Source: a virus. From it: a stretch of DNA of 64,000 bases. This document shows positions 1 through 64,000 of the stretch, in pieces. The DNA is taken from IMG/VR virus record IMGVR_UViG_3300006310_000001, one strand, 5' to 3'. The notes beneath the pieces are model-generated. The model made no database searches. It was not told the origin of the DNA and saw only the letters and a list, made by a program, of their open reading frames with translations. Made by a program: the position numbers and the translations under genes. Numbering within the stretch: position 1 is the stretch's first letter; every line of letters starts with the position of its first letter.

Positions 1-336
1 TGTTTCGTGTCCTGGTGCCATAGTTGGCGCTTCAGGTTTACTTGCTTCTGGACTCGGTTCTTTAGTCGGTTCAAAAGCTATTTCTTTTCCATCTGTATCC
101 ATAATTTTATCAGTTCTCGGACTTGCTGACGTTACCGCAGGTTTAGGGTCACTAAATTTTTCAGGTTCTATACCTTTAAAAATTTTGCCAGCAACATCTA
201 CTCTTTGTCTATCAAGAGCACTTGCTACTTTATCTCTTAAAGCATCCTTAAATGCTTCTCCTGCGTCTGCGTTTTTACCCGCTTGTAATTTGTCAATAAA
301 CTCCGCTGTCTTACTTGGAACGCTTGGGTCTGCCAT
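1..336 (-). CDS. Partial ORF downstream of portal; probable prohead core/scaffold-type protein (gp67-like position)
   Basis: Not in ORF track. ATG at 336-334 overlaps the gp20 stop (TAATG) and has a GGAG SD. Reads MADPSVPSKTAEFIDKLQAGKNADAGEAFKDAL... and stays open to the window edge. Identity inferred from synteny only. Confidence 0.6.
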   Translation of the reverse strand, partial: MADPSVPSKTAEFIDKLQAGKNADAGEAFKDALRDKVASALDRQRVDVAGKIFKGIEPEKFSDPKPAVTSASPRTDKIMDTDGKEIAFEPTKEPSPEASKPEAPTMAPGHET

Positions 337-1865
337 TACATATCTCCTTCTATACTATCTTTATTTGCTGTATATTGTTGCATAGGGTCTGCAAGTATAC
401 CATCTTTAACTTCTCTTTTAATTTGACTGTTTATGTCTTCAATATCCCTATCGTTTTGTCGTAAAATTTTCTTACGAACATACTCTACTGAATAATACTT
501 ACCTACATAATCTCTTACTGAATCGGCAAGTCTTAATCTTTCTAATAACATTTCAGAATCTTTTAGTTCAGCAAAATGTCCATCTTGCAAAAAGTCATAT
601 TGGATTACATCCCTTATAACTAACCAATCTTCATCCGTAATAACGGCTTTTAAAACTAATTGAGTTCTTAATATATCGTTAAATATTTCAGTAAATTTCT
701 TTCTTAATCTTTGTACAAATTTCGTAAATTTAAGTTCATCTCTAGTAATTTCAGTTGAACGTCCTAGATTAAATCCAGTTGACGCTTCTAATCTACTAGC
801 AGGAACATTTAAAGAACGATATAATTTACTTCTAAAGTATTCTATATCTCCCATTTCACCAAGATTTTGTCCACCTTGTAAAGTAGTAATATCAGTTCCT
901 CTTCCACCTTCTCTACTTGGTAACCAAAAGTCTTCAAGCATTGACATATAATTTCTGTCATCACGTATCTCACCTGTACTTGCGTCATAGACAAGTTTGT
1001 TTCTATATCTTGCCATAACATCACGTAAGTATTGTTCTGCTTTTACTTTAGGTAAATTACCAACATCAATTTTAAATATACGTCTTTCTGGTGCTCTTGC
1101 AATTCTGTATATAACACTTGCGTCCTCAATCATACGTAATTGATTAACAGGTTTAATTGCTTTATGTAAATATGATAAGACCATATTTTTGTTTTGGTCT
1201 ATCAGTCCACTTGGACAAAATGCTATTGCGTCAACAGCAATTTTAATTCCACCAGATGTAGTATTTGTAACACCTTTTTCATTAAACAAAAAGTATTCTT
1301 TAACTTCATCAATAACATTTAAACCATATGGAGTAGGTCCATCTGGTCTTCTCTTTCTTACTTCTCTAATCTTTTTAATTTTTCTAGGGTCTATATATCT
1401 TAATTCTGTAATACCCTTTCTTGTAGATTCTCTATCAATTACTTTATGATAATATAATCTACCGTCCACGTACCATCTTCTAAAGATATCGTGACCTCTA
1501 GTATGGAAGTTCATCAATCTTAAAACTTCTTTAAACTCGTCTTCTATTTTTCTTCTGACATCTTTACCGAATGGTAAATATTCTAGGTTTAATCTTATTG
1601 CGTCTTTGACTTCGTTTGCAACAATTGATTCATTTATTATATCCTCAATTGCCATATCGCACTCGGGATGTAAAGCGATTTCTCTATAACGTCTGATAAG
1701 GTCTTGCTCGGTCTTTGTCTGACCTTCCATATCCAAGTATTGACCGTAATACCCACCAGCGGCGATGGTTTGTGTTCCATCATCCGCTTGTGGTTGTGTA
1801 AATGCTTGTTTTGGATCTTGAGGTTTCTTAACCCTTGTTATAGAAAATCCAAATAGTTCAGCCAT
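336..1865 (-). CDS. gp20: Portal vertex protein
   Basis: T4 gp20 motifs IYRIARAPERRIFKIDVGNLPKVKAEQYL, EDFWLPSREGGRGTDITTL, ITRDELKF. Confidence 0.97.
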   Translation of the reverse strand: MAELFGFSITRVKKPQDPKQAFTQPQADDGTQTIAAGGYYGQYLDMEGQTKTEQDLIRRYREIALHPECDMAIEDIINESIVANEVKDAIRLNLEYLPFGKDVRRKIEDEFKEVLRLMNFHTRGHDIFRRWYVDGRLYYHKVIDRESTRKGITELRYIDPRKIKKIREVRKRRPDGPTPYGLNVIDEVKEYFLFNEKGVTNTTSGGIKIAVDAIAFCPSGLIDQNKNMVLSYLHKAIKPVNQLRMIEDASVIYRIARAPERRIFKIDVGNLPKVKAEQYLRDVMARYRNKLVYDASTGEIRDDRNYMSMLEDFWLPSREGGRGTDITTLQGGQNLGEMGDIEYFRSKLYRSLNVPASRLEASTGFNLGRSTEITRDELKFTKFVQRLRKKFTEIFNDILRTQLVLKAVITDEDWLVIRDVIQYDFLQDGHFAELKDSEMLLERLRLADSVRDYVGKYYSVEYVRKKILRQNDRDIEDINSQIKREVKDGILADPMQQYTANKDSIEGDM

Positions 1866-1892
1866 AATTTATTCTCCTTAAAAATACACTAC

Positions 1893-1900
1893 TATTTATA
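1893..1900 (-). promoter_or_regulatory. T4-type late promoter upstream of gp20
   Basis: Exact TATAAATA on minus strand in intergenic gap. Confidence 0.8.
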
Positions 1901-1908
1901 AGTAGTTT

Positions 1909-2436
1909 TTAAGTAGTTGTAGTACTTTCAAAGTATTGGAACGCTAACGTAACACTTGTTTCTGATATATCAGTTTTAGCAGCATAATCCAATGGAATTG
2001 CGTTAATCGCTGTAGGAAATACACCTCTTAAAGTGTAAGTCTTAATTTGATTACCGTTTCTGTCCAATTGGTCTACGAATGCGTCAACTTGATAGTCAAC
2101 AGGATTTGTTAATCCTTCGTTATCAGTCATATTGTTTATACCGTTCATCCATCTTTCAAATGCATTACGCAATTTGAAATTAGTATCATTTATTACTTTG
2201 ATAGACCAGTCTGCAATTGTTCTATCTCCAGCGATTTTTATAGCTCGTCCTCTAAAAGGAACTTCTATTGCTGTAATTGCCATTCCTGGTAATTCAGCAC
2301 CTTGACATAAAAATGCTAGGTCTTCTATTTCTCCACCAACTTGAGCGTAGCCTGGGAAAGGCATAACCACTTTATACTGGTTACTTCTTGCGCCGCCGCC
2401 CGAAAGTTTAGCTTTGAAATCATTTATGTTTGCCAT
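1909..2436 (-). CDS. gp19: Tail tube protein
   Basis: FLCQGAELPG, VPFRGRAIKIAGDRT..W, FERWMNGIN; lies between gp18 and gp20. Confidence 0.95.
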   Translation of the reverse strand: MANINDFKAKLSGGGARSNQYKVVMPFPGYAQVGGEIEDLAFLCQGAELPGMAITAIEVPFRGRAIKIAGDRTIADWSIKVINDTNFKLRNAFERWMNGINNMTDNEGLTNPVDYQVDAFVDQLDRNGNQIKTYTLRGVFPTAINAIPLDYAAKTDISETSVTLAFQYFESTTTT

Positions 2437-2460
2437 TTTATTTCTCCGTTATTCTCTCTA

Positions 2461-4380
2461 TTAGCTAGCGACCTCTTCAAAGGAAACGCCTGTTCTTGTT
2501 GCAACGAATTGCAATGAGATAAAGTTGATACTTCTAGCAGGTTTAACAAAAATTTCTGCTACAAATTCGTTTCTATCTATTACTTCGCCTGTGTTGTTAG
2601 TTTCATCACACACTACTAAAAAGTCTGTGATACCTCTTCGTCCTTGTACTTCTCTTAAAAATGGTTCTACCATATTTCTAAATCCAGCTCTAGTGAATTC
2701 ATCATTGAATTCAAATAGTTGAACTTTAGAAGCAGATGATATTGCCTTTTCTAAAACGATAAACAATCTTCGTACATTGACTCTGTCAAATGCACTAGGA
2801 TTTGTTAGTCCAGTTTTATCACCGAATAATACAGTTCCTTGTCCTGGGAACGTAGTCACAGGATTTACTCTTGCTCTGTATAATTCATCTCTTTGTGATT
2901 TAGTTGGATTAAATGCCAGTTTAACAGCACCTCTTACTACACCTCGGTTTAATCCTGCAGGTGAGTACCAAGCGTCTGCAAGCATATCAGTTCTTGCTGA
3001 TAATCCTGCCATATCGCTATTTAAAGGTACATATCTATAAATGTCATTATATCTATCGTACATATATTTGTAACCGCTATCAAAAAACACATAAGAAGAT
3101 GAAGAAATTCCATTAAAGAAATTTACAACATTATCTTTTTGTGTTGCTGAGTTAGTTACATTAACTACATCACTTCTTTCAGGACTTGCAAAAACTACAC
3201 AGTCTTTTCTGTTTTCAGCAATAGTAATTAAATTGTCTATATGTGTTGAGTCACCAGCACCTGCAATGATTAATCCAACGTCTGTTGTTTCAGCGTCTTG
3301 GTATTTTTCATAAGCAGATTTAACTTGAGCAGTTGTAGCAGTTGTACCGTCAGAACCATTTGATAATGATACTTTGCTTACAGAAGTTACGTCTGTAAAT
3401 GCAGTACTTGCTGCCGCCGTGCCCCAATTGGATCCAGAAGCGTTGTGGTCCATCCAGAAAACGTAATTACTTGAATTGTAAAGTACGTCTGAATAGTAAT
3501 TAGTGTCACCTTGAGGACTCTTAGCGTCTGAAGCTTTTGATACTGCTTCAAATTTTTCTAAAACTTCCCCTTTAGTTCCATTAATTCCACCGTCTTCGTC
3601 AACTACAATTATATGTAGTTCATCTCCACTTCCACCTCTTGATTGAGCGTAAGTAGATGTTCCTGGTGCTTTATTAAATAGGTCATAATATGTCCATCTT
3701 CGTCTTACATTAGCACCATTTGTAATAGTCTTTTGTAATCCAGAAGAGTCAGAAGTACCAATATATGTTGGTTCTTCTTTTCGCACAATGTTTAAGTCAT
3801 TAGTAGCAACACTAATAACTCTATATTCATATTCATCACCAAAATTAACTATATCTCCAGCACTAATTCCTGTAGAGGATGTAACTGAAACTACTGTATC
3901 TCCGACATTTGTTGAAGCGTCAGCAACAGTTGTTTTAGCAGTTTCTTCATAAGCAGTAGCAGAAGGACATTGAGAAATACATAAATTATTTCCCCACGCA
4001 CCCGCTGTTCTACTAGCCCACATTCCTACAGAAGCAGAACCGTCAGCATAATTGTTTTGGTAATCAGTAGTATTCTTTATAACAAACGCACTACCACTTT
4101 CAGTTGCGTTTGAAACAGATGAGTTCTGTACACGAACTACTTTCAAGTTATTTGAATATTGTAAAAAGTTTGAAGCACTAAAATAACTCTCAAAATTAGA
4201 GCTATCTGGTTTTCCAAACGTTAACAATAAATCAGATTCGCTACCGATACTTACAACTTCGTCAAGAGGACCCTTACTGAAAGTTCCAGCAAAAGCTCCA
4301 GAAGACGTTGAAACGGCAGGAATAATTCTTGTTAAGTCTTTTTCCTGTACGAGAACACCTGGTGATACTTGAAATGCCAT
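2461..4380 (-). CDS. gp18: Tail sheath protein
   Basis: SPGVLVQEKDLT N-terminus, WYSPAGLNRG, FDRVNVRRLF, KPARSINFISLQFVATRTGVSFEE. Confidence 0.97.
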   Translation of the reverse strand: MAFQVSPGVLVQEKDLTRIIPAVSTSSGAFAGTFSKGPLDEVVSIGSESDLLLTFGKPDSSNFESYFSASNFLQYSNNLKVVRVQNSSVSNATESGSAFVIKNTTDYQNNYADGSASVGMWASRTAGAWGNNLCISQCPSATAYEETAKTTVADASTNVGDTVVSVTSSTGISAGDIVNFGDEYEYRVISVATNDLNIVRKEEPTYIGTSDSSGLQKTITNGANVRRRWTYYDLFNKAPGTSTYAQSRGGSGDELHIIVVDEDGGINGTKGEVLEKFEAVSKASDAKSPQGDTNYYSDVLYNSSNYVFWMDHNASGSNWGTAAASTAFTDVTSVSKVSLSNGSDGTTATTAQVKSAYEKYQDAETTDVGLIIAGAGDSTHIDNLITIAENRKDCVVFASPERSDVVNVTNSATQKDNVVNFFNGISSSSYVFFDSGYKYMYDRYNDIYRYVPLNSDMAGLSARTDMLADAWYSPAGLNRGVVRGAVKLAFNPTKSQRDELYRARVNPVTTFPGQGTVLFGDKTGLTNPSAFDRVNVRRLFIVLEKAISSASKVQLFEFNDEFTRAGFRNMVEPFLREVQGRRGITDFLVVCDETNNTGEVIDRNEFVAEIFVKPARSINFISLQFVATRTGVSFEEVAS

Positions 4381-4474
4381 TAGGTTTTCTCCTTATAATT
4401 AACTAATTAGTTTGTATCTTTTCGCATATTCCGTATGTTTTCATACGACCATAGTCAAATTTCATAACTATGGA

Positions 4475-4482
4475 TATTTATA
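4475..4482 (-). promoter_or_regulatory. T4-type late promoter upstream of gp18
   Basis: Exact TATAAATA, followed by a leader of about 95 nt with two hairpins. Confidence 0.75.
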
Positions 4483-4493
4483 TAATACTTAAT

Positions 4494-6128
4494 TTAGAGC
4501 CCTTTTCTGACAACTGGATACCAGACTGTTCCATATTCATCTACTTCTGTTTTCTCCCAATCAGGAGTACCATCATCTACAAAACCAAAAGGAGCCATAT
4601 CTTGCTCTATTAATTTTTCTTGTTCTTCATATAATTGTTGTCTAGCATTTGTATTAGTCATTTCTTTAAAGTAAGGTTGATTAGACAACCAACCAAATAA
4701 TACAAGACAAGTCATTAAATCATCATTACATCCTTCTTCCGCTTGCCAAGAATTTCCTTTACGAGCATAAGTTGACATTTCTTCTATGATATTGAAGTCA
4801 TTAATAATAACTTTATCTCCTTCAATCAATGTCTTAATGTTAGAACAACCAACTTTTTTAATCTGTTTTGTCATACGAACACCAAAACCAGAACCTCTTC
4901 CACTATATCCTGCACCCAATATCTGACCTGCTCTACCTCTTTGAGTAGTCATTAATAGATTAGGATATTCTAATTCATAGTTTAATGATTCACCTATTTG
5001 TTGACCTATATCATTTGTTTCACAAAGAATATCTGCCGTGTTATAACCCTTACACGCTTTTTGTATTAAGTGTGGAAATAGAATTGGTTTAACTTCATTA
5101 CTTCTATATTTGGCAACAACTCTATAAGGCATTTGAGTAACATCAAACATTAAAAATGCTGAATAATCTCTATCTACACCTCTCGCTACATCAACACAAC
5201 AAACATAATTTCTACCATTTACAACCTTTTCAAATACATCTAAACCACCACTTGAAGTTAATGGTGTCATATAAGGTGTTTGTTTAATCTTAACTGGTGA
5301 AATTAATGTATCTACTGATCCTAAAAATTCACACTCAAATTCTTGTTGAAATTGTGCTGCTGATGTATTACGTATAGTTGTTTCTTTCCATTTTTCATCT
5401 CTACCTGGAACTTCTGACCAATGTACTTCAATAGGTTTATAATCATTTCTTCCATTTTCAGCGTCTGTCCATAATTTATAAAATTGATTCATTCCGTGAG
5501 GTGTTGATACGATAATAACTTTTGAAGTTTTACCAGATGTAATAGTAGGATAAACTGAACTAAAAAACATTTCTGCTATATTAGCAGGTACGAAAGCAAA
5601 CTCATCAAGAAATATTATATTATATGTTCCTCCTCGTATTGCACTTGAAGATGTAGCAGCAGCAATAATAGTAGATTTATTTTCTAATTCTATATTACCT
5701 TTGTTCCAATTAATAACTCCTTGTTGCAACCATTTAGGCAAATTTTCATATGCCAATTGTAATCTTCCTAATATATCTCTAGCAGTAGAAGATTTATTAG
5801 CAAGAATTGCTATGTTTGAATTTGGATTAAATATTGCATAGTGTAAAAGATATGCAATTGTTGTAGTTGATTTACCTGATTGTCTAGGCAATTTGCAAAT
5901 AGTAAATCTTTCTTTATCTATTGTAGTTACAATCTTCTTTTGGAAATCATATAGTTTAAAAGATATAAGTCCTTCATCAAGAGAAACGATTTTCATCCAT
6001 TTCTCCATAAAATATATTGGATCTGTTTTACATTTCTGAAATTCTACAATTTGGTCTTCAGTAAATTCAACTGGTATATTTACTTTTTTTAAATTAGGAT
6101 TTCCTAAATATGCGTCTGTTACTGGCAT
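4494..6128 (-). CDS. gp17: Terminase large subunit
   Basis: YLGNPNLKK N-terminus, Walker A LPRQSGKS, Walker B IIFLDEFAF, FQQEFECEFLGS, nuclease DVARG and DDLMTC. Start moved to ATG 6128 (MPVTDAY), just after the late promoter. Confidence 0.97.
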   Translation of the reverse strand: MPVTDAYLGNPNLKKVNIPVEFTEDQIVEFQKCKTDPIYFMEKWMKIVSLDEGLISFKLYDFQKKIVTTIDKERFTICKLPRQSGKSTTTIAYLLHYAIFNPNSNIAILANKSSTARDILGRLQLAYENLPKWLQQGVINWNKGNIELENKSTIIAAATSSSAIRGGTYNIIFLDEFAFVPANIAEMFFSSVYPTITSGKTSKVIIVSTPHGMNQFYKLWTDAENGRNDYKPIEVHWSEVPGRDEKWKETTIRNTSAAQFQQEFECEFLGSVDTLISPVKIKQTPYMTPLTSSGGLDVFEKVVNGRNYVCCVDVARGVDRDYSAFLMFDVTQMPYRVVAKYRSNEVKPILFPHLIQKACKGYNTADILCETNDIGQQIGESLNYELEYPNLLMTTQRGRAGQILGAGYSGRGSGFGVRMTKQIKKVGCSNIKTLIEGDKVIINDFNIIEEMSTYARKGNSWQAEEGCNDDLMTCLVLFGWLSNQPYFKEMTNTNARQQLYEEQEKLIEQDMAPFGFVDDGTPDWEKTEVDEYGTVWYPVVRKGL

Positions 6129-6133
6129 ATTAC

Positions 6134-6141
6134 TATTTATA
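6134..6141 (-). promoter_or_regulatory. T4-type late promoter upstream of gp17
   Basis: Exact TATAAATA, overlapping the stop of the upstream oxygenase gene. Confidence 0.75.
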
Positions 6142-6733
6142 ATTGATACCCAAACCAACCAGTTATGATATATTTTTCGTGGGTCTTGGAAATTTGTCCG
6201 CTATGTGTATGTGTAAAGTCAGTCGGCCAAATCAAAGTCAAACCTTTTTCAGCAGGAGTTGTTGCATTTTGATATTTAAAATGTGTACCACCGTTAGGAA
6301 CATCATTTAAATAAGTCATCCAAACAAGACAACGGTTTTCGTGCCTGGAAGTTCTTTCACAATGCTTAGTAAAATAACCTCCACCTGGTGGATAGTATTG
6401 TAAATTTCCTCCTTCAACCATTCCATATCTTTCAAACTCTTTAACTTCAGGATATTTCTCTTCGTATAGACCAACACATTCTTTCAACGCATTTTTATAT
6501 TTCATAAACCTTGGTTCTTCCCAATTTGGATCTAATCCAATATCTATAGAATCTTTTACTTCTTTATTAATTTTTGAAGTGAAACCTACAACACCTGGTT
6601 TTTGTGCTTGTTTATTCTCTTTAAATAAATTTATAAGTCCATCACAAATACCAGAAGGAATATACCAACCTCCTATACAAGAAGTTGTTGGTATAATATA
6701 TTCTCTATGTTTTGGCATTACTTTGTATTGCAC
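6137..6733 (-). CDS. 2OG-Fe(II) oxygenase (prolyl-hydroxylase-like)
   Basis: LQYYPPGGGY..HCE, LVWMTYLNDV..GGT.F, LIWPTDFTHTH.G, KYIITGW. Probable GTG start at 6733 after GGAGG (ORF track starts 6745). Confidence 0.85.
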   Translation of the reverse strand: MQYKVMPKHREYIIPTTSCIGGWYIPSGICDGLINLFKENKQAQKPGVVGFTSKINKEVKDSIDIGLDPNWEEPRFMKYKNALKECVGLYEEKYPEVKEFERYGMVEGGNLQYYPPGGGYFTKHCERTSRHENRCLVWMTYLNDVPNGGTHFKYQNATTPAEKGLTLIWPTDFTHTHSGQISKTHEKYIITGWFGYQL

Positions 6734-7922
6734 TTTTACCTCCACATTTTTTCATAGCCGCTTTTAGTTTTACTACCATATCAAAGATTAATGCGTCTGT
6801 ATGAAATGGTGTAGGAGTAAATCTTAATCTTTCAGTACCTACAGGAACAGTCGGCCAATTAATAGGTTGTACATAGATACCTTCTTTATATAAAAGTTCA
6901 TCTGATATTGCTTTAGCTCTTTTAGGGTCTCCAATAATTACAGGAACAATATGACTATCATTTTTCATAACTTCTATACCTTGTCTAGCAAGTTCTAATT
7001 TAGTTTTATTTGCTCTTTCGTGTATTTGTTCTCTTAATTCAGGATGGTCTCTAACATATTTAATACTTGTTAAAGCACCAGCACAAATTACTGGACTTAA
7101 ACTAGTTGTAAATATAAAAGCACTTGCCAAACTTCTTATGGCGTCAATAAAATCTTTTTTTCCTGCAATGTATCCACCTTGTACTCCAAATGCTTTTGCT
7201 AATGTTCCATTAATAATATCTACTTCTATATTATCTCTTTCAGTAATACCACCACCTGTTGCACCATATAAACCAACAGCGTGTACTTCATCTAAAAATG
7301 TTATTGCATTATATTTTTTAGCTAGTTCTACTATTTCTTTTACTGGTCCAATATCTCCGTCCATAGAATATACACTTTCAAATACTACACATTTTGGACC
7401 TTCGTATGATTTTAAAATTCTTTCTAAATCTTCTACATCATTATGTTTAAATATTTCTTTCTTACATCTACTATGCCTAATGCCTTGTATAAGAGAAGAG
7501 TGATTTAATGAGTCTGATATATACAATAAGTCAGGTATAATTTTTCCTAAAGTTTCTAAAGTTGTTTGATTAGCATTATATGCTGAAGTAAATATTAATG
7601 CCTTTTCTTTTTTATGAAAATCTGCTAATTCGGTTTCTAAAGCATTATGGTAGTGAGTAGAACCAGATATGTTTCTTGTACCTCCAGCACCTGCCCCACT
7701 TGATTCTAATGCTGTTTTCATTGAGTCTATAACATAAGAGTGTTGTCCCATACCTAAATAATCGTTAGAACACCAATTGACTATTTTTTTAATTGAGTAT
7801 TTTGAATACCAAATAGCGTGAGGAAAGTTTCCTCTAGTCCTAACTATATCATTAAAGACTCGGTATCTTCCATCTTCTTTATATTCATTTATTATTTTTG
7901 TAAATTCTTCTAAATGTTTCAC
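6705..7922 (-). CDS. hemA: 5-aminolevulinate synthase (Shemin/C4 pathway)
   Basis: WCSNDYLGM, GAGAGGTRNISG, SDSLNHSSLIQGIR, FESVYSMDGD, DEVHAVGLYG, PLP lysine in GTLAKAFG, PTVPVGTERLRFTPTPFH. GTG start with GGAG SD. Confidence 0.95.
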   Translation of the reverse strand: MKHLEEFTKIINEYKEDGRYRVFNDIVRTRGNFPHAIWYSKYSIKKIVNWCSNDYLGMGQHSYVIDSMKTALESSGAGAGGTRNISGSTHYHNALETELADFHKKEKALIFTSAYNANQTTLETLGKIIPDLLYISDSLNHSSLIQGIRHSRCKKEIFKHNDVEDLERILKSYEGPKCVVFESVYSMDGDIGPVKEIVELAKKYNAITFLDEVHAVGLYGATGGGITERDNIEVDIINGTLAKAFGVQGGYIAGKKDFIDAIRSLASAFIFTTSLSPVICAGALTSIKYVRDHPELREQIHERANKTKLELARQGIEVMKNDSHIVPVIIGDPKRAKAISDELLYKEGIYVQPINWPTVPVGTERLRFTPTPFHTDALIFDMVVKLKAAMKKCGGKSAIQSNAKT

Positions 7923-8209
7923 TTAACTATAACTCCTTCTATATGGGTATAACCTAATTGTATAGCAGCCTGCACTCGTTGACTACCTTTCCACACACTA
8001 TATTCTTTTTCTATATATGGTATACCCATAGGACCATATCTAGGTACTTCGGATACAATGTGTTCTTTTACTTCTATTGGATAATTTAGTGATTCACCAT
8101 CTAATAATTCTTTTAATGGTGTCATTGACTTAATATAAATTAAGTCTTTTAGTACGATAGGAATTTTATTCGCTATCTTTTGATTTGCCGTCAATAGTTT
8201 CATTTTCAA
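7919..8209 (-). CDS. Small ParB/sulfiredoxin-like domain protein
   Basis: C-terminal VWKGSQRVQAAIQLGYTHIEGVIV resembles the ParB-N G..R..AA..LG motif. Confidence 0.5.
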   Translation of the reverse strand: MKMKLLTANQKIANKIPIVLKDLIYIKSMTPLKELLDGESLNYPIEVKEHIVSEVPRYGPMGIPYIEKEYSVWKGSQRVQAAIQLGYTHIEGVIVK

Positions 8210-8672
8210 TTCTCTTTTCTTTTTTAGTTTCCATACTTTGTTTATTCAACATCTTTTGTAATTCTGCTGTTGAACCTACAAATAAAGCATTTTTTATATT
8301 TGCGTTTGTTCTGCCAGGTAATTCTTTTAAGTCTTTAAATTTCTTTTGTAGGTCTTGTAATTTATCAACTGTAGTACCAACTTGTCCTATCAATTGCCCA
8401 ACAACTTCATATGCTCTAGGGTGTTGTCCTTCTTTTGCAATATCTAATATGCCTTGTATTGCTTCTTGTCCTTTTTCTATTATACTGTAATAACTTTCTC
8501 TACTGTAATCATAGTCAGTATTAATATCCTTTTCAACTTTTAAAGGAACTTCTCCATTCTTTCTAGGAACAGGTGGTTTAAAACCTTTTTGTGGTTCAAG
8601 GTTCTCTGGAACAACTTTATTTGTTCCTTCTAATCCCAATATTTCATTTACACTATCTTCCAATTTAGCCAT
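8166..8672 (-). CDS. gp16: Terminase small subunit
   Basis: DYDYSRESYYSIIEKG, HPRAYEVVGQLI, NALFVGSTAELQKML; downstream of gp15. Confidence 0.9.
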   Translation of the reverse strand: MAKLEDSVNEILGLEGTNKVVPENLEPQKGFKPPVPRKNGEVPLKVEKDINTDYDYSRESYYSIIEKGQEAIQGILDIAKEGQHPRAYEVVGQLIGQVGTTVDKLQDLQKKFKDLKELPGRTNANIKNALFVGSTAELQKMLNKQSMETKKEKRIENETIDGKSKDSE

Positions 8673-9475
8673 TATTCATCTTCTCCTGTTACTGGATTAT
8701 ATTTCTTTGTATCATCATAGAAACTAATCTTTGTTGTAAATCCAAAATCATCATCTGCATTAGCACTTTCAGGATTTGGTATTACTATAATTCTTTCTTC
8801 TCTTGATAAAGGAGCATCCGTAGATGTTCCTAAATCTGCTTGTGATTTTCTAATAACTTTACTTTGTGCCATAGGTCCATATAAGTAAGTTTTAGCAGTA
8901 AACGCTAAAGTATATATAACAGCTCTTCGCTTATTAAAATCACCATCATAAGTATCTTCATAACTTACATCATCTAAAACAATAGGTACGTCCCTTTTAA
9001 TATTTAATTCTGGTATTGCATTAATAGTTACTGTATAATCTGGTGCAAAGTATGGTAATATTTGTTCAATTATCTGTAGTCCATTTTCTGCTGTAGCAGT
9101 AAAAGAATAAAGATTAAATTGTATATCATAGGGTACAGGTGAATAATTAAAATTATGTATAGTAGAATCAGAAGTTTTAACTCTAACTGTTTTTTGAAGT
9201 TTGTTTAGTTTTCTAGTAGCGTCATACTTTAAACCTTTTAATTCAAATCCCATTCTAGGTAAAACAATTGCAAAAGTTCTACCTTTCTGCAAATTTGATT
9301 GTTGGTCTATTCTGGCTATAAACTTTTCTTTAGGAGCGTATGCTAAAGGCACACGTATTCTTTTAGTAACAGCACCTGTACTAGATTTTTGTTGAACGAT
9401 TATATTATTAAAAATTTGTCCAAATGCAATAGTTAGTCTTCTTAAACTTTGATTATAAAAATGTGTTCCGAACAT
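8672..9475 (-). CDS. gp15: Tail sheath stabiliser / terminator
   Basis: FGTHFYNQSLRRLTIAFGQIFN, VPLAYAPKEKF, LPRMGFE, EQILPYFAP. Confidence 0.93.
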   Translation of the reverse strand: MFGTHFYNQSLRRLTIAFGQIFNNIIVQQKSSTGAVTKRIRVPLAYAPKEKFIARIDQQSNLQKGRTFAIVLPRMGFELKGLKYDATRKLNKLQKTVRVKTSDSTIHNFNYSPVPYDIQFNLYSFTATAENGLQIIEQILPYFAPDYTVTINAIPELNIKRDVPIVLDDVSYEDTYDGDFNKRRAVIYTLAFTAKTYLYGPMAQSKVIRKSQADLGTSTDAPLSREERIIVIPNPESANADDDFGFTTKISFYDDTKKYNPVTGEDE

Positions 9476-9480
9476 ATAGT

Positions 9481-10314
9481 CTACTCGTCAATTTCCCCGA
9501 ATGGATTTCTTTCTGTAAAGTCAAGTATATCATCCGCTGTTGAAACAGTATCATATCCTGCTTCTTTATTCAAGTCTAAATTATCTGCATATGGAGATTG
9601 TGTCTGTATATTAGACTCTGTAAAATCTTCGTTCATTAAAAGTGCTGGTTGACCAGTTGAATAATCGTGATAACTTTCTAATTGTACTGAACCTGCACCT
9701 GTCATAACTTCTTGTCCATATTCTAAAGTAAACTTATATGCTAATTGGTCTAGTGTATGTGTATCTTCGTGTGAGTCAATAGTAGATAAACCAGTATCAA
9801 GTTTTTCACTTGAATATTCCCAACGAGTTACTTTTAATTTATAAACTGGCAGATTGCCTAATTGGAAAAATGGTTCTTGGTCTTCTACAAATAAAATTTC
9901 AAAAAAAGATTTCATCAAAGGCACATATATAATATCACCTTCGTTTGGTCTTCCTGTAACTGATAAAGAAGAACCAACCTGTGTTGCCTTATTACCAACT
10001 AAATTTGTCCAACTTCTTTTTGAAACCATTAATGATGTATCATCACGAATTTCTAATCCAAACTTACTTATGATTTCTTGTTCACCAGCAAATCCTGTAT
10101 TATTTTCAAAATACATTTCTATCAAATAAGAATCATCAAATCTACTAGATACATCTTCTCCTAGTATTAAATCTTTATTGACTAATGTTCGTGGTAAGTA
10201 GTAGACATCCTGACCGTAAATTTTAAGACCTTCAACTATTATATCTTCGTGTAGTCTTTGTTCGGCAGCATTACCTATGCCTTTTCCACCTTGAAAGTAA
10301 TGATTAACTGGCAT
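9481..10314 (-). CDS. gp14: Neck protein
   Basis: YGQDVYYLPRT, FGLEIRD, RPNEGDIIY.P, PFFQLG. Confidence 0.93.
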   Translation of the reverse strand: MPVNHYFQGGKGIGNAAEQRLHEDIIVEGLKIYGQDVYYLPRTLVNKDLILGEDVSSRFDDSYLIEMYFENNTGFAGEQEIISKFGLEIRDDTSLMVSKRSWTNLVGNKATQVGSSLSVTGRPNEGDIIYVPLMKSFFEILFVEDQEPFFQLGNLPVYKLKVTRWEYSSEKLDTGLSTIDSHEDTHTLDQLAYKFTLEYGQEVMTGAGSVQLESYHDYSTGQPALLMNEDFTESNIQTQSPYADNLDLNKEAGYDTVSTADDILDFTERNPFGEIDE

Positions 10315-10318
10315 AGCA

Positions 10319-11140
10319 TTATCCTATCATAAAAGGTTGCGGTTCTTCAAACTCGCTTCTTAATTTTATTTCCAATTTATCCAAATCTTCTAGTGCTTCA
10401 CTATAAATTTGTTTACCGTTTAATGTAACTCCACCAAGCATTGCAACACCATCAAACTTACTTAAATTGGCTCCCCATTGTTTTTTAAATAAAGCAGTTA
10501 CGTATCTTTTTAACCAAATATCATTAAAGACATCTGTATATGTGTTAGGGTCTAATTTTCTCCAGCATTCTATTACAAGAAATTCATCTACTTGTAAATC
10601 ATTTTTCCAATCCATATCAACATAAAGTCTATTATCTAATTGGTTAAATCTATAAGGTTTTTCTCCGACTAATATATGGTCTAAAAAATCTAAATGTCTT
10701 AATACAACATCATAGTTAATAACAGACGTTGAAGAAAAATCATATAGGTCATTTAATCTTAATTGATATCTAACATCAAATAAATTTAAATTACCTTTAT
10801 TTGAAAATGGAAAAATGTTAATTACAGATATAACAGATTCAGGACATACAATATACTGATTGCCTTCTTTCCATTCTGTATTTACTACAGAAGAATCACC
10901 ATATGTTTTAGATTCAGTTTCAGTACTATCTGCTAAAATTCTAGCTTTATCTGCCGCTGTATACTTGTATTTTAAATAGGTTCTTTTAACACCATCATAG
11001 TGGTATTGAGCAAAATATTGTAATGCTTCATCAAGTCTATCTTCCAGTTGGTCGTCATCAACGTTGATTTCAATTACTGGTTTACCTAATGCTCTTAAAG
11101 CGTATTGTTTTACTGTTTCTCTGGATGCTGGTTCTGCCAT
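10319..11140 (-). CDS. gp13: Neck protein
   Basis: LRALGKPVIEINVDDDQLEDR, KKQWGANLSKF.GV.M.GGVTLNG. Confidence 0.94.
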   Translation of the reverse strand: MAEPASRETVKQYALRALGKPVIEINVDDDQLEDRLDEALQYFAQYHYDGVKRTYLKYKYTAADKARILADSTETESKTYGDSSVVNTEWKEGNQYIVCPESVISVINIFPFSNKGNLNLFDVRYQLRLNDLYDFSSTSVINYDVVLRHLDFLDHILVGEKPYRFNQLDNRLYVDMDWKNDLQVDEFLVIECWRKLDPNTYTDVFNDIWLKRYVTALFKKQWGANLSKFDGVAMLGGVTLNGKQIYSEALEDLDKLEIKLRSEFEEPQPFMIG

Positions 11141-11158
11141 ACTGGTTCCTTTATTGTA

Positions 11159-11166
11159 TATTTATA
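11159..11166 (-). promoter_or_regulatory. T4-type late promoter upstream of gp13
   Basis: Exact TATAAATA in the gap between pcyX and gp13. Confidence 0.78.
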
Positions 11167-11173
11167 ATAACAA

Positions 11174-11851
11174 TTATATCTTCGGAAACAAATTATCAGT
11201 ACAGAATAGTTTTATATCATCTTCAGGCAGTCCAAGAGTTTTCATTACTCTAGGGGTGTGTGGATTTTGTTGTTGGTGTTCGCAATAGAAGTTTTGCGCT
11301 CTTATTACATCTTCTTCCTTTGAATCGCTATTATAATGACCAATTTTGTCAAGATAATTTTCTAAATTAGACGTAGCTAGAGTACATATTTGGTTTAATT
11401 CTTTTTCTTCTGTTACTCTACCAGCAGCAATCATACCAGGACTAAAGATAGCCTTTGCCCAATCAGGCAATTCTCTTTCTTTAGATGGTTTAAACCATTT
11501 ATTCTCTTCTATAAAATACTTTGTTAAGGGATGGTCTTTTAATAATAGTGGACTAAAATCGTGAAAGACACCTGTTATCTTTTTCTTACCTGCAATAACA
11601 TCAAATCCATAAATTGGACCACCATTTGTTAAATTTGGAAATAAACATATATGTGCCATCCAAAGACCTTTTGTTTCTCTGGCGTCCACTACGTCTACGT
11701 GAGCACGTCTTACACTCATATTAGACCAAGTACGGTTGGTCCAAGTATCATTATTAAATCTATCCATACCCTCTTCGTTGTATTCTTTACAACGTCTATC
11801 AAGTATAGCGATTATTTCTTTTTCTAATTTAATTAGTCGTTCCCAAATCAT
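11174..11851 (-). CDS. pcyX: Ferredoxin-dependent bilin reductase, PcyX-like
   Basis: RRAHVDVV, WMAHICLFP (His), PIYGFDVIAG (Asp), VFHDFSP, YCEHQQQNPHT; adjacent to heme oxygenase. The bilin reductase family is secure; PcyX versus PcyA subfamily is less so. Confidence 0.85.
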   Translation of the reverse strand: MIWERLIKLEKEIIAILDRRCKEYNEEGMDRFNNDTWTNRTWSNMSVRRAHVDVVDARETKGLWMAHICLFPNLTNGGPIYGFDVIAGKKKITGVFHDFSPLLLKDHPLTKYFIEENKWFKPSKERELPDWAKAIFSPGMIAAGRVTEEKELNQICTLATSNLENYLDKIGHYNSDSKEEDVIRAQNFYCEHQQQNPHTPRVMKTLGLPEDDIKLFCTDNLFPKI

Positions 11852-12449
11852 CTTTAACCTCGTTAGTTAAAATTAAAGGTTTTGAATAATCCATATCGTT
11901 CATTTCTTTGAACAATTGTGTAGCAGTTGCAAAACAAAATTTAACTTCATTTAGAATATTAAGTTTATAAACATTTAAATAACTGTTTATCATTTCTCTT
12001 ACTATTCGTTTATACTCTTTTATTTCTTTATGTTTAAACTTGTAATAACGATTAGGTCCTGGTGTTCTTTTCATTATCATTTGACCACCAGATACATCTC
12101 CTAAATGTCTAGTATAGATATGACCGTATAATTTTTCTGCGTCTTCTTTGATTGTTTCAATATGAGCAACATAATCTTTAGTACTTTGAGTTACTGTTGG
12201 AAGGTCTTCACTTGTCCATAATGCTTTAAAATCATAATGTAAATGTTCTGCTCTAGGTAAATTAGGAGTTGTACGAAATAGAGAATTTTCTATTCCATAT
12301 TTTTCTAATATAGCATAACATTGTAATTGATTGTAAAGATAGGTTGCATAAAGTCTAGGTTCAATAGAACCTGACATAAGAGTTTTGACAAACTCTTGTC
12401 TTTCAGCGTTTTGGTGTATATCTTTGGTTAATTCTTTGATGTCATACAT
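11829..12449 (-). CDS. hemO: Heme oxygenase
   Basis: Proximal His in TKDIHQNAE, distal helix HIYTRHLGDVSGGQ. Confidence 0.92.
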   Translation of the reverse strand: MYDIKELTKDIHQNAERQEFVKTLMSGSIEPRLYATYLYNQLQCYAILEKYGIENSLFRTTPNLPRAEHLHYDFKALWTSEDLPTVTQSTKDYVAHIETIKEDAEKLYGHIYTRHLGDVSGGQMIMKRTPGPNRYYKFKHKEIKEYKRIVREMINSYLNVYKLNILNEVKFCFATATQLFKEMNDMDYSKPLILTNEVKDDLGTTN

Positions 12450-12485
12450 AATATAATACTTATCATAATAAAATCACTACATAAA

Positions 12486-12806
12486 TTAAGCTAGACCAGC
12501 GTCTGAAAGTCTTTTTGCTTCTGCAATTTTAGCTTTATTTAAATCATCAGATTTTGTTTTCTCAGCAGCGTCTTCATCTGTTTGCGCTTGTTCTTTTGCT
12601 GTTAGAGCAGCCGCTTCATCACCGCCAGCTCCGCCAACTATTGTCAATTCTTTTGTATCTGGATTGATTGACATTCTCCACGCTTCAATGTTATCAGGAA
12701 CGTCATCAACTTTGATTGCTTGTCCTTTTGCTACTGCGTCATCTCCAGTTTCAGCATTTGGTGAAAAAGGTTCGCCTGCTAGTGTAAAGTAATATGTTCT
12801 TGCCAT
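12486..12806 (-). CDS. Hypothetical acidic protein, possible fibre chaperone
   Basis: 106 aa ORF with SD, directly after the aromatic-rich virion protein; no recognisable motif. Confidence 0.55.
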   Translation of the reverse strand: MARTYYFTLAGEPFSPNAETGDDAVAKGQAIKVDDVPDNIEAWRMSINPDTKELTIVGGAGGDEAAALTAKEQAQTDEDAAEKTKSDDLNKAKIAEAKRLSDAGLA

Positions 12807-12818
12807 CTCTATAATCTC

Positions 12819-14315
12819 CTATGTTCCGTATTTTCCACCGTAAGTATTTTCGGCATTTCCGAACTGACCCCACCAGTCAATTTGCATTAATAGTGGATAG
12901 TTAGTTGAGTAGAAACCTCCGTGTAGCCAAGTTCTAGCAGCGAATAAACCGTAATTTCCAGTTTTATTAGTTACTGTAGTTCCAACGTGTGAGTTGTTAT
13001 TTGGTATAACTTCATCTCCTGAAGAACCACCTTGATAAACAAGTGTACTTACTGTTTCATCTGAATCCGTAGGATCAAAAGACCAAGCATATGTTCTATG
13101 AGACTCTGAATCGCAGTTGTCTGACCAACCTCCGTGGAAACCTGTACGTCCCCAAGCAAAGTAAGGATTGGCTCTACTTGATTTAGTTTGGTTTATACAA
13201 ATAAATTTTCTAGGGTTTTCTATATTCATACAGAAACCATTGATACCTGGACCATAGTAATAATATGGTGAATAAATCATTCCCCAAGTTCCATCCCAAG
13301 TCGTCATAAATTTACTGTAGTATTGGTGTCCGTTATTAGCACCGTAAGATGTAGTTGTTGATCCTGTAAAATCTTGCCAAGTTGACCATTGTCTACTTGC
13401 ACCAGTTTGGTGAGCAGTTCCGCCTTTGACTGAACAATCAAATACACCGTATCTTTTACTATTACTTTGTTTTAATCCAAATCCAACATAGTCATTATTA
13501 CCAACAACAACGCACCAATCTTTAACATTTTGATTAGTCCAAGTGTCAGAAAAATATTCAGTTGAAGTTAAGTTATCAAAGTATTCTTTAATTCTGTCTA
13601 TTTTATTTAAACATTTAGCAGATTTGAAAATGTGAATCTTTTTAGAAGTATTTCCACCTTCGTCACCAGAGTGAACCATAACTAAAGTTTTTGTTTTCTC
13701 ATTGTATCCAGTACCAGTTGAATAAGTTTGGTCTGTATTCAACATATGAGAAGTATAATCATACGTGTCTATATTTGGAGCACCGTGCTGACCTGGATAT
13801 CTTTCTCTTAACGTAAATCGTCTATTAACAAACATACGTCTAGGTCTAATTCCTTCTGGAAGAACCATATTTAATTTTGTCCAACCATTTTGATATTCAA
13901 AAGAAGATGTGTATTGGTGATAAGAATGCCAAGATACGAATCCATCTCTTGAAGATGAATAATATTGTGCGTGTGGATATTGGTCACATTGGTACGTACT
14001 TTTGTTCCAATATGTCCAAGATGTATAATCTTGTGTTGTTAAATTTTCGTGAGATACGTGTTGACCGTGGTCATTATCTGTATAAGCGTGAGAAGCATCC
14101 GACAACATACCAAATCTATAGTTTGTTGTTGAGTTACATACAGCACCCCAAGGTGACCCTACGTTTTGAAAACCAGAATCAAAGACTCTGTAGTTTACGT
14201 TGTGATTACCGTCGGAGTTATCTCCCCACATACCGAATAGTGGAAGACCTTCTTTTCTGTGGTCTATTGCACCAGCTGAACTGCCGCCGCTTAAAAGTGT
14301 TGTTAATGAACTCAT
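12819..14315 (-). CDS. Putative virion receptor-binding / distal fibre protein
   Basis: MSSLTTLLSGG N-terminus typical of fibre-tip proteins; rich in W/Y/H/N/G/S/T; own late promoter. Confidence 0.5.
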   Translation of the reverse strand: MSSLTTLLSGGSSAGAIDHRKEGLPLFGMWGDNSDGNHNVNYRVFDSGFQNVGSPWGAVCNSTTNYRFGMLSDASHAYTDNDHGQHVSHENLTTQDYTSWTYWNKSTYQCDQYPHAQYYSSSRDGFVSWHSYHQYTSSFEYQNGWTKLNMVLPEGIRPRRMFVNRRFTLRERYPGQHGAPNIDTYDYTSHMLNTDQTYSTGTGYNEKTKTLVMVHSGDEGGNTSKKIHIFKSAKCLNKIDRIKEYFDNLTSTEYFSDTWTNQNVKDWCVVVGNNDYVGFGLKQSNSKRYGVFDCSVKGGTAHQTGASRQWSTWQDFTGSTTTSYGANNGHQYYSKFMTTWDGTWGMIYSPYYYYGPGINGFCMNIENPRKFICINQTKSSRANPYFAWGRTGFHGGWSDNCDSESHRTYAWSFDPTDSDETVSTLVYQGGSSGDEVIPNNNSHVGTTVTNKTGNYGLFAARTWLHGGFYSTNYPLLMQIDWWGQFGNAENTYGGKYGT

Positions 14316-14349
14316 TAAATGTTCTCCCCTAAAATTTTGTTTGTAATAC

Positions 14350-14357
14350 TATTTATA
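14350..14357 (-). promoter_or_regulatory. T4-type late promoter
   Basis: Exact TATAAATA upstream of the 498-aa ORF. Confidence 0.75.
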
Positions 14358-14373
14358 TAGTTTATATCTTTCA

Positions 14374-15000
14374 TTATGAAATTAACCACCCAATAAAAGA
14401 TGAAGTTACATCTGGTATTGTTTTATATGTTAGTCTGAAAGTAGCATACTTTTTGTCTACTATTAAATCTGTAGCACTTCCTGCTATGTTTTCACCATTT
14501 CTATCAACTGTAAGATTTTTTGTATCAAAAACTCCCATACCATCATTGATAATAACAAAGTCGTTATCTGCTGGTGAAGCAGGTAGTGTCATTGTAAATA
14601 CACCGTCTGTTGTATTGCATATATATGCACCGCCAGAAACAGCAGTAAAGTTAGCTGTTTTTGCTTCCCATAAAATTGAAGTTGAAGAACCCCAAACAGG
14701 ATCAGCACTAGCACCTTTAGTTACTAACATTTGATTTGGTGTGCCTGCCGCTAATCTTTGTACACCACTTGCATCCCTAAACAGCATATCGCCGTGGGTA
14801 GTAAGTTGTGTTACGTCATCACCTTTTTTGGCTATTTTAGACCAATAGGTTGCATTTGAAGTTGCGTTTCCAGTTGAAGCTAAAATGCAAATAAAAGTTT
14901 CGCCTCCATAGGTAGCAATGTCGTCCACTACATAAGCAGTAGCAGCATTATATGCCCCTTGAAATACTGGTTTAATTCTTCCTAAATTTATAGTTGCCAT
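14374..15000 (-). CDS. Short tail-fibre adaptor-like protein, paralogous to the ends of the 2429-aa protein
   Basis: N-terminal carbohydrate-binding-like repeat (YVVDDIATYGG), GDMLFR...RL..G linker, C-terminal TLPASP...LTVDRNG domain. Confidence 0.65.
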   Translation of the reverse strand: MATINLGRIKPVFQGAYNAATAYVVDDIATYGGETFICILASTGNATSNATYWSKIAKKGDDVTQLTTHGDMLFRDASGVQRLAAGTPNQMLVTKGASADPVWGSSTSILWEAKTANFTAVSGGAYICNTTDGVFTMTLPASPADNDFVIINDGMGVFDTKNLTVDRNGENIAGSATDLIVDKKYATFRLTYKTIPDVTSSFIGWLIS

Positions 15001-15015
15001 AATTCTCTTGATCCT

Positions 15016-15029
15016 TATTTATATTTATA
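15016..15029 (-). promoter_or_regulatory. Two overlapping T4-type late promoters
   Basis: TATAAATA at 15016-15023 and 15022-15029. Confidence 0.72.
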
Positions 15030-15069
15030 ATAGTTCTCTTCTACCATTTTAGTTAATTCAGATAATTTT

Positions 15070-16503
15070 TTATCCCATTTCTATGGTTAGGTTTCCGTTG
15101 ACTACCGTAAATGCCAACCCTCTTTTCCATAGTACACTATCCTCAAATATATCTTCTTGATGTTTAGTTTTATATCTAGTGTCAATATCATCAAGTCCAT
15201 TTGTGTAAGTTATCTGTAAATTGCCTTTCCATTCAGGTGTAAAAATTTCACCACCTTGACTTGGATGACCACCATTATAATAATACAACTTATCTACAGC
15301 ACTTCCTGGGTCTGTACTTGGTGTTTTACTTGGAACAATAATTGTTGTTGTAGCTCCAGGAGTTCCAGGAGTTCCAGATGAACTTACTCCTGTTACATAT
15401 TCAGTTCCACCTGCTTTATGTGTACCATCAACTGTTGTTGAGAATTTTAATGAGTGTCCGACTAAAGCAGTTTGAGAAACATCAAACACATACGTATTTC
15501 CTTCAAGAAATGTCATAGTGTTTTGACTTCTAGCTACGTGACTATATGGTAATTCATCTTCGCCACCATCAATCATTAACGTACCAGCAGTTCCTAAAAC
15601 ATACAGTTTTGTTCCATCAGCATTAAAAGTTAAACCACGTGGGTTCATTGTTGGTGCTGAAGGAGCATTAGTTAAACCAACTTCGTGTGTAAGTGCTTGT
15701 GTAGTTGAAACATCAAAACCTGTTACTAATGGATATTGTATAACATCATCACCATCTGTTCCTGCAATAAACATTCTTGTTCCATCTGTATTAAAACCTA
15801 AACCAGCTGGTGCTGTTTCTTGAGCGCCGATAGAAAAAGCATCTACGAAAGTTGCTGTAGAAACATCATACGCTGTACTTAAATCATATTCATTAACATC
15901 ATTACCAGTATCGCCAAGAACAATTAATAAAGTTCCATCAGCATTAAATTGCATATCACTAATAGCAGTATCTTGAGCAAGACAAGAAAATAAATCTGTA
16001 TAAGTTGCTGTAGTAATATCCCAAGCTGTAGTTAATGCATATTCATTAATATTACAAGCAGCTATACCTGCACTTGGTACTCCATCTCTACCCACAACAT
16101 ACATTTTAGTTCCTGTTGGATTAAATCTTACTGACCTTGGATTATCATCTTGAGCAGATACATCTTTATGTGTTCTCCAACTTGCTGTAGAAACATCAAA
16201 AGCTGTAGTCAATGTATATTCATCAACGTGTTTATCTGCATTACCCATAACAAACATTTTTGTTCCATCAGTACTAAACGTTGTGTTTAATGGATTTGAA
16301 TCATTAAACCCTATGTAATAAGATGTTGTATATGCTAATGTAGAAATATCCCAACCTGTTCCTAATGTATATTCATATACACTTTCATTACCAGTAATTA
16401 AGGTAAGGGTTCTATGTATCGTTTGAGAAGGAGCAACTCTATGGAATCCATAAAAGTCATCTTTCTCAGCGGATGTGACTGTAAAATCTGTTAATCTACT
16501 CAT
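15070..16503 (-). CDS. Virion-associated protein with beta-propeller-like repeats and a cupredoxin-like segment
   Basis: Five roughly 50-aa repeats EY.L.T.[WFY]D.ST...F..DGT...V.G, followed by FLEGNTYVFDVS...GHSLKFS. Confidence 0.6.
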   Translation of the reverse strand: MSRLTDFTVTSAEKDDFYGFHRVAPSQTIHRTLTLITGNESVYEYTLGTGWDISTLAYTTSYYIGFNDSNPLNTTFSTDGTKMFVMGNADKHVDEYTLTTAFDVSTASWRTHKDVSAQDDNPRSVRFNPTGTKMYVVGRDGVPSAGIAACNINEYALTTAWDITTATYTDLFSCLAQDTAISDMQFNADGTLLIVLGDTGNDVNEYDLSTAYDVSTATFVDAFSIGAQETAPAGLGFNTDGTRMFIAGTDGDDVIQYPLVTGFDVSTTQALTHEVGLTNAPSAPTMNPRGLTFNADGTKLYVLGTAGTLMIDGGEDELPYSHVARSQNTMTFLEGNTYVFDVSQTALVGHSLKFSTTVDGTHKAGGTEYVTGVSSSGTPGTPGATTTIIVPSKTPSTDPGSAVDKLYYYNGGHPSQGGEIFTPEWKGNLQITYTNGLDDIDTRYKTKHQEDIFEDSVLWKRGLAFTVVNGNLTIEMG

Positions 16504-16529
16504 TTATAATTCTCTTCTATATTTATTTA

Positions 16530-19500
16530 TTACGCTACTTCTACTAATTTCCAACCATTTGTTGATCCAGTATAAACTAAAGTGAATCCTGCGTGGTTGA
16601 TATCAGCAATCATATCTTGTTGTAAATTCATAATATCTTGACCATTTCTATCAACAGTTAAAGGTCTTAATTGAAATGATCCGTTTAAATCTAAAAATAC
16701 AAGTGAATCTCCTACTAGTGGACTAGCAGGCAATTTAACTGTCATTGCAAATAAACTTGTATCTATTAATAATCTTTGTCCACCTATTGCTACAGGTACA
16801 GTTGAACCATCTCCAACTAGAGTTGTCCAAGGAGTTCCTCCAGCTAGACCTGTCCAACTTGTTCCATTATAACCTTCCCAAGAAATTATTGAAGAATTGT
16901 ATCTTAAAGCACCTGCAAATAATTCACCGCCTACAGGTCTTTGTGCTGATGTTCCTGTTGGTGGAACCCACGCACCTGTACCTGCATTATCTCTTGTCAT
17001 ATAACCGACAACAGCATTTTCAGTAGGTATGGCTGTATTTGAATTACCGCCTAAAGTTGCGTCTGTACTAAATTCATTTATGGCAGCACCTAATTCTGCA
17101 CCAATAGAACCAAGTTTTAATTCACTTAATCCTGAAAGGTTAAATGCGTCTGCGTTTAATGTTGCACTACCAGTCGCTTGTTCAATTTTGAATAAATCAC
17201 CAACTCTAAAGTCACCAGTTTGGTCAGTTGATACCCAATATACACGACCACCGTTAACTTCAATTACTTCATCTGACTGGTCAGACGCTTGTAAAGGTGG
17301 TAATGGATAATTAGTTGAAGTAAAATCACCAGTACCTATATCCAAGAAATCGTGACCTGTTAAACGAATATTTGAATATTCTTTTGTTATGTCATTTACT
17401 GTATCCTCATTTTTGGCTTTACTCAAACCAATGCTACTAGTTAATCTTATTACTGCTGTTCCAGCACTCGTATCTTCTTCTGATACTAACCCTACTCTAT
17501 AAAATGTATTATCATTAGGGAATTTAACATTACTTGCTAATGCTATCATATCAACAGCATTTAAAGTTGTTGTACCTGATTTCATTGCAATCAAAGGACC
17601 CCTTTGTCCTTGTTGAGCAGCAGCTGTTCTGTTGAAAACAAAACCTGAAACGTTAACACTATTACTTGTAGCGATGGTAACTTTTTGTGAAGTACCACCA
17701 ATTACATAAGTATGAGCAATTGCTGATTTATCAACACCAAAGATATATGTATTTGCGTCAGGCACATCATAAACTTTAAATATTCCTGAACTTAATATAT
17801 CATCAGGATATGCTTTACTACCTGTTGAACAAGTGAATTGCATTCCTTGTACTTGTACTAAATCATTAACTATTAAACCGTGACCAGTTGATCCTACCGT
17901 AATAAGTCCTGTTACATTATCATAACTAGCACTACTAATTTCAGTTGCACTACCAACACTAGTTGGTGTTGCTGATTTAACTGTACCACCACTAACATAA
18001 GTATGTTCAATATCACTTGGTGCTAAAAAGAAATTTAATTTAGTAGCTGAACTAGATGATTTAACATTAAAGATTCCTGAAGTAGGTACTTGTGGATATA
18101 TTTTAACTCCATATACACAACTTGTTTTAATTCCGAATAAATTTACAGTATCACTCGCTGATAATCCGTGTGTTGGTGTAGTAATTATTGCTTTACCTGT
18201 CGCTATATCATAAACAAAATTTGAAATTGATAATCTAGTACCACCAGTTTTAAGAAGTGTACCACCACTAACATAAGATTGTGCTGTATTACTTGTTCCT
18301 AAATCAACTTGGAATGTTGTTCCTGTTAAATTTGGTGCCTCTACAGTAAATTGTGTAGTAGTAGATGATACAGGATATGTTTTATTTCCTATAACTGTTG
18401 AATCAGAAGAAAGACAACTCAATATTACATCTGATACTTCAATTAATTCTCCAGAACTTCTTCCGTGAGCAAGTGCTGTAGTTACATCTGCGCCTGTAGA
18501 ACCTGATTGACCACCAAAGTAACCATCCAAATCAACAGTAAATGTTGTTGAATCTTCTTTTGTAATTGTAACTGTTTCACCTTGTTTAAAGTTACCAGTA
18601 ATATTTTCTATATGTAAATATAGTAATGATACATTATATCTGAAAAGTGTAGCAGTTGCGCCAGATTCACTACCTACTATTGTAGCTGTACCTTGACCTT
18701 GTACTGCAATTGAATTTTCTATATCTGAAGCAGTTGCTGTTCCACCAAAAGTATCTTTGTCCCATTGCAACATCATACCACGAGATTTAAGATTGATAGG
18801 AACTTCTGCTTCGTTTGTACCTGAAGCAACAACACCTTGTTCTCCATATGCGTGTGAGCAGTTTAAGGCACGAATAAATCCACCTGATTCTGCATAAACG
18901 GCTTTGTCGCAATAGTATACGAATACTGACACCGCTTCAACACGTCCATATCCTAAAATGTGAATACCAATTCCATCTTCATTAATTTGTGTAAAGTCAT
19001 TTGCCAACATTGATTTATAACTTCGTGGGAAAGGACGTAAGTGGAGATTACCGTCAATTTGAACTCCACAAGCACCTGGATTTAAAGATGTACAGTTTTG
19101 TACATAAGGTGAAGTAAGATATATATTACCAATTGGGTCTAAAGATGTAAGAGCTTGTTCGTAAGGACCACTTGGATAAACTTTTTCTCCTAAATCACAT
19201 TCAAATTTCATTTTCCCTAAAGTAACCCAATCACCTGTAGTTAAACTGTGAGAATTGCTTGTAGTAACTGTAACCCTACCGTTGGCATTATTGTAAAGAA
19301 TATTAGATAATCCTAATTTAACTGATTCATTACCAACTGCTATAACGTGACCACCACTCTTATACGTATGTACAAAAGTTGATGTTCCCATTTGAACTGT
19401 AAATTCTGTTCCTGATGTTACTGTTACTTGATATAATCCTCCTGACTGTTTCTTTTCATTAAGATCCAAGAAAGTCATATTTCTTATATTATTTTTTTCG

Positions 19501-22500
19501 TTAAGTAATAACCAGTTACAAGCTTTGTTATTTTCTAATTTTTTAACTTTTAATGTTATGTCACCACCAGTACCAACATCTGCCGAGTTTAATGTAATTA
19601 TATCATTAACTTCAAAATTAATACCACCGTGATAAGTTATAATTTGTGTTGCGACACCACCTGATATCACTACGTTCCATACTGAAGCATCCCCATTTTG
19701 TGGATAAACTTTTTCTCCTTCATCACAATGATATTTTAAACCTGATAATTTGATAGTATCACTTGCTGATAATCCGTGGTTAGTGGAAGTTGTAATTGTA
19801 ATAACACCTGTACCGTGAACATATGGAGCATTTGTTACCGTAAATTTACCATAAGCGGCATTTGTAACTATACCACCATCAACATATGAGTGTTCTCTAG
19901 GATCAGTACCTACATTGATTGTAAATGAATCAGCGGCTGGTACATCTAAAACTGTATAACTTCTTTCGGCTCTACCTTGGTGAATATAATTGTAAGCACC
20001 ATCTGTTGCACCACTAGCATTTTGTAATAATTCTACTGTTGCAATTTGAGAACCTGTACCACTTGCTGGATGTATTCTTGTATTTCTTAAACTTTCTCCA
20101 ACTATTGAAACACCTTCTCTTACTCTCATTGGTAATTGTTCTGTGAAAGTACCGTTTTTAAGTCTGATTGTATCTCCTGCAGTACTCTTAACTTTAAAGT
20201 TTAAAACATTAGAACCACCAACTCGTTTATAAGTGAAAGCGTCAACAGATTTCTGTTCGCTAGTTACATAGGTAACTTTTTGAGAAGTACCACCACTTAC
20301 ATAAGTATGTGCAAATCCTGATTTGTCAGTACCAAAAATATATGTATTGGCGTCAACTACATTATAAACTTTAAATATTCCTGAACTAAAAGTATTATCA
20401 GGATATGTTTTACTTCCCATAGAACAAGAGAATAATATACTATCTAATTTAACTAAATCGCCATTTGCTAATCCGTGTAAAGTAGCTGTTACTGTAATAA
20501 GTCCTGTTAGATTATCATAGACAGCATTAGTAACTGCTGATGAACTACCAACAGTTGAAACTGTTGCTAATCTAACTGTACCACCACTAACGTAAGTATG
20601 TGCAACATCACTTGGTGGTAAAAAGAAATTTAATTCTGTAGCTGATTTTGTTGATACAACAGGATAAACTCCTGAAACTGGAACTTGTGGATAAACTTTA
20701 TCACCAAATTCGCAATTTGTTTTAATTCCAAATAAGTTAACTGTATCACTTGCTGATAATCCATTCGTTGCTGTAGTAAGTACAGCTTTACCTGTCGCTA
20801 TATTATAAACAAAATTTGTAACTGCTAGTCTACTGTTATCTGATTTAACAACTTCACCACCACTTACATAAGTTTGTGCAACAGTACTTGTTCCAATATC
20901 AACTTGAAATGTTGTTGTTGTTAAATTTGCTGCTTCTACTGTAAATGCTGTACTTGTTGAAATTACAGGATATGTTTTATTTCCTGTAGGACAACTTACT
21001 AGTAAATCTCTTATTTCAACTAAATCTCCAACACTTCTAGCGTGAGGAATTGCTGTAGTTACATCTCCACCTGTAGGACCTGTAAACCCTATATCATTAC
21101 CATCAATTCTAACGCACTCATCTACTTTATGGTTAGCTGAACCGTTAACTATATCAACTTTAACAGAACCACCTTTAGTATTAACTCTATAGAGTGATGG
21201 ACCACCAACTTCTGGATATGTTTTTGCACCGTTAGAACAAGTATAATTTAATCCCCATAATCTTACTTTATTAGTTGCTAATAATCCGTGAGCTGTAGAA
21301 GTGTGAATTGTAATAACACCTGAACCGTGAGCATATGGAGCGTTAGTTATTGTTAAAGTAGTATCATCTGCTTTTCTAACTGTACCACCACTTACATAAG
21401 TATGAGCATTGGTGTCAGTTCCCATTTGAATTTCAAAAGAATTAGCAGTTATATTATATTGACTAACTTCAAATTCTCTTGAAGAAATTCCACGAATATT
21501 ATTATAAACGTCTTCCGTACCGCCGATACCACCAGACTGTTCTTTTATTTCTCTAATAGCGTGATGTTTTGCGTGTTTAACAGCATATGCTAATGTTTTA
21601 TAAGGTTGACTTTCTGATCCTGAATCACCATCTACTCCTGTTGGAGAAACCCATATAACATTTTTAGCTGAATTACCAGACCATAGAACATCAAAACCAT
21701 CATTAGTTAATACTGAACCTGGAAGACCTATAGGTAATCTAGCAGTACCAGCTTCGGACTGCGTAATCATATCACCACGAGTCTGTAATACAGCACCAGA
21801 GTCACCTAAAGCAATTCCTTGCCAAACTGTTCCATCTGTACCTGGTTCTATATTAAGAACTTGGTCTTTTAAATTAACATAAGAGTTAGAAAGATATCTA
21901 ACTGTTTCACCAATATTATAAGTTGTAGATGTACTATATGCACCTGTCCATTTAAATCCTTCAACTACTAAAGACCAATAAGTTGTATTTACAATACCAG
22001 TATTTAATGAAGGTCTTTGACTTTGAGCGTCTAATACGCATACATAAGAATTACCACCATACTGAACTGTATCACCAGTTTTGTATAATGTTCCGTGTAC
22101 ATAAACACCTTGTGCTTTAAAACCTGTAGTTACTACATCCCAAAACTTTTTATTTGACCGATTATAAATAAAGTTTGAAATATTTTTATCTGCGCTTGTA
22201 GTATATGAAATCTTTTGAGAAGTACCACCACTTACATAAGTATGAACAATTGCTGATTTATCAGTAGCAACAACATATGTACTTGAATCAGGTACATCAT
22301 AAACTTTAAATATTCCTGAATAGTTTGTAGTATTAGGATATGTTTTTTGTCCTGTTGAACATTCAACTACTATACTATCTAATTTAACTAAATCATTTCT
22401 ACTTAATCCGTGAGTAGCAGATGTTACTGTAATAAGTCCTGTTGCATTATCATAAGAAAAACCAGTAAGAGCAGTTGAACTTCCAACATTTGAAACTGTT

Positions 22501-23819
22501 GCTAATTTAACTGTACCACCACTTACATAAGTATGGTCAATATTACTTGGTGCTAAAAAGATACTTAATTTTGTAGCTGATGGACTTGCTTTAACAGGAT
22601 AAAGTCCTGAATAAGGTGCTTGTGGATAAACTTTAGTTCCAAAAGCACAAGTTGTTTGAACTCCAAATACATCTATTGTATCACTTGCTGATAATCCGTG
22701 CGTTGCTGTAGTAATTACTACTTTACCAGTTGCTGTATTATAAACAAAACCTGTAATTGCTAATCTAGTACCATTAGATTTAAGAACCGTACCACCACTA
22801 ACATAAGATTGTGCAATAGCACTTGTTCCTAATTCAATTTGGAAATTAGTTGCTGTTAAATTTGTTGCCTCTACTGTAAATTGAGTAGAAGTTGAGTGTA
22901 TTGGATATGTTTTCTGTCCTGTATCACATTGTACTACTATATCTCTTACTTCAATTAAATCGGAAACACTTCTTCCGTGAGCAGTTGATGTAGTAATATC
23001 TCCACCTGTTGTTTCTTGTACAGCTGGAGTTCCTGGTGTATTGCCAGAAGATTCATTTGATTGAACATAAACATAAGAATACCCACCATAAGTTACTACA
23101 TCACCTTGTTGGTAAACTGTAGCAGCGTTATAAGAATCTTCAAATTGTAAACCTTCTGAATAAACTGAAAAATTTTCTTCAGCAAAATCTGATAGAGCAC
23201 CACCCGAAGTATGAGCAACAATACATTTATATTGATATGCACCAAATTTAACAACATCATCTAATTTGTAATATGTGTTAACTTGGAAGTCGCCTTTAAA
23301 TGCTAAACCTTCACTATAGATATCAAAGTTTCCTAAAACTATATTGATATCTCCACCAGCCGCTGATGTATGTTCAGTAGTACATCTATATGTTCTACCA
23401 CCATACTTAACTAGGTCGTTTAATTTGTATTGTGTACTAGAAGCATAATCACCTTTAAAAATAATACCATCACTAAATTGTTCAAATTTAGACTGGTCTA
23501 AAACTGTGCCTGATGATGTGTATTGAGTAGTACAACGGTATTGTTTACCACCATAAGAAACTAGGTCGTTTAATTTGTACCAAGTTCCGTCAGCATATGC
23601 ACCTTTAAAGTAAAATGATTCTTGGTGTAATTGCCAATATTCTGTAAATGTTCCAGGACTTGTATAAAAATCTTGTTCTGTTGCTGGTGACGTGTGATTT
23701 TGAATACACACATAAGCATTACCACCATATTTTGCGATATCATCAATAACATAGCCAGTTGTTCCTGACCAATCGCCTCTCCATTTAAACTTTAATCGTC
23801 CTAATTTGAAATCTGCCAT
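16530..23819 (-). CDS. Giant (2429 aa) tail fibre / adhesin-like structural protein
   Basis: Seven Y..[GN]D.V.YGG..Y.C carbohydrate-binding-like repeats, an interrupted beta-helix-like region (VSPTG.D...PYKTL..A; GDTI.L..GTF; SPYVQNCTS), twelve HG/CxxGxKxYP/HTYVSGG repeats, and a C-terminal LPASP..LTVDRNG domain. Confidence 0.75.
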   Translation of the reverse strand: MADFKLGRLKFKWRGDWSGTTGYVIDDIAKYGGNAYVCIQNHTSPATEQDFYTSPGTFTEYWQLHQESFYFKGAYADGTWYKLNDLVSYGGKQYRCTTQYTSSGTVLDQSKFEQFSDGIIFKGDYASSTQYKLNDLVKYGGRTYRCTTEHTSAAGGDINIVLGNFDIYSEGLAFKGDFQVNTYYKLDDVVKFGAYQYKCIVAHTSGGALSDFAEENFSVYSEGLQFEDSYNAATVYQQGDVVTYGGYSYVYVQSNESSGNTPGTPAVQETTGGDITTSTAHGRSVSDLIEVRDIVVQCDTGQKTYPIHSTSTQFTVEATNLTATNFQIELGTSAIAQSYVSGGTVLKSNGTRLAITGFVYNTATGKVVITTATHGLSASDTIDVFGVQTTCAFGTKVYPQAPYSGLYPVKASPSATKLSIFLAPSNIDHTYVSGGTVKLATVSNVGSSTALTGFSYDNATGLITVTSATHGLSRNDLVKLDSIVVECSTGQKTYPNTTNYSGIFKVYDVPDSSTYVVATDKSAIVHTYVSGGTSQKISYTTSADKNISNFIYNRSNKKFWDVVTTGFKAQGVYVHGTLYKTGDTVQYGGNSYVCVLDAQSQRPSLNTGIVNTTYWSLVVEGFKWTGAYSTSTTYNIGETVRYLSNSYVNLKDQVLNIEPGTDGTVWQGIALGDSGAVLQTRGDMITQSEAGTARLPIGLPGSVLTNDGFDVLWSGNSAKNVIWVSPTGVDGDSGSESQPYKTLAYAVKHAKHHAIREIKEQSGGIGGTEDVYNNIRGISSREFEVSQYNITANSFEIQMGTDTNAHTYVSGGTVRKADDTTLTITNAPYAHGSGVITIHTSTAHGLLATNKVRLWGLNYTCSNGAKTYPEVGGPSLYRVNTKGGSVKVDIVNGSANHKVDECVRIDGNDIGFTGPTGGDVTTAIPHARSVGDLVEIRDLLVSCPTGNKTYPVISTSTAFTVEAANLTTTTFQVDIGTSTVAQTYVSGGEVVKSDNSRLAVTNFVYNIATGKAVLTTATNGLSASDTVNLFGIKTNCEFGDKVYPQVPVSGVYPVVSTKSATELNFFLPPSDVAHTYVSGGTVRLATVSTVGSSSAVTNAVYDNLTGLITVTATLHGLANGDLVKLDSILFSCSMGSKTYPDNTFSSGIFKVYNVVDANTYIFGTDKSGFAHTYVSGGTSQKVTYVTSEQKSVDAFTYKRVGGSNVLNFKVKSTAGDTIRLKNGTFTEQLPMRVREGVSIVGESLRNTRIHPASGTGSQIATVELLQNASGATDGAYNYIHQGRAERSYTVLDVPAADSFTINVGTDPREHSYVDGGIVTNAAYGKFTVTNAPYVHGTGVITITTSTNHGLSASDTIKLSGLKYHCDEGEKVYPQNGDASVWNVVISGGVATQIITYHGGINFEVNDIITLNSADVGTGGDITLKVKKLENNKACNWLLLNEKNNIRNMTFLDLNEKKQSGGLYQVTVTSGTEFTVQMGTSTFVHTYKSGGHVIAVGNESVKLGLSNILYNNANGRVTVTTSNSHSLTTGDWVTLGKMKFECDLGEKVYPSGPYEQALTSLDPIGNIYLTSPYVQNCTSLNPGACGVQIDGNLHLRPFPRSYKSMLANDFTQINEDGIGIHILGYGRVEAVSVFVYYCDKAVYAESGGFIRALNCSHAYGEQGVVASGTNEAEVPINLKSRGMMLQWDKDTFGGTATASDIENSIAVQGQGTATIVGSESGATATLFRYNVSLLYLHIENITGNFKQGETVTITKEDSTTFTVDLDGYFGGQSGSTGADVTTALAHGRSSGELIEVSDVILSCLSSDSTVIGNKTYPVSSTTTQFTVEAPNLTGTTFQVDLGTSNTAQSYVSGGTLLKTGGTRLSISNFVYDIATGKAIITTPTHGLSASDTVNLFGIKTSCVYGVKIYPQVPTSGIFNVKSSSSATKLNFFLAPSDIEHTYVSGGTVKSATPTSVGSATEISSASYDNVTGLITVGSTGHGLIVNDLVQVQGMQFTCSTGSKAYPDDILSSGIFKVYDVPDANTYIFGVDKSAIAHTYVIGGTSQKVTIATSNSVNVSGFVFNRTAAAQQGQRGPLIAMKSGTTTLNAVDMIALASNVKFPNDNTFYRVGLVSEEDTSAGTAVIRLTSSIGLSKAKNEDTVNDITKEYSNIRLTGHDFLDIGTGDFTSTNYPLPPLQASDQSDEVIEVNGGRVYWVSTDQTGDFRVGDLFKIEQATGSATLNADAFNLSGLSELKLGSIGAELGAAINEFSTDATLGGNSNTAIPTENAVVGYMTRDNAGTGAWVPPTGTSAQRPVGGELFAGALRYNSSIISWEGYNGTSWTGLAGGTPWTTLVGDGSTVPVAIGGQRLLIDTSLFAMTVKLPASPLVGDSLVFLDLNGSFQLRPLTVDRNGQDIMNLQQDMIADINHAGFTLVYTGSTNGWKLVEVA
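17628..18494 (-). repeat. In-frame cassette copy 3 (289 aa) in the giant fibre gene
   Basis: GADVTTALAHG...GFVFNR; 867 bp, equal to 849 bp plus an 18-bp insertion. Confidence 0.9.
20223..21071 (-). repeat. In-frame cassette copy 2 (283 aa) in the giant fibre gene
   Basis: GGDVTTAIPHA...AFTYKR; 849 bp. Confidence 0.9.
22158..23006 (-). repeat. In-frame cassette copy 1 (283 aa) in the giant fibre gene
   Basis: GGDITTSTAHG...NFIYNR; 849 bp; the 22-mer ATAAACTTTAAATATTCCTGAA is identical in all three copies. Confidence 0.9.
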
Positions 23820-23853
23820 TTTTCTCTCTATTTACCTACTAATTTTGTCCATC

Positions 23854-24474
23854 TTAAACAGCGCTTTGATAAGTCGTTGCATTAACCGTTGACGTTAAAT
23901 CTTCAAAAGTATTAAAGTCATCAATTGCTAATTCTGACCTTATTGCTATTTGCTTACTTCTTCTAACTAAATCTCCACTATCACTATTTATAAGAAATGT
24001 AGTTGTGGTATCATCTGAATATTTAATTTGTTGGTACCTATCGCTATCATTATTATAGTATCTTTTATTAATTTGACCAACCACAATACTAGCACCTGAC
24101 GCTGGAATTAATACGAAATTTAGTGATGTTCCACCTGTTAATGTATAGGTTGAAAATGCTTCTTGTCTAACACCATCCATAAAACAAGCTATTCTTGTTT
24201 CATTTAAAACTGGTGTTGATATTGTAAATTGTTTGGTAGCACCGTCACCTGTGAAATATTGAACTTCAAACATCTCTAATCTTTCTTCAAGGTAATCTCC
24301 TTCATCTCTAGCAACACTATCAGATTTACCATCTTCATAGTACTTTGATACTTCTATTGGTTGAGTAGTAAAATTTGGATCAATAGAAGATAGATAACAC
24401 ATACCCTCTTTAGTACGTCTTATACCATTGAATACTTTTTGTTTTTTGATTTCTCCTGGGATTATATAAGCCAT
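23854..24474 (-). CDS. Hypothetical virion structural protein
   Basis: FTGDGATKQFTI...CFMDGVRQ...YTL Ig-like repeat common in phage tail proteins. Confidence 0.55.
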   Translation of the reverse strand: MAYIIPGEIKKQKVFNGIRRTKEGMCYLSSIDPNFTTQPIEVSKYYEDGKSDSVARDEGDYLEERLEMFEVQYFTGDGATKQFTISTPVLNETRIACFMDGVRQEAFSTYTLTGGTSLNFVLIPASGASIVVGQINKRYYNNDSDRYQQIKYSDDTTTTFLINSDSGDLVRRSKQIAIRSELAIDDFNTFEDLTSTVNATTYQSAV

Positions 24475-24496
24475 TTTATTTCTCTATATTTATTTA

Positions 24497-24844
24497 TTAA
24501 GTTATTGCCAATATACTTGCTACTGCCTCAACATCAACAGAAGTTGAATCAGGAGAAGGATCAGCGACCACTCTTAATATGTCATTGTTCTCCAAATTTA
24601 CTGGTTTATCTAAAGTTAATGTATTACTAGCAGGAACTTCTAAATTTCTACCTATATGTCTATAAGTTGTTCCACCGTCAGTAGTAACTTTTACATTAAC
24701 TCTTGCTGTACTGTATCCACTTTTATTTGAAATATATAATGCGTGAATTACAGCAGTTTCAGAACCGCCTGCTGTATATAAATCTGCTGAGGAATTATCT
24801 AAAACCCCTACAGTCATTCCTGCATTTTTAAATGTTGACGGCAT
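24497..24844 (-). CDS. Small tail-associated beta-sandwich protein
   Basis: MPSTFKNA...LYTA...VIHALYISN pattern seen in small T4-like tail proteins; position in tail cluster. Confidence 0.5.
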   Translation of the reverse strand: MPSTFKNAGMTVGVLDNSSADLYTAGGSETAVIHALYISNKSGYSTARVNVKVTTDGGTTYRHIGRNLEVPASNTLTLDKPVNLENNDILRVVADPSPDSTSVDVEAVASILAIT

Positions 24845-24859
24845 AATCTTTCAACAAAC

Positions 24860-25240
24860 CTATGAACCAAAAACTACAGAATATGCTAATGCGTCATCCG
24901 AAGTACCAATAGTACCTGAAGTGTTAGGTAATTTTAATATTCTATCTGCTGTTGGTTCTTCTACTGATAAAGTAGTTTCAAACGCATTTTCTAAATTCCC
25001 TTCAAATATAAAATTTGATCCGTTCATAGTAATATCTCTATTTGTAATAGAACCATTACTAGTTGCGTCTTGCAAAGTTACCGAACCTGCACCACCAATT
25101 TCTTTAATCTGTCCAGCTGATTTTTTTATATAAAATTTACCATCTGTTACATTAACAGCCAACTCTCCAACATCCATATTATTTGCGTCTGGAATACGAG
25201 TTGCTACTTCTGTACGGTATGGTTTTATTTTTGTTGCCAT
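24860..25240 (-). CDS. Short fibre-like structural protein
   Basis: GELAVNVTDGKFY N-domain; FEG...TTL...PTADRILKLPN.SGT module shared with 39052-39984. Confidence 0.55.
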   Translation of the reverse strand: MATKIKPYRTEVATRIPDANNMDVGELAVNVTDGKFYIKKSAGQIKEIGGAGSVTLQDATSNGSITNRDITMNGSNFIFEGNLENAFETTLSVEEPTADRILKLPNTSGTIGTSDDALAYSVVFGS

Positions 25241-25243
25241 AGT

Positions 25244-25465
25244 TTATTTCTTCCTTTTTAATTTCGCCCTAAATTTAATTCTATTTACTAATTTTGTTTT
25301 AGATAATCTTCTATCTAATTCAATTCCTAATTTTCTACCAATTCTCTCTAATTCTTTTTTTGTTTTGTTCTTTAAATCTTTAATTGTAATAGTAGTAGTC
25401 TTTGGTTTAACTGGTTCGTAAGAACTAACTGTTTTATTAATTAATCTTTTTATCCAACCAAACAT
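25244..25465 (-). CDS. Small basic protein with Rho-N/HEH-like domain
   Basis: LKNKTKKELERIGRKLGIEL.RRLSKTKLVNRI. Confidence 0.55.
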   Translation of the reverse strand: MFGWIKRLINKTVSSYEPVKPKTTTITIKDLKNKTKKELERIGRKLGIELDRRLSKTKLVNRIKFRAKLKRKK

Positions 25466-27177
25466 TAGAAAGTTCCTCCATCTACTGTAGTTACTTCAAC
25501 GTCACCAGCTGTTATTGTAAAGTTATCAGCAGAAAAAGAAGCAACACCAATGTTTGATGTACTTGCTAATTCTCCAACTATTTGTAATTGATTGCCACTA
25601 GCAATTGTATTAATTCCTTCACCTGCTAAAAATTCTAAAGTGCCTCCAATTGAAACTTGTCCTTGTGTTGAAGACTCATCTTTGAAATAAAGAGGATCAG
25701 CAAATTTAGCACCTGTTAAAGTATTATTTGCAATCATTGAATCTGTAACACCTAAAGGTTTAACTCTTATTTGGTCACCTGAAACTTCAATTGAACTATT
25801 ATCAGGATTTGTATCTATCGTATTACCATCTTTAATCAAACCTGCACCTGCAGTAATTTGACCTGCACCAGAAAATTGTGATACATCTAAATCAGTTGTT
25901 CCAAATACTGGTTGTCCTGTATGTGTAAATGTATATCCATTGTTAGAACCAATAGTTCCTTCTTCTACAAATACAAATGAACCACCACTTAATTCAGATG
26001 GTTGGTCTTCTGGAGTTGCTCTTGTTAATATAAAAGGAGTTGATCCAGTACCAACTTGGTCAACTTTATAAATACCGTTTTCGGTTGCGTCTGTTTGGTC
26101 TTTAACTAAAAGTCTATCGTTAACACTTAATGCTATATCGTCAACTGATATTGCACCGTTAAAATCTGCTGTTAATGTTGCACCAACACCTAATGTTCCA
26201 TTATTATAAGTTGCTACTAAATCAGCAGTTGTTGCTGCTTTACAAGATGGTTTAGTATCTAAACCTTGAGCAACTTGGTCAACGTATGCTTTGTTTGCAA
26301 CTGATTGATTTTGAAATCCTGCTCTATCTTCATAACCACTTGGTAAAATAACTGTACCTGTTCCGTGTGGTGTTAAATTAATATTTTTATTTGCCGCTGT
26401 TGTTGTAACTGATTGACCGTCAATTGTAATGTCATCAATTACTAAAGAAGTTAATCCTGCAATATCTGTTTCAGTAGCACCTAAAGTTAATACTGAACTA
26501 CCTAATGTTGTAGTAGGATTTGCTAAATTAGAATTTGATATACCTGCACTACCCGATAAATTTGAATCTGTTAATGTGTTCGCCTGAATTTCTACATTGT
26601 TATCGGTAACAACTGTATCCATACCTGCGCCACCAGCGAAAGTTAATGTTTCAGCTGTATTGTAAGTATCTGTTCCTGTATCACCTGCTAAATCAATATA
26701 TTGATTAACAGTCATAAACTCTAAATTACCAGCACCGTCAGTTTTTAAGAACTGACCAGGAGAACCATCAGCACCTGGTAATGCAAATGTTGTTGTAGCT
26801 GATAGTAAGTTAGGTGCTTTAAGTCCTACAAAGTTAGTACCGTTATTAGTACCTTCATTAAATTTTATTGTTCCACCTACACTAGTAGAATTACCTACAA
26901 TGAATTCGTCTATTGCTTTATTTGAATCTATTATTACAGCACCGTTTGCTGTTAATGTACCTTGTACGTGATCCAAAATTTCAGCGAAATATTGTCCACC
27001 GATAACTGATATATTATTTGCGTCACCATTTCCATCAACTCCACCTTCCCCAATGAATAATCTATCTCCTAGATTACCTTGAGTTCCTGTTCCATAAGTA
27101 AATGCTAATTCCCCAAGTTTTAATGTAGCTGGTGCTGAAGTACTTGATGAACGTTTTATCTGTATTACTGTTGCCAT
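25465..27177 (-). CDS. Tail fibre protein
   Basis: MATVIQIKRSS...GELAF N-terminus, NKAYVD, QTDATENGIY.V, FVFVEEGT, FSGAGQITAGAGL.K.GNT; G/T/D-rich fibre repeats. Confidence 0.8.
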   Translation of the reverse strand: MATVIQIKRSSSTSAPATLKLGELAFTYGTGTQGNLGDRLFIGEGGVDGNGDANNISVIGGQYFAEILDHVQGTLTANGAVIIDSNKAIDEFIVGNSTSVGGTIKFNEGTNNGTNFVGLKAPNLLSATTTFALPGADGSPGQFLKTDGAGNLEFMTVNQYIDLAGDTGTDTYNTAETLTFAGGAGMDTVVTDNNVEIQANTLTDSNLSGSAGISNSNLANPTTTLGSSVLTLGATETDIAGLTSLVIDDITIDGQSVTTTAANKNINLTPHGTGTVILPSGYEDRAGFQNQSVANKAYVDQVAQGLDTKPSCKAATTADLVATYNNGTLGVGATLTADFNGAISVDDIALSVNDRLLVKDQTDATENGIYKVDQVGTGSTPFILTRATPEDQPSELSGGSFVFVEEGTIGSNNGYTFTHTGQPVFGTTDLDVSQFSGAGQITAGAGLIKDGNTIDTNPDNSSIEVSGDQIRVKPLGVTDSMIANNTLTGAKFADPLYFKDESSTQGQVSIGGTLEFLAGEGINTIASGNQLQIVGELASTSNIGVASFSADNFTITAGDVEVTTVDGGTF

Positions 27178-27187
27178 ATGCTAGTTT

Positions 27188-27466
27188 TTAAAAACTCCCA
27201 CAATTAAATAATAGTGTTCCTGTTGTAGTAACTATTTCGGTTCTAGTTACAAATTTATTATCACTAGACCTATATTGAATCATTGCGCCATCATCTAAAT
27301 GTGTTGTGTCAACATCACCAAGAAGAGCAAATTTTAGGGAAGAATTTTGTACTGCTACCGTAGATGGTAAAGTTACCGAAACTGCCTCTGGACCATCTCC
27401 AGTATTTACATTTATATTTGCTGTTGTAGTAGTTTTTTGCCCTACCGTGGCTGTAATATCTGCCAT
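27188..27466 (-). CDS. Small tail-associated protein
   Basis: LGDVD...LDDGAMIQY...NKF motif; ends in CGSF like the DGGTF-type fibre termini. Confidence 0.5.
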   Translation of the reverse strand: MADITATVGQKTTTTANINVNTGDGPEAVSVTLPSTVAVQNSSLKFALLGDVDTTHLDDGAMIQYRSSDNKFVTRTEIVTTTGTLLFNCGSF

Positions 27467-27484
27467 CCAATTCTCTCCTGTGAA

Positions 27485-27492
27485 TATTTATA
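27485..27492 (-). promoter_or_regulatory. T4-type late promoter
   Basis: Exact TATAAATA upstream of ATG 27466. Confidence 0.75.
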
Positions 27493-27500
27493 ATATTTAA

Positions 27501-27836
27501 TTAGACAGTAACCTGTGGTCTTACAGTTATAATGCCTTCAATAACTCTAGTAACTCCAGCATCCTTTGTAATCTCAAGGTCGTACACATATCTCTCAGCA
27601 TCCAAATCACCTGTTTCTGTTGCTGTTAATGAGAGAGTAACTACTCCTGTGGTAGCGTCTGCTGCTATTGAAGTAGACATATTAATTCTTGTTCTTGTGG
27701 AAGCAAAACCTTTAGCCATCTTCGCCGCCGCCGTATAACCAGTTAGGTCAAACGCCTGTCCATTAGCATCCTTTACAGTTACGTCTGAACTAAAGGTTGC
27801 GCCTTGGTCTATCGTTAGATTAGCTATTGCTGCCAT
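27501..27836 (-). CDS. BppU-like baseplate/fibre attachment domain protein
   Basis: LTIDQGATF...FDLTGYTA...YVYDLEI...RVIEG.ITVRP. Confidence 0.6.
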   Translation of the reverse strand: MAAIANLTIDQGATFSSDVTVKDANGQAFDLTGYTAAAKMAKGFASTRTRINMSTSIAADATTGVVTLSLTATETGDLDAERYVYDLEITKDAGVTRVIEGIITVRPQVTV

Positions 27837-28040
27837 TTACTTTTTCTCGGATTCTGGTACTTCTTTTTTAATCAATTTGACTATTTTTTCGTTGTAATAT
27901 TTAGTTAAAACATCTATCTTTTCAATCTCAATTAAATGTCTAGTTTTGCTTACCTGGATTTCTTGTCTTACTGCTATGCAATTCTGTAATTCAGGACTAA
28001 ACTTCGTTTCATCATACTCTTTTTTGTCAATTGTTATCAT
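27837..28040 (-). CDS. Hypothetical small coiled-coil protein
   Basis: 67 aa, GGAG SD, late promoter upstream. Confidence 0.55.
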   Translation of the reverse strand: MITIDKKEYDETKFSPELQNCIAVRQEIQVSKTRHLIEIEKIDVLTKYYNEKIVKLIKKEVPESEKK

Positions 28041-28071
28041 ACATTTATCTCCATTTTTAAACTCATATTAC

Positions 28072-28091
28072 TATTTATACAGGTATAAATA
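28072..28091. promoter_or_regulatory. Back-to-back divergent late promoters
   Basis: TATAAATA on minus at 28072-28079 and on plus at 28084-28091. Confidence 0.8.
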
Positions 28092-28121
28092 ATAATGTTA
28101 CATATTAAAAGGAGAATATTT

Positions 28122-28451
28122 ATGAGTTTCTGGACACTAATTACATACACCAGACCAAATACTGATACGGAGTGGTATCAAGTTAATGATGAAGCAAAAG
28201 CATATATAGAAAGCTTAAAAGCAGATGATGGAGCTAATCCATCTATTATATCTTACGAAAAGCTTGAGTCAAATGATGGTTTAAAGCAATATTATAAATT
28301 AAATTACAAAGATGGAGCAACTGCCGATTTATTACAAGAAAGTGATATAGGAGTTGCTAATGAAACTGCTAGAGAAAACTATTGCTCAAGTAATAATATA
28401 GTATTTACTGAGGAACTAGTTGGTGAAACTGAACCTTCAGTTACGCTTTAA
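28122..28451 (+). CDS. Small acidic hypothetical protein (109 aa)
   Basis: Start moved to ATG 28122 after AAGGAG; MSFWTLITYTRPNTDTEWY...; own late promoter. Confidence 0.7.
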   Translation: MSFWTLITYTRPNTDTEWYQVNDEAKAYIESLKADDGANPSIISYEKLESNDGLKQYYKLNYKDGATADLLQESDIGVANETARENYCSSNNIVFTEELVGETEPSVTL

Positions 28452-29015
28452 TTCACGGTAAGGTAAATTAAAATTTTTATAACCATCAACGTCTAAAATT
28501 GCAACATTTTGCCAGCAAAAAATATCGTTTGGATTTTCATCAACATTTTGATTACAGGTAAAGTACATTTTAGGCAACAGCACTAATTTGTGTTTGTGAT
28601 TAATATTCCACCTCTTTATCATCTTTTTCATAGCAGCTCTTCTTTTAATACCAGCTATTGAAAAGAAAGGTATCAAGTTTTTTTCTAACGCTATTTTTAT
28701 ATGTAAAGGTAATAAATGAGTTGTAGCAATTCCACCTGTTTGATAAGAATTCAATGTATTACTTCTTACCTTTTTAAAATAATAACATCTATCTAATACT
28801 CTTACAAAATTAGAAGGCCAAAATTTACTTTGAAACATTCCTGCCATTGCAATAACTTCATTTTCATATTCTACAATATGATAATTTAAATAATTTGATA
28901 GTCTTCTATCAAAATTGTGAAAATTATGATAAGAGTCTTTTACTGCTTTAGATGATAATTTAGATAATGTATCTTTATCATTTAAAACATTTTTTATATT
29001 AATATCCGCCTTCAT
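28437..29015 (-). CDS. Putative GNAT-like acyltransferase
   Basis: YHIVEYENEVIAMAG...RVLDRCYY pattern suggests a GNAT fold; weak. Confidence 0.4.
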   Translation of the reverse strand: MKADINIKNVLNDKDTLSKLSSKAVKDSYHNFHNFDRRLSNYLNYHIVEYENEVIAMAGMFQSKFWPSNFVRVLDRCYYFKKVRSNTLNSYQTGGIATTHLLPLHIKIALEKNLIPFFSIAGIKRRAAMKKMIKRWNINHKHKLVLLPKMYFTCNQNVDENPNDIFCWQNVAILDVDGYKNFNLPYRELKRN

Positions 29016-29928
29016 TTGCTACCACGTGTTCAAAGAAAGGTGCAACTTTAAAATCAGGTGTTAATCTACCTCTTCTAGTTTGACCTGCAAAAGGTATTTT
29101 ACCGCCATTGCCTTTCCAATTTGCTATTTTAAACCATATACCACTTTTATGTAATAGTTTACCTTCTTGTTCTTTTTTTAATGGAAAAATAAAACTATCT
29201 ATTTCTGGTTCGGTGTTTTGATAGATAGGTTTGTTTCGCCACGATTCAATATAATCTACGCTAAGACCAGTTTGTTTACTTGCCAACCCTATCAAATCAT
29301 CCATAGTATAATTTCCACTTTCATTATCATACATACTTCTACCAAGATTGCCTACATTTTTTATTCTAGCCATTACATTTTTAACTTCTAATCTTTCAAA
29401 CATAGATAATAGTCTACTTATTACATCATCATTAATACCTTTTACAATAATTGTTCCTGTGTCAATAAGAAATTTATTATTTTTTAAATTTTCAAGAGCT
29501 TTTACTTTTTTAGTAGCACATCTTAACTCATCTATTTTCTCATACCAATCATCATTATCAGCACCATTCATACTAATATAACAATGTGTTAAACCGTGTT
29601 GTTTTAAAGTTTTTACATATGAGTCATTTGCTAATCTTAAACCGTTTGTAATTAAAGTACACCTATGACCAGTTTTTTTAATAAGAGTTATCATTTCTGG
29701 TAAATCTTTACGCATAGTTGGTTCTGCACCAATAATTCGTATCATTGTTTTTTTAGGAAACTTTTTAATTGCCTCTAACATTTTGTTAATATCCATATCA
29801 GGTATTTCTCTATTTGGAATATAACAATTCTTACAATTCATATTACATCTATGTGTAACATCAATTACAACATCTTGAAAAATGTTATTTTCAGGTTCTA
29901 GCTCGTAATAATTTGGTATTGTTTTCAT
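28999..29928 (-). CDS. Radical SAM enzyme (MoaA/NifB/PqqE-like core, no SPASM domain)
   Basis: CNMNCKNC (CxxxCxxC), IIGAEPT, ITNG. Confidence 0.9.
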   Translation of the reverse strand: MKTIPNYYELEPENNIFQDVVIDVTHRCNMNCKNCYIPNREIPDMDINKMLEAIKKFPKKTMIRIIGAEPTMRKDLPEMITLIKKTGHRCTLITNGLRLANDSYVKTLKQHGLTHCYISMNGADNDDWYEKIDELRCATKKVKALENLKNNKFLIDTGTIIVKGINDDVISRLLSMFERLEVKNVMARIKNVGNLGRSMYDNESGNYTMDDLIGLASKQTGLSVDYIESWRNKPIYQNTEPEIDSFIFPLKKEQEGKLLHKSGIWFKIANWKGNGGKIPFAGQTRRGRLTPDFKVAPFFEHVVANEGGY

Positions 29929-30436
29929 TAATCTCCATTTTTCCTAACAATGCAATTCTTTTATCTTTGTTAATATTGTATACCGAATGGTGATAAGCGG
30001 AGTTAATAAACCAAACCTCTCCTTCACGCATTATAATTTTATTTTTTTTTGAAATAAATTCGTGTTCGCCTTTTAACATAACAATTAATCTATAATAATA
30101 AGGGTTATCTAAATGTTCAGGTATATTTGATTTTTTTTCTAATTCTGCATATCTCCAATCAGATTTATCTATAAAATTTTTTAAGCATTCTATATCAATA
30201 TTAAAGTAATCTATATGCCTTTGATTATAAGTTTTTCCTGCTGGTGTTAAATAATTATGTTCTACACCATACACACCCTTTCTATTATTAATAGCACGTT
30301 CATTACTTATAGGTGTTTTATCAACATCTTTTAATAGAGATAATCTTTTACTTTCTTCAATATTACCAAGATTAATAACTTCAGGAAGTTTTTTTAATCT
30401 AGCGTATTGGCGAAGAGTTTTTATATCTGTTTTCAT
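29891..30436 (-). CDS. Asp/Asn beta-hydroxylase-like Fe(II)/2OG cupin
   Basis: HLD...RLIVML...GEVWFINSAYHHSVYN...RIAL. Confidence 0.7.
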   Translation of the reverse strand: MKTDIKTLRQYARLKKLPEVINLGNIEESKRLSLLKDVDKTPISNERAINNRKGVYGVEHNYLTPAGKTYNQRHIDYFNIDIECLKNFIDKSDWRYAELEKKSNIPEHLDNPYYYRLIVMLKGEHEFISKKNKIIMREGEVWFINSAYHHSVYNINKDKRIALLGKMEINENNTKLLRART

Positions 30437-30981
30437 ATAAACAATTCTCCCTTTTGGTCTAATTCTGCCAATTTTTCTATTGAATCATAAAAACATATTT
30501 GAAAAGTATATCTTGCTTTTTCACTTTTATTATCAACACTATGATTATTTCTAGTTGTAATGATTAAAGGTTTCTCTTTATAATATACAGCTTCATTAAA
30601 AGTTTCATCTTCATTATAATATTTTATGGGAGAAAAATCTTTTAATTCTGGATATAATGCCCAAGTAATACAAGACGTTCTTCCAAGGTGGTCATCTTTA
30701 TGAATACCATAGTTATTGTTACCTATTCCAGTTCCATCATTTGGAGCAAACTTCATAAAAACTGCTATAAAAAAATTCAATTTAGGGTTGGTCTTATTAA
30801 TCATTTTTTTAACCAAACCTACTATAGGAACAGCTCCTTTGTATGTACTAACAACTTGTATTCCTGTAGGTGTTCCTTTATAAGTTTTATAATTTTCATA
30901 ATTATAACTCATTGCTTCAGACAAAAGTTGCTTTCTTTCATCAATACTTATTATATCATTTATACATTGGTATGAGTTCAT
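30433..30981 (-). CDS. Putative Fe(II)/2OG oxygenase-like cupin
   Basis: HKD...HSVDN...RYTFQI facial-triad pattern. Confidence 0.55.
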   Translation of the reverse strand: MNSYQCINDIISIDERKQLLSEAMSYNYENYKTYKGTPTGIQVVSTYKGAVPIVGLVKKMINKTNPKLNFFIAVFMKFAPNDGTGIGNNNYGIHKDDHLGRTSCITWALYPELKDFSPIKYYNEDETFNEAVYYKEKPLIITTRNNHSVDNKSEKARYTFQICFYDSIEKLAELDQKGELFI

Positions 30982-31602
30982 TTAACTACTCATCATATTA
31001 TGTAATATTAAATCAGTAGATTTTTCTGTTAAGATAGTATTTGCTACTATAAACATTGATTCTTGTTTACTTGTAAATACTATATGTTCTTTAGCAGTAT
31101 TTAAAAAATATAATCTTCCGTATTCAAAATTCAAAACTTTATTATCTAAAATAAAATAATTATATGGTGGATTACAATTATAGATTGGAACAAATAATCT
31201 ACACGTTGGTAATTCTCTATCAAAATGGTCTCTATGAGATGGAAATTGTCCACCCGCTGACATCTTAATAATATGAGTTCTTCCTAAATGATTTTTAAAT
31301 TTTGATAATACTGATTCAACATAAGGCCAAAAGGGGGTTAGAGTTTTAAAATCTGGTTCATTAAGTTTTAAATTATTTTCTCTATTATATTCTTTTATTG
31401 AATCCAAATCTGGTATGCCAGAAAAATTACCATCCAAACTAGTAATACTTAAACCATACCTAGCAATCTTTTTTCTAGGATTATATTGAACCCATTTATC
31501 ATCAAATAATTTTAAACCTTCCTCAAATATTTTATACTTTAAATTACAATTCAAAGGAATAAGGTCGCCATATCTTGCTATTGTGTCATATAAGTAACTC
31601 AT
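30982..31602 (-). CDS. Asp/Asn beta-hydroxylase-like Fe(II)/2OG cupin
   Basis: FPSHRD...RLFVPI...GRLYFLNTAKEH. Confidence 0.7.
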   Translation of the reverse strand: MSYLYDTIARYGDLIPLNCNLKYKIFEEGLKLFDDKWVQYNPRKKIARYGLSITSLDGNFSGIPDLDSIKEYNRENNLKLNEPDFKTLTPFWPYVESVLSKFKNHLGRTHIIKMSAGGQFPSHRDHFDRELPTCRLFVPIYNCNPPYNYFILDNKVLNFEYGRLYFLNTAKEHIVFTSKQESMFIVANTILTEKSTDLILHNMMSS

Positions 31603-31604
31603 AT

Positions 31605-32357
31605 TTAATTCGTTCTCCTATTATCTTCAATATATTTCTTTACTTCATATTGAGGTTCCCAACCATAACTTGTCATTGCGTCTATGTTTGCTTTGTTGTC
31701 AAGTCTTTCAGTATCACCACCAACTCTTTTTTCAGGAGTAATTCCAAAGTAGTCCATCATATCAGTTAACTTATTTGTAATACCTGTTCCTATATCTATT
31801 GCACCTGTCTTTTCAGGAAATGCTGTAATTGATTTTTGTCTTAATATAGATTCAATCGCTGAACAAATATCATACACGTGTATAAAATCTCTACTATGAT
31901 TTGTATTAACATATGGCACATCATTTTTTAAAATTTTTGGTATCAACATAGTATCTCTTGCACCTGGTCCATATACAGTAGTAAATCTCATACCTAAACT
32001 ATTTGCAGGAGCAATTTGTTCCATACTATACTTACTCATTGCATAAGGATTTCTCCAGGGTTCATATGCAGTACTTGAACTTGCATACAAAATTCTTGTA
32101 TCTTTAAAATAGTCAAATATTCTTTGACTTACGATAACGTTTTGTTTCCAATAGTCTGTAGGATTTTCAAAACTTTGTCTGACACCAGATAGACCTGCCA
32201 GATGTACAACACAATCAACATCATATTTTAAATCACAGGTAAGTAATTCTTTACCTGTATTACGGTCTAAACCAATTACATCAAAATGTTTTTCTGATAA
32301 CCATACTGAAAGATTTTTACCAATAAATCCATCACTACCTGTTAATAATATCTTCAT
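31605..32357 (-). CDS. NAD-dependent epimerase/dehydratase (extended SDR)
   Basis: ILLTGSDGFIG, VVHLAG, YASSS, YAMSK (YxxxK), RFTTVYGP, RDFIHV.D. Confidence 0.9.
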   Translation of the reverse strand: MKILLTGSDGFIGKNLSVWLSEKHFDVIGLDRNTGKELLTCDLKYDVDCVVHLAGLSGVRQSFENPTDYWKQNVIVSQRIFDYFKDTRILYASSSTAYEPWRNPYAMSKYSMEQIAPANSLGMRFTTVYGPGARDTMLIPKILKNDVPYVNTNHSRDFIHVYDICSAIESILRQKSITAFPEKTGAIDIGTGITNKLTDMMDYFGITPEKRVGGDTERLDNKANIDAMTSYGWEPQYEVKKYIEDNRRTN

Positions 32358-32920
32358 AATCCTATCACCATATATCTTTCATACTTATCCAATTTTAAAG
32401 TGCCCCTATATAATACCTTTTCTAATTTTAAACTCTTCTCAAATTCTACTACACTATTATGACAATTAATATGCTCGTCAATTGAAAAATAATTATTTGA
32501 TTGAAATATAACTAACGATCCTTTCTTTCTTCTCTTTAAAAAATCATCTATTAAATGTTGACCAAGATGTTCGCAAGAAGTACATATAACTATATTAAAT
32601 CTTTTAATATCATAATACTTTACATCTGCTTCTGTAAATGTAATATCTTTATAAAGTCTTTGCCCAATCTTTTTACACATTAGGTCTTTATCAAAGGAAA
32701 CAATCTCTCCTTTAGTATATTCTTTTAGCTTATTTGCTAAATGCCCATACCAACCTGCCGCTATAACTACAGAAGGAGAATTAAAAAAGCTAAAGTATTT
32801 CGTTGACTTCTCTATAAGCCAATCTTTACTTTTCTCTTGATTTTCGTTTAGTGAATTTATAATAGACTTGACCAGTCTATCCGTGGTCACTCCATCAATC
32901 ACTTTTAATATAGTATCCAT
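32354..32920 (-). CDS. Putative class I SAM-dependent methyltransferase
   Basis: VVIAAGWYG (motif I-like), SFDKD, IVICTSCEH. Confidence 0.55.
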   Translation of the reverse strand: MDTILKVIDGVTTDRLVKSIINSLNENQEKSKDWLIEKSTKYFSFFNSPSVVIAAGWYGHLANKLKEYTKGEIVSFDKDLMCKKIGQRLYKDITFTEADVKYYDIKRFNIVICTSCEHLGQHLIDDFLKRRKKGSLVIFQSNNYFSIDEHINCHNSVVEFEKSLKLEKVLYRGTLKLDKYERYMVIGL

Positions 32921-32944
32921 AATCTTTAATAAATAGTCTAGTAT

Positions 32945-32952
32945 TATTTATA
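32945..32952 (-). promoter_or_regulatory. T4-type late promoter driving the leftward arm of the modification island
   Basis: Exact TATAAATA on minus strand. A near-match AATAAATA on plus at 32928-32935 may drive the rightward arm. Confidence 0.65.
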
Positions 32953-33830
32953 TGAGTATGAAAAGAGCAATTTACAGTATCTACATTGATGTGCCAGCGA
33001 AAGAGCATTATGGTAAATCAAAGCATAGAAAAGACACAGCAGAAAAGGCAATCATAACCGTTAATGCATTTAAAAAGCACTATAAAAGGTTAATTGAATC
33101 CAAACGCAACTATGCTGACACCATAGGTGCAACTTTTATTATGTTTGAATATGATAAACGTTATCAAACCTTTGAAAAAAATCTACGTAAAGACTTTCCA
33201 GAATTAACAGGTTATGAAATTGTAAATTTTTACAAGATACATTTACTATATGAACTAGCAAAAAAATATGATGAAATTTTATATTTAGATTTTGATGCTG
33301 TACCTGTAACCAAAGATTCCTTTTTTGATATATGGGATATACAAAATCATATTGCTGTTTATAATAACAATACTATGATTAATAAAATGATGATGAGTAT
33401 AGATGAAATTAAACACGGCATTAGAAGTCCAACAGCAAAGTATTTTAATTGTCAAGCAATGCTTATAGAGAAAGGACTTGATCCTAAAAATGATGTTATC
33501 AATACTGGTATCATTGGTGCTTCAAAAGAACAAATTTTAAAATTAGATTTCTTTGGTGATTTTAAAGATACAATAGATTTAATGACAAAATTAAGAAATG
33601 ATAAAGATGGTATGTATCCACAAAATATTATTGATATGTTTAGATATGATAATGAAACAATCTTTTCATATAAAGTAAATATAAATAAAATTGGTATACA
33701 ATGGTTAGATAGAAGGTGGCATTACTTCTTTGATAGTCAACATTTTATACCAAAAGAAACAAAAATAGTACACGCTGTCTGCAAAGACTTTGACGCCGTA
33801 TGGAGATATGATGAAAAATATAATCTATAG
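32952..33830 (+). CDS. GT-A fold glycosyltransferase (GT8/galactosyltransferase-like)
   Basis: FYKIHL, ILYLDFD (DxD), INTGII, DNETIF, WH, IVH. Confidence 0.75.
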   Translation: MSMKRAIYSIYIDVPAKEHYGKSKHRKDTAEKAIITVNAFKKHYKRLIESKRNYADTIGATFIMFEYDKRYQTFEKNLRKDFPELTGYEIVNFYKIHLLYELAKKYDEILYLDFDAVPVTKDSFFDIWDIQNHIAVYNNNTMINKMMMSIDEIKHGIRSPTAKYFNCQAMLIEKGLDPKNDVINTGIIGASKEQILKLDFFGDFKDTIDLMTKLRNDKDGMYPQNIIDMFRYDNETIFSYKVNINKIGIQWLDRRWHYFFDSQHFIPKETKIVHAVCKDFDAVWRYDEKYNL

Positions 33831-34668
33831 TATATACATAGAAAATAATGAACCTAATTTAAGTGAAAAACATCAATTCACTAAAATACAATTAGCAAAA
33901 CACTATCAAAAATTAATAGATGTTAAGAAAGAATATGCTAAGCATTGTAATGCTGAATATAGACTTTATGAAAACGACACCTATTGGCAAAAATTTAAAA
34001 AGAAATTTAGTGGTTATCAATTTGATATAATCAATCTATACAAGATACATATATGGGAAAAACTAGGTGAAGAATTTGACAATGTTCTTTATTTTGATTT
34101 TGATGTAGTACCAAATACAACTGAATCCTTTTTTGAAAAGTTTGATATGAATAAGATATGTGTTCACGCTCCCAATGCAACTAAAGAAAATATATGGAGT
34201 ACAAGCGCATTAAAACGTTATAAGAAACAAATAAACACATATGAGGAAATAGTTAGCAATTTTGATGGATATAGTATGTACGTTAAAGCTATTGCTAAAA
34301 AATCAATGTTAGCATTAGATAACAATTTTGATACGGATTATTTAATAGCAAATACAGCTATATTAGGTGGCAATTCAAATGCTATAAAACAATTAAAATA
34401 TACAGAAAAATTAGATGAACTTTTAGATGTTTTATATACAGCAAAAAAAGAAAAACTATTTGGAGAAGAAATATCAAAACAATTTTTTCCTAACAATGAA
34501 GTCTTTTTCCATTATCTATTAGACAAGTATAATATAAATTGGTATAATATACCTAAAGAATGGCACACTTATGTAATGCCAGAAGATGAACACACTAAAG
34601 AATTAAAATCTGCTAAACTAATACATTTAATTAGTAAGAAATTTGAAAAGTTATGGGAGATAATATAA
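33790..34668 (+). CDS. GT-A fold glycosyltransferase, paralogue of the upstream gene
   Basis: LYKIHI, VLYFDFD (DxD), ANTAIL, NNEVFF, WH, LIH. Confidence 0.75.
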   Translation: MTPYGDMMKNIIYSIYIENNEPNLSEKHQFTKIQLAKHYQKLIDVKKEYAKHCNAEYRLYENDTYWQKFKKKFSGYQFDIINLYKIHIWEKLGEEFDNVLYFDFDVVPNTTESFFEKFDMNKICVHAPNATKENIWSTSALKRYKKQINTYEEIVSNFDGYSMYVKAIAKKSMLALDNNFDTDYLIANTAILGGNSNAIKQLKYTEKLDELLDVLYTAKKEKLFGEEISKQFFPNNEVFFHYLLDKYNINWYNIPKEWHTYVMPEDEHTKELKSAKLIHLISKKFEKLWEII

Positions 34669-35789
34669 TGTGGATATTTCCTATTGATTTAAAACTTGAT
34701 ATTACAACTAGATGTAATGCTGGATGTCCTCAATGTCATAGAACAAACTTAACTGGATTAAAAGCACACGAATGGTTACCAGATATTGTATGGTCTTTAG
34801 ACCAATTTAAAAGAGCTTTTCCTGTACAAGTTGCTAAACACATTTATAATTATAATATTTGTGGTACGTGGGGAGACCCTTTAACAAATAATGACTTACT
34901 AGATATAGCAAGATATATTAGACAAGTAAATCCAGAAGCACATATTTCTATTAATACAAATGGTTCATTAAGAAATGAAGATTGGTGGTGGGAGTTTGGA
35001 TCAATAGGAGGTAAAAACCTACACGTTGTTTTTGCTGTTGAAGGCACCACACAAAAAATGCACGAAAGATATAGACAGTTTACTTTTTTGGATAAAATTT
35101 TAAAAAATATGGAGATGTTATCTAACACTCCAGCAAGAATACGAGTTGATACTTTAGTATGGAAACATAATGAAAATCATTTAGATGAAATTGAAAAATT
35201 AGTTATGGATCACGGAGCAACCAAACACAACAGAATTTTAACTGACCGTTGGGAAGGTCGTAATGAAATGACTTTTTTTACTGGAAAAGAAACTGCAAGT
35301 TTAGAAAAAGCTGGTGTTGATTTTTCAAAAGAAGAAGAGACCTATAACAAACGTGAAGCAGATTGTTTTACAGATGATGAAGGTAGAGAAAAAAAAGTTG
35401 GTGACTTTACTAAACAAACAACAAAATTAACAGTACTAGATAGTAAAATGGTTAAAAAAATAAGAAAAGAAAAAAAAGAAATAATAGATATAACTTGCAA
35501 ATGGCAAAAAGCAAATAAACTTGAAATTGAATCAAGTGGTCAAGTTTTACCTTGCTGTTATTTCTCTAATCCTTATTTTTTAGATGAACACAATCCTTCT
35601 AAAGAAAGTGATTTTATGAAACATCCAGTTATGAAAGAATATGAAAAATATAAAAAAGAACTTAATATTTTTACTTCTAGTTTACTAGATATAATAAATC
35701 ATAAATGGTATACAGAAACATTACCTAATAGTTGGAATGATGTTAATGCTGTATGGCAATGCCAAAGACATTGTGGAAAGTGTAAATGA
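34653..35789 (+). CDS. Radical SAM enzyme with SPASM/twitch-like C-terminal domain
   Basis: CNAGCPQC, CGTWGDP, NTNG; C-terminal CKW...GQVLPCCY...CQRHC. Confidence 0.9.
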   Translation: MGDNIMWIFPIDLKLDITTRCNAGCPQCHRTNLTGLKAHEWLPDIVWSLDQFKRAFPVQVAKHIYNYNICGTWGDPLTNNDLLDIARYIRQVNPEAHISINTNGSLRNEDWWWEFGSIGGKNLHVVFAVEGTTQKMHERYRQFTFLDKILKNMEMLSNTPARIRVDTLVWKHNENHLDEIEKLVMDHGATKHNRILTDRWEGRNEMTFFTGKETASLEKAGVDFSKEEETYNKREADCFTDDEGREKKVGDFTKQTTKLTVLDSKMVKKIRKEKKEIIDITCKWQKANKLEIESSGQVLPCCYFSNPYFLDEHNPSKESDFMKHPVMKEYEKYKKELNIFTSSLLDIINHKWYTETLPNSWNDVNAVWQCQRHCGKCK

Positions 35790-36556
35790 TATACGATTTC
35801 TCAAATAGAAAAATTAATATAGACTCTAGTCATAAGTGTCCTTTAGAGTGTCCTAAATGTCAAAGACAAGCAATAAGAAGAACTGGACATCCAGTACCTG
35901 GACAAGATATGCCGTGGGATGATTTTATAAAAATTGCTAATTACTTTGAAAAGGGACTACTTTTTTGTGGTCAAATATCAGACCCTACTGCTAATCCTTT
36001 ATTGATTAATATGTTAAAATATTGTTACAAAAAAAATATTCCAGTAACGATTAATACAGCATCCACACACAAACCTGTAAAATGGTATGAAAAGGCATTT
36101 GAAGCAAACCCTAAAGGAGTTTGGTTGTTTGGTATTGATGGTCTACCTAAAGATAGTCACAAATATAGAATTCATCAAGATGGTGAAAAATTATTTGAAA
36201 TGGCAAAGTTATGTGCTAAAAAATGTAAAACTTCTGTTTGGCAATATATTGTTTTCAGATATAATGAATATGATATAGAAGAAGCAAGAAGTATGGCAAA
36301 GGCAAACAATATTGAATTTGATTTAGTTTTTTCAGGTCGTTGGCATTACGGTGGTGACAAATATAAACCTAGAAATCCAAATTACTATGTTAACCGTTAT
36401 AATGATGATTTACGAATGTTTAAAAATATAAAAAATAAAGGTTATAAAGATTGGAAAGTAGCATTAGATGAATTAAAAGATGAAAGATTTTTTAAAAATA
36501 CACATAGTCCTAAAAAAACAATTTTATCAACTAGGAAAATAAATGAAAAAGATTAA
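35786..36556 (+). CDS. Radical SAM enzyme lacking its SPASM domain
   Basis: CPLECPKC, CGQISDP, INT, FGIDG, WQYIVFRYNE; paralogous to the upstream rSAM. Confidence 0.88.
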   Translation: MIYDFSNRKINIDSSHKCPLECPKCQRQAIRRTGHPVPGQDMPWDDFIKIANYFEKGLLFCGQISDPTANPLLINMLKYCYKKNIPVTINTASTHKPVKWYEKAFEANPKGVWLFGIDGLPKDSHKYRIHQDGEKLFEMAKLCAKKCKTSVWQYIVFRYNEYDIEEARSMAKANNIEFDLVFSGRWHYGGDKYKPRNPNYYVNRYNDDLRMFKNIKNKGYKDWKVALDELKDERFFKNTHSPKKTILSTRKINEKD

Positions 36557-37628
36557 TCCAAAATGTTTATCGTTTAAAGAACTTTCTTATACAGCAACTG
36601 GTTATATAATGCCTTGTTGTTGGGTAGACACTCCTATAGCTTTAATAGAACCTCAAATAGCAAGATTAAGACAAAAACATTTAAAACTTGCAAATAACGA
36701 AAAGATAGAAGATATTATTAATAGTAAAGAATGGAAAAACTTTTTTGAAGAATTAAAAACTAATCCAGCTACACTTTGCCAAAGATTTTGTAGTGTACCT
36801 TTACATCATAGTGCTAATAGAGCAAGAGAAAACCCACACGACAAATACGCACTTACAGAAGATAGAAAAACTAATATTAAAATATGTTGTGTTTATTTTG
36901 AAGGAAAATATTCACCTGATTATGTTGAAAAACTTTATAATGGATTAAAAAAATATTGTTTCCTACCATTTGAATTTATTTGTTATAGCGATAATCCAAA
37001 TGTTAAAGCAGATAAAGTTATTCCTTTACCAAAAGATAGTAAAATAAAACGCCATTGGCATAAATTATCTTTCTTTAATCCAGAATTTATGGAACAAAAT
37101 CCTAGAGATGAAATTATTATTATGGATATTGACCAGATTATTGTAAATAATATGGATGATTTAATAGGTTGGCCTGTAGTAGATAATGAATTAGTATCTT
37201 ATGACAAATGGTGGGGATTACCAAAACCAAAAGTTCAAGGCGGTTTCTTTAAATTTAAATCTGGACAATGTAAAGTTATATGGGATACTTTTATAAAAGA
37301 TCCAGAAAAATGGCAACTACATTATTATAATACAGGACAAGTACATTACAAATATTTTGGTGAACAAAACTTTGTTGAAGATATAGCAACTAAAAATGAT
37401 ATAATAATATCTTTAGTTAAAGGTAAATGGATTGGTAAATATACTTTAGATAAAGAACAAAATTTAGAAAATAATGTAGAGTATTGTAAAAGATTTGAAG
37501 AAGATTATATGATATTAGATAAACCACATCCTAATATAAAAATAGTACACTTTGCTGGACCCGAAACTGATATACACTCTTGTAAAGAAGAATGGATTAA
37601 ATCTTATTGGTATCTTCCCAAAGTTTAA
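36543..37628 (+). CDS. Fusion of a SPASM-like Fe-S domain (N) and a GT-A glycosyltransferase (C)
   Basis: N-terminal KC...GYIMPCCW...CQRFC; C-terminal ICCVYF, IMDIDQ (DxD), GEQNF, IVHFAG. Confidence 0.75.
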   Translation: MKKINPKCLSFKELSYTATGYIMPCCWVDTPIALIEPQIARLRQKHLKLANNEKIEDIINSKEWKNFFEELKTNPATLCQRFCSVPLHHSANRARENPHDKYALTEDRKTNIKICCVYFEGKYSPDYVEKLYNGLKKYCFLPFEFICYSDNPNVKADKVIPLPKDSKIKRHWHKLSFFNPEFMEQNPRDEIIIMDIDQIIVNNMDDLIGWPVVDNELVSYDKWWGLPKPKVQGGFFKFKSGQCKVIWDTFIKDPEKWQLHYYNTGQVHYKYFGEQNFVEDIATKNDIIISLVKGKWIGKYTLDKEQNLENNVEYCKRFEEDYMILDKPHPNIKIVHFAGPETDIHSCKEEWIKSYWYLPKV

Positions 37629-38094
37629 TATAAATTTTAAGTGCTTCTAAAGGAGTTTTTGCTTTTCTAATAGCAGATTTTGTACTTTGGTCTTTACAAT
37701 TCTTTACTACATCTTGTTCAAACAAATATATTTTAAAATTGAATAAACGGTCTATATGTTCTTTCTTATTACTTAAAAGAAAATCCATCATCAACTCAAT
37801 AAATTTAGGATTAACCTCTTCTATTATATCTTTAATAAGACCTTCTTTTTGTGCTATATTTTTAATTTGACTAATATAAGCTTTTCGTTCTTCTTGTTTT
37901 TTAGTATAAGTATTTTCGTGAAGTTGGTCTAAAGAACAAAGTTTTAATAACTCTTGACAATTTGGATTGTCAACATCATATTCAAGTATATGTGGATTGA
38001 CTGCTGTTCCGTCATCACTTTTTAATAATACTTCAATATTTTTTCTTTCATTATCTATGAAATGTGCTGTTATAAAATTTTCTTCATTAATCAT
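37597..38094 (-). CDS. Hypothetical protein
   Basis: 165 aa ORF with GGAG SD, co-oriented with structural genes. Confidence 0.6.
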   Translation of the reverse strand: MINEENFITAHFIDNERKNIEVLLKSDDGTAVNPHILEYDVDNPNCQELLKLCSLDQLHENTYTKKQEERKAYISQIKNIAQKEGLIKDIIEEVNPKFIELMMDFLLSNKKEHIDRLFNFKIYLFEQDVVKNCKDQSTKSAIRKAKTPLEALKIYIKLWEDTNKI

Positions 38095-38110
38095 AATATA
38101 CTCCTATAAT

Positions 38111-39040
38111 TTACGATTTTAATATTTTCAAATACCAAGTATTTGCTGTTGTAGGTGTACCATTTGGAAACTCTTGCGCTCTATAATCATCTCCACCCGC
38201 TTGATGTGTTTGATAATCTCCTGTACCTGTCAGTATTGTATCTGCCATACCAGAACCTCTATTTACTCCACTTGCATAACTATAAGTTATTTTATAACCA
38301 TCTACTGAAGCAGCGGCAGTATATTTAATATGACTTGCTAATAATGTTTCAAAAGCAACTTCTGTAAAATCTTGTAAATCATTTCCACCAGTTACATAAA
38401 GCGGACTTCTTGTTATAGTAGTATCAACACCATCTACTCTATGCAAATAATAACTTGCAATTGTTGTAGGTTGGTCTAAATCTTCAGGAATATCTCCAGC
38501 AGCATAAGCAGTTGTATCTGCTTGAGTATTTACATAAATTGGTGTTGCGTTAACTAAAGTAGAACCTGCAACACTATTTGAAGCATTAATATGATATGTT
38601 CCAGCTTGTTCACTTGTTGTGGTCGCCGCTGTCAATAAATCAATAGCAGGATGTATAAATGTATCTTTAACATCTTGTAAAGACATTGCTTGAATATCAT
38701 TACCTGCTGTTCTATAGACAGGCCAACTTTTTCCTGAATCAGTTGGTGCTGAACCAGAGGTTACAGTTTGCTCTATTTTATCGTAAGTAATAGTTACCGT
38801 TGTAGGTTCTGGTGTTGTTGCTTCATTTGGAAATGCTGAAGCGTGTGTTAACATAGCACCCGCTTGTTGTCTTGTATCAGTTATTGATCCTACGTTTCCG
38901 CCAGAACCTACTACTGATAATACAACAGATGGTGTTTGTGAATATTGATAAATTGCTTGTGCTATTATTTGGTCTACTTCGGCAGAAGACATCTCTTTCA
39001 AATTGCCGCCGCTATAATATAAAGGAGCTCGTATAGCCAT
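38111..39040 (-). CDS. Hypothetical virion structural protein
   Basis: T/A/G/D-rich; three copies of a P[LV]Y...GN.[LI]..[MF] motif. Confidence 0.55.
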   Translation of the reverse strand: MAIRAPLYYSGGNLKEMSSAEVDQIIAQAIYQYSQTPSVVLSVVGSGGNVGSITDTRQQAGAMLTHASAFPNEATTPEPTTVTITYDKIEQTVTSGSAPTDSGKSWPVYRTAGNDIQAMSLQDVKDTFIHPAIDLLTAATTTSEQAGTYHINASNSVAGSTLVNATPIYVNTQADTTAYAAGDIPEDLDQPTTIASYYLHRVDGVDTTITRSPLYVTGGNDLQDFTEVAFETLLASHIKYTAAASVDGYKITYSYASGVNRGSGMADTILTGTGDYQTHQAGGDDYRAQEFPNGTPTTANTWYLKILKS

Positions 39041-39051
39041 AATTAAATCTC

Positions 39052-39984
39052 CTATGTAGCACTACCAACAATCGTCTTTTGCGCTACTCCCGCTGAATTG
39101 TAGATTACTAAAGTTGATGAAGATGTAAAAATAGTACCATCAGCATATCCTGTCGTATTAGTTAAAGCAACTGTTCCTGTTGAGTCAGGTAATGTTACTA
39201 TTCTTTCTGCTGTAGGGTCTGTAGGTCTTATATATGTTTTAAATGCGTCATTTGTTGCACCTTCAAAATAAATACCTAAATTGCTATTTGCACCTGTTAA
39301 GTAAATAGCCCCACTTGTTGTTATATTATTTGTTGATATATGACTACCACCAAAATTAACACTATCTCCTGTGCGAGCAGTAATAGTATTTGTTTTTAAT
39401 CCACCTTCAATTTGAACATCATCATCAAAATGAAGTACAGTAGAATCTGTAGATGAAAATGTATTACCAACTACTGAAACTGTTCCTAAAGTATTCGTCC
39501 CACCTGTAGTTGTAATAGTCGGCGCTGTGATATTATTTGCTTGTATGTCACCAGTTGTTATTATATGGTCATCTCCAAAATCTATAGAACCACTTGAATC
39601 TGTAATAGAACCATTTGTTAAAGTTAAACTTCCTGCAGATACAATTGGAGCTGATAAAGAAGTAGTAATATTAACAACATTTGTTAAACCAATTGTTAAA
39701 ATATCTGGAACAGATACAACAGCAGTTGTTTGGTTTGAAACACCTTTAAATTGAGCAGTTTGACCTGCACCAATTTGCTGTACAGTTGAAGAAGAATCTT
39801 CCATCTTCCAACCTTCAGCAGCAAAAATTTGACTAGCTAATTCATTAACTGCACCAATAACACTAGTTGCCGACATTGAAGGGTCTAAAGTTCCAATATC
39901 TCCAAAATCATTTAGACACATATCGTTAAAATTTGTTCTAAATTGTTCTAGTGTATCTGTTAATGCTATATTTCTTACAGCCAT
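39052..39984 (-). CDS. Short tail fibre-like protein
   Basis: TDTLEQFRTNFN N-terminus, T/G-rich fibre repeats, FEGAT.DAF.T....PTAERIVTLPDSTGT module. Confidence 0.65.
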   Translation of the reverse strand: MAVRNIALTDTLEQFRTNFNDMCLNDFGDIGTLDPSMSATSVIGAVNELASQIFAAEGWKMEDSSSTVQQIGAGQTAQFKGVSNQTTAVVSVPDILTIGLTNVVNITTSLSAPIVSAGSLTLTNGSITDSSGSIDFGDDHIITTGDIQANNITAPTITTTGGTNTLGTVSVVGNTFSSTDSTVLHFDDDVQIEGGLKTNTITARTGDSVNFGGSHISTNNITTSGAIYLTGANSNLGIYFEGATNDAFKTYIRPTDPTAERIVTLPDSTGTVALTNTTGYADGTIFTSSSTLVIYNSAGVAQKTIVGSAT

Positions 39985-39985
39985 T

Positions 39986-40207
39986 TTATTTTATAACCTT
40001 CTTAATTAAATCTTTTATTTCTCTTAATTCTTTCTTTAAATTATTTATCTCGGAACACATACCTCTTAATTGGTCTGCATTCTCTTCTCTTTGTCTTATT
40101 CTTTTCATATAGATAGCATATTCATTACTTGTTCTTACTATAGCATTAGTACTTATATCTCTAACTAAATTTGAGTGTCCTTCAACTTTCAATATTCCGT
40201 TTGCCAT
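39986..40207 (-). CDS. Small hypothetical protein
   Basis: KVEGHSNLVRD..TNAIV plus coiled-coil; directly follows the 2021-aa structural gene. Confidence 0.6.
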   Translation of the reverse strand: MANGILKVEGHSNLVRDISTNAIVRTSNEYAIYMKRIRQREENADQLRGMCSEINNLKKELREIKDLIKKVIK

Positions 40208-40211
40208 TTTA

Positions 40212-43200
40212 TTATATCGCCAATGCTACTGTTCTCATATCTCTTACAATTGGAGGATATGATGAGATAGACCCTTTCATTACTATTTTAATTTGTAAAG
40301 ATGTAAATGGATTTAAACTAGCTACTGAATATTTGTATTCTCTAAATGTTGTGTCATCTTCAGCAGGTGTTACTGTTGTATCTTCCGAACCATCTGTATT
40401 AAATGGTGTCCAAGATAAATCTTCAATCTTTCTATCATCTTCTGGTCCTAATGTTCTATGATAAACTTGTACTACTGAACTTGACCTAACATTTGAAGTC
40501 AATCTAACGTCTAAAGAAGTTGATGAATTTTCTAATACTACAGGTTTAGTTAAATAAAGAGCAGCTGTAGATGAACCAGTTGAAGCAATATCATCAACAA
40601 AATCTGGTGTATTACCAGAAGTTGGATTATTTAATCTATTTGAAATCATAAAAGCACTCATTCGTTGTGTATCTAAAACTGGTGAAACTTTTGTATTAGT
40701 AGTTAAAAGTTTTAAATTTAACCAAAAAGATTTTTGACCTGACATTTCATTTGTTTCATTTATTTCACTCATTACAGCTTTTGGATTGTTAAAGTGTACA
40801 TTTTCAGAATTAACAACAGCAACTTTATTTGCCGTTGAAGTTAAACTAAATTCTGATTCTGCACCGTGCATTGATTGTCCAGTAGTTGGTCTAATATACC
40901 ATTCAATACTTGTACCAGGTAATTTCATTGTTTGAACACCTGATAAATTCATTACATCATATTTTCTATTTTGTGTTGCAGTTACAGTATTGCTTCCAAT
41001 ATCACCAGTAGCAGTTGCTGTTCCAGCTGTTGTAATATCATAACTATCTAGGGTTACATTTGAAATACTTGTATATGTTCCATTTAAATCAGTATGAGCA
41101 ATACCATTATAGGTACCAGCCGACACTCCTGCAATGGTCACATTATTTGATGTGCCGTGCATTCCGTGATTTGGATGATAAACTCTAACTACACCTGAAG
41201 CATTTGTTGTTCGTAATGGATTAAGTTTAAGTGTTCTAGCAGGTAAAGTATTATTTGTCAACATAACATCTCCAGTTACATTTTCAAATTCTGCTCTCTT
41301 CAATGTAAATTTAATATCTTCGTTTTGTTCAGTTGTCCAAGTCACACCATTTTGTGATTTAAACATTACACCAGCATATGGTTGTGCTGATATTGTTCTA
41401 TCTGAACCTATTACAGTTTCTCCCAATCTACCAACATAACAATTGTAATCAGTTGAGTTTGCCATTAATACAAAAGAATATTCTGTATTTTCTTGTACAT
41501 AAACAGGACTTGCAAAAGTAAATGTAGTTTTAACTGTTGCGTCAGCACTTATATTAACTGAAGGTGGATTTAATGATACTTCACTAAACGGTAATATATT
41601 TTGTCCTGGATAACCATTTACAGTATTTCTAATTTGTAAAGTTAAAGGTACATTAGCGTCTTTAGAACTGAAAAATAAATCCATAGATGTTAAGAAAACA
41701 CCTCCAGCGTCATCAATCATAAATGTTTGTGCTAATGGATCGTGATAACCAACTTGTCTAGCTGCCCCTCGTTGGACATCCGTTCTAGTTACATTTTCTG
41801 TTTCATTAGTTGCTCTAAATTCTATAGCAGCTGTTCTTGTAGAAATAATTGTATTTTGTACTGTTTCTATAATACCTCTAGCAATATATTCAGCATTAGC
41901 AGCTGTATCTGGTGCTTGTGTTAAAACGTTTGTAGATGAACTTGTTAATCTAAAAATTCTTTGACCTGTTCGCCATCTTGGATTTGAATTTACTTTTGGA
42001 TCAGGTATTGCAAAAGTTCCCGTTACAGCACCGTTAGCATCCGTGACAAGATTACCACCTAAAGAACCACCATCTGGTGTTATGTAAGTAGATATATCAT
42101 CACTATCAAAGAAAGCATAAACTCTTGTATTTGGTCTCATTCTTGTAGCAGTAAATGATACTGTTCTACTTCTAATAAACGGAACAAATGCTACACTTAT
42201 AATTCTATCACCAATACTATTTGTTATTGTTTTTGGAACTATTACTTGTCTAATTCCTGCTCTTGTTCTTGTTCCAGTTTGAGTAGTTGTTTGGATATCT
42301 CTTTGCATTACTCTCCAACCGTGACCACCTCTTTGTTCAAAATTTTCTGTAGTATTAGTTGTTGATGTTCCAGTCCAATTATTTGTCCACTCGTTCCATA
42401 CTGTACCTATCTCTACTTCTTGAAGATTTGGATTACCAGAAACAGCAACTAAAGTATCCCAAGTACCATCATCATTTGTAATTGTTAATTCTGGTGCTCT
42501 TTCTGTTTCTTTCCATTCATCATTTGCTGGTGTTAATGCAATTGAACCTATCCAAGTAAATATTCCAAATGGGTTAACATTAATTGATTTACTTGCATAC
42601 GGTTGAGTTATTAAAGCAGTTTCACTATAAGGTAATGTAATTAAATCTCCAGTTTTTTGGTATTGTCCATCCGTTCTATCAGCGGCAACAATAGCTGTAC
42701 CATCACCATCACGTTCAATAAGTTGAATAGCATCCTCGTGGAATGTTGGTCTCATTTCACCTTTCGCCATATCCATTGAAACTTTATAATCTACATTTCC
42801 TGGGTCACCTATTGCGTGTCCTGTAAAATTATCTACAACAAATCCATTTTTAAATCTATCAAATCCATCAGCGTCTTGTATTTGTAATGTTTGAGCAGCA
42901 ACTTCTAATAAAGACAATTGAGTATAATATTCAACATTTGTTATTCTTCTTTCTAAATGTCCAATATCTCTCATTGTATATCTTCGGTTGTCAACTGTTT
43001 CTATACTAACATCAGCTGTATCTAATCCATAACTTGGTAAAAATAAAGTGTACATATGCATAGCATTATCTAAAGAACCAGGAACATCTGGTGTTGCTGA
43101 ACTTGCACCACTCAATACTTGAAATTTTCCAGCTGAATCTAAATATATTTTATCAACTCTTTGTAAATAATATTCAAAATCGGATGTTATGTCTGTACCA

Positions 43201-46200
43201 AATTTAACTGAATCAACTGTAGAAGCACCTACACCGTCATATGAACGGTCTTGGCTACCTGAATTTATTGTTGAAGCGTCATCAACTCTTGGTCTGAAAT
43301 CTAAAGTATCTCTTAATTCAAATCTTTCATTAGTTGTTGATGATTCGTATGCTGGTATATTTTCATAATCAACAATACCTGAATAAGAGTCTACATCAAA
43401 ATAATCTCCAGAACCGTGAGAGAAGTAATCAAAATTAACTAGTAATCTTCCTGTTGGTGTTAATGCACCATTTTTTAATTTAATTCTTCCAATGTCATAG
43501 AAGTTATCTCTTTGTCCTGTATCTAAATCAAATCTATCTGTAATATCTGTATCACCAGCAATAGCATTTGTAGAAAAATCTGCTGCCATATAAATGTTAT
43601 TAATTTTATAAACATCTGCTCTACCTAATCCACATACACCAGATTCAACAGTTGCTTGTGTAGCAATTTGTACTGTTTGTGCTGAATTTAATGTTTTAGT
43701 TTTAGAACTTGCAACTGAACGATTAACTGTTGCTAATATTTTTACTTTATGTCCTGCATAATTAGTACCAAAATTTAATGTTAAAGTTTTACCAGTTGGA
43801 GAACCTGCTAAAGTAAATATTGTTTGTGCTAAATGGTTAGTACCACTTAAACTTAATATATCTGATACTGCACCAGCACTACCACCACCAGTTGTCATAA
43901 TAGAAACAGTAAAGTCTGATTCTTTTAATCCACTAAATGTTTCATTTGTTCCTGCTGTAATTGAAGCGTCACCATTACCTGATAATGTTGCTGTGAAATG
44001 TCTTCTAATTGCAAAATTTGTATCTGTTATTCCTGAATTAACAGTTGTCTTTAATGTCTTAATAGTTTCATAAGGCATTTTAAAGATAGAAATATTTTTA
44101 CCTGGTTCTTTTACTGCACCACGTCCTCTAGTAAAAGATGATTTGGTAACATCAGCACCTGCACCTAAAGTTACTGCAAAACTTGTATCATTAATAACAT
44201 AGGCTACTTCATTTGTTTCTGCAAGAGGAGTATTTGTTATATATGTAATTTTATCTCCAATTTTTAATTCATCTGTAAATCTTGTACCAAATCCATTAAT
44301 TATTGTTCCTGCACCTGCGACAGATAGTGTACCTGTCATACTAACATTATCTCTCACTACATCCGCAACATACCCAGGAGAACCTGTCATACTAATTGTT
44401 TTAATATCAGAAGAACCATAAACTATTGCCGCTTTACGTCCTAAAACATCTGCTTGTAAAGTTGCTGTATTACTTGAAGTTCCACCTGTAATTATTTCAC
44501 CTGGTGTAAATGAACCTTGTACATTTGAAGCTATTACAATTCCGTGTGCTGTTGTTCCACCTGTACCTGGAGTTGTACAATTAACAGGAGTTGTTCCATC
44601 TTCTTTGTATAAATTATAATCTGTAGAATTAACTACTCTAACTGTAAATACTCCACCAGTAGTTACAACTGAATCAATTGCCCAAGAACTTCCAACACCT
44701 GCAATAGTAACTTGTTGTCCATCTAAAAAATTATGGGGACTTGCGTGTTGAACTACGCAAGGATTTGCTTGAGTTATACTATTAATTGTTGCCGTTTCTG
44801 TTGTTGATATTGATTGAACAACACCAGTTGCACCAGAAGTGCCACCTGTTACAGTTTCACCAGTTGTAAAAGCTTGAGCTGTTAATATATTTAAGTGAGT
44901 ATACGTTTCTACATCAAATAGATAATGTTTAAAAATAGAACTTGTTAAACCACCACTTGAAACAATATTATTTACAGCAGTACCAGATGAGTATTCAAAT
45001 CCTCTTGACTTTGCTCTTCCTATTTGAGTAATACTTGAACCTGCTGCTGTATTAACTACACCTCTAACAGCAGTTGCCGTACTATATAAGTCAAGACTTT
45101 TATATGATTCTATATCACCTGTTACAAAACCAATATCTGGTGTACCATAAACGTTAGTTACGTTTAAGTAATTACCTAAATCAAATCTAGTTTTAAAGTT
45201 TGGTTCTGTATCAAACTCTCTTGCTTTATCTACATCAACAAAAGTTGTTCCTAATTTTTCTATTTCATAACCTTTAACATATGCTTTTCCTGGAGCTAAA
45301 CCTATTGCAAGTTTAGATGAATCACCACCTGCACCTGAAGCGTAAATACCTCTATTATTTCCTGATAGTAAATGTTCTCTTATATCTAATTCAAAACCTT
45401 TAATAATATAATCTCCTGACTCGTCATATGTTCTACGAGCAAAAGTATCTTCTAATACTCCATATTCTGTATTTCTAACTCTATTCTGTAAAATACCTTT
45501 TGATAGTCTTAATAATTCTATGAAATTTTTATCATCTGTAGCTGCTAAAGTTTTCTTTTGAAGTGTTAAATCAATTTTAAATCTATGAGCACCAGGAGCA
45601 TTTTGATTTGATGTTCCTTGAGCATTATCATTTAAACTTCCATCTTCATTTGGAGTTACAAAAGATTCTGTAACTAATAAACCAACTCTATATGAAGGTG
45701 TGTTTGTATATTTGTCTAGTACTACTGTTTGTTGTAAAACTTCAACGTGATATCCATTAATATAATAAACTCCTTTTTGTACTTCAGCAGCGCAACCTTT
45801 ATGTGTTGAAGCAACAGTCGCTGTAGCAGCCAAAGAATTAATTGTACAATCTAAAATTTCTGTATCAGAAAAGGAAGTTGATGTATTATCTGTTCCAGTT
45901 TTTGAATATTTTACAAATAATGTATCTGGATCAGTTCCATCAGCTACAGATACACCTATAACTTTTGCAACAAGACCTGAAGTTGCACCTGTTACTTCTA
46001 ATCCATTATAATCTGCTAAAGTTGAGTTTGATTTTGCTGAAAGTTTTACTGAAGTGTAATTTAAGTCGTACCCGATTTCTCCAGGTATAACCATAGCACC
46101 TTTTTCAAATAGATGGTCACTAACCCTTTCTACTTGGTTTTGTAATTGCGTCTGTGATTGTGTTAACTCTCTCGCCTGTACAGCAAATGCTGGTCTGAAA

Positions 46201-46277
46201 AGAACTCTATGAAATTTTTTATTTTCATTAAAGTCATCATAATAGGGCGATAAGTTAAAATCTGTTGGACTTGGCAT
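40212..46277 (-). CDS. Large virion structural protein (VrlC/DUF4815-like)
   Basis: FNLSPYYDDF, LFRPAFAVQARELTQ.Q, ARRTYDESGDY, RFKNGFVVDNF, DPLAQTF, EDIKF.L.RA.F. Confidence 0.8.
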   Translation of the reverse strand: MPSPTDFNLSPYYDDFNENKKFHRVLFRPAFAVQARELTQSQTQLQNQVERVSDHLFEKGAMVIPGEIGYDLNYTSVKLSAKSNSTLADYNGLEVTGATSGLVAKVIGVSVADGTDPDTLFVKYSKTGTDNTSTSFSDTEILDCTINSLAATATVASTHKGCAAEVQKGVYYINGYHVEVLQQTVVLDKYTNTPSYRVGLLVTESFVTPNEDGSLNDNAQGTSNQNAPGAHRFKIDLTLQKKTLAATDDKNFIELLRLSKGILQNRVRNTEYGVLEDTFARRTYDESGDYIIKGFELDIREHLLSGNNRGIYASGAGGDSSKLAIGLAPGKAYVKGYEIEKLGTTFVDVDKAREFDTEPNFKTRFDLGNYLNVTNVYGTPDIGFVTGDIESYKSLDLYSTATAVRGVVNTAAGSSITQIGRAKSRGFEYSSGTAVNNIVSSGGLTSSIFKHYLFDVETYTHLNILTAQAFTTGETVTGGTSGATGVVQSISTTETATINSITQANPCVVQHASPHNFLDGQQVTIAGVGSSWAIDSVVTTGGVFTVRVVNSTDYNLYKEDGTTPVNCTTPGTGGTTAHGIVIASNVQGSFTPGEIITGGTSSNTATLQADVLGRKAAIVYGSSDIKTISMTGSPGYVADVVRDNVSMTGTLSVAGAGTIINGFGTRFTDELKIGDKITYITNTPLAETNEVAYVINDTSFAVTLGAGADVTKSSFTRGRGAVKEPGKNISIFKMPYETIKTLKTTVNSGITDTNFAIRRHFTATLSGNGDASITAGTNETFSGLKESDFTVSIMTTGGGSAGAVSDILSLSGTNHLAQTIFTLAGSPTGKTLTLNFGTNYAGHKVKILATVNRSVASSKTKTLNSAQTVQIATQATVESGVCGLGRADVYKINNIYMAADFSTNAIAGDTDITDRFDLDTGQRDNFYDIGRIKLKNGALTPTGRLLVNFDYFSHGSGDYFDVDSYSGIVDYENIPAYESSTTNERFELRDTLDFRPRVDDASTINSGSQDRSYDGVGASTVDSVKFGTDITSDFEYYLQRVDKIYLDSAGKFQVLSGASSATPDVPGSLDNAMHMYTLFLPSYGLDTADVSIETVDNRRYTMRDIGHLERRITNVEYYTQLSLLEVAAQTLQIQDADGFDRFKNGFVVDNFTGHAIGDPGNVDYKVSMDMAKGEMRPTFHEDAIQLIERDGDGTAIVAADRTDGQYQKTGDLITLPYSETALITQPYASKSINVNPFGIFTWIGSIALTPANDEWKETERAPELTITNDDGTWDTLVAVSGNPNLQEVEIGTVWNEWTNNWTGTSTTNTTENFEQRGGHGWRVMQRDIQTTTQTGTRTRAGIRQVIVPKTITNSIGDRIISVAFVPFIRSRTVSFTATRMRPNTRVYAFFDSDDISTYITPDGGSLGGNLVTDANGAVTGTFAIPDPKVNSNPRWRTGQRIFRLTSSSTNVLTQAPDTAANAEYIARGIIETVQNTIISTRTAAIEFRATNETENVTRTDVQRGAARQVGYHDPLAQTFMIDDAGGVFLTSMDLFFSSKDANVPLTLQIRNTVNGYPGQNILPFSEVSLNPPSVNISADATVKTTFTFASPVYVQENTEYSFVLMANSTDYNCYVGRLGETVIGSDRTISAQPYAGVMFKSQNGVTWTTEQNEDIKFTLKRAEFENVTGDVMLTNNTLPARTLKLNPLRTTNASGVVRVYHPNHGMHGTSNNVTIAGVSAGTYNGIAHTDLNGTYTSISNVTLDSYDITTAGTATATGDIGSNTVTATQNRKYDVMNLSGVQTMKLPGTSIEWYIRPTTGQSMHGAESEFSLTSTANKVAVVNSENVHFNNPKAVMSEINETNEMSGQKSFWLNLKLLTTNTKVSPVLDTQRMSAFMISNRLNNPTSGNTPDFVDDIASTGSSTAALYLTKPVVLENSSTSLDVRLTSNVRSSSVVQVYHRTLGPEDDRKIEDLSWTPFNTDGSEDTTVTPAEDDTTFREYKYSVASLNPFTSLQIKIVMKGSISSYPPIVRDMRTVALAI

Positions 46278-46286
46278 TTAACTCCC

Positions 46287-47747
46287 CTAAAATTCTATAA
46301 TCAATTTGATATTTTCGGTTTGGTCAGCAGCTCTAGTGATTGGCGCTCTATTTTCTACATAAACTATTTCACCTGAACCGTGGTCAATTTCCGAACTAGA
46401 ATATCCGTTTGAAAATGTTTGACTATTAACTGTACCTGTTGTCGTAGCAGGTGTTAAAGTTGCGTTTGTATCTGCACCAGTAATAATATTTGTGCCACTA
46501 AATGCTGTCTGATTACCGTTAGTATCTACTCCCTCATCATTGTGTCTTGGTTGAATATAATATAATATTTTATTTGTTGGATCCCACTCTACAACTTTTC
46601 CAACTGCACCTGTGCTTGCTTGTGAAATTTTTTCGTCAACTGAAAATGTTAAATTACTGGACGCACCAACAACGGCACTTGTTGCTCTCAATGTAGCAGC
46701 AGAAGCAGCAGTACCACCTGATTTCGGGTCTCTTATTAAACTTACTTTTCTAAAATCATTTGCAACAGTTACGTCACCTGAATTAGCTGATTCTGTTCCT
46801 TCTAAACTTGTATTCAACATAACAAAAAATCCACCTAACTCTTGTACTGCATTAAATCCGTGTCCACCTTTTGGTTCAATCATACAATCTAATTCTGTAC
46901 TAATTAATGCACCACCACCAGCAGCATTTATATCTGCAAGTTTAATATATGCGTAAGTGTATCCTGTTCCTGGAGTAGTTACGGTTACCGCTGTAACTGC
47001 ACCTGAAGCAATGGTTACTGAACAAACTCCACTTGATCCATCTCCTCGTATTGGAACACTTGCGTGTGTTCCATCTGTACCAGCAGAACCCGCTGTTTTA
47101 ATTTTAATTACATTGATTGCACCATCTACAGCAGCAGCATTAACTGTTCCATTTGTACCAACTGCCATAAAATCTACTGATAAAAATTCTGCTTGTTGAG
47201 CAGCAGTTAAAGTGTAAATATATTTCCACTTGTATCCATCAGCAGTTGCTAATATTGTTGTTGATGTTCCTGTAGGTTCTACAGTTGAAGTACCACCGCT
47301 ATTATTATCTAAACATTTGTAAACATTTCTAGCAGCACTTAATACATAAAAAGTTGCGTCATATAAAGTAACAGCACCACTATTTGAAGTTTGTGCTGTT
47401 GTTGTTCCAGTAATGTATTCTCCATAATCGTGTCTGTAATAATCATATACAGTAGCAGTCGTCCAATTTCTTCTAGGAATTACAAATCCAGCATTTGTAC
47501 TTGCTACTTTTTTACAAGCAAGCATATCATCATATGTAAAATTTTGTGTATTTTCGTTATCTGCAGGAGTCACAGGTAATGCGTCTGTTCCTTCATTATT
47601 TGTTCTTCCATCTCCTCTTGTAGAAGTCCCAAATGGTTGAGGTCTTCCTATACCTAAATAGAAAGTATTTCCTGACGCTTCAGTAAACGCTTCTTGGAAT
47701 TGTTCCGAGTTGTGTATTCTGAATTTATTTGTTATAATTGCTGGCAT
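46287..47747 (-). CDS. gp8: Baseplate wedge subunit
   Basis: AIITNKFRIHN, PRRNW, VYKCLDN, DGYKWKYIY, IEPKGGHG.NA..ELG, YVENR.PI.RA.DQTE.IKLIIEF. Confidence 0.88.
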   Translation of the reverse strand: MPAIITNKFRIHNSEQFQEAFTEASGNTFYLGIGRPQPFGTSTRGDGRTNNEGTDALPVTPADNENTQNFTYDDMLACKKVASTNAGFVIPRRNWTTATVYDYYRHDYGEYITGTTTAQTSNSGAVTLYDATFYVLSAARNVYKCLDNNSGGTSTVEPTGTSTTILATADGYKWKYIYTLTAAQQAEFLSVDFMAVGTNGTVNAAAVDGAINVIKIKTAGSAGTDGTHASVPIRGDGSSGVCSVTIASGAVTAVTVTTPGTGYTYAYIKLADINAAGGGALISTELDCMIEPKGGHGFNAVQELGGFFVMLNTSLEGTESANSGDVTVANDFRKVSLIRDPKSGGTAASAATLRATSAVVGASSNLTFSVDEKISQASTGAVGKVVEWDPTNKILYYIQPRHNDEGVDTNGNQTAFSGTNIITGADTNATLTPATTTGTVNSQTFSNGYSSSEIDHGSGEIVYVENRAPITRAADQTENIKLIIEF

Positions 47748-47765
47748 TCTTATTTCCTTTATCTA

Positions 47766-47773
47766 TATTTATA
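47766..47773 (-). promoter_or_regulatory. T4-type late promoter upstream of gp8
   Basis: Exact TATAAATA. Confidence 0.75.
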
Positions 47774-47785
47774 CAAGTTTTCTAA

Positions 47786-49084
47786 TTAGTAATTAATTCC
47801 TATTCCGTGGAGTTGTGTTTCTTTAGTAGTATCTGTCTGGTTCGCCCAAACAGCTTTGTAAATAACTCCTGTGCCACTTGTACAAGTTGTTTCTCCTAAA
47901 CGGACTTGTTTAACACCAGTACTATAGACTGGAGTAATAGTATCATAACTTACCGCTTCAGTCCAATTTGAACCATTATCACAACTGAAATATATCTTTA
48001 AATCCGTTCCGATAACTCCTGTTCCAATACCATCTTTATAAAGCATTGTTCCAGCTACTTTTGTTTTAGCTACATCTACTGTATTAGCTGATTGAATTAA
48101 TGTTCCTGTAGCTGTTGATGTTGTACGTTCTTGTGGAGTAAAAGTTGTTCCATTAGGATACCTACAATTATTTGATATTCTCATTTCATCTAAATAACCG
48201 TTAAGAACACCATAAGAGTCAGTATAAGCTCTTTTACTTATCCATACTTGACCACCTAAAGCACCAGTCATTAAATGACCACCAGAAGAAGTTGGTACAG
48301 AAGCAGAACCATCTTGTACACCATCTTTATAAAATCTTATTGTACCTCCATCTCTAACTACTGCCATATGATACCATTGACCTGTTGACATAGCAGTACC
48401 AGATTCAAAAGCAAAATCATCTGCTGTTGTTGTACTATTTCTATGATAAACATTAAATTTTTGTTTCATTCCTGCATTAGGACTAATACCCCAATGCCAA
48501 GCACCACCAATATCGGTAGCATCTGTTTTTGCTTGGTTGAATATATCATATCCGTGTGTGCCTGTATTGACGTTCATATATATCCAAGTTTCCATAGTCC
48601 AATCACCTGTTCCCCAAATCCAATCATCACTATCAGGCATTGATAAAGAGTCATCTGAACCATCAAAGAAAGCAGAAGCACTTCCAAATTTTTTCTCTCC
48701 TGTATTTGTAGTAGGTTGATTACGTCTAGTTATTGTTCTATTGTGTGAAGAACTATCTGTAAATACTGTTCCAGCATTAGCTCCATTATAATGTAATAAT
48801 GCTAAAGTATTAGCATCGCTTACCCATTCGTCAACAGTTGTTATAGCAGTTGTTATATGACCACTAACTCTATCTACATCTGTTTGTGTTCCTAGATTTG
48901 TGTCATCTGAAAACGTATCTATAAAAGTATTAGGCAAATTGAAAGCAGCAGACGATTCGTTTGTTGCTTCTCTTAAAGCCAAAGCTGTTACATCATCTTT
49001 AACTGGTTGCACACTTGCACCTAAAGTTAAAGGTGTGCCATCTGCATTTACATTGTTAGCTCTATTTCTTGTTCTAATTCCCAT
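47786..49084 (-). CDS. Virion protein with LamG/concanavalin A-like lectin domain
   Basis: FDGSDD.L, DWTMETWIY, WYHMAVVR.G...FYKDGV, GYLDEMRISN. Confidence 0.8.
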   Translation of the reverse strand: MGIRTRNRANNVNADGTPLTLGASVQPVKDDVTALALREATNESSAAFNLPNTFIDTFSDDTNLGTQTDVDRVSGHITTAITTVDEWVSDANTLALLHYNGANAGTVFTDSSSHNRTITRRNQPTTNTGEKKFGSASAFFDGSDDSLSMPDSDDWIWGTGDWTMETWIYMNVNTGTHGYDIFNQAKTDATDIGGAWHWGISPNAGMKQKFNVYHRNSTTTADDFAFESGTAMSTGQWYHMAVVRDGGTIRFYKDGVQDGSASVPTSSGGHLMTGALGGQVWISKRAYTDSYGVLNGYLDEMRISNNCRYPNGTTFTPQERTTSTATGTLIQSANTVDVAKTKVAGTMLYKDGIGTGVIGTDLKIYFSCDNGSNWTEAVSYDTITPVYSTGVKQVRLGETTCTSGTGVIYKAVWANQTDTTKETQLHGIGINY

Positions 49085-49085
49085 T

Positions 49086-50588
49086 TTATGATCCTAAATA
49101 TCTTATTACTATTTCTGCACTATTGGCAGGTGCTGTTATAAAAGTTAATGTTGTTCCAGCATATGTATAATCGTCTGTTGGTACTAAACAAATACCATTT
49201 ACAAATACTAAAATATTATCTACAGTTCTACTACCAAGAATTGTAAATCCTGTTGTTGAACCATCACCTACGTGTGATTTATCTGTTGTGAAAGGTGTAG
49301 CTGAAGCGGCAGCTGTTGGTTCAAATTTTGTAGTTGAAGAATTCCAAGCCAATACTTGTCCATCAGTAATTCCTGTCATACTTACATTTGAAATATCATC
49401 AGCACTAGAATTTTCTGTTAACATTTCAACCCAACCTGAAGTAGTTGCTATATAAGGTTTAAGTGTTGTTTCATCTAAAGCAGGTGTACCTGAATAAGTA
49501 GTTGAATTAGGAAAGGCTGCTAAGTTTACGTGATTAAATCTTATTGCTGAATTTTGTCCACTAACTGTTATATAAGCAGAACCTATTAATGATAAACCAT
49601 TTACTGTTGAAGCAGTTGATCCTAATTCAATTGCTGTAGAACCAATAGTAACTGAATTATTTGCTAAATTAGCATTTGAAATTCCAGCAGTACCACTTAA
49701 TTCTGAATTTGTAAGTCCTCCAGCTGTTAGTGTAACAGTATCACCACTTACAACTGTTGTTATACCAGTACCACCAGATATTTTAAAAACATCTCCTTGT
49801 GCTATGGAAGAAGTTGTTGATGTATCATCTGCAATATTGAATAAAGAACCTGTAATTACAGGAGTTAAAATAGTTTTATTTGTAAGGGTTTGAAAACCTG
49901 ATAATGATACTACATCACCTGTTGGTGTGTTAATAACTGGACTGTCTAAAGTTTTATTTGTTAAAGTTTGTGTTGCAATTTCTGAAACTAAAGTTGAATT
50001 ACCGCCTTTTGGTAATAACATTGTGTTAGTTTGACCCGAACTATGAGGTTGTGCTGTTATAGTCTGTCCGTGTGTATTAGCATCACAATTTAGTGTAATT
50101 TTTGCGTCTTGGGAAGAACCATCACCTCTAATTACTAAATTAGCAGTAACAGGTTCTAACTCCATATCACCAGAATCGTTTATCAATTTACCACCAAGAG
50201 TAGCAGTAGTTAAAGTTTTACTTGTAAGAACTTCTACACCAGAAAGTGTCGCAAAATCATCACCTGACAAAGCAGTATTAAATTGTGCTGTAGTACCTGT
50301 AATGGTATTAGTTGCTAAATCAATTGATTTATTTGTTAATGTATCTGTTGATGTTTCTGTAAGAACTGTAGCGTCAATATCAAAAGTTAAAGTATTACCA
50401 ACTAAAGTAGTATCAATACCAGTACCACCTGCTAAATTAAGTAATCTATTCTGGTCTATAGTAGTACCGTCACCTAGAGCAGTATAAATTTCATTAAAGT
50501 TATCATTTATAATACCACCACCAACACGTAGGTTACTACCTGTTCCGTCATTAGCTGCTGATCCTATATCTATTGATTTTTTTGCCAT
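49086..50588 (-). CDS. Baseplate/fibre connector, gp9/gp10-like N-terminus with fibre repeats
   Basis: IDIGSAANDGTG..LR.GG..IN.NF.EIY (gp9/gp10 N-domain), TLTNKT repeats, C-terminal GDGSTT.F domain. Confidence 0.75.
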   Translation of the reverse strand: MAKKSIDIGSAANDGTGSNLRVGGGIINDNFNEIYTALGDGTTIDQNRLLNLAGGTGIDTTLVGNTLTFDIDATVLTETSTDTLTNKSIDLATNTITGTTAQFNTALSGDDFATLSGVEVLTSKTLTTATLGGKLINDSGDMELEPVTANLVIRGDGSSQDAKITLNCDANTHGQTITAQPHSSGQTNTMLLPKGGNSTLVSEIATQTLTNKTLDSPVINTPTGDVVSLSGFQTLTNKTILTPVITGSLFNIADDTSTTSSIAQGDVFKISGGTGITTVVSGDTVTLTAGGLTNSELSGTAGISNANLANNSVTIGSTAIELGSTASTVNGLSLIGSAYITVSGQNSAIRFNHVNLAAFPNSTTYSGTPALDETTLKPYIATTSGWVEMLTENSSADDISNVSMTGITDGQVLAWNSSTTKFEPTAAASATPFTTDKSHVGDGSTTGFTILGSRTVDNILVFVNGICLVPTDDYTYAGTTLTFITAPANSAEIVIRYLGS

Positions 50589-50609
50589 TTCTTCCTTAAA
50601 TTACTTTAC

Positions 50610-50617
50610 TATTTATA
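50610..50617 (-). promoter_or_regulatory. T4-type late promoter
   Basis: Exact TATAAATA upstream of ATG 50588. Confidence 0.75.
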
Positions 50618-50622
50618 ATCAT

Positions 50623-53208
50623 TTACGGTGTTGTATCATCAAAAGTTGGTCCTGTTTGAGAGAAGTTAGTTACTGTATTACTAAACTCATTATTACTATA
50701 AGTTAAGAATGAAGGAAACGCAAGAGCCATTTTAACTTTCTGTCCTTCAGGATGAGAAGACATTAGGAATACTCCACCTTGACCATCTAAACTAGTTCTT
50801 GTTCCAAATATTTTTAAATTATTTAATTGTTCAAACGTATGTCCTGTACCACCAATTGAAGTATTAAATATAGTATTTGCATACTTATTAAGTGTTCCCC
50901 ATTTTGGTCCAGCATATGCGTAACCAGCTTTAACAAATTGACCACCTATTGTTGCCCTTTTTCTACTCAAATAATCTATTGTTAATCCAGGTCTTGTTAA
51001 AGTTAAATCTCTTTGATTTGCTTCAAAATGTTCATTTGTATTATGGTCTAAATCAATAGCTCCTGGTTCAAGAGGTTTTGCTCTTAAAGATGTTCCATCA
51101 TCTATCGTTCCTAATCTTCTACCAAATATCACCGAGAATAAAGTATTAAGAATTGCAATTAATGGTATTTCAACTTCTGTTCTACCAGAAACAGCACCAA
51201 CTAATGGTAGTGTTCCTCTAACATCTAGTTGTGAAGTAATATCTACTTGACCTGTAAAATAGAATCCTGCTGTATGCATTGTCTTTTTAAATGCGTCCCG
51301 CCATACTGCAATAGAACTAGCAACTTTTAATACATAAGAAAAATCTTGATAGTATCTACTATCTTGTACTTTCATTGTTACTTCAGAAAGTTTACCATCT
51401 TCATTAATAAATTTACCATCTGTATCTGAAACTGAAACTACATTGACATTTGCTGTTGCAACATCAATTTTAGCAATAGTTCCTGACCCACCTGAATCTG
51501 CTGATAATAATTGACCTTCTGTAAATGCACCTGTAATACTTTTAATTCTTAATACATTTGTAGAAGTGTTATATGAAACAATTGTTCCTTGTCCACCTGA
51601 AACTGTACAAGATTGCCCTACTGTAAATAGACCAGTAGCACCTGTTAATACACAACTGTTATAAAATTCTAATACTGGAGGACTAGGAGCGTCTTGATAT
51701 TTTTTTCCTAACTCAATTGTTTTTAATGCAATAATTCTTCCAATTTCATCACCCCACGCCTTTACACTTCCAGTTGAACCGCCTGATGATGTTATAGTTA
51801 CGCCAGGTAAAGAAGTATATCCTGTTCCATTATAAATTAAAAATATCTTTTCAATTGTTCCTGTGCCTGTTCCTAATTCTTGCATAATACTATTACCAAA
51901 ATATGGGTCTGCTGCCATAGTACCATCTTCTAAAACTATTTGGTCAGAATCTTCACCTGCAATACCACCATTAATAACTCTTACAAATCCAGCAGCATCC
52001 CTTCCACCTGTTCCAGTATTATCAAATACTAATTTATCACCGACTTCATAATTTATTCCTTTATTATTAATTACAATATCTGTTATTCCACCAGAACCAA
52101 CTTCATCAATATTAAATATAGCACCAACTCCACCTGCAATAACTTTAATTGTATCAGTAGTTTCATTTAATGCACCATCATTTGTAAGTGATTTTGTTCC
52201 TGGTATTCCTGTTATAGTTGCTTTAATATACCAATCGTCTTCATCTGAAGCAGAACCTTGTAGTTGTTCTCCAATTTGAAATGTGCCTTGAATAGAATCA
52301 CTATTTAAAATAAATTCTGTAACTGTATCTGCACCTATTTGAAAATTGGTAACATTTTCAACAACTGCATAGGCACCACTATTTGCACCTGTAATTGTTC
52401 TTCCAACTAATTGTGCTGTATCGCCAATATCAGCAATAGCTCTTAAAACTTTTAATGTATCATACTTACCATCTGATATTCTTAATATTTGTTCTCTTGG
52501 ATAAAAGGTTTGTGATTCTTCATTGAATAATATTCTAAAAAATATTTCGTGTCCTCTATTCGTTCCTTTTGAACGATAAAGTGATTTAACATTTTTTATA
52601 AGACTTCTTTTGTCAACTTGATTTGCTAATGTATCTGGTAGTGTTGCAAGAAACTCATCTCTAAAATTTGATAAGAAATTACTAATTACATTATCTGGAT
52701 CTCTAAAGTTAACTAGGTCAGCAATATTATTTACTGGATTGGGTTTATAATTATTTATTGTTGCATAAGCATTTGAACTACCACCTACAATTATTTCACC
52801 TGTTATAAATTTACTATTAGCACTTATGAATAAACGTTTAGTATCTAAATCTTCTGTTAATACAACAGCAGTTGCACCAGAAGTTTGTCCTGTAATTGTT
52901 TCACCTCTTTCAAATTTTCCATATTCAGTACCAGAGTAAATTTCAAAAATAAGTTTATCACCTGCGTCAAGTGATGTTCTTGCACTACCTAAAGCACTTG
53001 CATTTAAAACTAAATTATTTGCTTGGTCTGTTTCTGTTTCTAATAAGATACCTTCTGTAGATTTAACAGAAGTTACTGATAACTCAGCGGACTCTAGTAA
53101 TTGGTAATAGACTTTAAGAAATTCAGCAAACTTTGGATGTTCAGTAACTACGAATTCAGGTAGTTGACCAGAAAGTATTGTAGAAATCTTATCATTAAAT
53201 TTTGCCAT
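50623..53208 (-). CDS. gp7: Baseplate wedge initiator (gp7-like)
   Basis: LPEFV..EHP.F..FLK.YY, YRSKGT..G..IFFRILF, QDSRYYQDFSYVLK, HTAGF; follows gp6. Confidence 0.78.
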   Translation of the reverse strand: MAKFNDKISTILSGQLPEFVVTEHPKFAEFLKVYYQLLESAELSVTSVKSTEGILLETETDQANNLVLNASALGSARTSLDAGDKLIFEIYSGTEYGKFERGETITGQTSGATAVVLTEDLDTKRLFISANSKFITGEIIVGGSSNAYATINNYKPNPVNNIADLVNFRDPDNVISNFLSNFRDEFLATLPDTLANQVDKRSLIKNVKSLYRSKGTNRGHEIFFRILFNEESQTFYPREQILRISDGKYDTLKVLRAIADIGDTAQLVGRTITGANSGAYAVVENVTNFQIGADTVTEFILNSDSIQGTFQIGEQLQGSASDEDDWYIKATITGIPGTKSLTNDGALNETTDTIKVIAGGVGAIFNIDEVGSGGITDIVINNKGINYEVGDKLVFDNTGTGGRDAAGFVRVINGGIAGEDSDQIVLEDGTMAADPYFGNSIMQELGTGTGTIEKIFLIYNGTGYTSLPGVTITSSGGSTGSVKAWGDEIGRIIALKTIELGKKYQDAPSPPVLEFYNSCVLTGATGLFTVGQSCTVSGGQGTIVSYNTSTNVLRIKSITGAFTEGQLLSADSGGSGTIAKIDVATANVNVVSVSDTDGKFINEDGKLSEVTMKVQDSRYYQDFSYVLKVASSIAVWRDAFKKTMHTAGFYFTGQVDITSQLDVRGTLPLVGAVSGRTEVEIPLIAILNTLFSVIFGRRLGTIDDGTSLRAKPLEPGAIDLDHNTNEHFEANQRDLTLTRPGLTIDYLSRKRATIGGQFVKAGYAYAGPKWGTLNKYANTIFNTSIGGTGHTFEQLNNLKIFGTRTSLDGQGGVFLMSSHPEGQKVKMALAFPSFLTYSNNEFSNTVTNFSQTGPTFDDTTP

Positions 53209-53214
53209 TTGTCA

Positions 53215-55068
53215 TTAATAACTGGAAGTAGTTGTGTATCCCACACCTGCCTCAGCACTTCCTCCTACAAAACTATCAGCAGTAACCGTTATAGTTGAAT
53301 TTGCAATATCCATTTCAACAATTTGGTCTCTAACTGGAACAACATCATTAGAACTTGGTGTTACTGTTAATTCAACTACTGTTGAAGTTGTGCCTCTAAT
53401 ATTTGATATACTAGCAATGTTTAATGAATTAATTATTATTGCACCTGTGCCATAATCAATAGTACCTTGTGTTGAATTTAAATAAGATTTTACTCCACTT
53501 GACAAATAATATAATCTTACATTACCTGCGCCATCATCATCAAAAAAGCATTCGTTATCATTACCATCAATTTTAAATCCAGATGAACTTAATATTCCAC
53601 CTGTACTTGCCATATGTCCAGAGTGTGGATTATATAATGCATTTCTAAAATAGATACTATATTTTGAAGATGTTAAAAGTATAGGTTGGAAAGATTTTCT
53701 TATTTTAACAGTTGTGATGTTTGATAAAATACTATCATCTGTATTATCAATCAAACCTGTAACTTTTGAAAATCTAAATACTGAATCAAACTTTTGTAAA
53801 GTAGAAGTATTATAAGCTAGTAACTTATCAATAACATCTGCCTTTATAGTATCAGCAGTTTTTGCTGTTGCCTTTGCGTCATACTTAACATTTGAAGTAA
53901 TTAATACAGAAGTTGCTTCTGGATCTTTTATAATTGGTCTTACTGAAGCAACGTTATAAGGTTTTAATTGAGTTACTATATCTGCTTTTGATGTATCTGA
54001 TAATACTGTTCCTGATTTTGCTTTAATTGAAATATTTACAACACCGTAAGTTGGAGTTTCATCATCTTCTCCACCCCAAGCACTTACTGATAATGCATTT
54101 GGATAAATTGATTTAACTATAGTTTCATAATCAGTTGCTGTAACTGCTCTATCTTGAGCACCATATTGTAAAGGTGCATTAAATTTTATTGACTCATTTG
54201 ATTCTCCAATTGCACCACCTGAAGAATTTGATTCAGTTGTTATAGTTACGTTTGTAAATCCACCAACATTTCCTGATAAATTAAATTTTGAAGCACCGTT
54301 TGAATTTATTGTATTAGTTACAATATATTCCATTATTACAATATTACCATCTTCTAATTTTCTACCTGTTACACCATCACCAAAATAAATTTCATACTTA
54401 TTACTTACACCTTCTTGTATAAAATATACTTTTGAAATACTTGATACATCATTATAACCACCCGCTACTGTATAAACCTTTTGTGCTGTATCTGTTCCAC
54501 TAGTTTGAACAATAACTTTTAAAGTTGAAGTATCTGCTAAAACACTAGGTATAACAAATTTCTGGTCAGTATCATTTGTGTCATATGTATATTTAAATGT
54601 AACCAATGTTCCTTCATAAAGAGGCACATTTTCAAATTTATAAACTCCATTTACTGGTGAAATTGTTATATCTTCATTAGTCACGTATTGATAATCAACT
54701 GTATCAACTGTAGTTGTGAAAACTGTTCCCTTCTGCATTGTAACAGACGAACCTGTTGCGCCATTAACAACAACATCAATAGACGCTCTTGGTGCTCTAG
54801 GAGATGTAGGAGTATATCCTAACATCTTTGCTAATGAAACAATATTTTTTCTAATATCAGCACTATCCAAATACATTTCATTAGTTGACATATTAGCAAT
54901 GTATGACAAGTAGTGAGTGTTATATGATAGTACATCTAATAGAATAGATAAACTAGACCCTTCAAAATCATAGTCTTGAAATTGAGTTTGACTTTGTAAA
55001 AATGTTTTTAAATTTGCTTTAATTAAATCAAAATCTAATTCTGATATTTGTAATTTATGTTGTGACAT
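53215..55068 (-). CDS. gp6: Baseplate wedge subunit
   Basis: SELDFD.IK.NL..FL, DYDFEGS.LS.LLDVLSYNTHY, NEMYLDSA..R, QDRAVTATDY, WGGED. Confidence 0.95.
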   Translation of the reverse strand: MSQHKLQISELDFDLIKANLKTFLQSQTQFQDYDFEGSSLSILLDVLSYNTHYLSYIANMSTNEMYLDSADIRKNIVSLAKMLGYTPTSPRAPRASIDVVVNGATGSSVTMQKGTVFTTTVDTVDYQYVTNEDITISPVNGVYKFENVPLYEGTLVTFKYTYDTNDTDQKFVIPSVLADTSTLKVIVQTSGTDTAQKVYTVAGGYNDVSSISKVYFIQEGVSNKYEIYFGDGVTGRKLEDGNIVIMEYIVTNTINSNGASKFNLSGNVGGFTNVTITTESNSSGGAIGESNESIKFNAPLQYGAQDRAVTATDYETIVKSIYPNALSVSAWGGEDDETPTYGVVNISIKAKSGTVLSDTSKADIVTQLKPYNVASVRPIIKDPEATSVLITSNVKYDAKATAKTADTIKADVIDKLLAYNTSTLQKFDSVFRFSKVTGLIDNTDDSILSNITTVKIRKSFQPILLTSSKYSIYFRNALYNPHSGHMASTGGILSSSGFKIDGNDNECFFDDDGAGNVRLYYLSSGVKSYLNSTQGTIDYGTGAIIINSLNIASISNIRGTTSTVVELTVTPSSNDVVPVRDQIVEMDIANSTITVTADSFVGGSAEAGVGYTTTSSY

Positions 55069-55072
55069 CTTA

Positions 55073-55714
55073 TTATACTCGTTCTACTTTTATTTTTTTA
55101 TTGAAAGAAGGAAATGTAATGCTTGGATCCATATGATGTTCTTTTCGTGGTCTTGTTTTATCACCATAACCTACACCCATTAACAAAAATACATCTTCAC
55201 CTAATATACTTTTAACTTTATCTCCATCAAAACACTGGCAACAACCTGATTCATATCCTAAAAGATTAGCAGTAAGAGTTAAATATCCAGCAGCAATTCC
55301 AATTGCACGATTTTCATCCGTCTTTCCGTCTTCAGAATTTCTTTCTTCTTCTATGCCAAGTTCATTCTCTTTATCCGTTCTGGCTTCCATATTATCATCT
55401 CTATCTTTTGCAAAAACAAATAATGTATTTGCTAATACTTGAGGATTAGTAATTGTTAAATAATTACCATCTTTGTCCTTTTGCAAACGATATGTAAAAC
55501 CATCTGTAGCATTATGTATTGCTTCAATCTTATTACGGTCTTGTGTATATAGAACTTTATAAAATACACGGTTTTGTTTAGATGAACATTGTGTCACCGC
55601 CTGTTCCATCGTTTTAATATCTTTATCTGGAATTTGTTTAGATAAATCCCAATTCCTATTACATTGCTGTGATTTTGCAATTGTTCTTTCTAAAAATTTA
55701 TTATATTCACTCAT
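55073..55714 (-). CDS. Nitroreductase-like flavoprotein
   Basis: SQQCNRNWD.SKQIP...A...C.SKQN...Y; IGIAAGYL.LTANLLGY.SGCC.CF; LLMGVGY. Confidence 0.7.
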   Translation of the reverse strand: MSEYNKFLERTIAKSQQCNRNWDLSKQIPDKDIKTMEQAVTQCSSKQNRVFYKVLYTQDRNKIEAIHNATDGFTYRLQKDKDGNYLTITNPQVLANTLFVFAKDRDDNMEARTDKENELGIEEERNSEDGKTDENRAIGIAAGYLTLTANLLGYESGCCQCFDGDKVKSILGEDVFLLMGVGYGDKTRPRKEHHMDPSITFPSFNKKIKVERV

Positions 55715-55721
55715 AATCTTC

Positions 55722-56204
55722 TTATCTTAACCTTTGTAAACTTATTGCTGTTTCTTGTGGTTCTGGTACACCTATAATATTAAAATATATGGTTACATCT
55801 AATCTATTCTCATCAGCATTACCACTAACTCTTGCACCTTTTTCAAAATCATCTCCATTTATCATAATACCAGTTAACTCAATTCTAGGTTCATTATTAA
55901 TTAAACACTCTTCTATTTTTCTTTTTAAATAGACATTCAATACTGGAGAATAATTTTCAAAAAGCAATCCCCTTACACCACAACCTAATTCTGGATGGAA
56001 AGGTCTTTCATAGAAATTTGTTTGTATTAAATTTTTAACAGACCTCTTTATTGCTATTGCGTCTTCAACCACATTAACGTCATTAGTAACTGGATTTCTA
56101 CCAAAGTCTAAATCTATATCTTTAAATTTCCTAGATGTTCTAGTACTAGTACTTTTAACGTGTTTTGTATAATCATCTAAAAATGCTGAATTGCTTTGTG
56201 CCAT
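55722..56204 (-). CDS. gp25: Baseplate wedge subunit
   Basis: FKDIDLDF..NPVTND, AIKRSVKNLI.T...ERPFHPELG, NEPRI. Confidence 0.93.
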   Translation of the reverse strand: MAQSNSAFLDDYTKHVKSTSTRTSRKFKDIDLDFGRNPVTNDVNVVEDAIAIKRSVKNLIQTNFYERPFHPELGCGVRGLLFENYSPVLNVYLKRKIEECLINNEPRIELTGIMINGDDFEKGARVSGNADENRLDVTIYFNIIGVPEPQETAISLQRLR

Positions 56205-56212
56205 AACTGTAA

Positions 56213-56220
56213 TATTTATA
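56213..56220 (-). promoter_or_regulatory. T4-type late promoter upstream of gp25
   Basis: Exact TATAAATA. Confidence 0.75.
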
Positions 56221-56224
56221 CAGT

Positions 56225-56524
56225 TTAACCCGCTCTTACAGTAGTAGAACCTTTAATTAATTGTCCTGCGTCTGCGCTATCACCAATTCGTGATACAGGT
56301 AATCCTACAACTCTAACTGTAGAACTTCCTACATTAACCATCATCACGTGTGCTGGACAAAAAGGTGGTGGTGGTGCTGGGTGTACTACAGTTTTATCTG
56401 TTTTTCTTGCTATAACAATATTATTTGCTCTTACAGTAGATTGTGTTGGAGTATCTAACGTAGTTACTCCAGCACAAGTGTGTCCTGTTGTTAATTGGTC
56501 GCCTTTTCTACTGATACCTGGCAT
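56225..56524 (-). CDS. PAAR-domain spike tip protein (gp5.4-like)
   Basis: R.GD...TGH.C, V.ANNI.IAR..D....H, GS.TV.V.G.PV.RIGD. Confidence 0.85.
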   Translation of the reverse strand: MPGISRKGDQLTTGHTCAGVTTLDTPTQSTVRANNIVIARKTDKTVVHPAPPPPFCPAHVMMVNVGSSTVRVVGLPVSRIGDSADAGQLIKGSTTVRAG

Positions 56525-56528
56525 TGCT

Positions 56529-56627
56529 TTATGCTAATATCCAAATTAGAACTACTAATATTAAAACGTATACTGGAACTTTAGTTTCAGTTAACCATTT
56601 TTTTGCGTCTTTTAAATATTCTATCAT
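56529..56627 (-). CDS. Unannotated 32-aa single-pass membrane peptide
   Basis: MIEYLKDAKKWLTETKVPVYVLILVVLIWILA*; ATG overlaps the rplL stop (ATGA); GAGG SD; below the ORF-track cutoff. Confidence 0.6.
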   Translation of the reverse strand: MIEYLKDAKKWLTETKVPVYVLILVVLIWILA

Positions 56628-56986
56628 TTTACCTCTATTTTACCTCCAGCAGACTCAATATCTGCCTTAATTTTATCTGCTTCATCTTTTGCTTGGTCTT
56701 CAGCGATAATTGAAGGACAACCTTCTACAAAATTCTTTGCTTCAAGTAGTCCCATATCTTTAAAAGCTCTAATTGCTTTAATTACACTAATTTTTTTATC
56801 AGGATCAAAACCTGTTAGTGTAATTTTGAATAAAGACTCTTCTTTTACTTCTTCAACTGGTGCAGGTGTACTCATTATAGCATTTAAATCTAAACCCCAA
56901 GTCTTCTCTAGTTTTTTTGCTAATTCACCCGCTTCAATAACTGTTAATTTACCCAATTGTTCTACTAACGTATCAATATTACTCAT
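56624..56986 (-). CDS. rplL: Ribosomal protein bL12 (L7/L12), full length
   Basis: N-domain LTVIEAGELAKKLEKTWG, Ala/Pro/Glu hinge, C-domain KISVIKAIR...GLLEAKNFVEG.P...AGGKIEVK. Confidence 0.92.
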   Translation of the reverse strand: MSNIDTLVEQLGKLTVIEAGELAKKLEKTWGLDLNAIMSTPAPVEEVKEESLFKITLTGFDPDKKISVIKAIRAFKDMGLLEAKNFVEGCPSIIAEDQAKDEADKIKADIESAGGKIEVK

Positions 56987-56989
56987 AAT

Positions 56990-57196
56990 TTACTTTCCTA
57001 TCTTATCTTTTCTACCTATAGGTAGTTTTTGCCACTTGGTCATCTCTTGACCTTTCTTACTTATCCACTCAATAAAGATTAATGGCGTTTTTACTTTATT
57101 TTGAAAAGATTTAACTGCCTTTTTCCAACTCGTAGCAGATATTTCTTGATTTATTTCTTTATTATCTGTAAACTTAAACTTTTTTTCTTTTGACAT
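56990..57196 (-). CDS. Small basic hypothetical protein
   Basis: 68 aa, Lys-rich, AAGG SD. Confidence 0.6.
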   Translation of the reverse strand: MSKEKKFKFTDNKEINQEISATSWKKAVKSFQNKVKTPLIFIEWISKKGQEMTKWQKLPIGRKDKIGK

Positions 57197-57335
57197 TCTG
57201 TTTATTCCTTTTCACACTACATTTTTTATCATCACATCTACAATATTTACAGATTTCCAATTTTCTTGCTTCCATCATTTCATACTTTGGCTTTCCGCAA
57301 TGGGATTCTCTCCCACAATTGTTGCAATAAGTCAT
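57174..57335 (-). CDS. Unannotated 53-aa Cys-rich (zinc-ribbon-like) protein
   Basis: MTYCNNCGRESHCGKPK...CKYCRCDDKKC...; 8 nt downstream of a late promoter; below the ORF-track cutoff. Confidence 0.65.
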   Translation of the reverse strand: MTYCNNCGRESHCGKPKYEMMEARKLEICKYCRCDDKKCSVKRNKQNVKRKKV

Positions 57336-57342
57336 AATATAG

Positions 57343-57350
57343 TATTTATA
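57343..57350 (-). promoter_or_regulatory. T4-type late promoter heading the Cys-rich / rplL / PAAR unit
   Basis: Exact TATAAATA. Confidence 0.75.
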
Positions 57351-57506
57351 CTAAAAATCACACAGGTAAACTGCTTCCCGATTCGGAAATTTGTCTATGT
57401 CATAGGAAAATCTGCAATTATGAACGTTTCCACAAGAAACTAGAACAAAAAGCGAACACACAACTAAAAAAACCTTGATTTTTCTCATTTTTTTTGAATT
57501 TTTCCC

Positions 57507-57535
57507 TTGACTTTCCTAAATTTTTAGTGTATATT
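57507..57535 (+). promoter_or_regulatory. Sigma70-type (early) promoter
   Basis: TTGACT-17 nt-TATATT, A/T-rich UP region, AAGGAG SD before ATG 57564. Confidence 0.75.
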
Positions 57536-57563
57536 TAACGTATAAGTTGAAAAGGAGAACATT

Positions 57564-57770
57564 ATGAAAAAACTACTTGAATATTTAACTATCATTTTAT
57601 CAATAGTAGGTACTTTCTGTTTAATCGGTGCTGTCGGCGCAATTGACGGCGGTTATAACGGAGTTCCAATGAACGATAATTGGTTTTTATGTGGTACTTT
57701 GTCATTGTTAGGAATTGCTATGTTTATTTTAGCATTATACTCGCAAACGTTGTATTCTGAACAAGACTAA
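57564..57770 (+). CDS. Small two-TM membrane protein
   Basis: Two hydrophobic helices; strong promoter and SD. Confidence 0.7.
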   Translation: MKKLLEYLTIILSIVGTFCLIGAVGAIDGGYNGVPMNDNWFLCGTLSLLGIAMFILALYSQTLYSEQD

Positions 57771-58639
57771 CCACTAGATTTTAATAAATAGCCTATCTCT
57801 ATTCCTAGCTCACTTGCTTTATCAATAGTTTTAGATGATTTTGAATAGAATCTATCTTTACCATCTGGTGAAAATAGTTCTGCTTCAAGATTAATCGTAT
57901 TACCATCAATATTTGCAAATACACCTACCGCTGTATCACAATCTCCTTCTATAATTTTTAAAACGTTTCTTTCTGCCTTAACACAATTGTGTGTTTCTGT
58001 ATGATTAACACTTTTTAATAACTCAATTATCTCTTCATCATTATCTCTACATTGTAAGGCAATAACACCTTGTCCTGCACACGGTATCATTTCACTAGTA
58101 GAAAAAGTTTGAGAAATCTTGTTCTCTAAACCTAATGATTGAATTCCTGCATAAGACAAAATAATAGCGTCAAATAAACCATCATTTAGTTTTTTAATTC
58201 GTGTATCAACGTTTCCTCTTATCAACTTACATATAAGGTCTTTTCTTATATTCTTTAATTGGAATTCTCTTCTAAATGAAGAAGTACCAATAATTGAATT
58301 TGGAGCTAAATCTTTTAAGTGTTTATTATCTCTACTAATTAAAATTTCTCTTGGATCGTTTCTTTCTAAAAAACAGTTTGTTAATAAACCTTCTGTTTCT
58401 TCCGTTGGCATATCTTTTAATGCGTGAACGGCTATATCTATTTTTTTATCTAATAATTCAACTTCTATCATCTTGGAAAAGAGACCTTTACCTCCAGCTT
58501 CAGAAAGTCTTACATCTTTAAGTTGGTCACCTTTGGTTTCAATTTCTTTGATAAGTATTTCTTTGTTTAATACTGCTTTAGCTTTTTCAGCATAGATACG
58601 TGCTAATTTACTTCCTCTTGATCCTATTGTGAGCGACAT
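57767..58639 (-). CDS. hemC: Porphobilinogen deaminase (HMB synthase)
   Basis: IGSRGSKLA, TKGD, GGKGLF, DIAVHALKDMP, GTSS.RR, RGNVDTR, GQG, AER, cofactor Cys in EGDCDTAVG. Start moved to ATG 58639. Confidence 0.95.
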   Translation of the reverse strand: MSLTIGSRGSKLARIYAEKAKAVLNKEILIKEIETKGDQLKDVRLSEAGGKGLFSKMIEVELLDKKIDIAVHALKDMPTEETEGLLTNCFLERNDPREILISRDNKHLKDLAPNSIIGTSSFRREFQLKNIRKDLICKLIRGNVDTRIKKLNDGLFDAIILSYAGIQSLGLENKISQTFSTSEMIPCAGQGVIALQCRDNDEEIIELLKSVNHTETHNCVKAERNVLKIIEGDCDTAVGVFANIDGNTINLEAELFSPDGKDRFYSKSSKTIDKASELGIEIGYLLKSSG

Positions 58640-59424
58640 AATCGTCTTGCACCATAAGTTATCATATAACAAGCACCTGCTCTTTTGAATATGTGATATG
58701 TTTCTTCTAAACTACCAGGCGCACCAATACCTAACCATTCTCCAGATGTTTGATATACACCTACAGGTTTCTTTGTAATATTTCTTATTGGTTCAATTAA
58801 GTCTAAACTTGTCATACCAGGTTTTACCATTAATTCATCTGCGCCATCATCTGAATATTTTATAGACCTTATAATTGCCTTATGTCTATCGCTAACATCT
58901 AATTGATAGGGTCTATGAATACCTTTTGGTATCTTCATTACATCACGCCAACCTCTATAAAATGTTGAACGAAATTTTGTACTATAACTCATTACAGGTA
59001 TCTGACCATTATTAATTGATTTAATATTCTTAACTGTATTGTCTTGACAATCACTTGGCGCTATTGTAGCACCTGACGCTGTGTAAATCTCTAAAGCTGA
59101 TTGTAGTAATAGGTCATCTGTTTTTTCTTGGTCTCCTGTTACACAACAATGTCCATCGTGGGTATAAGAACATAAACATACATCAACATTTAATTTTATA
59201 GGTATATGTGATAGACGTTGTAAAGAGTGAGCAGTTTCACACACTTTGTCAAAGTTAAATAACTTAAATTCAGGTATGTAAAATAAAAGAAATTCTTTTA
59301 CTCCTAAATCAATATCTTTCTTAACACGTTCTTTGACATCTTTTGCACTAAAGATTTTATTATCTTCTCCTAGTCCAGTTTCTCTTGTAGAGTTACTAGC
59401 AAAGATTGGTTGTATTAATCTCAT
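58624..59424 (-). CDS. hemB: Porphobilinogen synthase (ALA dehydratase), compact Zn-type
   Basis: DVCLCSYTHDGHC (Zn triad), APSD, MSYSTKF and MVKP (Schiff-base lysines), YQLD, YQTSGE; only 266 aa. Confidence 0.9.
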   Translation of the reverse strand: MRLIQPIFASNSTRETGLGEDNKIFSAKDVKERVKKDIDLGVKEFLLFYIPEFKLFNFDKVCETAHSLQRLSHIPIKLNVDVCLCSYTHDGHCCVTGDQEKTDDLLLQSALEIYTASGATIAPSDCQDNTVKNIKSINNGQIPVMSYSTKFRSTFYRGWRDVMKIPKGIHRPYQLDVSDRHKAIIRSIKYSDDGADELMVKPGMTSLDLIEPIRNITKKPVGVYQTSGEWLGIGAPGSLEETYHIFKRAGACYMITYGARRLCRSQ

Positions 59425-60254
59425 TTTGCTGACTTTGCTAACATTTGATGGTTTCTTTTATACATCAATGCTGTTCGTTGTTGTTCTTCGTGAGGTGCTA
59501 CTAATTTAAATTTAGATATACCCATTTTCTCATACATAGGTAAATCAAAATAAAATTCACTCCAAGTTATATCATCATTATAAAAAGTACGTTCCATACC
59601 TAAATGAATTAAACTACATATCATTCCTTTTCTTTCTTCTCTATTAATTTTAGAAGTTGTACCATAACAAACTTTACTAGGACAATTATAAGAACACTCT
59701 ATGTTCATAAACAATCTTAATAAATCTTTTCTCTTAATACTTTCTATAAACTTTAAATCATCATTACTATGAATAGGTAAAACAATTGTATCGTATAAAT
59801 TCTTTGCAACAACTTTTTCATAATGTTCATTGTCTGTAATATCTTGTATGCAACTTGCTTCTATTTTATAATCAGGAAAATCATTTCTAATATATTCAGC
59901 CAACTTATCAGTTGCTGTAATAACTGCATTTCCTTTTCTATGATATTCTTTTAAAAACGGTTTACTTTCTTTATACTTATCATCTGTTATAAATTTATTC
60001 TGTAAAGTAAGTTTAAGACCAATACCCTTATCATAAATCCATTCAATATCTTTCTCAAACATTTCTGGAGTTTCTGCAGGACGTCCACCGTATAAAGGAC
60101 AATGTTCTTCCGTTTGTCCAAAAACAGAATCTATATCATCATAGCCAAATGAAAAATTAGAATGTTCTTCTGCGTGGCGTATATGACTATCTAAAAATGC
60201 TTTGATATGTACGTCCCATTGTTTTCTTGCTGAACAAGATATTACTCTTCCCAT
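59421..60254 (-). CDS. U32-family-like Fe-S protein of unknown function
   Basis: YGGR, GIGLKLTLQN, AVITATDKLAEYIRNDFPDYKIEAS, DTIVLP, LFMNIECSYNCPSKVC, later MIC, GISKFKL; follows the U32 TIM-barrel motif order. Confidence 0.6.
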   Translation of the reverse strand: MGRVISCSARKQWDVHIKAFLDSHIRHAEEHSNFSFGYDDIDSVFGQTEEHCPLYGGRPAETPEMFEKDIEWIYDKGIGLKLTLQNKFITDDKYKESKPFLKEYHRKGNAVITATDKLAEYIRNDFPDYKIEASCIQDITDNEHYEKVVAKNLYDTIVLPIHSNDDLKFIESIKRKDLLRLFMNIECSYNCPSKVCYGTTSKINREERKGMICSLIHLGMERTFYNDDITWSEFYFDLPMYEKMGISKFKLVAPHEEQQRTALMYKRNHQMLAKSAK

Positions 60255-61021
60255 ATCGCACCTGGTGGCATAGACATTAATATTGCTTCAGGATTTCCTC
60301 CACTTCTCAATCCAAACTTTGTTCCTCTATCATACATTAAATTAAATTCAACGTATCGTCCACGTTTTAATAGTTGTGTATACTTATCTTGCTTCGTATA
60401 TTTTAAATTCATCTTTGGTGTTATAATCTCTTTAAGTAATTGACAAAAGGTTCTACCAACATCTTTAACAAATTCAAAATGTTTCTTACCATATTTGTAA
60501 TCAAAGAAGATACCACCTACACCTCTTGTTTCTTCTCTATGGGGTAAATAAAAATACTCATCACACCATTTCTTATATGTTTTGTAATAAAGTTTATTAT
60601 GTCTATCACATAATTGTTTTAATCTGTAATGCCATAAATTTCTTTCTACATCATCTTTCAAACACGGTGTCATATCTGTACCACCACCAAACCAACTTTT
60701 TTCTGTTTCAATATATCTTGTATTAAAATGTATTGCAGGTACTTTAGGATTCTTTGGATGTAATACTACTGATACTCCTGTTGACCAGAAGTTTCTACTA
60801 TGTTTTGTACCAGGGATTTCTTTTGCGAAGTCTTTTGGAAACTTACCTACAACATTACTAAAGGTGACACCTCCCTTTTCAATCACGTCACCTTTAATTG
60901 TTTTAAAGTTACCAAATTTCCATTTGTTATCTTTAAATTTTGCTTTAGTTTCTAACTCTTCAATAGTCTGACAAATTGATTTTTGCAATTCAATAAACCA
61001 TTGCAACGCTTCTTGTTTCAT
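60242..61021 (-). CDS. hemF: Oxygen-dependent coproporphyrinogen III oxidase
   Basis: EKGGV.FS.V, GVSVVLHPKNP.VP..HFN.RY, WFGGG.D.TP, WCDEYFYLPHR.E.RGVGGIFFD, RGRYVEFNL.YDRGT.FGL. Confidence 0.96.
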   Translation of the reverse strand: MKQEALQWFIELQKSICQTIEELETKAKFKDNKWKFGNFKTIKGDVIEKGGVTFSNVVGKFPKDFAKEIPGTKHSRNFWSTGVSVVLHPKNPKVPAIHFNTRYIETEKSWFGGGTDMTPCLKDDVERNLWHYRLKQLCDRHNKLYYKTYKKWCDEYFYLPHREETRGVGGIFFDYKYGKKHFEFVKDVGRTFCQLLKEIITPKMNLKYTKQDKYTQLLKRGRYVEFNLMYDRGTKFGLRSGGNPEAILMSMPPGAIWEE

Positions 61022-61024
61022 TAT

Positions 61025-61762
61025 CTAGTCTGTTTCTGCTGCTACTTTCTGAGCAAACTGTTCCAATTTTCTTTCTAATGGGTCTTGAAGCACTTTTGAT
61101 GTATCTTTCGGATGATTAAAGAATAAATTACCTGATACACTTACTCTTGTTCCTGGTGTATGAAAAGGAATTACTTGATGTCTTAATTGTGCTGGAAATA
61201 TCCACAGTCCACCATTTTGGGGTTCATAACCATAGGAGTGTTCTGTCCATTTTGGATTAGAGTGTTCACCATAATGAAACGTTATTCCACCAGGACCAAA
61301 ACTCTTGCCTTTATACTTTTTTCTTTCTTCTGTTAAGTCTGGTGTCTTTAAAAATATAACCCAAGATAACATACCACCGTGTGTATGTTCAGGATTATCT
61401 TCGTTCTCTTTCATATAATTAATCCATAAATCTATGAGTGTGAATTTAGTTGAAAACTGTTCTTCTGTAAAAGGTTTTCCAATATACTCCGCTGAACTTT
61501 GTACATAATCATCTATGTATCGTTGAAACTCTTTTACAAACCATTCTTTATCTTCTTTTGTATAACCTCGTTGGTCTTCCATTATACCTGCTAAGTTACT
61601 ATTGCCCGAACCTTCACGACTTTTATTACCTCGGTCCTCAAGTCCTTCTAATAATTCTTCGTGAGCAAAATACATAGCCACATAAGGACCAAAATTTAAA
61701 TTGCCACCTTTTTGTTCTTGTTCTATCTTTGTGTTTTTGTTATCTAGTTCTATCATATCCAA
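61025..61762 (-). CDS. Putative 2OG-Fe(II) oxygenase (TIGR02466-like)
   Basis: WINYMK...NPEHTH..LSWVIFL, IFPAQLRHQV.PF, RVSVSGN. Confidence 0.75.
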   Translation of the reverse strand: MDMIELDNKNTKIEQEQKGGNLNFGPYVAMYFAHEELLEGLEDRGNKSREGSGNSNLAGIMEDQRGYTKEDKEWFVKEFQRYIDDYVQSSAEYIGKPFTEEQFSTKFTLIDLWINYMKENEDNPEHTHGGMLSWVIFLKTPDLTEERKKYKGKSFGPGGITFHYGEHSNPKWTEHSYGYEPQNGGLWIFPAQLRHQVIPFHTPGTRVSVSGNLFFNHPKDTSKVLQDPLERKLEQFAQKVAAETD

Positions 61763-61938
61763 TAATCATATTCATTTGGTTTAGGTTTGTATCCGTCATT
61801 ATCAAAATGTTTATCTGCCCATATTGAAAAACATAAGACAATCATTGCAAAGCCAATTATCAACCAAAGACCCTTTCCTTCTTCCCAATTTGTTAATAAG
61901 TACCATAGTACTTGTAGTCCATTCATTTCATCATACAT
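61753..61938 (-). CDS. Small membrane protein
   Basis: 61 aa with one TM segment. Confidence 0.55.
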   Translation of the reverse strand: MYDEMNGLQVLWYLLTNWEEGKGLWLIIGFAMIVLCFSIWADKHFDNDGYKPKPNEYDYWI

Positions 61939-61943
61939 AGTTA

Positions 61944-62444
61944 TTATTCCCTTATTTTATTTATCATCTCTAAAATGATTTCTTTTTCTTTATCATCAGC
62001 GGTCGTGTGTGCATTGATAAATCGTTTATGTTCTTCTGCTGTAATGGTTGCTGTTTTACCATCACGTATTATTATCTTTAGTTGTGTATCCGTTAAATAA
62101 AATACTGGTGTCGTGTACTCTACCTCTTCGTGTTTATAAAATTTATAAACATCTGGATCCATAACATAATCATATTTATTCTGTATGGTCGGTGCTGTAT
62201 CATAATGCATTCCATTTGTATCTATATTCCAACAATGATGTATGATTGGTGTTGCGTCTATACTTTTATTATAATCATCAATCAACCAACCTGTCATAAA
62301 CTTCGTACCAAAGTTTTTTGCTTCTACCACCGACATATTCATACACTCACGTGGTTCATAACTAGGACTCGGTCTATGTTCAACTCTTTCTATATACCGT
62401 GCATTAGGTCTGTACTTTAGAAAGTGTTGTGTTGCGTTTTTCAT
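61944..62444 (-). CDS. Hypothetical protein
   Basis: 166 aa; C..N...GW......HHCWN...YD.AP motif; no family recognised. Confidence 0.55.
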   Translation of the reverse strand: MKNATQHFLKYRPNARYIERVEHRPSPSYEPRECMNMSVVEAKNFGTKFMTGWLIDDYNKSIDATPIIHHCWNIDTNGMHYDTAPTIQNKYDYVMDPDVYKFYKHEEVEYTTPVFYLTDTQLKIIIRDGKTATITAEEHKRFINAHTTADDKEKEIILEMINKIRE

Positions 62445-62592
62445 ACTGTAGTTTATCTTTCAATGCGAGTTTCAGTTTCTTCAAGTCTTTTAAATCTCTC
62501 CAAGAATCAGATGACCTATCGTTATTGCGTACCTCTTCTTGTAGTCTTGTTTTTCTTTTTAAGTCTTTGTGATTTGCTTTTAATTCCGCCAT
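62404..62592 (-). CDS. DUF465/YdcH-like small coiled-coil protein
   Basis: L...H..L...LKDLKKLKLALKDKL; AAGGA SD. Confidence 0.55.
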   Translation of the reverse strand: MAELKANHKDLKRKTRLQEEVRNNDRSSDSWRDLKDLKKLKLALKDKLQYEKRNTTLSKVQT

Positions 62593-62845
62593 ATAATGTC
62601 CTTTCGTCTATATCGTGTAGTCGTGGGTTATAGTCTTTGGGCCAATTCAGATTGAGTGTTAAAGTAGAATCATCTTTGTTAACTATTCTTATTTGGTGTC
62701 CTGTGGGTGTTGAGTTATCCCAATAACGTTCATAGTTATTTAAGTTGATAACTTGGTGTCGTAGTTTTTTTGATTTTTGCTTGACCTGGTCAAACATACT
62801 AGAGTTGGGTGTGTTGTTTGCGATATCATCTAAAAATCTGTTCAT
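62522..62845 (-). CDS. Hypothetical protein
   Basis: Start moved to ATG 62845 (MNRFLDD) after AGGAG SD and late promoter. Confidence 0.55.
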   Translation of the reverse strand: MNRFLDDIANNTPNSSMFDQVKQKSKKLRHQVINLNNYERYWDNSTPTGHQIRIVNKDDSTLTLNLNWPKDYNPRLHDIDERTLYGGIKSKSQRLKKKNKTTRRGTQ

Positions 62846-62865
62846 TACATAATCTCCTATAATAC

Positions 62866-62873
62866 TATTTATA
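62866..62873 (-). promoter_or_regulatory. T4-type late promoter heading the run of genes that ends in hemF-hemB-hemC
   Basis: Exact TATAAATA on minus strand. Confidence 0.7.
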
Positions 62874-62932
62874 AGACCTGCGCCCACGCTTAAAGGTTCT
62901 ACGATTGATTCAGATTCGCAAAAATTTGGCAC

Positions 62933-62971
62933 TTGACATTACCAGCCAAACCTGATAAACTCTTATAAATA
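62933..62971 (+). promoter_or_regulatory. Tandem sigma70-type and late promoters
   Basis: TTGACA-17 nt-TAAACT (TG-extended) at 62933-62961, then TATAAATA at 62964-62971. Confidence 0.65.
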
Positions 62972-62980
62972 TAACTTTAG

Positions 62981-63256
62981 ATGAAGGTCCTGTCTAAAAA
63001 TAAAATCATCATAGAATCAAGCCATCATAGTCACACCTTTGCTGACGTAGACTTTATCGTCTATTGTCAAAAGGCATTATACTCACGTCAACCATTTCGT
63101 GTAAGAATTGTAGATTGGGAACCAGAGTATTGCATTGCCTATATTAAAACATTAAGACAACACGATAGATGGAAACCACTCACTATAACTTATACACGTA
63201 GAGGTCACTATATCTATTTGTGGAATAAGAGTTATGTAAAAGGAAAGAGATATTAG
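62981..63256 (+). CDS. Hypothetical protein
   Basis: 91 aa ORF directly downstream of the tandem promoters. Confidence 0.55.
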   Translation: MKVLSKNKIIIESSHHSHTFADVDFIVYCQKALYSRQPFRVRIVDWEPEYCIAYIKTLRQHDRWKPLTITYTRRGHYIYLWNKSYVKGKRY

Positions 63257-63382
63257 ATTTTTGACGAGTCGTGGTCTTTAAGCACTCAAAGCATTCTTGC
63301 AGACACTACACGTCTATATATGCTTTATAAGTTTCCAACAATGATTGCAAAGACTATGAATATAATCACCATTACATATACA

Positions 63383-63739
63383 CTAGTCATCCCAAGGATA
63401 AACCTCATCTAATTTTTCTCTTGCACGTAAAACAACTTTACGTCCTGGCTTATTGTAAGGGATAGCCTTCACGTGGCTTTTGGGTTCGCCTTCCCAGTCA
63501 AATCTGTAATCCTTATTTTCTGGTATCCAAGTCGGTGCAGGTGTTTCGTATGCCTCTTGCGGAAGTTTAGTCCAGATACTATCAAAGAGTTCTTGCTCGG
63601 TTAACATACCCATTTGATTGTACACTTTACCGTGCATTTCTTTGGACATCAACCGAAGTTTCTCTTTATTGTATTCTATCTTACGTTGAAAGTCCCAATA
63701 CTCTTTTAAGTCGGCGTATGATTCTTTTGTAATAGACAT
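63383..63739 (-). CDS. Hypothetical protein
   Basis: 118 aa; KEYWDFQRK.EYNKE motif; no family recognised. Confidence 0.6.
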   Translation of the reverse strand: MSITKESYADLKEYWDFQRKIEYNKEKLRLMSKEMHGKVYNQMGMLTEQELFDSIWTKLPQEAYETPAPTWIPENKDYRFDWEGEPKSHVKAIPYNKPGRKVVLRAREKLDEVYPWDD

Positions 63740-64000
63740 TATAGAGATATTTATGCTGGCCGGTTTTTTTCTGGAAAAGGAAGTGTGTATATTGTTTGTG
63801 TCTGTTATTGCATTTATAGTTTAAGTTTTTTAATTAATTAAACAAATGCGTTTTCTCTGGCCTGTTTTTTAAAACTTTTATTTAGAATTTTTTGAGTATG
63901 ATATATATATGTTTAGTTCAAATCAATAGTGGCGCCTCTATGTATTACTGACATAGTGGTGTTAGATGTCTTACTGCCTTCTATGGTCTCTCTCTTACTG

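Follow-up and report, generated by a model that had tools for sequence, protein, structure and literature searches.

Why would a virus carry six genes for making and opening heme? The window, by which we mean the whole 64-kb stretch of DNA analyzed here, out of a genome of ~140 kb, encodes six tetrapyrrole enzymes, and more hem genes may lie outside it. An initial annotation had read these genes as a mostly virus-run pipeline from glycine towards bilin. At a probability of about 75%, we favor another answer, namely, that this is a Mosig-like Pelagibacter myophage whose auxiliary heme genes are mixed and matched over three variable slots and would sustain tetrapyrrole flux. All six genes are on the minus strand, where the initial annotation had placed them:

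6705-7922, minus strand: 5-aminolevulinate synthase (ALAS), by TIGR01821 and alignment to solved ALAS
11174-11851, minus strand: PcyX-type ferredoxin-dependent bilin reductase, by the match to 5OWG and site residues
11829-12449, minus strand: heme oxygenase (HemO), by PF01126, the His ligand and the distal motif
57767-58639, minus strand: HemC, hydroxymethylbilane synthase, by TIGR00212
58624-59424, minus strand: short (266 aa), zinc-type HemB of a virus-associated clade, by PF00490, alignment and model
60242-61021, minus strand: HemF, oxygen-dependent coproporphyrinogen III oxidase, by NF003727

By sequence, the virus is a Mosig-like pelagimyophage. It has T4-type structural genes and SAR11-derived genes, and it resembles Pelagibacter phage Mosig EXVC030M (MT647606), which infects HTCC1062, in synteny, in its sheath protein (81%), and in having hemO-pcyX ahead of gp13, the same slot as Mosig_00053/54. 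Unlike the window, Mosig has no ALAS, hemB, hemC, or hemF. The hem genes sit amid T4-type structural genes and are like them in GC3 (0.12 to 0.23 versus 0.10 to 0.19). Contig G001, from another sample, bridges the window at 97% across positions 1 to 20000; G002, also from another sample, carries hemF-hemB-hemC and matches positions 15366 to 20000 at 98%; and G009 (60.6 kb) independently encodes hemB and hemO-pcyX-ALAS. The module genes are under purifying selection, with dN/dS medians of 0.14 to 0.33 (pcyX, 0.14; ALAS, 0.21; HemC, 0.26; HemB, 0.33; the value for HemF being that of a single pair), comparable to 0.29 for the structural gene gp15. The 76 to 79% identity of HemC to Pelagibacter could suggest that the hem loci are host sequence joined to a phage contig by misassembly, but the synteny is repeated across many samples, viral HemC forms a separate clade, the gene order differs from that of the host, and viral HemB is just 30% identical to host HemB. 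Misassembly, the danger that the initial annotation had pointed out, is therefore hardly credible and was largely ruled out, and the viral location of these genes stands.

We then considered the enzymes themselves. ALAS reached 566.6 bits with TIGR01821 (cut-off, 338.6), scoring above BioF/Kbl, and keeps the PLP-binding motifs with His214 and Lys243 of solved ALAS. Its gene lies between terS and terL, a slot without ALAS in Mosig, and the protein is 50 to 56% identical to its SAR11 counterparts, which only a minority of SAR11 encode. HemO (PF01126, 75 bits, over the cut-off) keeps the proximal His12 and the distal-helix motif, and its gene overlaps pcyX. The best solved match of the bilin reductase is PcyX EBK42635 (PDB 5OWG; E, 8e-117, versus ~1e-10 for PcyA); D55, M67, H69, C71, D100, N198, and H200, in PcyX numbering, are all retained. 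Because Asp55 is kept, phycoerythrobilin is the likely product, as the initial annotation had proposed for HemO plus PcyX; in contrast, the reductase tested in a previous study yielded phycocyanobilin for want of this residue (PMC11480375). According to that study, viral relatives of these three enzymes (ALAS, HemO, and bilin reductase) are active.

HemC, with a likely start at 58639 (290 aa), scored 316 bits with TIGR00212 (cut-off, 164) and keeps the catalytic Asp and the cofactor Cys. Its identities are 89 to 100% within the viral clade, with Pelagibacter next. In the tree, this clade (support, 99/100) is distinct, yet it is nested in Pelagibacteraceae, so that the phylogeny against host homologues called for at the outset points to capture of phage hemC from Pelagibacter. 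HemF scored 332 bits with NF003727 (cut-off, 297), its active-site segments align unbroken, and it is 56 to 59% identical to Pelagibacter HemF. Thus, the claim that six enzymes have kept their catalytic motifs was borne out by the residues, by selection, and by recurrence in independent viral contigs.

The phage HemB matched PF00490 with 156 bits and stayed below the NCBIfam equivalog cut-off (145 versus 297 bits). Its zinc ligands C83, C85, and C93 and Schiff-base lysines K150 and K201 are invariant among 38 aligned relatives. In the lid, the first Arg (R160) is invariant; the second Arg position is occupied by His, followed at the next residue by a near-invariant Arg. The model (pLDDT, 92.5) has an intact TIM barrel with a TM score of 0.91 to human ALAD. 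The protein shares the barrel (TM, 0.9), the Cys triad, and the two lysines with the zinc-dependent porphobilinogen synthases of human and E. coli, but it is ~60 residues shorter, lacks the N-terminal arm, and has an altered lid. The allosteric-Mg glutamate is also missing, with an Arg in its place as in mammalian porphobilinogen synthase. In cellular HemB, the N-terminal arm is needed for the active octamer. The absent arm, the changed lid, and the score under the equivalog cut-off could indicate that the short HemB is inactive or is a decoy acting on host HemB. We find this quite improbable, since neither lysine nor any Cys of the triad varies over a clade of 40 to 98% identity spanning several phage groups, and the barrel is predicted to be intact. 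The phage enzyme shares ~30% identity with the HemB of SAR11, a Zn-independent enzyme; it is unlike the host protein and is not host-derived.

The surroundings of the hemF-hemB-hemC locus and the putative promoters include the following:

56624-56986, minus strand: ribosomal protein L7/L12 (TIGR00855)
59421-60254, minus strand: U32-like TIM-barrel protein of 277 aa (fold, invariant Cys)
61025-61762, minus strand: common phage 2OG-Fe(II) oxygenase at the module head (PF13759, phrog_81)
62866-62873, minus strand: T4-type late-promoter motif upstream of the hemF module (pattern match alone)
11159 (before gp13 ... ALAS) and 14350 (before ... hemO-pcyX): similar late-promoter motifs (pattern match alone)

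The U32-like ORF, which the initial annotation did not mention, overlaps both hemF and hemB and is an optional module member, missing in L006-L009. Its model (pLDDT, 94) found U32 Mk0906 as best fold (E, 4e-7; TM, 0.52); PF01136 was a lead on 16% of one Atlas cluster, the ORF itself having no Pfam match. C187, C191, C196, and C213 are invariant, in a spacing that differs from that of UbiU, and the ORF is a probable Fe-S protein. The module-head oxygenase did not match the profile of the SAR11 oxygenase described below and was rejected as a copy of it. Late-promoter motifs numbered 21 in the window versus 15 expected, many of them directly ahead of structural genes; sigma-70 matches were no more frequent than expected by chance, and a look for terminators within 57300-63400 revealed none. 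L7/L12 is known from PMP-A pelagimyophages (PMC7029224).

Do these genes form a pipeline? Relatives of the phage carry hemF-hemB-hemC, DUF454-hemE-hemB-hemC, hemB alone, or hemB plus an oxygenase. In the sister contigs L008, L009, and L116-L119, hemF is replaced by hemE, and sister-phage hemE is 81 to 83% identical to that of three Pelagibacter genomes. In L008, an ORF of 136 aa and one of 330 aa, considered as HemJ and HemH, turned out to be DUF454 and HemE, and ORFs downstream of hemC in L288-L290 were rejected as HemD. HemD, HemE, protoporphyrinogen oxidase, and ferrochelatase were not recognized in the 64-kb window, hemE occurring in sister phages only. Viral scans with SAR11 hemD and hemH queries, which detect close relatives only, returned no viral copy. 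Among INPHARED records, HemB, HemC, HemF, and ALAS had only distant matches (<42%), mostly in host-like records, and no isolated phage carried close relatives of them.

The presence of six genes in one genome, and of ALAS joined with hemO-pcyX in many relatives, speaks for one coherent pathway, run by the virus, that leads from glycine to phycoerythrobilin and has the bilin as its goal. However, the module is not constant among phages: ALAS-hemO-pcyX occurs without hemB in G007 (82% complete), and Mosig has hemO-pcyX only. No close relative of SAR11 hemD or hemH was found in viruses, and no bilin-binding protein was recognized among the scanned window ORFs. We therefore regard such a pipeline as unlikely, and "mostly virus-run" as too strong. 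The co-occurrence that the initial annotation proposed to measure holds insofar as the genes recur (G002 and G009), but the subsets vary. The hem genes are instead a mix-and-match module, within which sister phages exchange hemF, hemE, and hemC, and the varying subsets fit the relief of single bottlenecks.

The non-photosynthetic alphaproteobacterial host supposed by the initial annotation is likely SAR11 (Pelagibacter), given the sheath protein, the nesting of HemC in Pelagibacteraceae, the gene donors, and kinship to Mosig; an ALAS-bearing SAR11 (IIIa or Fonsibacter) could also serve. Two routes to 5-aminolevulinate (ALA) are known (PMC11480375). Among 151 Pelagibacteraceae genomes, hemB was found in 144, ALAS in 26 (24 over the cut-off plus 2 fragments), and glutamyl-tRNA reductase (GluTR) in none. 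The three Pelagibacter genomes matched by sister-phage hemE have hemB, hemC, hemE, and hemF and neither ALAS nor GluTR; where examined, hemD-, hemH-, and hemJ-like ORFs adjoin their hemC and hemE. Most searched SAR11 genomes thus lack either known ALA route while keeping the rest of the pathway, whereas Pelagibacteraceae have been said to use the Shemin pathway exclusively (PMC11480375). No report noting this gap was found in the literature covered, most subscription journals being outside it. Because the likely host lacks both routes, the phage ALAS is predicted to supply a step absent from the host's gene set, not a second copy. The initial annotation had missed this host gap, the non-host origin of HemB, and hemE in sister phages.

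How, then, might SAR11 make ALA? An Asp/Asn-hydroxylase-like 2-oxoglutarate oxygenase is encoded in 121/151 Pelagibacteraceae genomes and in 0/26 of those bearing ALAS; four genomes with neither also lack hemB. It usually occupies the slot between hemB and rpiB-glyA, which in Fonsibacter holds ALAS. Of 12 copies inspected elsewhere, 11 were behind katG and 1 before cydA, and in IIIa-type genomes ALAS itself adjoins katG and hemC. In eight sister-phage contigs the oxygenase directly follows hemB, in the window's hemC position, and in Mosig a SAR11-type oxygenase (Mosig_00118) fills the gp5-gp25 slot. Mosig and G564 have the oxygenase without ALAS, and the window, G007, and G009 have the reverse, an exclusivity seen over five genomes, mostly partial. 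In G402, a second lineage, hemB and the oxygenase are both present, with no ALAS over the cut-off and no GluTR. The closest solved relative is the amino-acid beta-hydroxylase Cpz10 (PDB 7V4F; PMC9814697), matched across the cupin half (E, 5e-15) with the iron triad kept; Cpz10 acts on a nucleoside antibiotic precursor.

As an extension of our preferred explanation, these patterns suggest that most SAR11 may make ALA via this 2OG-Fe(II) oxygenase in place of ALAS and that phages carry one or the other, a reading that falls just short of even odds. Speculatively, the starting compound would be 2-aminoadipate or else the aldol that glycine forms with succinic semialdehyde; its oxidation at C3 would give 2-amino-3-oxoadipate, which would lose CO2 to yield ALA. 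However, the SAR11 pattern may go back to a single evolutionary event or to two, and the counts are therefore not independent; outside SAR11, 7 of the 8 alphaproteobacteria that encode a homolog (39 to 57%) also possess ALAS; 72 of 80 phage loci have no hemB beside the oxygenase; and SAR11 yielded no clear candidate for an enzyme leading from lysine to aminoadipate, a saccharopine-dehydrogenase search there giving weak Rossmann-fold matches only.

Alternatively, the oxygenase would be tied to glyA and make glycine, by beta-hydroxylation and retro-aldol cleavage by GlyA/LtaE, with ALA coming from uptake or another enzyme; viral ALAS would then free the infected cell from that supply. SAR11 require glycine, the oxygenase precedes rpiB-glyA, and 4 of 8 non-SAR11 homologs adjoin a threonine-aldolase-family gene, all of which fit. 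Yet the exclusion of ALAS, the katG and cydA operons, and the adjacency to phage hemB are left unexplained, and HTCC1062 grows in defined medium without ALA or heme supplement. We see this as possible but rather doubtful. Returning to an ALA-forming oxygenase, we tentatively propose a third heme-start route in most marine SAR11: the oxygenase would have replaced ALAS in place, myophages would carry it or a true ALAS plus their own armless zinc HemB, and a phage with ALAS would move its host onto the Shemin route, which needs no oxygen, and away from an ALA source that does.

In the mix-and-match reading, the hem genes would keep tetrapyrrole flux going, probably late in infection. The short HemB, which has neither the arm nor the Mg site through which cellular enzymes are regulated, would condense ALA; HemC and HemF, derived from the host, would ease later steps; and the host would provide HemD, HemE, protoporphyrinogen oxidase, and ferrochelatase. 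HemO would open heme, freeing iron, and PcyX would reduce biliverdin to phycoerythrobilin, a step most likely serving as product clearance or sink rather than light harvesting. Three of the enzymes are shared with the valaS-hemO-pcyA/X cassette of aquatic phages, in the description of which (PMC11480375) hemB, hemC, and hemF do not occur in the text or the supplements covered; here the cassette is broken and lies in a Mosig-like myophage. Coproporphyrinogen oxidase and porphobilinogen deaminase were named, in one sentence, as unique genes of the deep-ecotype pelagimyophage PMP-MAVG-4, with hemB and ALAS unnamed (PMC7029224); the window is possibly the same genome or a close relative. The novelty suggested for the combination therefore holds in part: within the same literature coverage, neither viral hemB nor the six-gene set turned up, but hemF with hemC and ALAS-hemO-pcyX had been published.

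Overall, viral ALAS can be re-read as a step that the host lacks rather than a duplicate. The gene swaps among these phages may indicate one small soluble candidate for ALA formation, and the short viral HemB would provide a natural case in which to ask whether catalysis depends on the arm and the octamer.

Genes for portal, sheath, terminases, neck, tail fibres and baseplate mark the window as the structural half of a T4-type myophage. Its sheath is 81% identical to that of Pelagibacter phage Mosig EXVC030M, which the window also follows in gene order, and 55% identical to that of HTVC008M. A tail-fibre-like ORF of 2429 aa with internal repeats occupies 16530-23819, and a low-GC island (27-29%) at 28437-37628, partly on the opposite strand, encodes three radical-SAM proteins, cupins, an epimerase and a GT8 glycosyltransferase, which fits the pelagimyophage host-recognition cluster. 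Six tetrapyrrole genes are present:

6705-7922, minus strand: 5-aminolevulinate (ALA) synthase, ALAS
11174-11851, minus strand: bilin reductase, pcyX
11829-12449, minus strand: heme oxygenase, hemO
57767-58639, minus strand: hemC
58624-59424, minus strand: hemB
60242-61021, minus strand: hemF

ALAS, HemC and HemF exceeded the curated NCBIfam cut-offs, and HemO has kept its His ligand and distal motif. The bilin reductase matched the solved PcyX (E 8e-117) and, because Asp55 is kept, its likely product judged by sequence is phycoerythrobilin; in PMC11480375, the lack of this residue accounted for the phycocyanobilin made by the CB_2 enzyme. HemB (266 aa) lacks the N-terminal arm, retains the Cys triad and both lysines, and was modelled as an ALAD barrel (pLDDT 92.5, TM 0.91). 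Pairwise dN/dS medians, obtained by simple counting and with a single pair for HemF, were 0.14-0.33 for the hem/bilin genes versus 0.29 for structural gp15, and GC3 resembled that of structural genes. A T4-type late-promoter motif, identified by motif match alone, lies upstream of each hem locus. A U32-like protein with four invariant Cys (59421-60254) has 376 relatives at 50% clustering.

The initial annotation had assigned these six genes to one virus, and recurrent contigs bear this out. The hem loci are no assembly error: hemF-(U32)-hemB-hemC between gp5 and gp25 was repeated in contigs of several samples, viral genome G001 matched window 1-20000 at 97%, G002 joined the hem module to window 15366-20000 (98%), and G009, a more distant phage, carried hemB and hemO-pcyX-ALAS on a single contig.

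Slot content in the window and in comparison loci (L) and genomes (G)
gp5-gp25, hemF-U32-hemB-hemC: window, L001, L003-L005
gp5-gp25, hemF-hemB-hemC: L006, L007
gp5-gp25, DUF454-hemE-hemB-hemC, uroporphyrinogen decarboxylase (hemE) replacing hemF: L008 (DUF454 and hemE at 3312-4711), L009, L116-L119
hemB without the other hem genes of the slot: G009
Other viruses: hemF-hemB-hemO, hemF-hemB, hemE-hemF-hemC, hemF-hemE

Viral genome G007 (82% complete) has ALAS and no hemB. Because slot content varies and the viral scans revealed no close viral hemD or hemH, relief of single steps fits better than the single, mostly virus-run pipeline proposed initially. Among other viruses, L050 (8564-11372) reads OMP decarboxylase-hemF-hemB-hemO, and L288-L292 carry hemE-hemF-hemC with a short HemC (~250 aa) or hemF-hemE. 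Mosig_00059 (L013, 14208-14978; 256 aa), near hemO, is annotated as ferrochelatase and did not have SAR11 HemH as best match. In a related phage clade (L045/L046, ~7848-8660), a second divergent heme-oxygenase-like ORF of ~270 aa, 22-25% identical to the window HemO and without Pfam match, directly precedes hemO-pcyX-ALAS.

The closest relatives of HemC form a viral clade (89-100% identity), followed by Pelagibacter (76-79%), within whose family the viral clade is nested; by this tree, viral hemC was acquired from Pelagibacter. Sister-phage hemE is 81-83% and HemF 56-59% identical to Pelagibacter. Viral HemB, by sequence, is not of SAR11 origin, because the host enzyme (329 aa, zinc-independent, allosteric Glu present) is of another type and ~30% identical. 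Short HemBs (263-286 aa) formed one clade (SH-aLRT 100, quick tree of selected rows); in large marine phages (L052-L057) the gene directly follows the major capsid gene gp23.

ALAS, hemO and pcyA/X in aquatic phages have been published and tested (PMC11480375), with no mention there of hemB, hemC or hemF. Coproporphyrinogen oxidase and porphobilinogen deaminase were named in the deep pelagimyophage PMP-MAVG-4 (PMC7029224), and viral heme-synthesis genes are reported to increase with falling oxygen (PMC13184970). The literature searched held no report of the joint set, viral hemB or viral hemE; the set is thus a new combination of partly known phage tetrapyrrole genes.

Neither ALAS nor glutamyl-tRNA reductase was found in five Pelagibacteraceae genomes (two complete chromosomes), all with hemB, hemC and hemE and four with hemF. 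We then surveyed 151 Pelagibacteraceae genomes (requested completeness at least 85%; unpublished G059 and G137 add one each to the tallies, and no conclusion depends on them), with controls behaving as expected. ALAS exceeded the cut-off in 24, plus two fragments, the proteins looked up coming from Fonsibacter, HIMB114-like and other Pelagibacteraceae clusters; the GlutR N-domain occurred in 0/151 and HemB in 144. Because the genomes nearest to viral hemC and hemE lack ALAS, viral ALAS probably supplies a step absent from the host genome.

In Fonsibacter-type genomes, ALAS is divergent from hemB, upstream of rpiB-glyA. In other SAR11 genomes this slot holds a PF05118 oxygenase of 196-213 aa (e.g. 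L120-L124, L162, L171), found in 121/151 genomes (ten negatives taken from omission in the list) and in none of the 26 bearing ALAS; the four genomes with neither gene also lack hemB. Twelve copies outside the slot were read: 11 lie immediately downstream of katG, and the remaining one is upstream of cydA. The Mosig gp5-gp25 slot holds a close homolog (E 8e-71), as do many other pelagimyophage genomes; on eight phage contigs it follows hemB, at the window's hemC position, and L251 reads hemF-U32-DUF454-hemB-small ORF-oxygenase. At L043, ALAS itself occupies the slot, after gp5. No close oxygenase copy occurs in the phages with ALAS (window, G007, G009), and Mosig and viral G564 have the oxygenase and no ALAS. 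A further alphaproteobacterium, G402, carries hemB and, next to an aldolase, a homolog of 57% identity, with no ALAS above cut-off and no GluTR.

We give a role of the oxygenase in ALA supply a probability of about 0.45. Among solved structures, the amino-acid beta-hydroxylase Cpz10 is its nearest relative, and 2-amino-3-oxoadipate is the ALAS intermediate that loses CO2; the oxygenase would oxidise its substrate to this compound, plausible if speculative chemistry. The search in SAR11 turned up no source of aminoadipate. Glycine supply, a somewhat less probable role, would suit the threonine-aldolase-family gene adjoining four of eight non-SAR11 homologs (alphaproteobacterial loci L256, L257, L261, L262), which also counts against ALA supply, as do the retention of ALAS in 7/8 other alphaproteobacteria with a homolog, the absence of hemB beside most phage copies, and the few independent events behind the SAR11 counts. 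Overall, these data bring to light a minimal form of HemB associated with viruses and what looks like a gap at the first heme step in most SAR11, which the oxygenase, as a testable candidate, may fill.

Follow-up and report, generated by a model that had tools for sequence, protein, structure and literature searches.

Two published systems come closest to the locus that we describe here. A coproporphyrinogen oxidase and a porphobilinogen deaminase were mentioned in passing for the pelagimyophage PMP-MAVG-4 (Zaragoza-Solas et al. 2020, PMC7029224), and the valaS-hemO-pcyA/X phage cassette is known to occur whole, broken, or as single genes, with a deregulated enzyme proposed for it (Wegner et al. 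2024, PMC11480375). Nothing relevant on a phage hemB, or porphobilinogen synthase (PBGS), was found in the mainly open-access literature that we searched. We find hemF, a gene for a protein of the U32 fold, hemB, and hemC as four minus-strand open reading frames (ORFs) of a T4-like pelagimyophage, in a window of 64,000 nucleotides (IMG/VR record IMGVR_UViG_3300006310_000001). The reading that we favor, and that we regard as fairly probable, is that these genes occupy a slot filled gene by gene in a T4-like SAR11 phage and act as a late-expressed module supplementing the heme made by the host.

The nearest virus record covers the left part of the window only. The large terminase (TerL) is 79% identical to that of Pelagibacter phage Mosig, T4-type structural genes are present, and the GC3 of the cassette resembles that of core phage genes. 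The four genes (Table 1) form the distal end of a packed nine-ORF run from 62845 to 57767 and are not a free-standing operon; 3 nt separate the 2OG oxygenase from hemF, and the downstream 68-aa ORF is convergent with hemC and overlaps its stop by 4 nt. For hemC we used the ATG start, as the TTG called by the ORF finder at 58672 lies 5' of the homology.

Table 1. Features of the heme cassette and its borders in the window
Feature	Coordinates	Strand	Length	Basis or remark
hemF, oxygen-dependent coproporphyrinogen III oxidase	60242..61021	-	259 aa	PF01218, NCBIfam, motifs
U32-fold protein, putative Fe-S enzyme	59421..60254	-	277 aa	AF2 fold, four Cys
hemB, armless Zn-type porphobilinogen synthase, phage clade	58624..59424	-	266 aa	PF00490, model, tree
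hemC, hydroxymethylbilane synthase	57767..58639	-	290 aa from ATG	TIGR00212
2OG-Fe(II) oxygenase, upstream slot border	61025..61756	-		PF13759, phrog_81; in syntenic contigs
Hydrophobic ORF, downstream slot border	57564..57770	+	68 aa	Conserved in 29 loci
T4-type late promoter box	62866..62873	-		Exact match; head of run ending in hemC

The ORF coordinates confirm the four co-oriented genes and the overlaps of 13, 4 (ATGA), and 16 nt (at the hemF/U32, U32/hemB, and hemB/hemC junctions, respectively) that the initial annotation had described and had taken as a sign of co-selection. Overlaps of this kind are ordinary here and not above the genome norm: of the window's 59 pairs of neighboring ORFs on the same strand, 20 overlap, and the median gap is 4 nt. 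The junctions also vary in relatives, where genes are gained or lost singly. Because the overlaps are ordinary and dS differs by gene, co-selection of the block is not supported, while the ATGA junction would allow translational coupling. Gene order and overlaps are the least remarkable aspect of the cassette.

The late box at the head of the run is followed downstream by a GGAG ribosome site, and its position is kept in the nine relatives examined. No minus-strand terminator-like site was seen between the box and hemC, and the run ending in hemC would be transcribed late. Sigma-70-like promoters were at chance level (37 matches versus 43.5 in shuffles). RNA libraries from four studies contain short contigs on cassette genes, which are strandless, carry no expression level, and may be DNA; in the RNA runs at most 15% of the words were found, as contigs only, and the single RNA-library contig that spans the U32-hemB junction is not proof of one transcript.

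The identities of HemC and HemF are secure. HemC has both domains of its family (PF01379 and PF03900, E 4e-71), scores 316 bits on TIGR00212 against a cut-off of 164, and aligns with its cofactor Cys and its catalytic Asp and Arg motifs present. HemF matches PF01218 (E 5e-90) and NF003727 (332 bits against a cut-off of 297), and its conserved motifs align with those of solved enzymes.

Phage genes border the slot in many independent assemblies, and with purifying selection this marks it as an auxiliary metabolic cassette: dN/dS lies between 0.06 and 0.46 for all four genes, with the exception of one hemB pair that has only five differences, and the values near 0.3 for hemB and the U32-fold gene are only moderate. 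The fixed order and content and the shared history of a co-inherited operon are not seen. Nine arrangements surround hemB among 20 related contigs (a set that includes near-duplicates and was mostly retrieved via hemB), and, measured against one and the same relative, the dS of the genes varies by as much as 25-fold. Separate searches with hemF, hemC, and the U32-fold gene returned no intact slot without hemB; the corresponding interval in Mosig is occupied by other genes. Other phage-like cassettes read hemF-hemC-hemE-hemB, hemF-hemB-heme oxygenase, and hemE-hemF-hemC. GenBank phage isolates hold no close homologue of hemB, hemC, or the U32-fold gene; the matches there, at 26 to 42% identity, have a host-type look, and many lie on short unannotated records.

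From this pattern we infer that an old, phage-resident hemB anchors an auxiliary-metabolism slot, to which hemC and hemF (and hemE in sister phages) would have been added separately from Pelagibacterales by single gains and losses. The encoded steps do not form a contiguous pathway. HemB and HemC would convert host-made 5-aminolevulinate (ALA) to hydroxymethylbilane, and HemF would relieve a later heme step; the host would contribute ALA synthase, HemD, HemE, protoporphyrinogen oxidase, and ferrochelatase, so that heme for respiration may continue to be made after host shut-off.

The cassette could instead serve iron or porphyrin handling over respiration, either by moving iron into or out of tetrapyrroles to supply the many Fe-dependent enzymes of the phage or by shifting the heme-sensing iron regulation of the host. 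The slot neighbors, which include 2OG-Fe(II) oxygenases, an Asp-hydroxylase-like gene, and DUF454/YbaN, would suit such a role, as would the cassette that ends in heme oxygenase and the ferrochelatase-like genes that pelagiphages carry next to 2OG oxygenases and that have been tied to iron regulation (PMC9599517). We nevertheless judge it unlikely: 2OG neighbors are common in such islands, mid-pathway enzymes bind no iron, and the slot itself has neither ferrochelatase nor heme oxygenase. In five partial relatives we saw neither hemD nor hemH (ferrochelatase), which at 14 to 36% completeness does not imply absence.

The most distinctive member of the cassette is HemB (PF00490, E 1e-45), which resembles the Zn-dependent, Mg-independent PBGS of human and yeast and of bacteria labelled Acidobacteria and Bdellovibrionales. 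Its model is a TIM barrel that superposes on solved PBGS chains from their residue 26 to 41 onward (Z about 35, rmsd 1.7 to 2.0). Across a clade that spans 40 to 98% identity, the catalytic, Zn, and lid residues are all kept, with conserved residues present in 66 or 67 of the 67 members: the two Schiff-base lysines K150 (66/67) and K201 (67/67), R160 and R171, and the three-cysteine Zn site (C83, C85, C93), where ordinary SAR11 HemB has an Asp-type loop. Position 186, the column of which we take from E. coli PBGS to hold the allosteric-Mg ligand, is R, S, or another residue and never E in the 67 members, whereas it is E in ordinary SAR11 HemB. Unlike the Zn-type enzymes, however, phage HemB has no N-terminal arm. 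The first 25 to 40 residues are missing (the first barrel motif is preceded by 4 residues in 51 of 67 members and by no more than 15 in the others), a late helix region is shortened, and the proteins are 263 to 286 aa long against 320 to 340 aa. Phage HemB forms its own clade (SH-aLRT 99 in a quick tree); the same quick tree places a minority Pelagibacterales HemB as its sister (SH-aLRT 98), which may reflect composition bias. One armless HemB labelled Pelagibacteraceae lies on a 2.6-kb contig.

With no arm, no allosteric-Mg Glu, and a Zn site in place of the Asp type, phage HemB would stand outside the host octamer and its Mg control. In studied PBGS, the octamer is needed for full activity and the arm for the octamer, and lid closure requires the octamer interface that the arm forms (PMC7729013); lacking the arm, the phage enzyme may accordingly be weak. 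We weighed whether it has little activity, serves as an ALA sink, acts as a subunit that poisons host octamers, or has a second role, with hemC and hemF weakly selected and recent. Such a reading would fit the hemB genes that have no other hem gene beside them, in 10 of the 20 contigs with the slot and also elsewhere among phages, where armless hemB is often solitary (adjoining gp23, for example), and the very low dS of hemF across otherwise divergent phages. It seems rather improbable to us, since the active-site, Zn, and lid residues persist across so divergent a clade and since HemC, which uses the HemB product, is placed beside hemB here, and a HemC of different origin joins hemB in a second cassette. 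Non-octamer forms of the Rhodobacter capsulatus enzyme, moreover, can be highly active (PMC535902). We tentatively propose, while leaning slightly against it, that the HemB clade of marine phages, having lost the arm behind the octamer/hexamer switch, functions as a dimer or monomer free of regulation and that several phage lineages independently gathered genes for middle steps of heme synthesis around it. If true, such HemB-centered recruitment would make control of heme flux a common means by which phages take over SAR11 and other plankton. PBGS is the model case of regulation by a quaternary-structure switch, in which the N-terminal arm plays a central part; a conserved, naturally armless clade lets the efficiency of the barrel alone be tested directly.

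The U32 name rests on fold only. No Pfam family, PF01136 included, matches the protein, and sequence-level tests for U32 are blank; among 86 relatives two match PF01136, weakly (best E 0.014), and one atlas look-alike cluster has 16% PF01136. The AF2 model (pLDDT 86) is closest to the U32 protein Mk0906 (5d88; Z 14.0, rmsd 4.0, 213 aligned residues; next match Z 10.7), the top match in two structure searches, and thus has the U32 barrel. Four cysteines (187, 191, 196, 213) are invariant, and their pattern recurs in 113 of 121 distant relatives. The protein shares its fold and four conserved cysteines with the U32 family (Mk0906, UbiU/UbiV, RlhA, TrhP), but at 13 to 16% identity it lies under Pfam detection, and it belongs to a mostly viral subfamily. 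The Cx3Cx4Cx16C spacing presumably differs from that of UbiU/V. Characterized U32 proteins are Fe-S proteins needed in O2-independent hydroxylations (PMC10990095), and as a true module member the protein could be an Fe-S enzyme that works without O2, either on a tetrapyrrole intermediate or in making quinones for the respiratory chain that the heme would serve; in a second genomic context (L024) the gene lies directly 5' of hemB. We find this quite doubtful. The gene is mostly located away from hem genes and is missing from 11 of the 20 slot contigs, hemF-hemB-hemC ones included; close homologues adjoin gp33 or sit amid methyltransferases and oxygenases, distant ones are fused to sulfotransferases, and a search of 201 Pelagibacterales genomes, one of them an unpublished genome on which none of our claims depends, returned no homologue. 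We regard the U32-fold gene as a probable passenger, which would share the transcript and probably act on another substrate.

The initial annotation had proposed that the phage lineage itself put the cluster together, and our data bear this out. HemC is 76 to 79% identical in amino acids (78.6% in nucleotides) to Ca. Pelagibacter, from which, on this sequence evidence, hemC is a capture. The nearest cellular HemF, at 65 to 68%, belongs to one Pelagibacterales group that differs from the hemC donor, and HemB, a member of the phage clade, is only 30 to 34% identical to ordinary SAR11 HemB. The 39 genomes with HemF at that level and the 51 with the closest HemC share no member; in the five of these 39 that we tested, HemC is 39 to 41% identical to phage HemC, and none of the sampled genomes has close relatives of hemC and hemF together. 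The separate phylogenies that had been suggested were incongruent for HemF, with an AU test rejecting its grouping with the HemC-nearest genomes (p 5e-12), but the reverse placement of phage HemC with the HemF-nearest group was not rejected (p 0.17). Host genes are dispersed: one complete host genome has hemB, hemF, hemC, and hemE at 546, 1027, 1234, and 1273 kb, and hemB, hemF, or hemE lay within 5 kb of hemC in none of 80 bacterial loci. Gene-specific donors and dispersed host genes together point to assembly in the phage lineage. Capture of a single bacterial block, or host contamination of the assembly, is scarcely credible: cellular kin of phage-type HemB do sit in hem operons (hemC-hemB-hemE-hemH-hemF-UPF0093 and, in a minority Pelagibacterales lineage, hemC-hemB-hemE), but identity to the window there is 28 to 29% for HemC and 54% for HemF, far under the other donors, gene order differs, the slot is phage-flanked, and the same order at high identity was looked for in bacterial chromosomes and not found. 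Block capture is largely refuted on these grounds, and we conclude from the sequences that neither it nor contamination is the origin, while hemB by itself may descend from an ancient operon.

How, then, does the cassette compare with the systems already described? PMP-MAVG-4 belongs to the same phage group (PMP-A also encodes L12), and its heme genes may be the present cassette or a close relative, so hemF and hemC in a pelagimyophage are already reported (PMC7029224) and the new part is HemB. The text of that study holds no hemB, gene order, origins, or U32-fold gene, and the supplements searched gave no matches; it called the heme genes unique to one genome, whereas we find the slot to be widespread and variable. 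Phage heme genes are known, but the trimmed HemB and the mixed-donor cassette seem undescribed, and the latter is a clear example of a pathway cluster built from separately captured genes, in viruses that infect the commonest bacteria of the sea. The valaS-hemO-pcyA/X system is likewise a phage cassette for tetrapyrroles, with the varying completeness and the proposed deregulated enzyme noted above, yet it covers ALA synthesis and heme breakdown, and hemB, hemC, and hemF are absent from the text that describes it (PMC11480375). The mid-pathway steps of the present cassette extend the known phage tetrapyrrole genes (ALA synthase, heme oxygenase, and bilin reductases) from the ends of the pathway to its middle.

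All four minus-strand reading frames that the initial annotation described as a hemF–U32-like–hemB–hemC operon are present, and the four-gene feature is real; taking the ATG at 58639 as the hemC start, the frames overlap by 13, 4, and 16 nt. HemF and HemC both score above curated family cutoffs; HemB, whose PF00490 match begins at profile position 27, scores under the cutoff of the full-length equivalog. The second gene gave no match in a profile search, but its predicted model (pLDDT 86) contains a barrel whose best match in each of two structure searches was Mk0906, a U32 protein (Z 14.0, rmsd 4.0, 213 aligned; runner-up Z 10.7), and four of its cysteines are invariant.

Coordinates of features in the window and in contigs compared with it
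Feature	Sequence	Position	Strand	Remark
Late-promoter box	Window	62866-62873	minus	Run of nine ORFs starts just past box
2OG-Fe(II) oxygenase gene	Window	61025-61756		Slot border
hemF	Window	60242-61021	minus	
U32-fold gene	Window	59421-60254	minus	
hemB	Window	58624-59424	minus	
hemC	Window	57767-58639	minus	
Small convergent ORF	Window	57564-57770	plus	Slot border
L7/L12 gene	Window	56624-56986	minus	
Nitroreductase-like gene	Window	55073-55714	minus	Between gp25 and gp6
Nitroreductase-like gene	L009	2824-3561		Upstream of slot
hemF-hemC-hemE-armless hemB	L219	2321-5852		Putative phage contig
OMP decarboxylase-hemF-armless hemB-heme oxygenase	L202	4564-7372		Phage-like contigs
Armless hemB	L221	6001-6855		Behind gp23
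U32-like–sulfotransferase cluster	L211	521-8200		Bacterial

The setting is that of a T4-like phage: the window carries portal, sheath, terminase, baseplate, and PAAR genes, its TerL is 79% identical to that of Pelagibacter phage Mosig and 64% to that of HTVC008M, and the base composition of the four genes is phage-like. They form the end of one run of nine tightly packed ORFs, closed by the small convergent ORF; the late-promoter box and ribosome site keep their position in every relative examined, and no minus-strand terminator-like site was found between the box and the run's end. From these features we infer that what was called an "operon" is the distal part of a longer, probably late, transcription unit. 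Nearby, a full-length ribosomal protein L7/L12 gene (above the TIGR00855 cutoff) is kept in syntenic contigs with low dN/dS, as already reported for PMP-A phages (PMC7029224), and a nitroreductase-like gene, found elsewhere in other relatives, is missing from most.

The overlaps had been read as a sign of co-selection, an argument that fails: overlap occurs in 20 of the window's 59 pairs of same-strand neighbors (median gap, 4 nt), and the junctions vary among relatives (U32-hemB, −4, −25, or +184; hemB-hemC, −16 or −19; hemF-hemB where the U32 gene is missing, +4). They are compatible with translational coupling yet give no special signal.

The proposal that the cluster was put together in the phage lineage, by comparison, is well supported by mismatched donors, scattered host genes, and a search of 201 Pelagibacterales genomes that found the U32 gene in none. 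HemC is 76 to 79% identical to that of "Ca. Pelagibacter," where hemC adjoins hemD and no hemB, hemF, or hemE lies within 5 kb. HemF is 65 to 68% identical to that of another Pelagibacterales group and 56 to 60% to that of the HemC-nearest genomes; the two nearest sets share no genome among the 201, and HemC in five genomes of the HemF-nearest group is merely 39 to 41% identical to the window's. The HemF and HemC trees are consistent with separate origins: in AU tests, grouping phage HemF with those genomes closest in HemC was rejected (p 5e-12), and the converse placement for HemC, where a long branch weakens the test, was not (p 0.17). In the complete genome G002, whose HemE is 84% identical to that of a sister phage, the genes are dispersed (hemB at 546 kb, hemF at 1027 kb, hemC at 1234 kb, and hemE at 1273 kb).

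The slot is modular, with nine arrangements among 20 contigs. All 20 carry hemB, partly through ascertainment, and the remaining genes come and go (number of contigs: Asp-hydroxylase-like gene, 11; hemC, 9; U32 gene, 9; hemF, 8; DUF454/YbaN, 8; hemE, 2); either hemC or the Asp-hydroxylase gene directly follows hemB, and the window's exact order recurs in 5/20. The corresponding interval of isolate Mosig holds a phosphate ABC transporter gene, Asp-hydroxylase, and tRNAs. Because dS between the window and one relative, L002, is so unequal (hemF, 0.007; U32, 0.17; hemB, 0.09; hemC, 0.017), the genes recombine singly. All four are under selection (dN/dS 0.06 to 0.46, leaving aside a single hemB comparison that counts just five differences). 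Window hemF is almost invariant across seven relatives (L001-L006 and L015; dS 0.007 to 0.05), between which the flanking 2OG gene reaches dS 0.38, and this looks like a recent gene-specific sweep.

Close homologues of the U32 gene mostly lie apart from hem genes, adjoining gp33 or amid methyltransferases and 2OG oxygenases; in one other phage (L024) it immediately precedes hemB. Known U32 proteins are Fe-S proteins linked to O2-independent hydroxylation (PMC10990095), and the gene more likely encodes a modifying enzyme that shares the slot as a passenger. Distant homologues are sulfotransferase fusions. One of them, in L211, lies in a bacterial, lasso-peptide-like cluster, accompanied by PqqD, asparagine-synthase-like, and transglutaminase-like genes, and may be an unrecognized tailoring enzyme.

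The cassettes on further phage-like contigs are hemF-hemC-hemE-hemB, hemF-hemB-heme oxygenase, hemF-hemB, hemE-hemF-hemC, hemF-hemC, and hemF-hemE, whose HemC, HemF, and HemE are merely 29 to 56% identical to those of the window lineage. That different captures converged on similar sets is a better argument that heme synthesis is under selection than any the overlaps offer. The L219 cassette sets four enzymes, with partners unrelated to the window's, amid small ORFs; the L202 run unites synthesis and breakdown genes.

The phage HemB proteins (263 to 286 amino acids; 40 to 98% identity) form a monophyletic clade (SH-aLRT 99). Wherever the neighborhood could be read it resembled that of a phage, with hemB next to gp23, next to a T4-type polymerase-like gene, or within islands on contigs of up to 250 kb. 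Three large T4-like contigs (L205, L208, and L221) have a solitary armless hemB right behind the major capsid gene gp23; in L011 and L020 the ATG-started ORF spans merely 123 to 124 amino acids, and a non-ATG start opens a frame of 283 to 284. The N terminus is the barrel start. Of 67 members, 66 to 67 keep the two lysines, the two lid arginines, and the three zinc cysteines; none has the Mg-position glutamate. Ordinary SAR11 HemB (30 to 34% identity) is full length; its metal loop is of the Asp type, and it has the Mg glutamate. The nearest cellular type (~40% identity), already without the glutamate, is encoded in hem operons, both in marine bacteria and in a minority Pelagibacterales lineage (5/201), but window hemC and hemF did not come from the partner genes in those operons. 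In that lineage (L197-L201, from G007, G009, G023, G027, and G178), a hemC-hemB-hemE cluster encodes a Zn-type, partly shortened HemB (300 to 302 amino acids) unlike that of other SAR11; the hem genes there were probably replaced through transfer.

Late transcription would most likely supply HemB, HemC, and HemF during infection; these may sustain heme flow from host-made ALA, with the host contributing the remaining steps and phage HemB evading the host's Mg and oligomer control, presumably to the phage's benefit. Contigs from RNA libraries of four studies map onto the four genes, although contigs alone cannot demonstrate expression.

Phage tetrapyrrole cassettes are established (PMC11480375), and PMP-MAVG-4 has been reported to encode coproporphyrinogen oxidase and porphobilinogen deaminase (PMC7029224); the literature we searched contained no paper on phage HemB, and the armless clade is the part meriting bench work. 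In the studied PBGS octamer, the arm-barrel interface carries the allosteric Mg or Arg and stabilizes the closed lid (PMC7729013), so an armless enzyme must work in another way or poorly; exceptions exist, however, as the metal-independent PBGS of R. capsulatus is a highly active hexamer (PMC535902).

Follow-up and report, generated by a model that had tools for sequence, protein, structure and literature searches.

An exchangeable U32-related barrel gene among the hem genes of a pelagimyophage: a predicted oxygen-independent hydroxylase from a family with recurrent sulfotransferase partners

The stretch of DNA analyzed here (the window, 64,000 nucleotides of the IMG/VR virus record IMGVR_UViG_3300006310_000001) carries a cluster of hem genes in which an unannotated open reading frame, our target gene, lies between hemF and hemB (Table 1). 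The reading frame overlaps both of its neighbors. Its ATG at position 60254 lies 13 nt within the 3′ end of hemF, whose TAA occupies positions 60244-60242, and its TGA (59423-59421) forms part of an ATGA tetranucleotide that is common to the start of hemB, giving a 4-nt overlap. The coupling of a 277-aa ORF between hemF and hemB, which an earlier note on this DNA had described, is thus borne out, with both neighbors now identified by profile. The HemB of the window keeps the Zn-Cys triad and both active-site Schiff-base lysines, so it appears to be catalytically intact though short. The 2OG-Fe(II) oxygenase gene that flanks the variable part of the locus is found upstream in most related loci, with or without the target gene.

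Table 1. Position of the target gene, its cysteine codons, and the neighboring genes in the window.
Feature	Coordinates	Strand	Profile matches and remarks
Target gene, 277-aa U32-like (β/α)8-barrel protein	59421..60254	minus	
Four invariant Cys codons C187, C191, C196, C213 (CX3CX4CX16C), presumed [4Fe-4S] ligands	59616..59696	minus	insertion between β7 and β8
hemF, O2-dependent coproporphyrinogen III oxidase, upstream neighbor of target	60242..61021	minus	PF01218 4.7e-90; NF003727 above cut-off
hemB, porphobilinogen synthase (HemB/ALAD), short 266-aa form, downstream neighbor of target	58624..59424	minus	PF00490 1.3e-45
hemC, hydroxymethylbilane synthase	57767..58672	minus	TIGR00212 1.7e-94, above cut-off; PF01379 3.9e-71
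2OG-Fe(II) oxygenase, constant upstream flank of variable island	61025..61762	minus	PF13759 1.5e-14; phrog_81

Directly downstream of the hem gene cluster lie PAAR, gp25-like, and gp6-like baseplate genes. The gp6 of the window shows 71% identity to the gp6 of Pelagibacter phage Mosig and 55% to the one of HTVC008M, and the window further encodes a terminase, neck and sheath genes, an ALAS-like aminotransferase, a heme oxygenase, and a bilin reductase. The source of the window is therefore a pelagimyophage, a marine SAR11-type phage. The location of the hem “operon” in a T4-like phage had been missed in the earlier note. Tetrapyrrole auxiliary genes have been reported for such phages before: the relevant passages of two papers describe viral alaS (valaS), hemO, and pcyX in pelagimyophages (PMC11480375) and name coproporphyrinogen oxidase and porphobilinogen deaminase as unique to a “deep ecotype” pelagimyophage group (PMC7029224). 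The window carries the equivalents of each. Because of these reports, the pelagimyophage hem genes themselves can be regarded as already known, and the question is the ORF between them, which the passages of the same two papers on pelagimyophage tetrapyrrole genes do not mention. Unlike the published genes, the target forms an independent cassette, which only a third of viral hemB loci contain.

The target protein had no match in Pfam, NCBIfam, or PHROGs, and in Pfam zero families were returned both at E ≤ 0.01 and at E ≤ 10. It has 147 close homologues in a 90%-clustered database, nearly all of marine metagenomic origin and all without a name, and an exhaustive HMMER scan at E ≤ 1e-3 put the size of the family at 376 representative clusters (50% identity). 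Eight columns are invariant in an alignment of 59 diverse members (A2), and half of them are the cysteines C187, C191, C196, and C213, which are invariant in a further alignment (A1) as well; the CX3CX4C block was present in nearly all full-length representatives. The cysteine cluster that the earlier note had picked out, ECSYNCPSKVC plus a later Cys, corresponds to E186-C196 followed by C213. With this number of homologues and clusters, and with cysteines that do not vary, the ORF is far beyond what chance would produce. The target is the founding example of a large unannotated family, abundant in marine phages and Proteobacteria and distantly related to the U32 iron-sulfur proteins. Among cultured phages no real homologue was found, the single match (26% identity) being to a fecal phage contig. 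Two other identities were considered and rejected. A CARF_HEPN assignment came from one weak PADLOC match (E 0.0017, 15.7 bits) that was absent from other family members, and we attribute it to chance. Membership in the radical SAM superfamily would call for a CX3CX2C motif, whereas the target has CX3CX4C, placed late in the chain after β7, and it had no match to PF04055; bona fide radical SAM genes elsewhere in the window were readily detected.

An AF2 model of the target, made with the family alignment (mean pLDDT 97.1, pTM 0.93), has eight β strands alternating with helices, and the last two strands are separated by a long insertion that contains the cysteine block. When the model was compared with the PDB by Foldseek, the top match was 5d88, the U32 protein Mk0906 of Methanopyrus kandleri, with an E-value of 1.1e-7, while generic TIM barrels followed at approximately 1e-4. 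The closest solved relative is by a wide margin a U32 protein, as the earlier note had led us to expect, and the target has the U32-type (β/α)8 barrel of 5d88. Mk0906, a minimal single-domain U32 protein, is the nearest fold to the target, but the two share only 13-16% identity, their cysteine spacing differs, and the target lacks a match to the U32 profile PF01136. Searches of the ESM Atlas led in the same direction: a structural search reached, at TM 0.73, a cluster of which 26% of the members carry PF01136, and a search by language-model features reached, at 0.94, a cluster in which 16% carry it.

Relatedness to U32 at the level of sequence is fainter. PDB sequence searches with the target protein and two family profiles gave nothing usable, and the PF01136 gathering score was not reached: the target had no match, nor did the record nearest to the window (G001, a 38-kb fragment), and only two of the 59 family members had sub-threshold matches, the best with an E-value of 0.031. 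PF01136 was, one spurious family aside, the only Pfam family matched by more than one of the 59 members. A profile-to-profile comparison by hhalign against a small U32 profile, built from only four full-length sequences plus fragments of 30-159 aa, gave a weak but coherent alignment (E 2e-4, probability 44-45%, 110-185 columns). Here, R58 of the target pairs with R35 of UbiU, D116 with D96, P127 with P108, and K250 with the Lys of KIEGR; the target residues are near-invariant in the family, and their partners (UbiU numbering) are conserved in U32 proteins. Comparisons with single E. coli sequences (nothing for UbiV, E 0.0036 for UbiU) were uninformative next to the U32 profile. The barrel core of the E. 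coli proteins UbiU/UbiV, RlhA, and TrhP thus aligns weakly to the target by profile, with matching conserved Arg, Asp, Pro, and Lys, and the four conserved cysteines of these proteins lie between β7 and β8, so that the U32 cluster ligands and the target cysteines occupy the same segment. The spacing of these cysteines is not the same, however. The canonical four-Cys motif of U32 is CX6CX15CX3/4C (PMC6747719), and the target family has CX3CX4CX16C instead. Because both the profile and the cysteine spacing are unmatched, we read the target as belonging to a new family related to U32 and not as a member of PF01136. The description of the target as a U32-like Fe-S protein in the earlier note therefore stands as to fold, remote homology, and cysteine segment, but not as to PF01136 or the canonical spacing. 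In short, the model and the profile alignment support a TIM barrel that is related to U32 by its fold and by remote homology, in which the four invariant cysteines most probably hold a [4Fe-4S] cluster.

The recurrent partner of this family is a sulfotransferase, not heme enzymes. Among the best 150 of the 376 representatives, 27 have a long form, and a sulfotransferase domain is present in 22 of these 27; it belongs to one of four Pfam families and can stand on either side of the barrel. Two of the fusions, the marine phage proteins P0022 and P0032, share 60% identity with the target. Separate sulfotransferase genes were seen as well. In Proteobacteria, where the census of genomic context covered the proteobacterial subfamily (alignment A3), A2 being too divergent for search patterns, TPR-sulfotransferases (14 instances) and sulfotransferase-SEC-C proteins (5) were the only neighbors that recurred across lineages. 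For the second major viral clade, the neighbor in nine loci is c18, an unannotated gene for 235 aa that adjoins the homologue in both gene orders. The c18 protein has the motifs FIHMxRTGGTS and VRxPxDWYVS, which we take to be PAPS-binding-loop-like, and its C-terminus aligns weakly to the Sulfotransfer_2 domain. Its model is mediocre (pLDDT 73), and nearly all of the structures that it matches are PAPS sulfotransferases, at weak E-values (0.01-0.3); together, these features make c18 a putative sulfotransferase. Another conjugating enzyme appears in one pelagimyophage lineage (4-5 loci). There, a TAGT (TET-associated glycosyltransferase; PF20691, E 8e-20) is encoded directly downstream of the homologue (T) in L004, L005, L007, and L019, and the gene order is gp33-T-TAGT-ThyX-gp59, with 4-nt overlaps. 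We found no paper in the literature that links U32 proteins with sulfotransferases.

The U32 proteins that have been characterized are not proteases but Fe-S proteins on which hydroxylations depend, and the chemistry associated with the fold is the O2-independent hydroxylation of aromatic or heteroaromatic carbons by means of a [4Fe-4S] cluster, with prephenate as the oxygen donor for UbiU/UbiV (PMC6747719, PMC10990095). Even RlhA and TrhP still lack a direct in vitro demonstration of hydroxylase activity, and the majority of U32 subfamilies have no function assigned to them (PMC10990095). Prephenate-dependent U32 hydroxylation is only now being worked out, and the present analysis defines a further U32-related family that current profile libraries miss, with a cysteine signature of its own and a recurrent sulfotransferase partner. 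By analogy with UbiU/UbiV, RlhA, and TrhP, we propose that the target, as a single (β/α)8 barrel with a predicted [4Fe-4S] cluster on the invariant cysteines of the β7-β8 insertion, would hydroxylate an aromatic or heteroaromatic carbon without O2, possibly with prephenate as the oxygen donor. The new hydroxyl would then be decorated by the partner, either a sulfotransferase or, in one phage lineage, TAGT. Both kinds of partner, sulfotransferases and TAGT, transfer their group to a hydroxyl. Since the partners need such an acceptor and the U32 chemistry is hydroxylation, the simplest reading is that the family would make the hydroxyl for its partner. The natural sulfotransferase fusions are an experimental handle on this proposal, as a hydroxylated and then sulfated product would be expected from them.

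Our best explanation, then, is that the gene is a cassette for a U32-related, predicted O2-independent hydroxylase whose product would be conjugated in a further step, and that it is not dedicated to heme. We hold this to be probably right, if not by much. Compared with UbiU/UbiV, RlhA, and TrhP, the target is without C-terminal extension domains and without a UbiT-like partner, and the partners in its family are sulfotransferases or TAGT. Its chemistry may also be different from that of the known U32 proteins, given that neither PF01136 nor the canonical cysteine spacing is matched. In the window, BLAST and a c18 HMM found no sulfotransferase or TAGT homologue, and the hydroxylate-then-conjugate logic is not visible in the window phage itself. 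Candidate substrates in this phage are a nucleobase, a peptide side chain, or a small aromatic metabolite, and a pyrrole is the least supported. A bolder version of the proposal would make the family a new branch of U32-type O2-independent hydroxylases, forming with a dedicated conjugating enzyme a two-step hydroxylate-and-decorate module of a kind so far undescribed, and would make the pelagimyophage substrate a nucleobase (taking the place of TET beside TAGT) or, less likely, a pyrrole or porphyrin intermediate from HemB. We consider this version unlikely.

The place of the homologue beside TAGT also invites the explanation that the target is a nucleic-acid base hydroxylase for the modification of phage DNA or RNA, with TAGT-like transferases decorating the hydroxyl. 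TAGT is normally paired with a TET/JBP hydroxylase. None was seen in the 9-kb TAGT loci, and the homologue in the four loci with the gp33-T-TAGT-ThyX-gp59 order takes the place where that hydroxylase would be expected. The hydroxylate-then-conjugate logic is alike in the two cases, but TET/JBP enzymes are O2- and 2OG-dependent double-stranded β-helix proteins, and the target is a predicted Fe-S TIM barrel. The gp33-gp59 region of T4-like phages is, moreover, a general dumping ground for accessory genes, and the pairing with TAGT is limited to one lineage and absent from the window. The neighbors in other viral loci include the RNR small subunit and an NT5C-like nucleotidase, which speaks for this reading, and of the chemistries characterized among U32 proteins, the closest is C5 hydroxylation of pyrimidines (ho5C in rRNA for RlhA, ho5U in tRNA for TrhP; PMC6599085, PMC5727448). 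However, the target has no nucleic-acid-binding domain, and the bacterial members keep company with TPR-sulfotransferases, in one case within a lasso-peptide cluster, which points to peptides or small molecules. A role for the target in base modification is improbable in our view.

Those bacterial partners lead to a further possibility, namely that the target modifies a peptide or protein side chain, as in RiPP-type tailoring together with a sulfotransferase, and that in the phage it acts on a virion or host protein. TPR domains commonly bind peptides, and it is TPR-bearing sulfotransferases that accompany the bacterial homologues. The fusion P0200 is encoded directly after a lasso cyclase, in a cluster that also has PqqD, a transglutaminase-like protease, an Asn synthase, an HPr-kinase-like gene, and a sulfotransferase. 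L009 has a radical SAM gene upstream of the homologue, and in the window the target adjoins baseplate genes. However, this was the only RiPP cluster seen, the three other sulfotransferase fusions are located among unrelated housekeeping genes and their context is uninformative, and no precursor peptide was identified. We regard peptide tailoring as quite improbable for the target.

The earlier note had put forward a candidate new tetrapyrrole-pathway enzyme, which would replace a missing step (HemD or HemE would be the ones to consider), modify a pyrrole or porphyrinoid, or act as an O2-independent counterpart of HemF or HemO. This is an attractive idea for a gene translationally coupled between hemF and hemB, in a phage that has an ALAS-like gene, a heme oxygenase, and a bilin reductase and in whose window no hemD or hemE was found. 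The many invariant charged residues of the barrel would also suit a polycarboxylate substrate. However, overlaps between genes are routine in phages, and a homologue overlaps TAGT by the same 4 nt in L004. The homologues, for their part, proved to be mostly unlinked to hem genes. A viral census from the target side covered 49 IMG/VR loci encoding a homologue: 35 of them have no hem gene, 14 have HemB directly downstream, usually with a 4-nt overlap, and HemF and HemC are confined to the closest group. From the side of phage HemB, among 30 loci with enough upstream sequence to judge, a homologue was present in 10 and absent in 20. No hem gene was among the recurrent annotated neighbors in approximately 65 bacterial loci of the proteobacterial subfamily in which the homologue had been called as a gene.

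Close relatives of the window also carry the hem operon without the target gene. L145 and L146 have the order 2OG-hemF-hemB-hemC with 99/94/95% identity to the window, and in both of them hemF ends about 7-8 nt before hemB, with nothing between. In two other related phages (L148 and L164), the slot is filled by DUF454 and a canonical uroporphyrinogen decarboxylase (PF01208, E 1.2e-80). Consequently, the target gene is not needed as a substitute for HemE, and where these phages carry a HemE, they use the ordinary one. A tblastn search of the window with the URO-D protein of these two loci found nothing. We also considered whether the target could itself be one of the missing enzymes. A HemE identity was rejected, as the target has no URO-D profile match (PF01208), and so was HemD (PF02602), for which there was no Pfam match; the fold of HemD is two-domain and flavodoxin-like, and the target model is a single eight-stranded barrel. 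The 50 matches listed in either fold search of the target model include no URO-D entry.

The history of the pairing with HemB is more complex. When the viral proteins were placed on a maximum-likelihood tree, the copies next to HemB were located in two clades, with clades lacking HemB between them, which implies at least three changes; linked and unlinked copies are interleaved and form no specialized subfamily. From locus to locus (L012 is one example), the identity of the target homologue does not track that of HemB, which is what independently shuffled cassettes in a single hypervariable island would show. On the other hand, the adjacency to HemB was found in two clades and once in a different genomic context (L034), and a pair that survives recombination in this way goes beyond one chance event and may point to a genuine functional link. 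This residual adjacency keeps the heme hypothesis alive, if very doubtful. With operons that lack the gene and an ordinary URO-D in its slot, a dedicated tetrapyrrole-pathway role for the target is not supported, and the notion of a novel heme-pathway enzyme in pelagimyophages has to be corrected accordingly. What the comparison reveals instead is that the target gene is a free-standing, exchangeable cassette in a hypervariable island upstream of the baseplate genes, and that the island is a mosaic of interchangeable cassettes, including hemF, hemE, hemB, hemC, DUF454, 2OG oxygenases, and the target gene.

Finally, the family name of the closest fold, and the title “U32 peptidase” of 5d88, might suggest a U32 “peptidase/collagenase” in the historical sense, or else a non-catalytic Fe-S or structural protein, but this is highly improbable, since the characterized U32 proteins are not proteases (PMC6747719, PMC10990095) and a catalytic pocket is suggested by the invariant cysteine block and by the charged residues that do not vary where the barrel strands end.

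Upstream of their baseplate genes, pelagimyophages carry an island in which hem cassettes form a mosaic. Its gene order takes several forms, including 2OG-hemF-hemB-hemC, 2OG-DUF454-hemE-hemB-hemC, 2OG-hemB with no further hem gene, and 2OG-hemF-U32-like-DUF454-hemB, where 2OG is a 2OG-Fe(II) oxygenase. Two of the viral loci compared (L148 and L164) encode a canonical uroporphyrinogen decarboxylase (PF01208, E 1e-80). Across window positions 59200-60100, the G+C content of the U32-like gene is 0.26-0.28, while that of its hem neighbors is 0.30-0.34. This lower value fits a cassette with an origin of its own.

Locations of the features compared in the window and in related loci (L handles)
Feature	Location	Strand	Details
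hem cassette island	L145:1004-3436; L146:4217-6649; L148:3312-6360; L164
HemB	window 58624-59424	(-)	266 aa
ALAS-like aminotransferase, ferredoxin-dependent bilin reductase, heme oxygenase	window 6705-7922, 11174-12449	(-)
c18	L001:7294-8001; L041:6991-7701; L045:1264-1959; L049:5294-5998; L052:6887-7591; L054:3919-4590
gp33 - U32-like gene - TAGT - ThyX - gp59	L004:172-3210; L005; L007; L019
Lasso-peptide gene cluster	L010:982-9548
Nitroreductase-like ORF	window 55073-55714	(-)	PF00881, E 1e-4, just short of cut-off
Bidirectional block	window 28999-37628		three radical SAM genes, GT8 glycosyltransferase, NDP-sugar epimerase

The phage HemB is shorter than cellular HemB enzymes (approximately 325 aa), the difference lying in its N-terminal part and its internal loops, and its score does not reach the NCBIfam equivalog cut-off. 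The Zn-Cys triad is retained, as are the two catalytic lysines, and the absence of the N-terminal arm may alter oligomerization. Genes for the ALAS-like aminotransferase, the bilin reductase, and the heme oxygenase were confirmed in the window, so that both entry into and exit from tetrapyrrole metabolism are phage-encoded. Such entry and exit genes have already been described in pelagimyophages (PMC11480375).

Elsewhere, U32-like genes keep different company. In every c18 locus noted, one adjoins c18, a conserved viral protein of 235 aa with no match by sequence in Pfam, PADLOC, or PDB. It carries motifs that resemble PAPS loops. The predicted structure matches almost exclusively sulfotransferases, and c18 probably represents a new family of viral sulfotransferases. 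The lasso-peptide cluster encodes an HPr-kinase-like protein, a sulfotransferase, PqqD, a transglutaminase-like protease, and an Asn-synthase cyclase, and ends with a U32-like barrel fused to a sulfotransferase. In the array containing TAGT (TET-associated glycosyltransferase), genes overlap by 4 nt, and no TET/JBP gene was found within 9 kb of sequence in these loci. The array could be a DNA-modification module using a non-TET hydroxylase.

Among the structural genes of the window, the nitroreductase-like ORF separates the gp25-like from the gp6-like baseplate gene; it is 100% conserved in one compared locus (L011) and missing from most related loci. The bidirectional block is also flanked by structural genes, and one of its radical SAM genes carries a SPASM domain.
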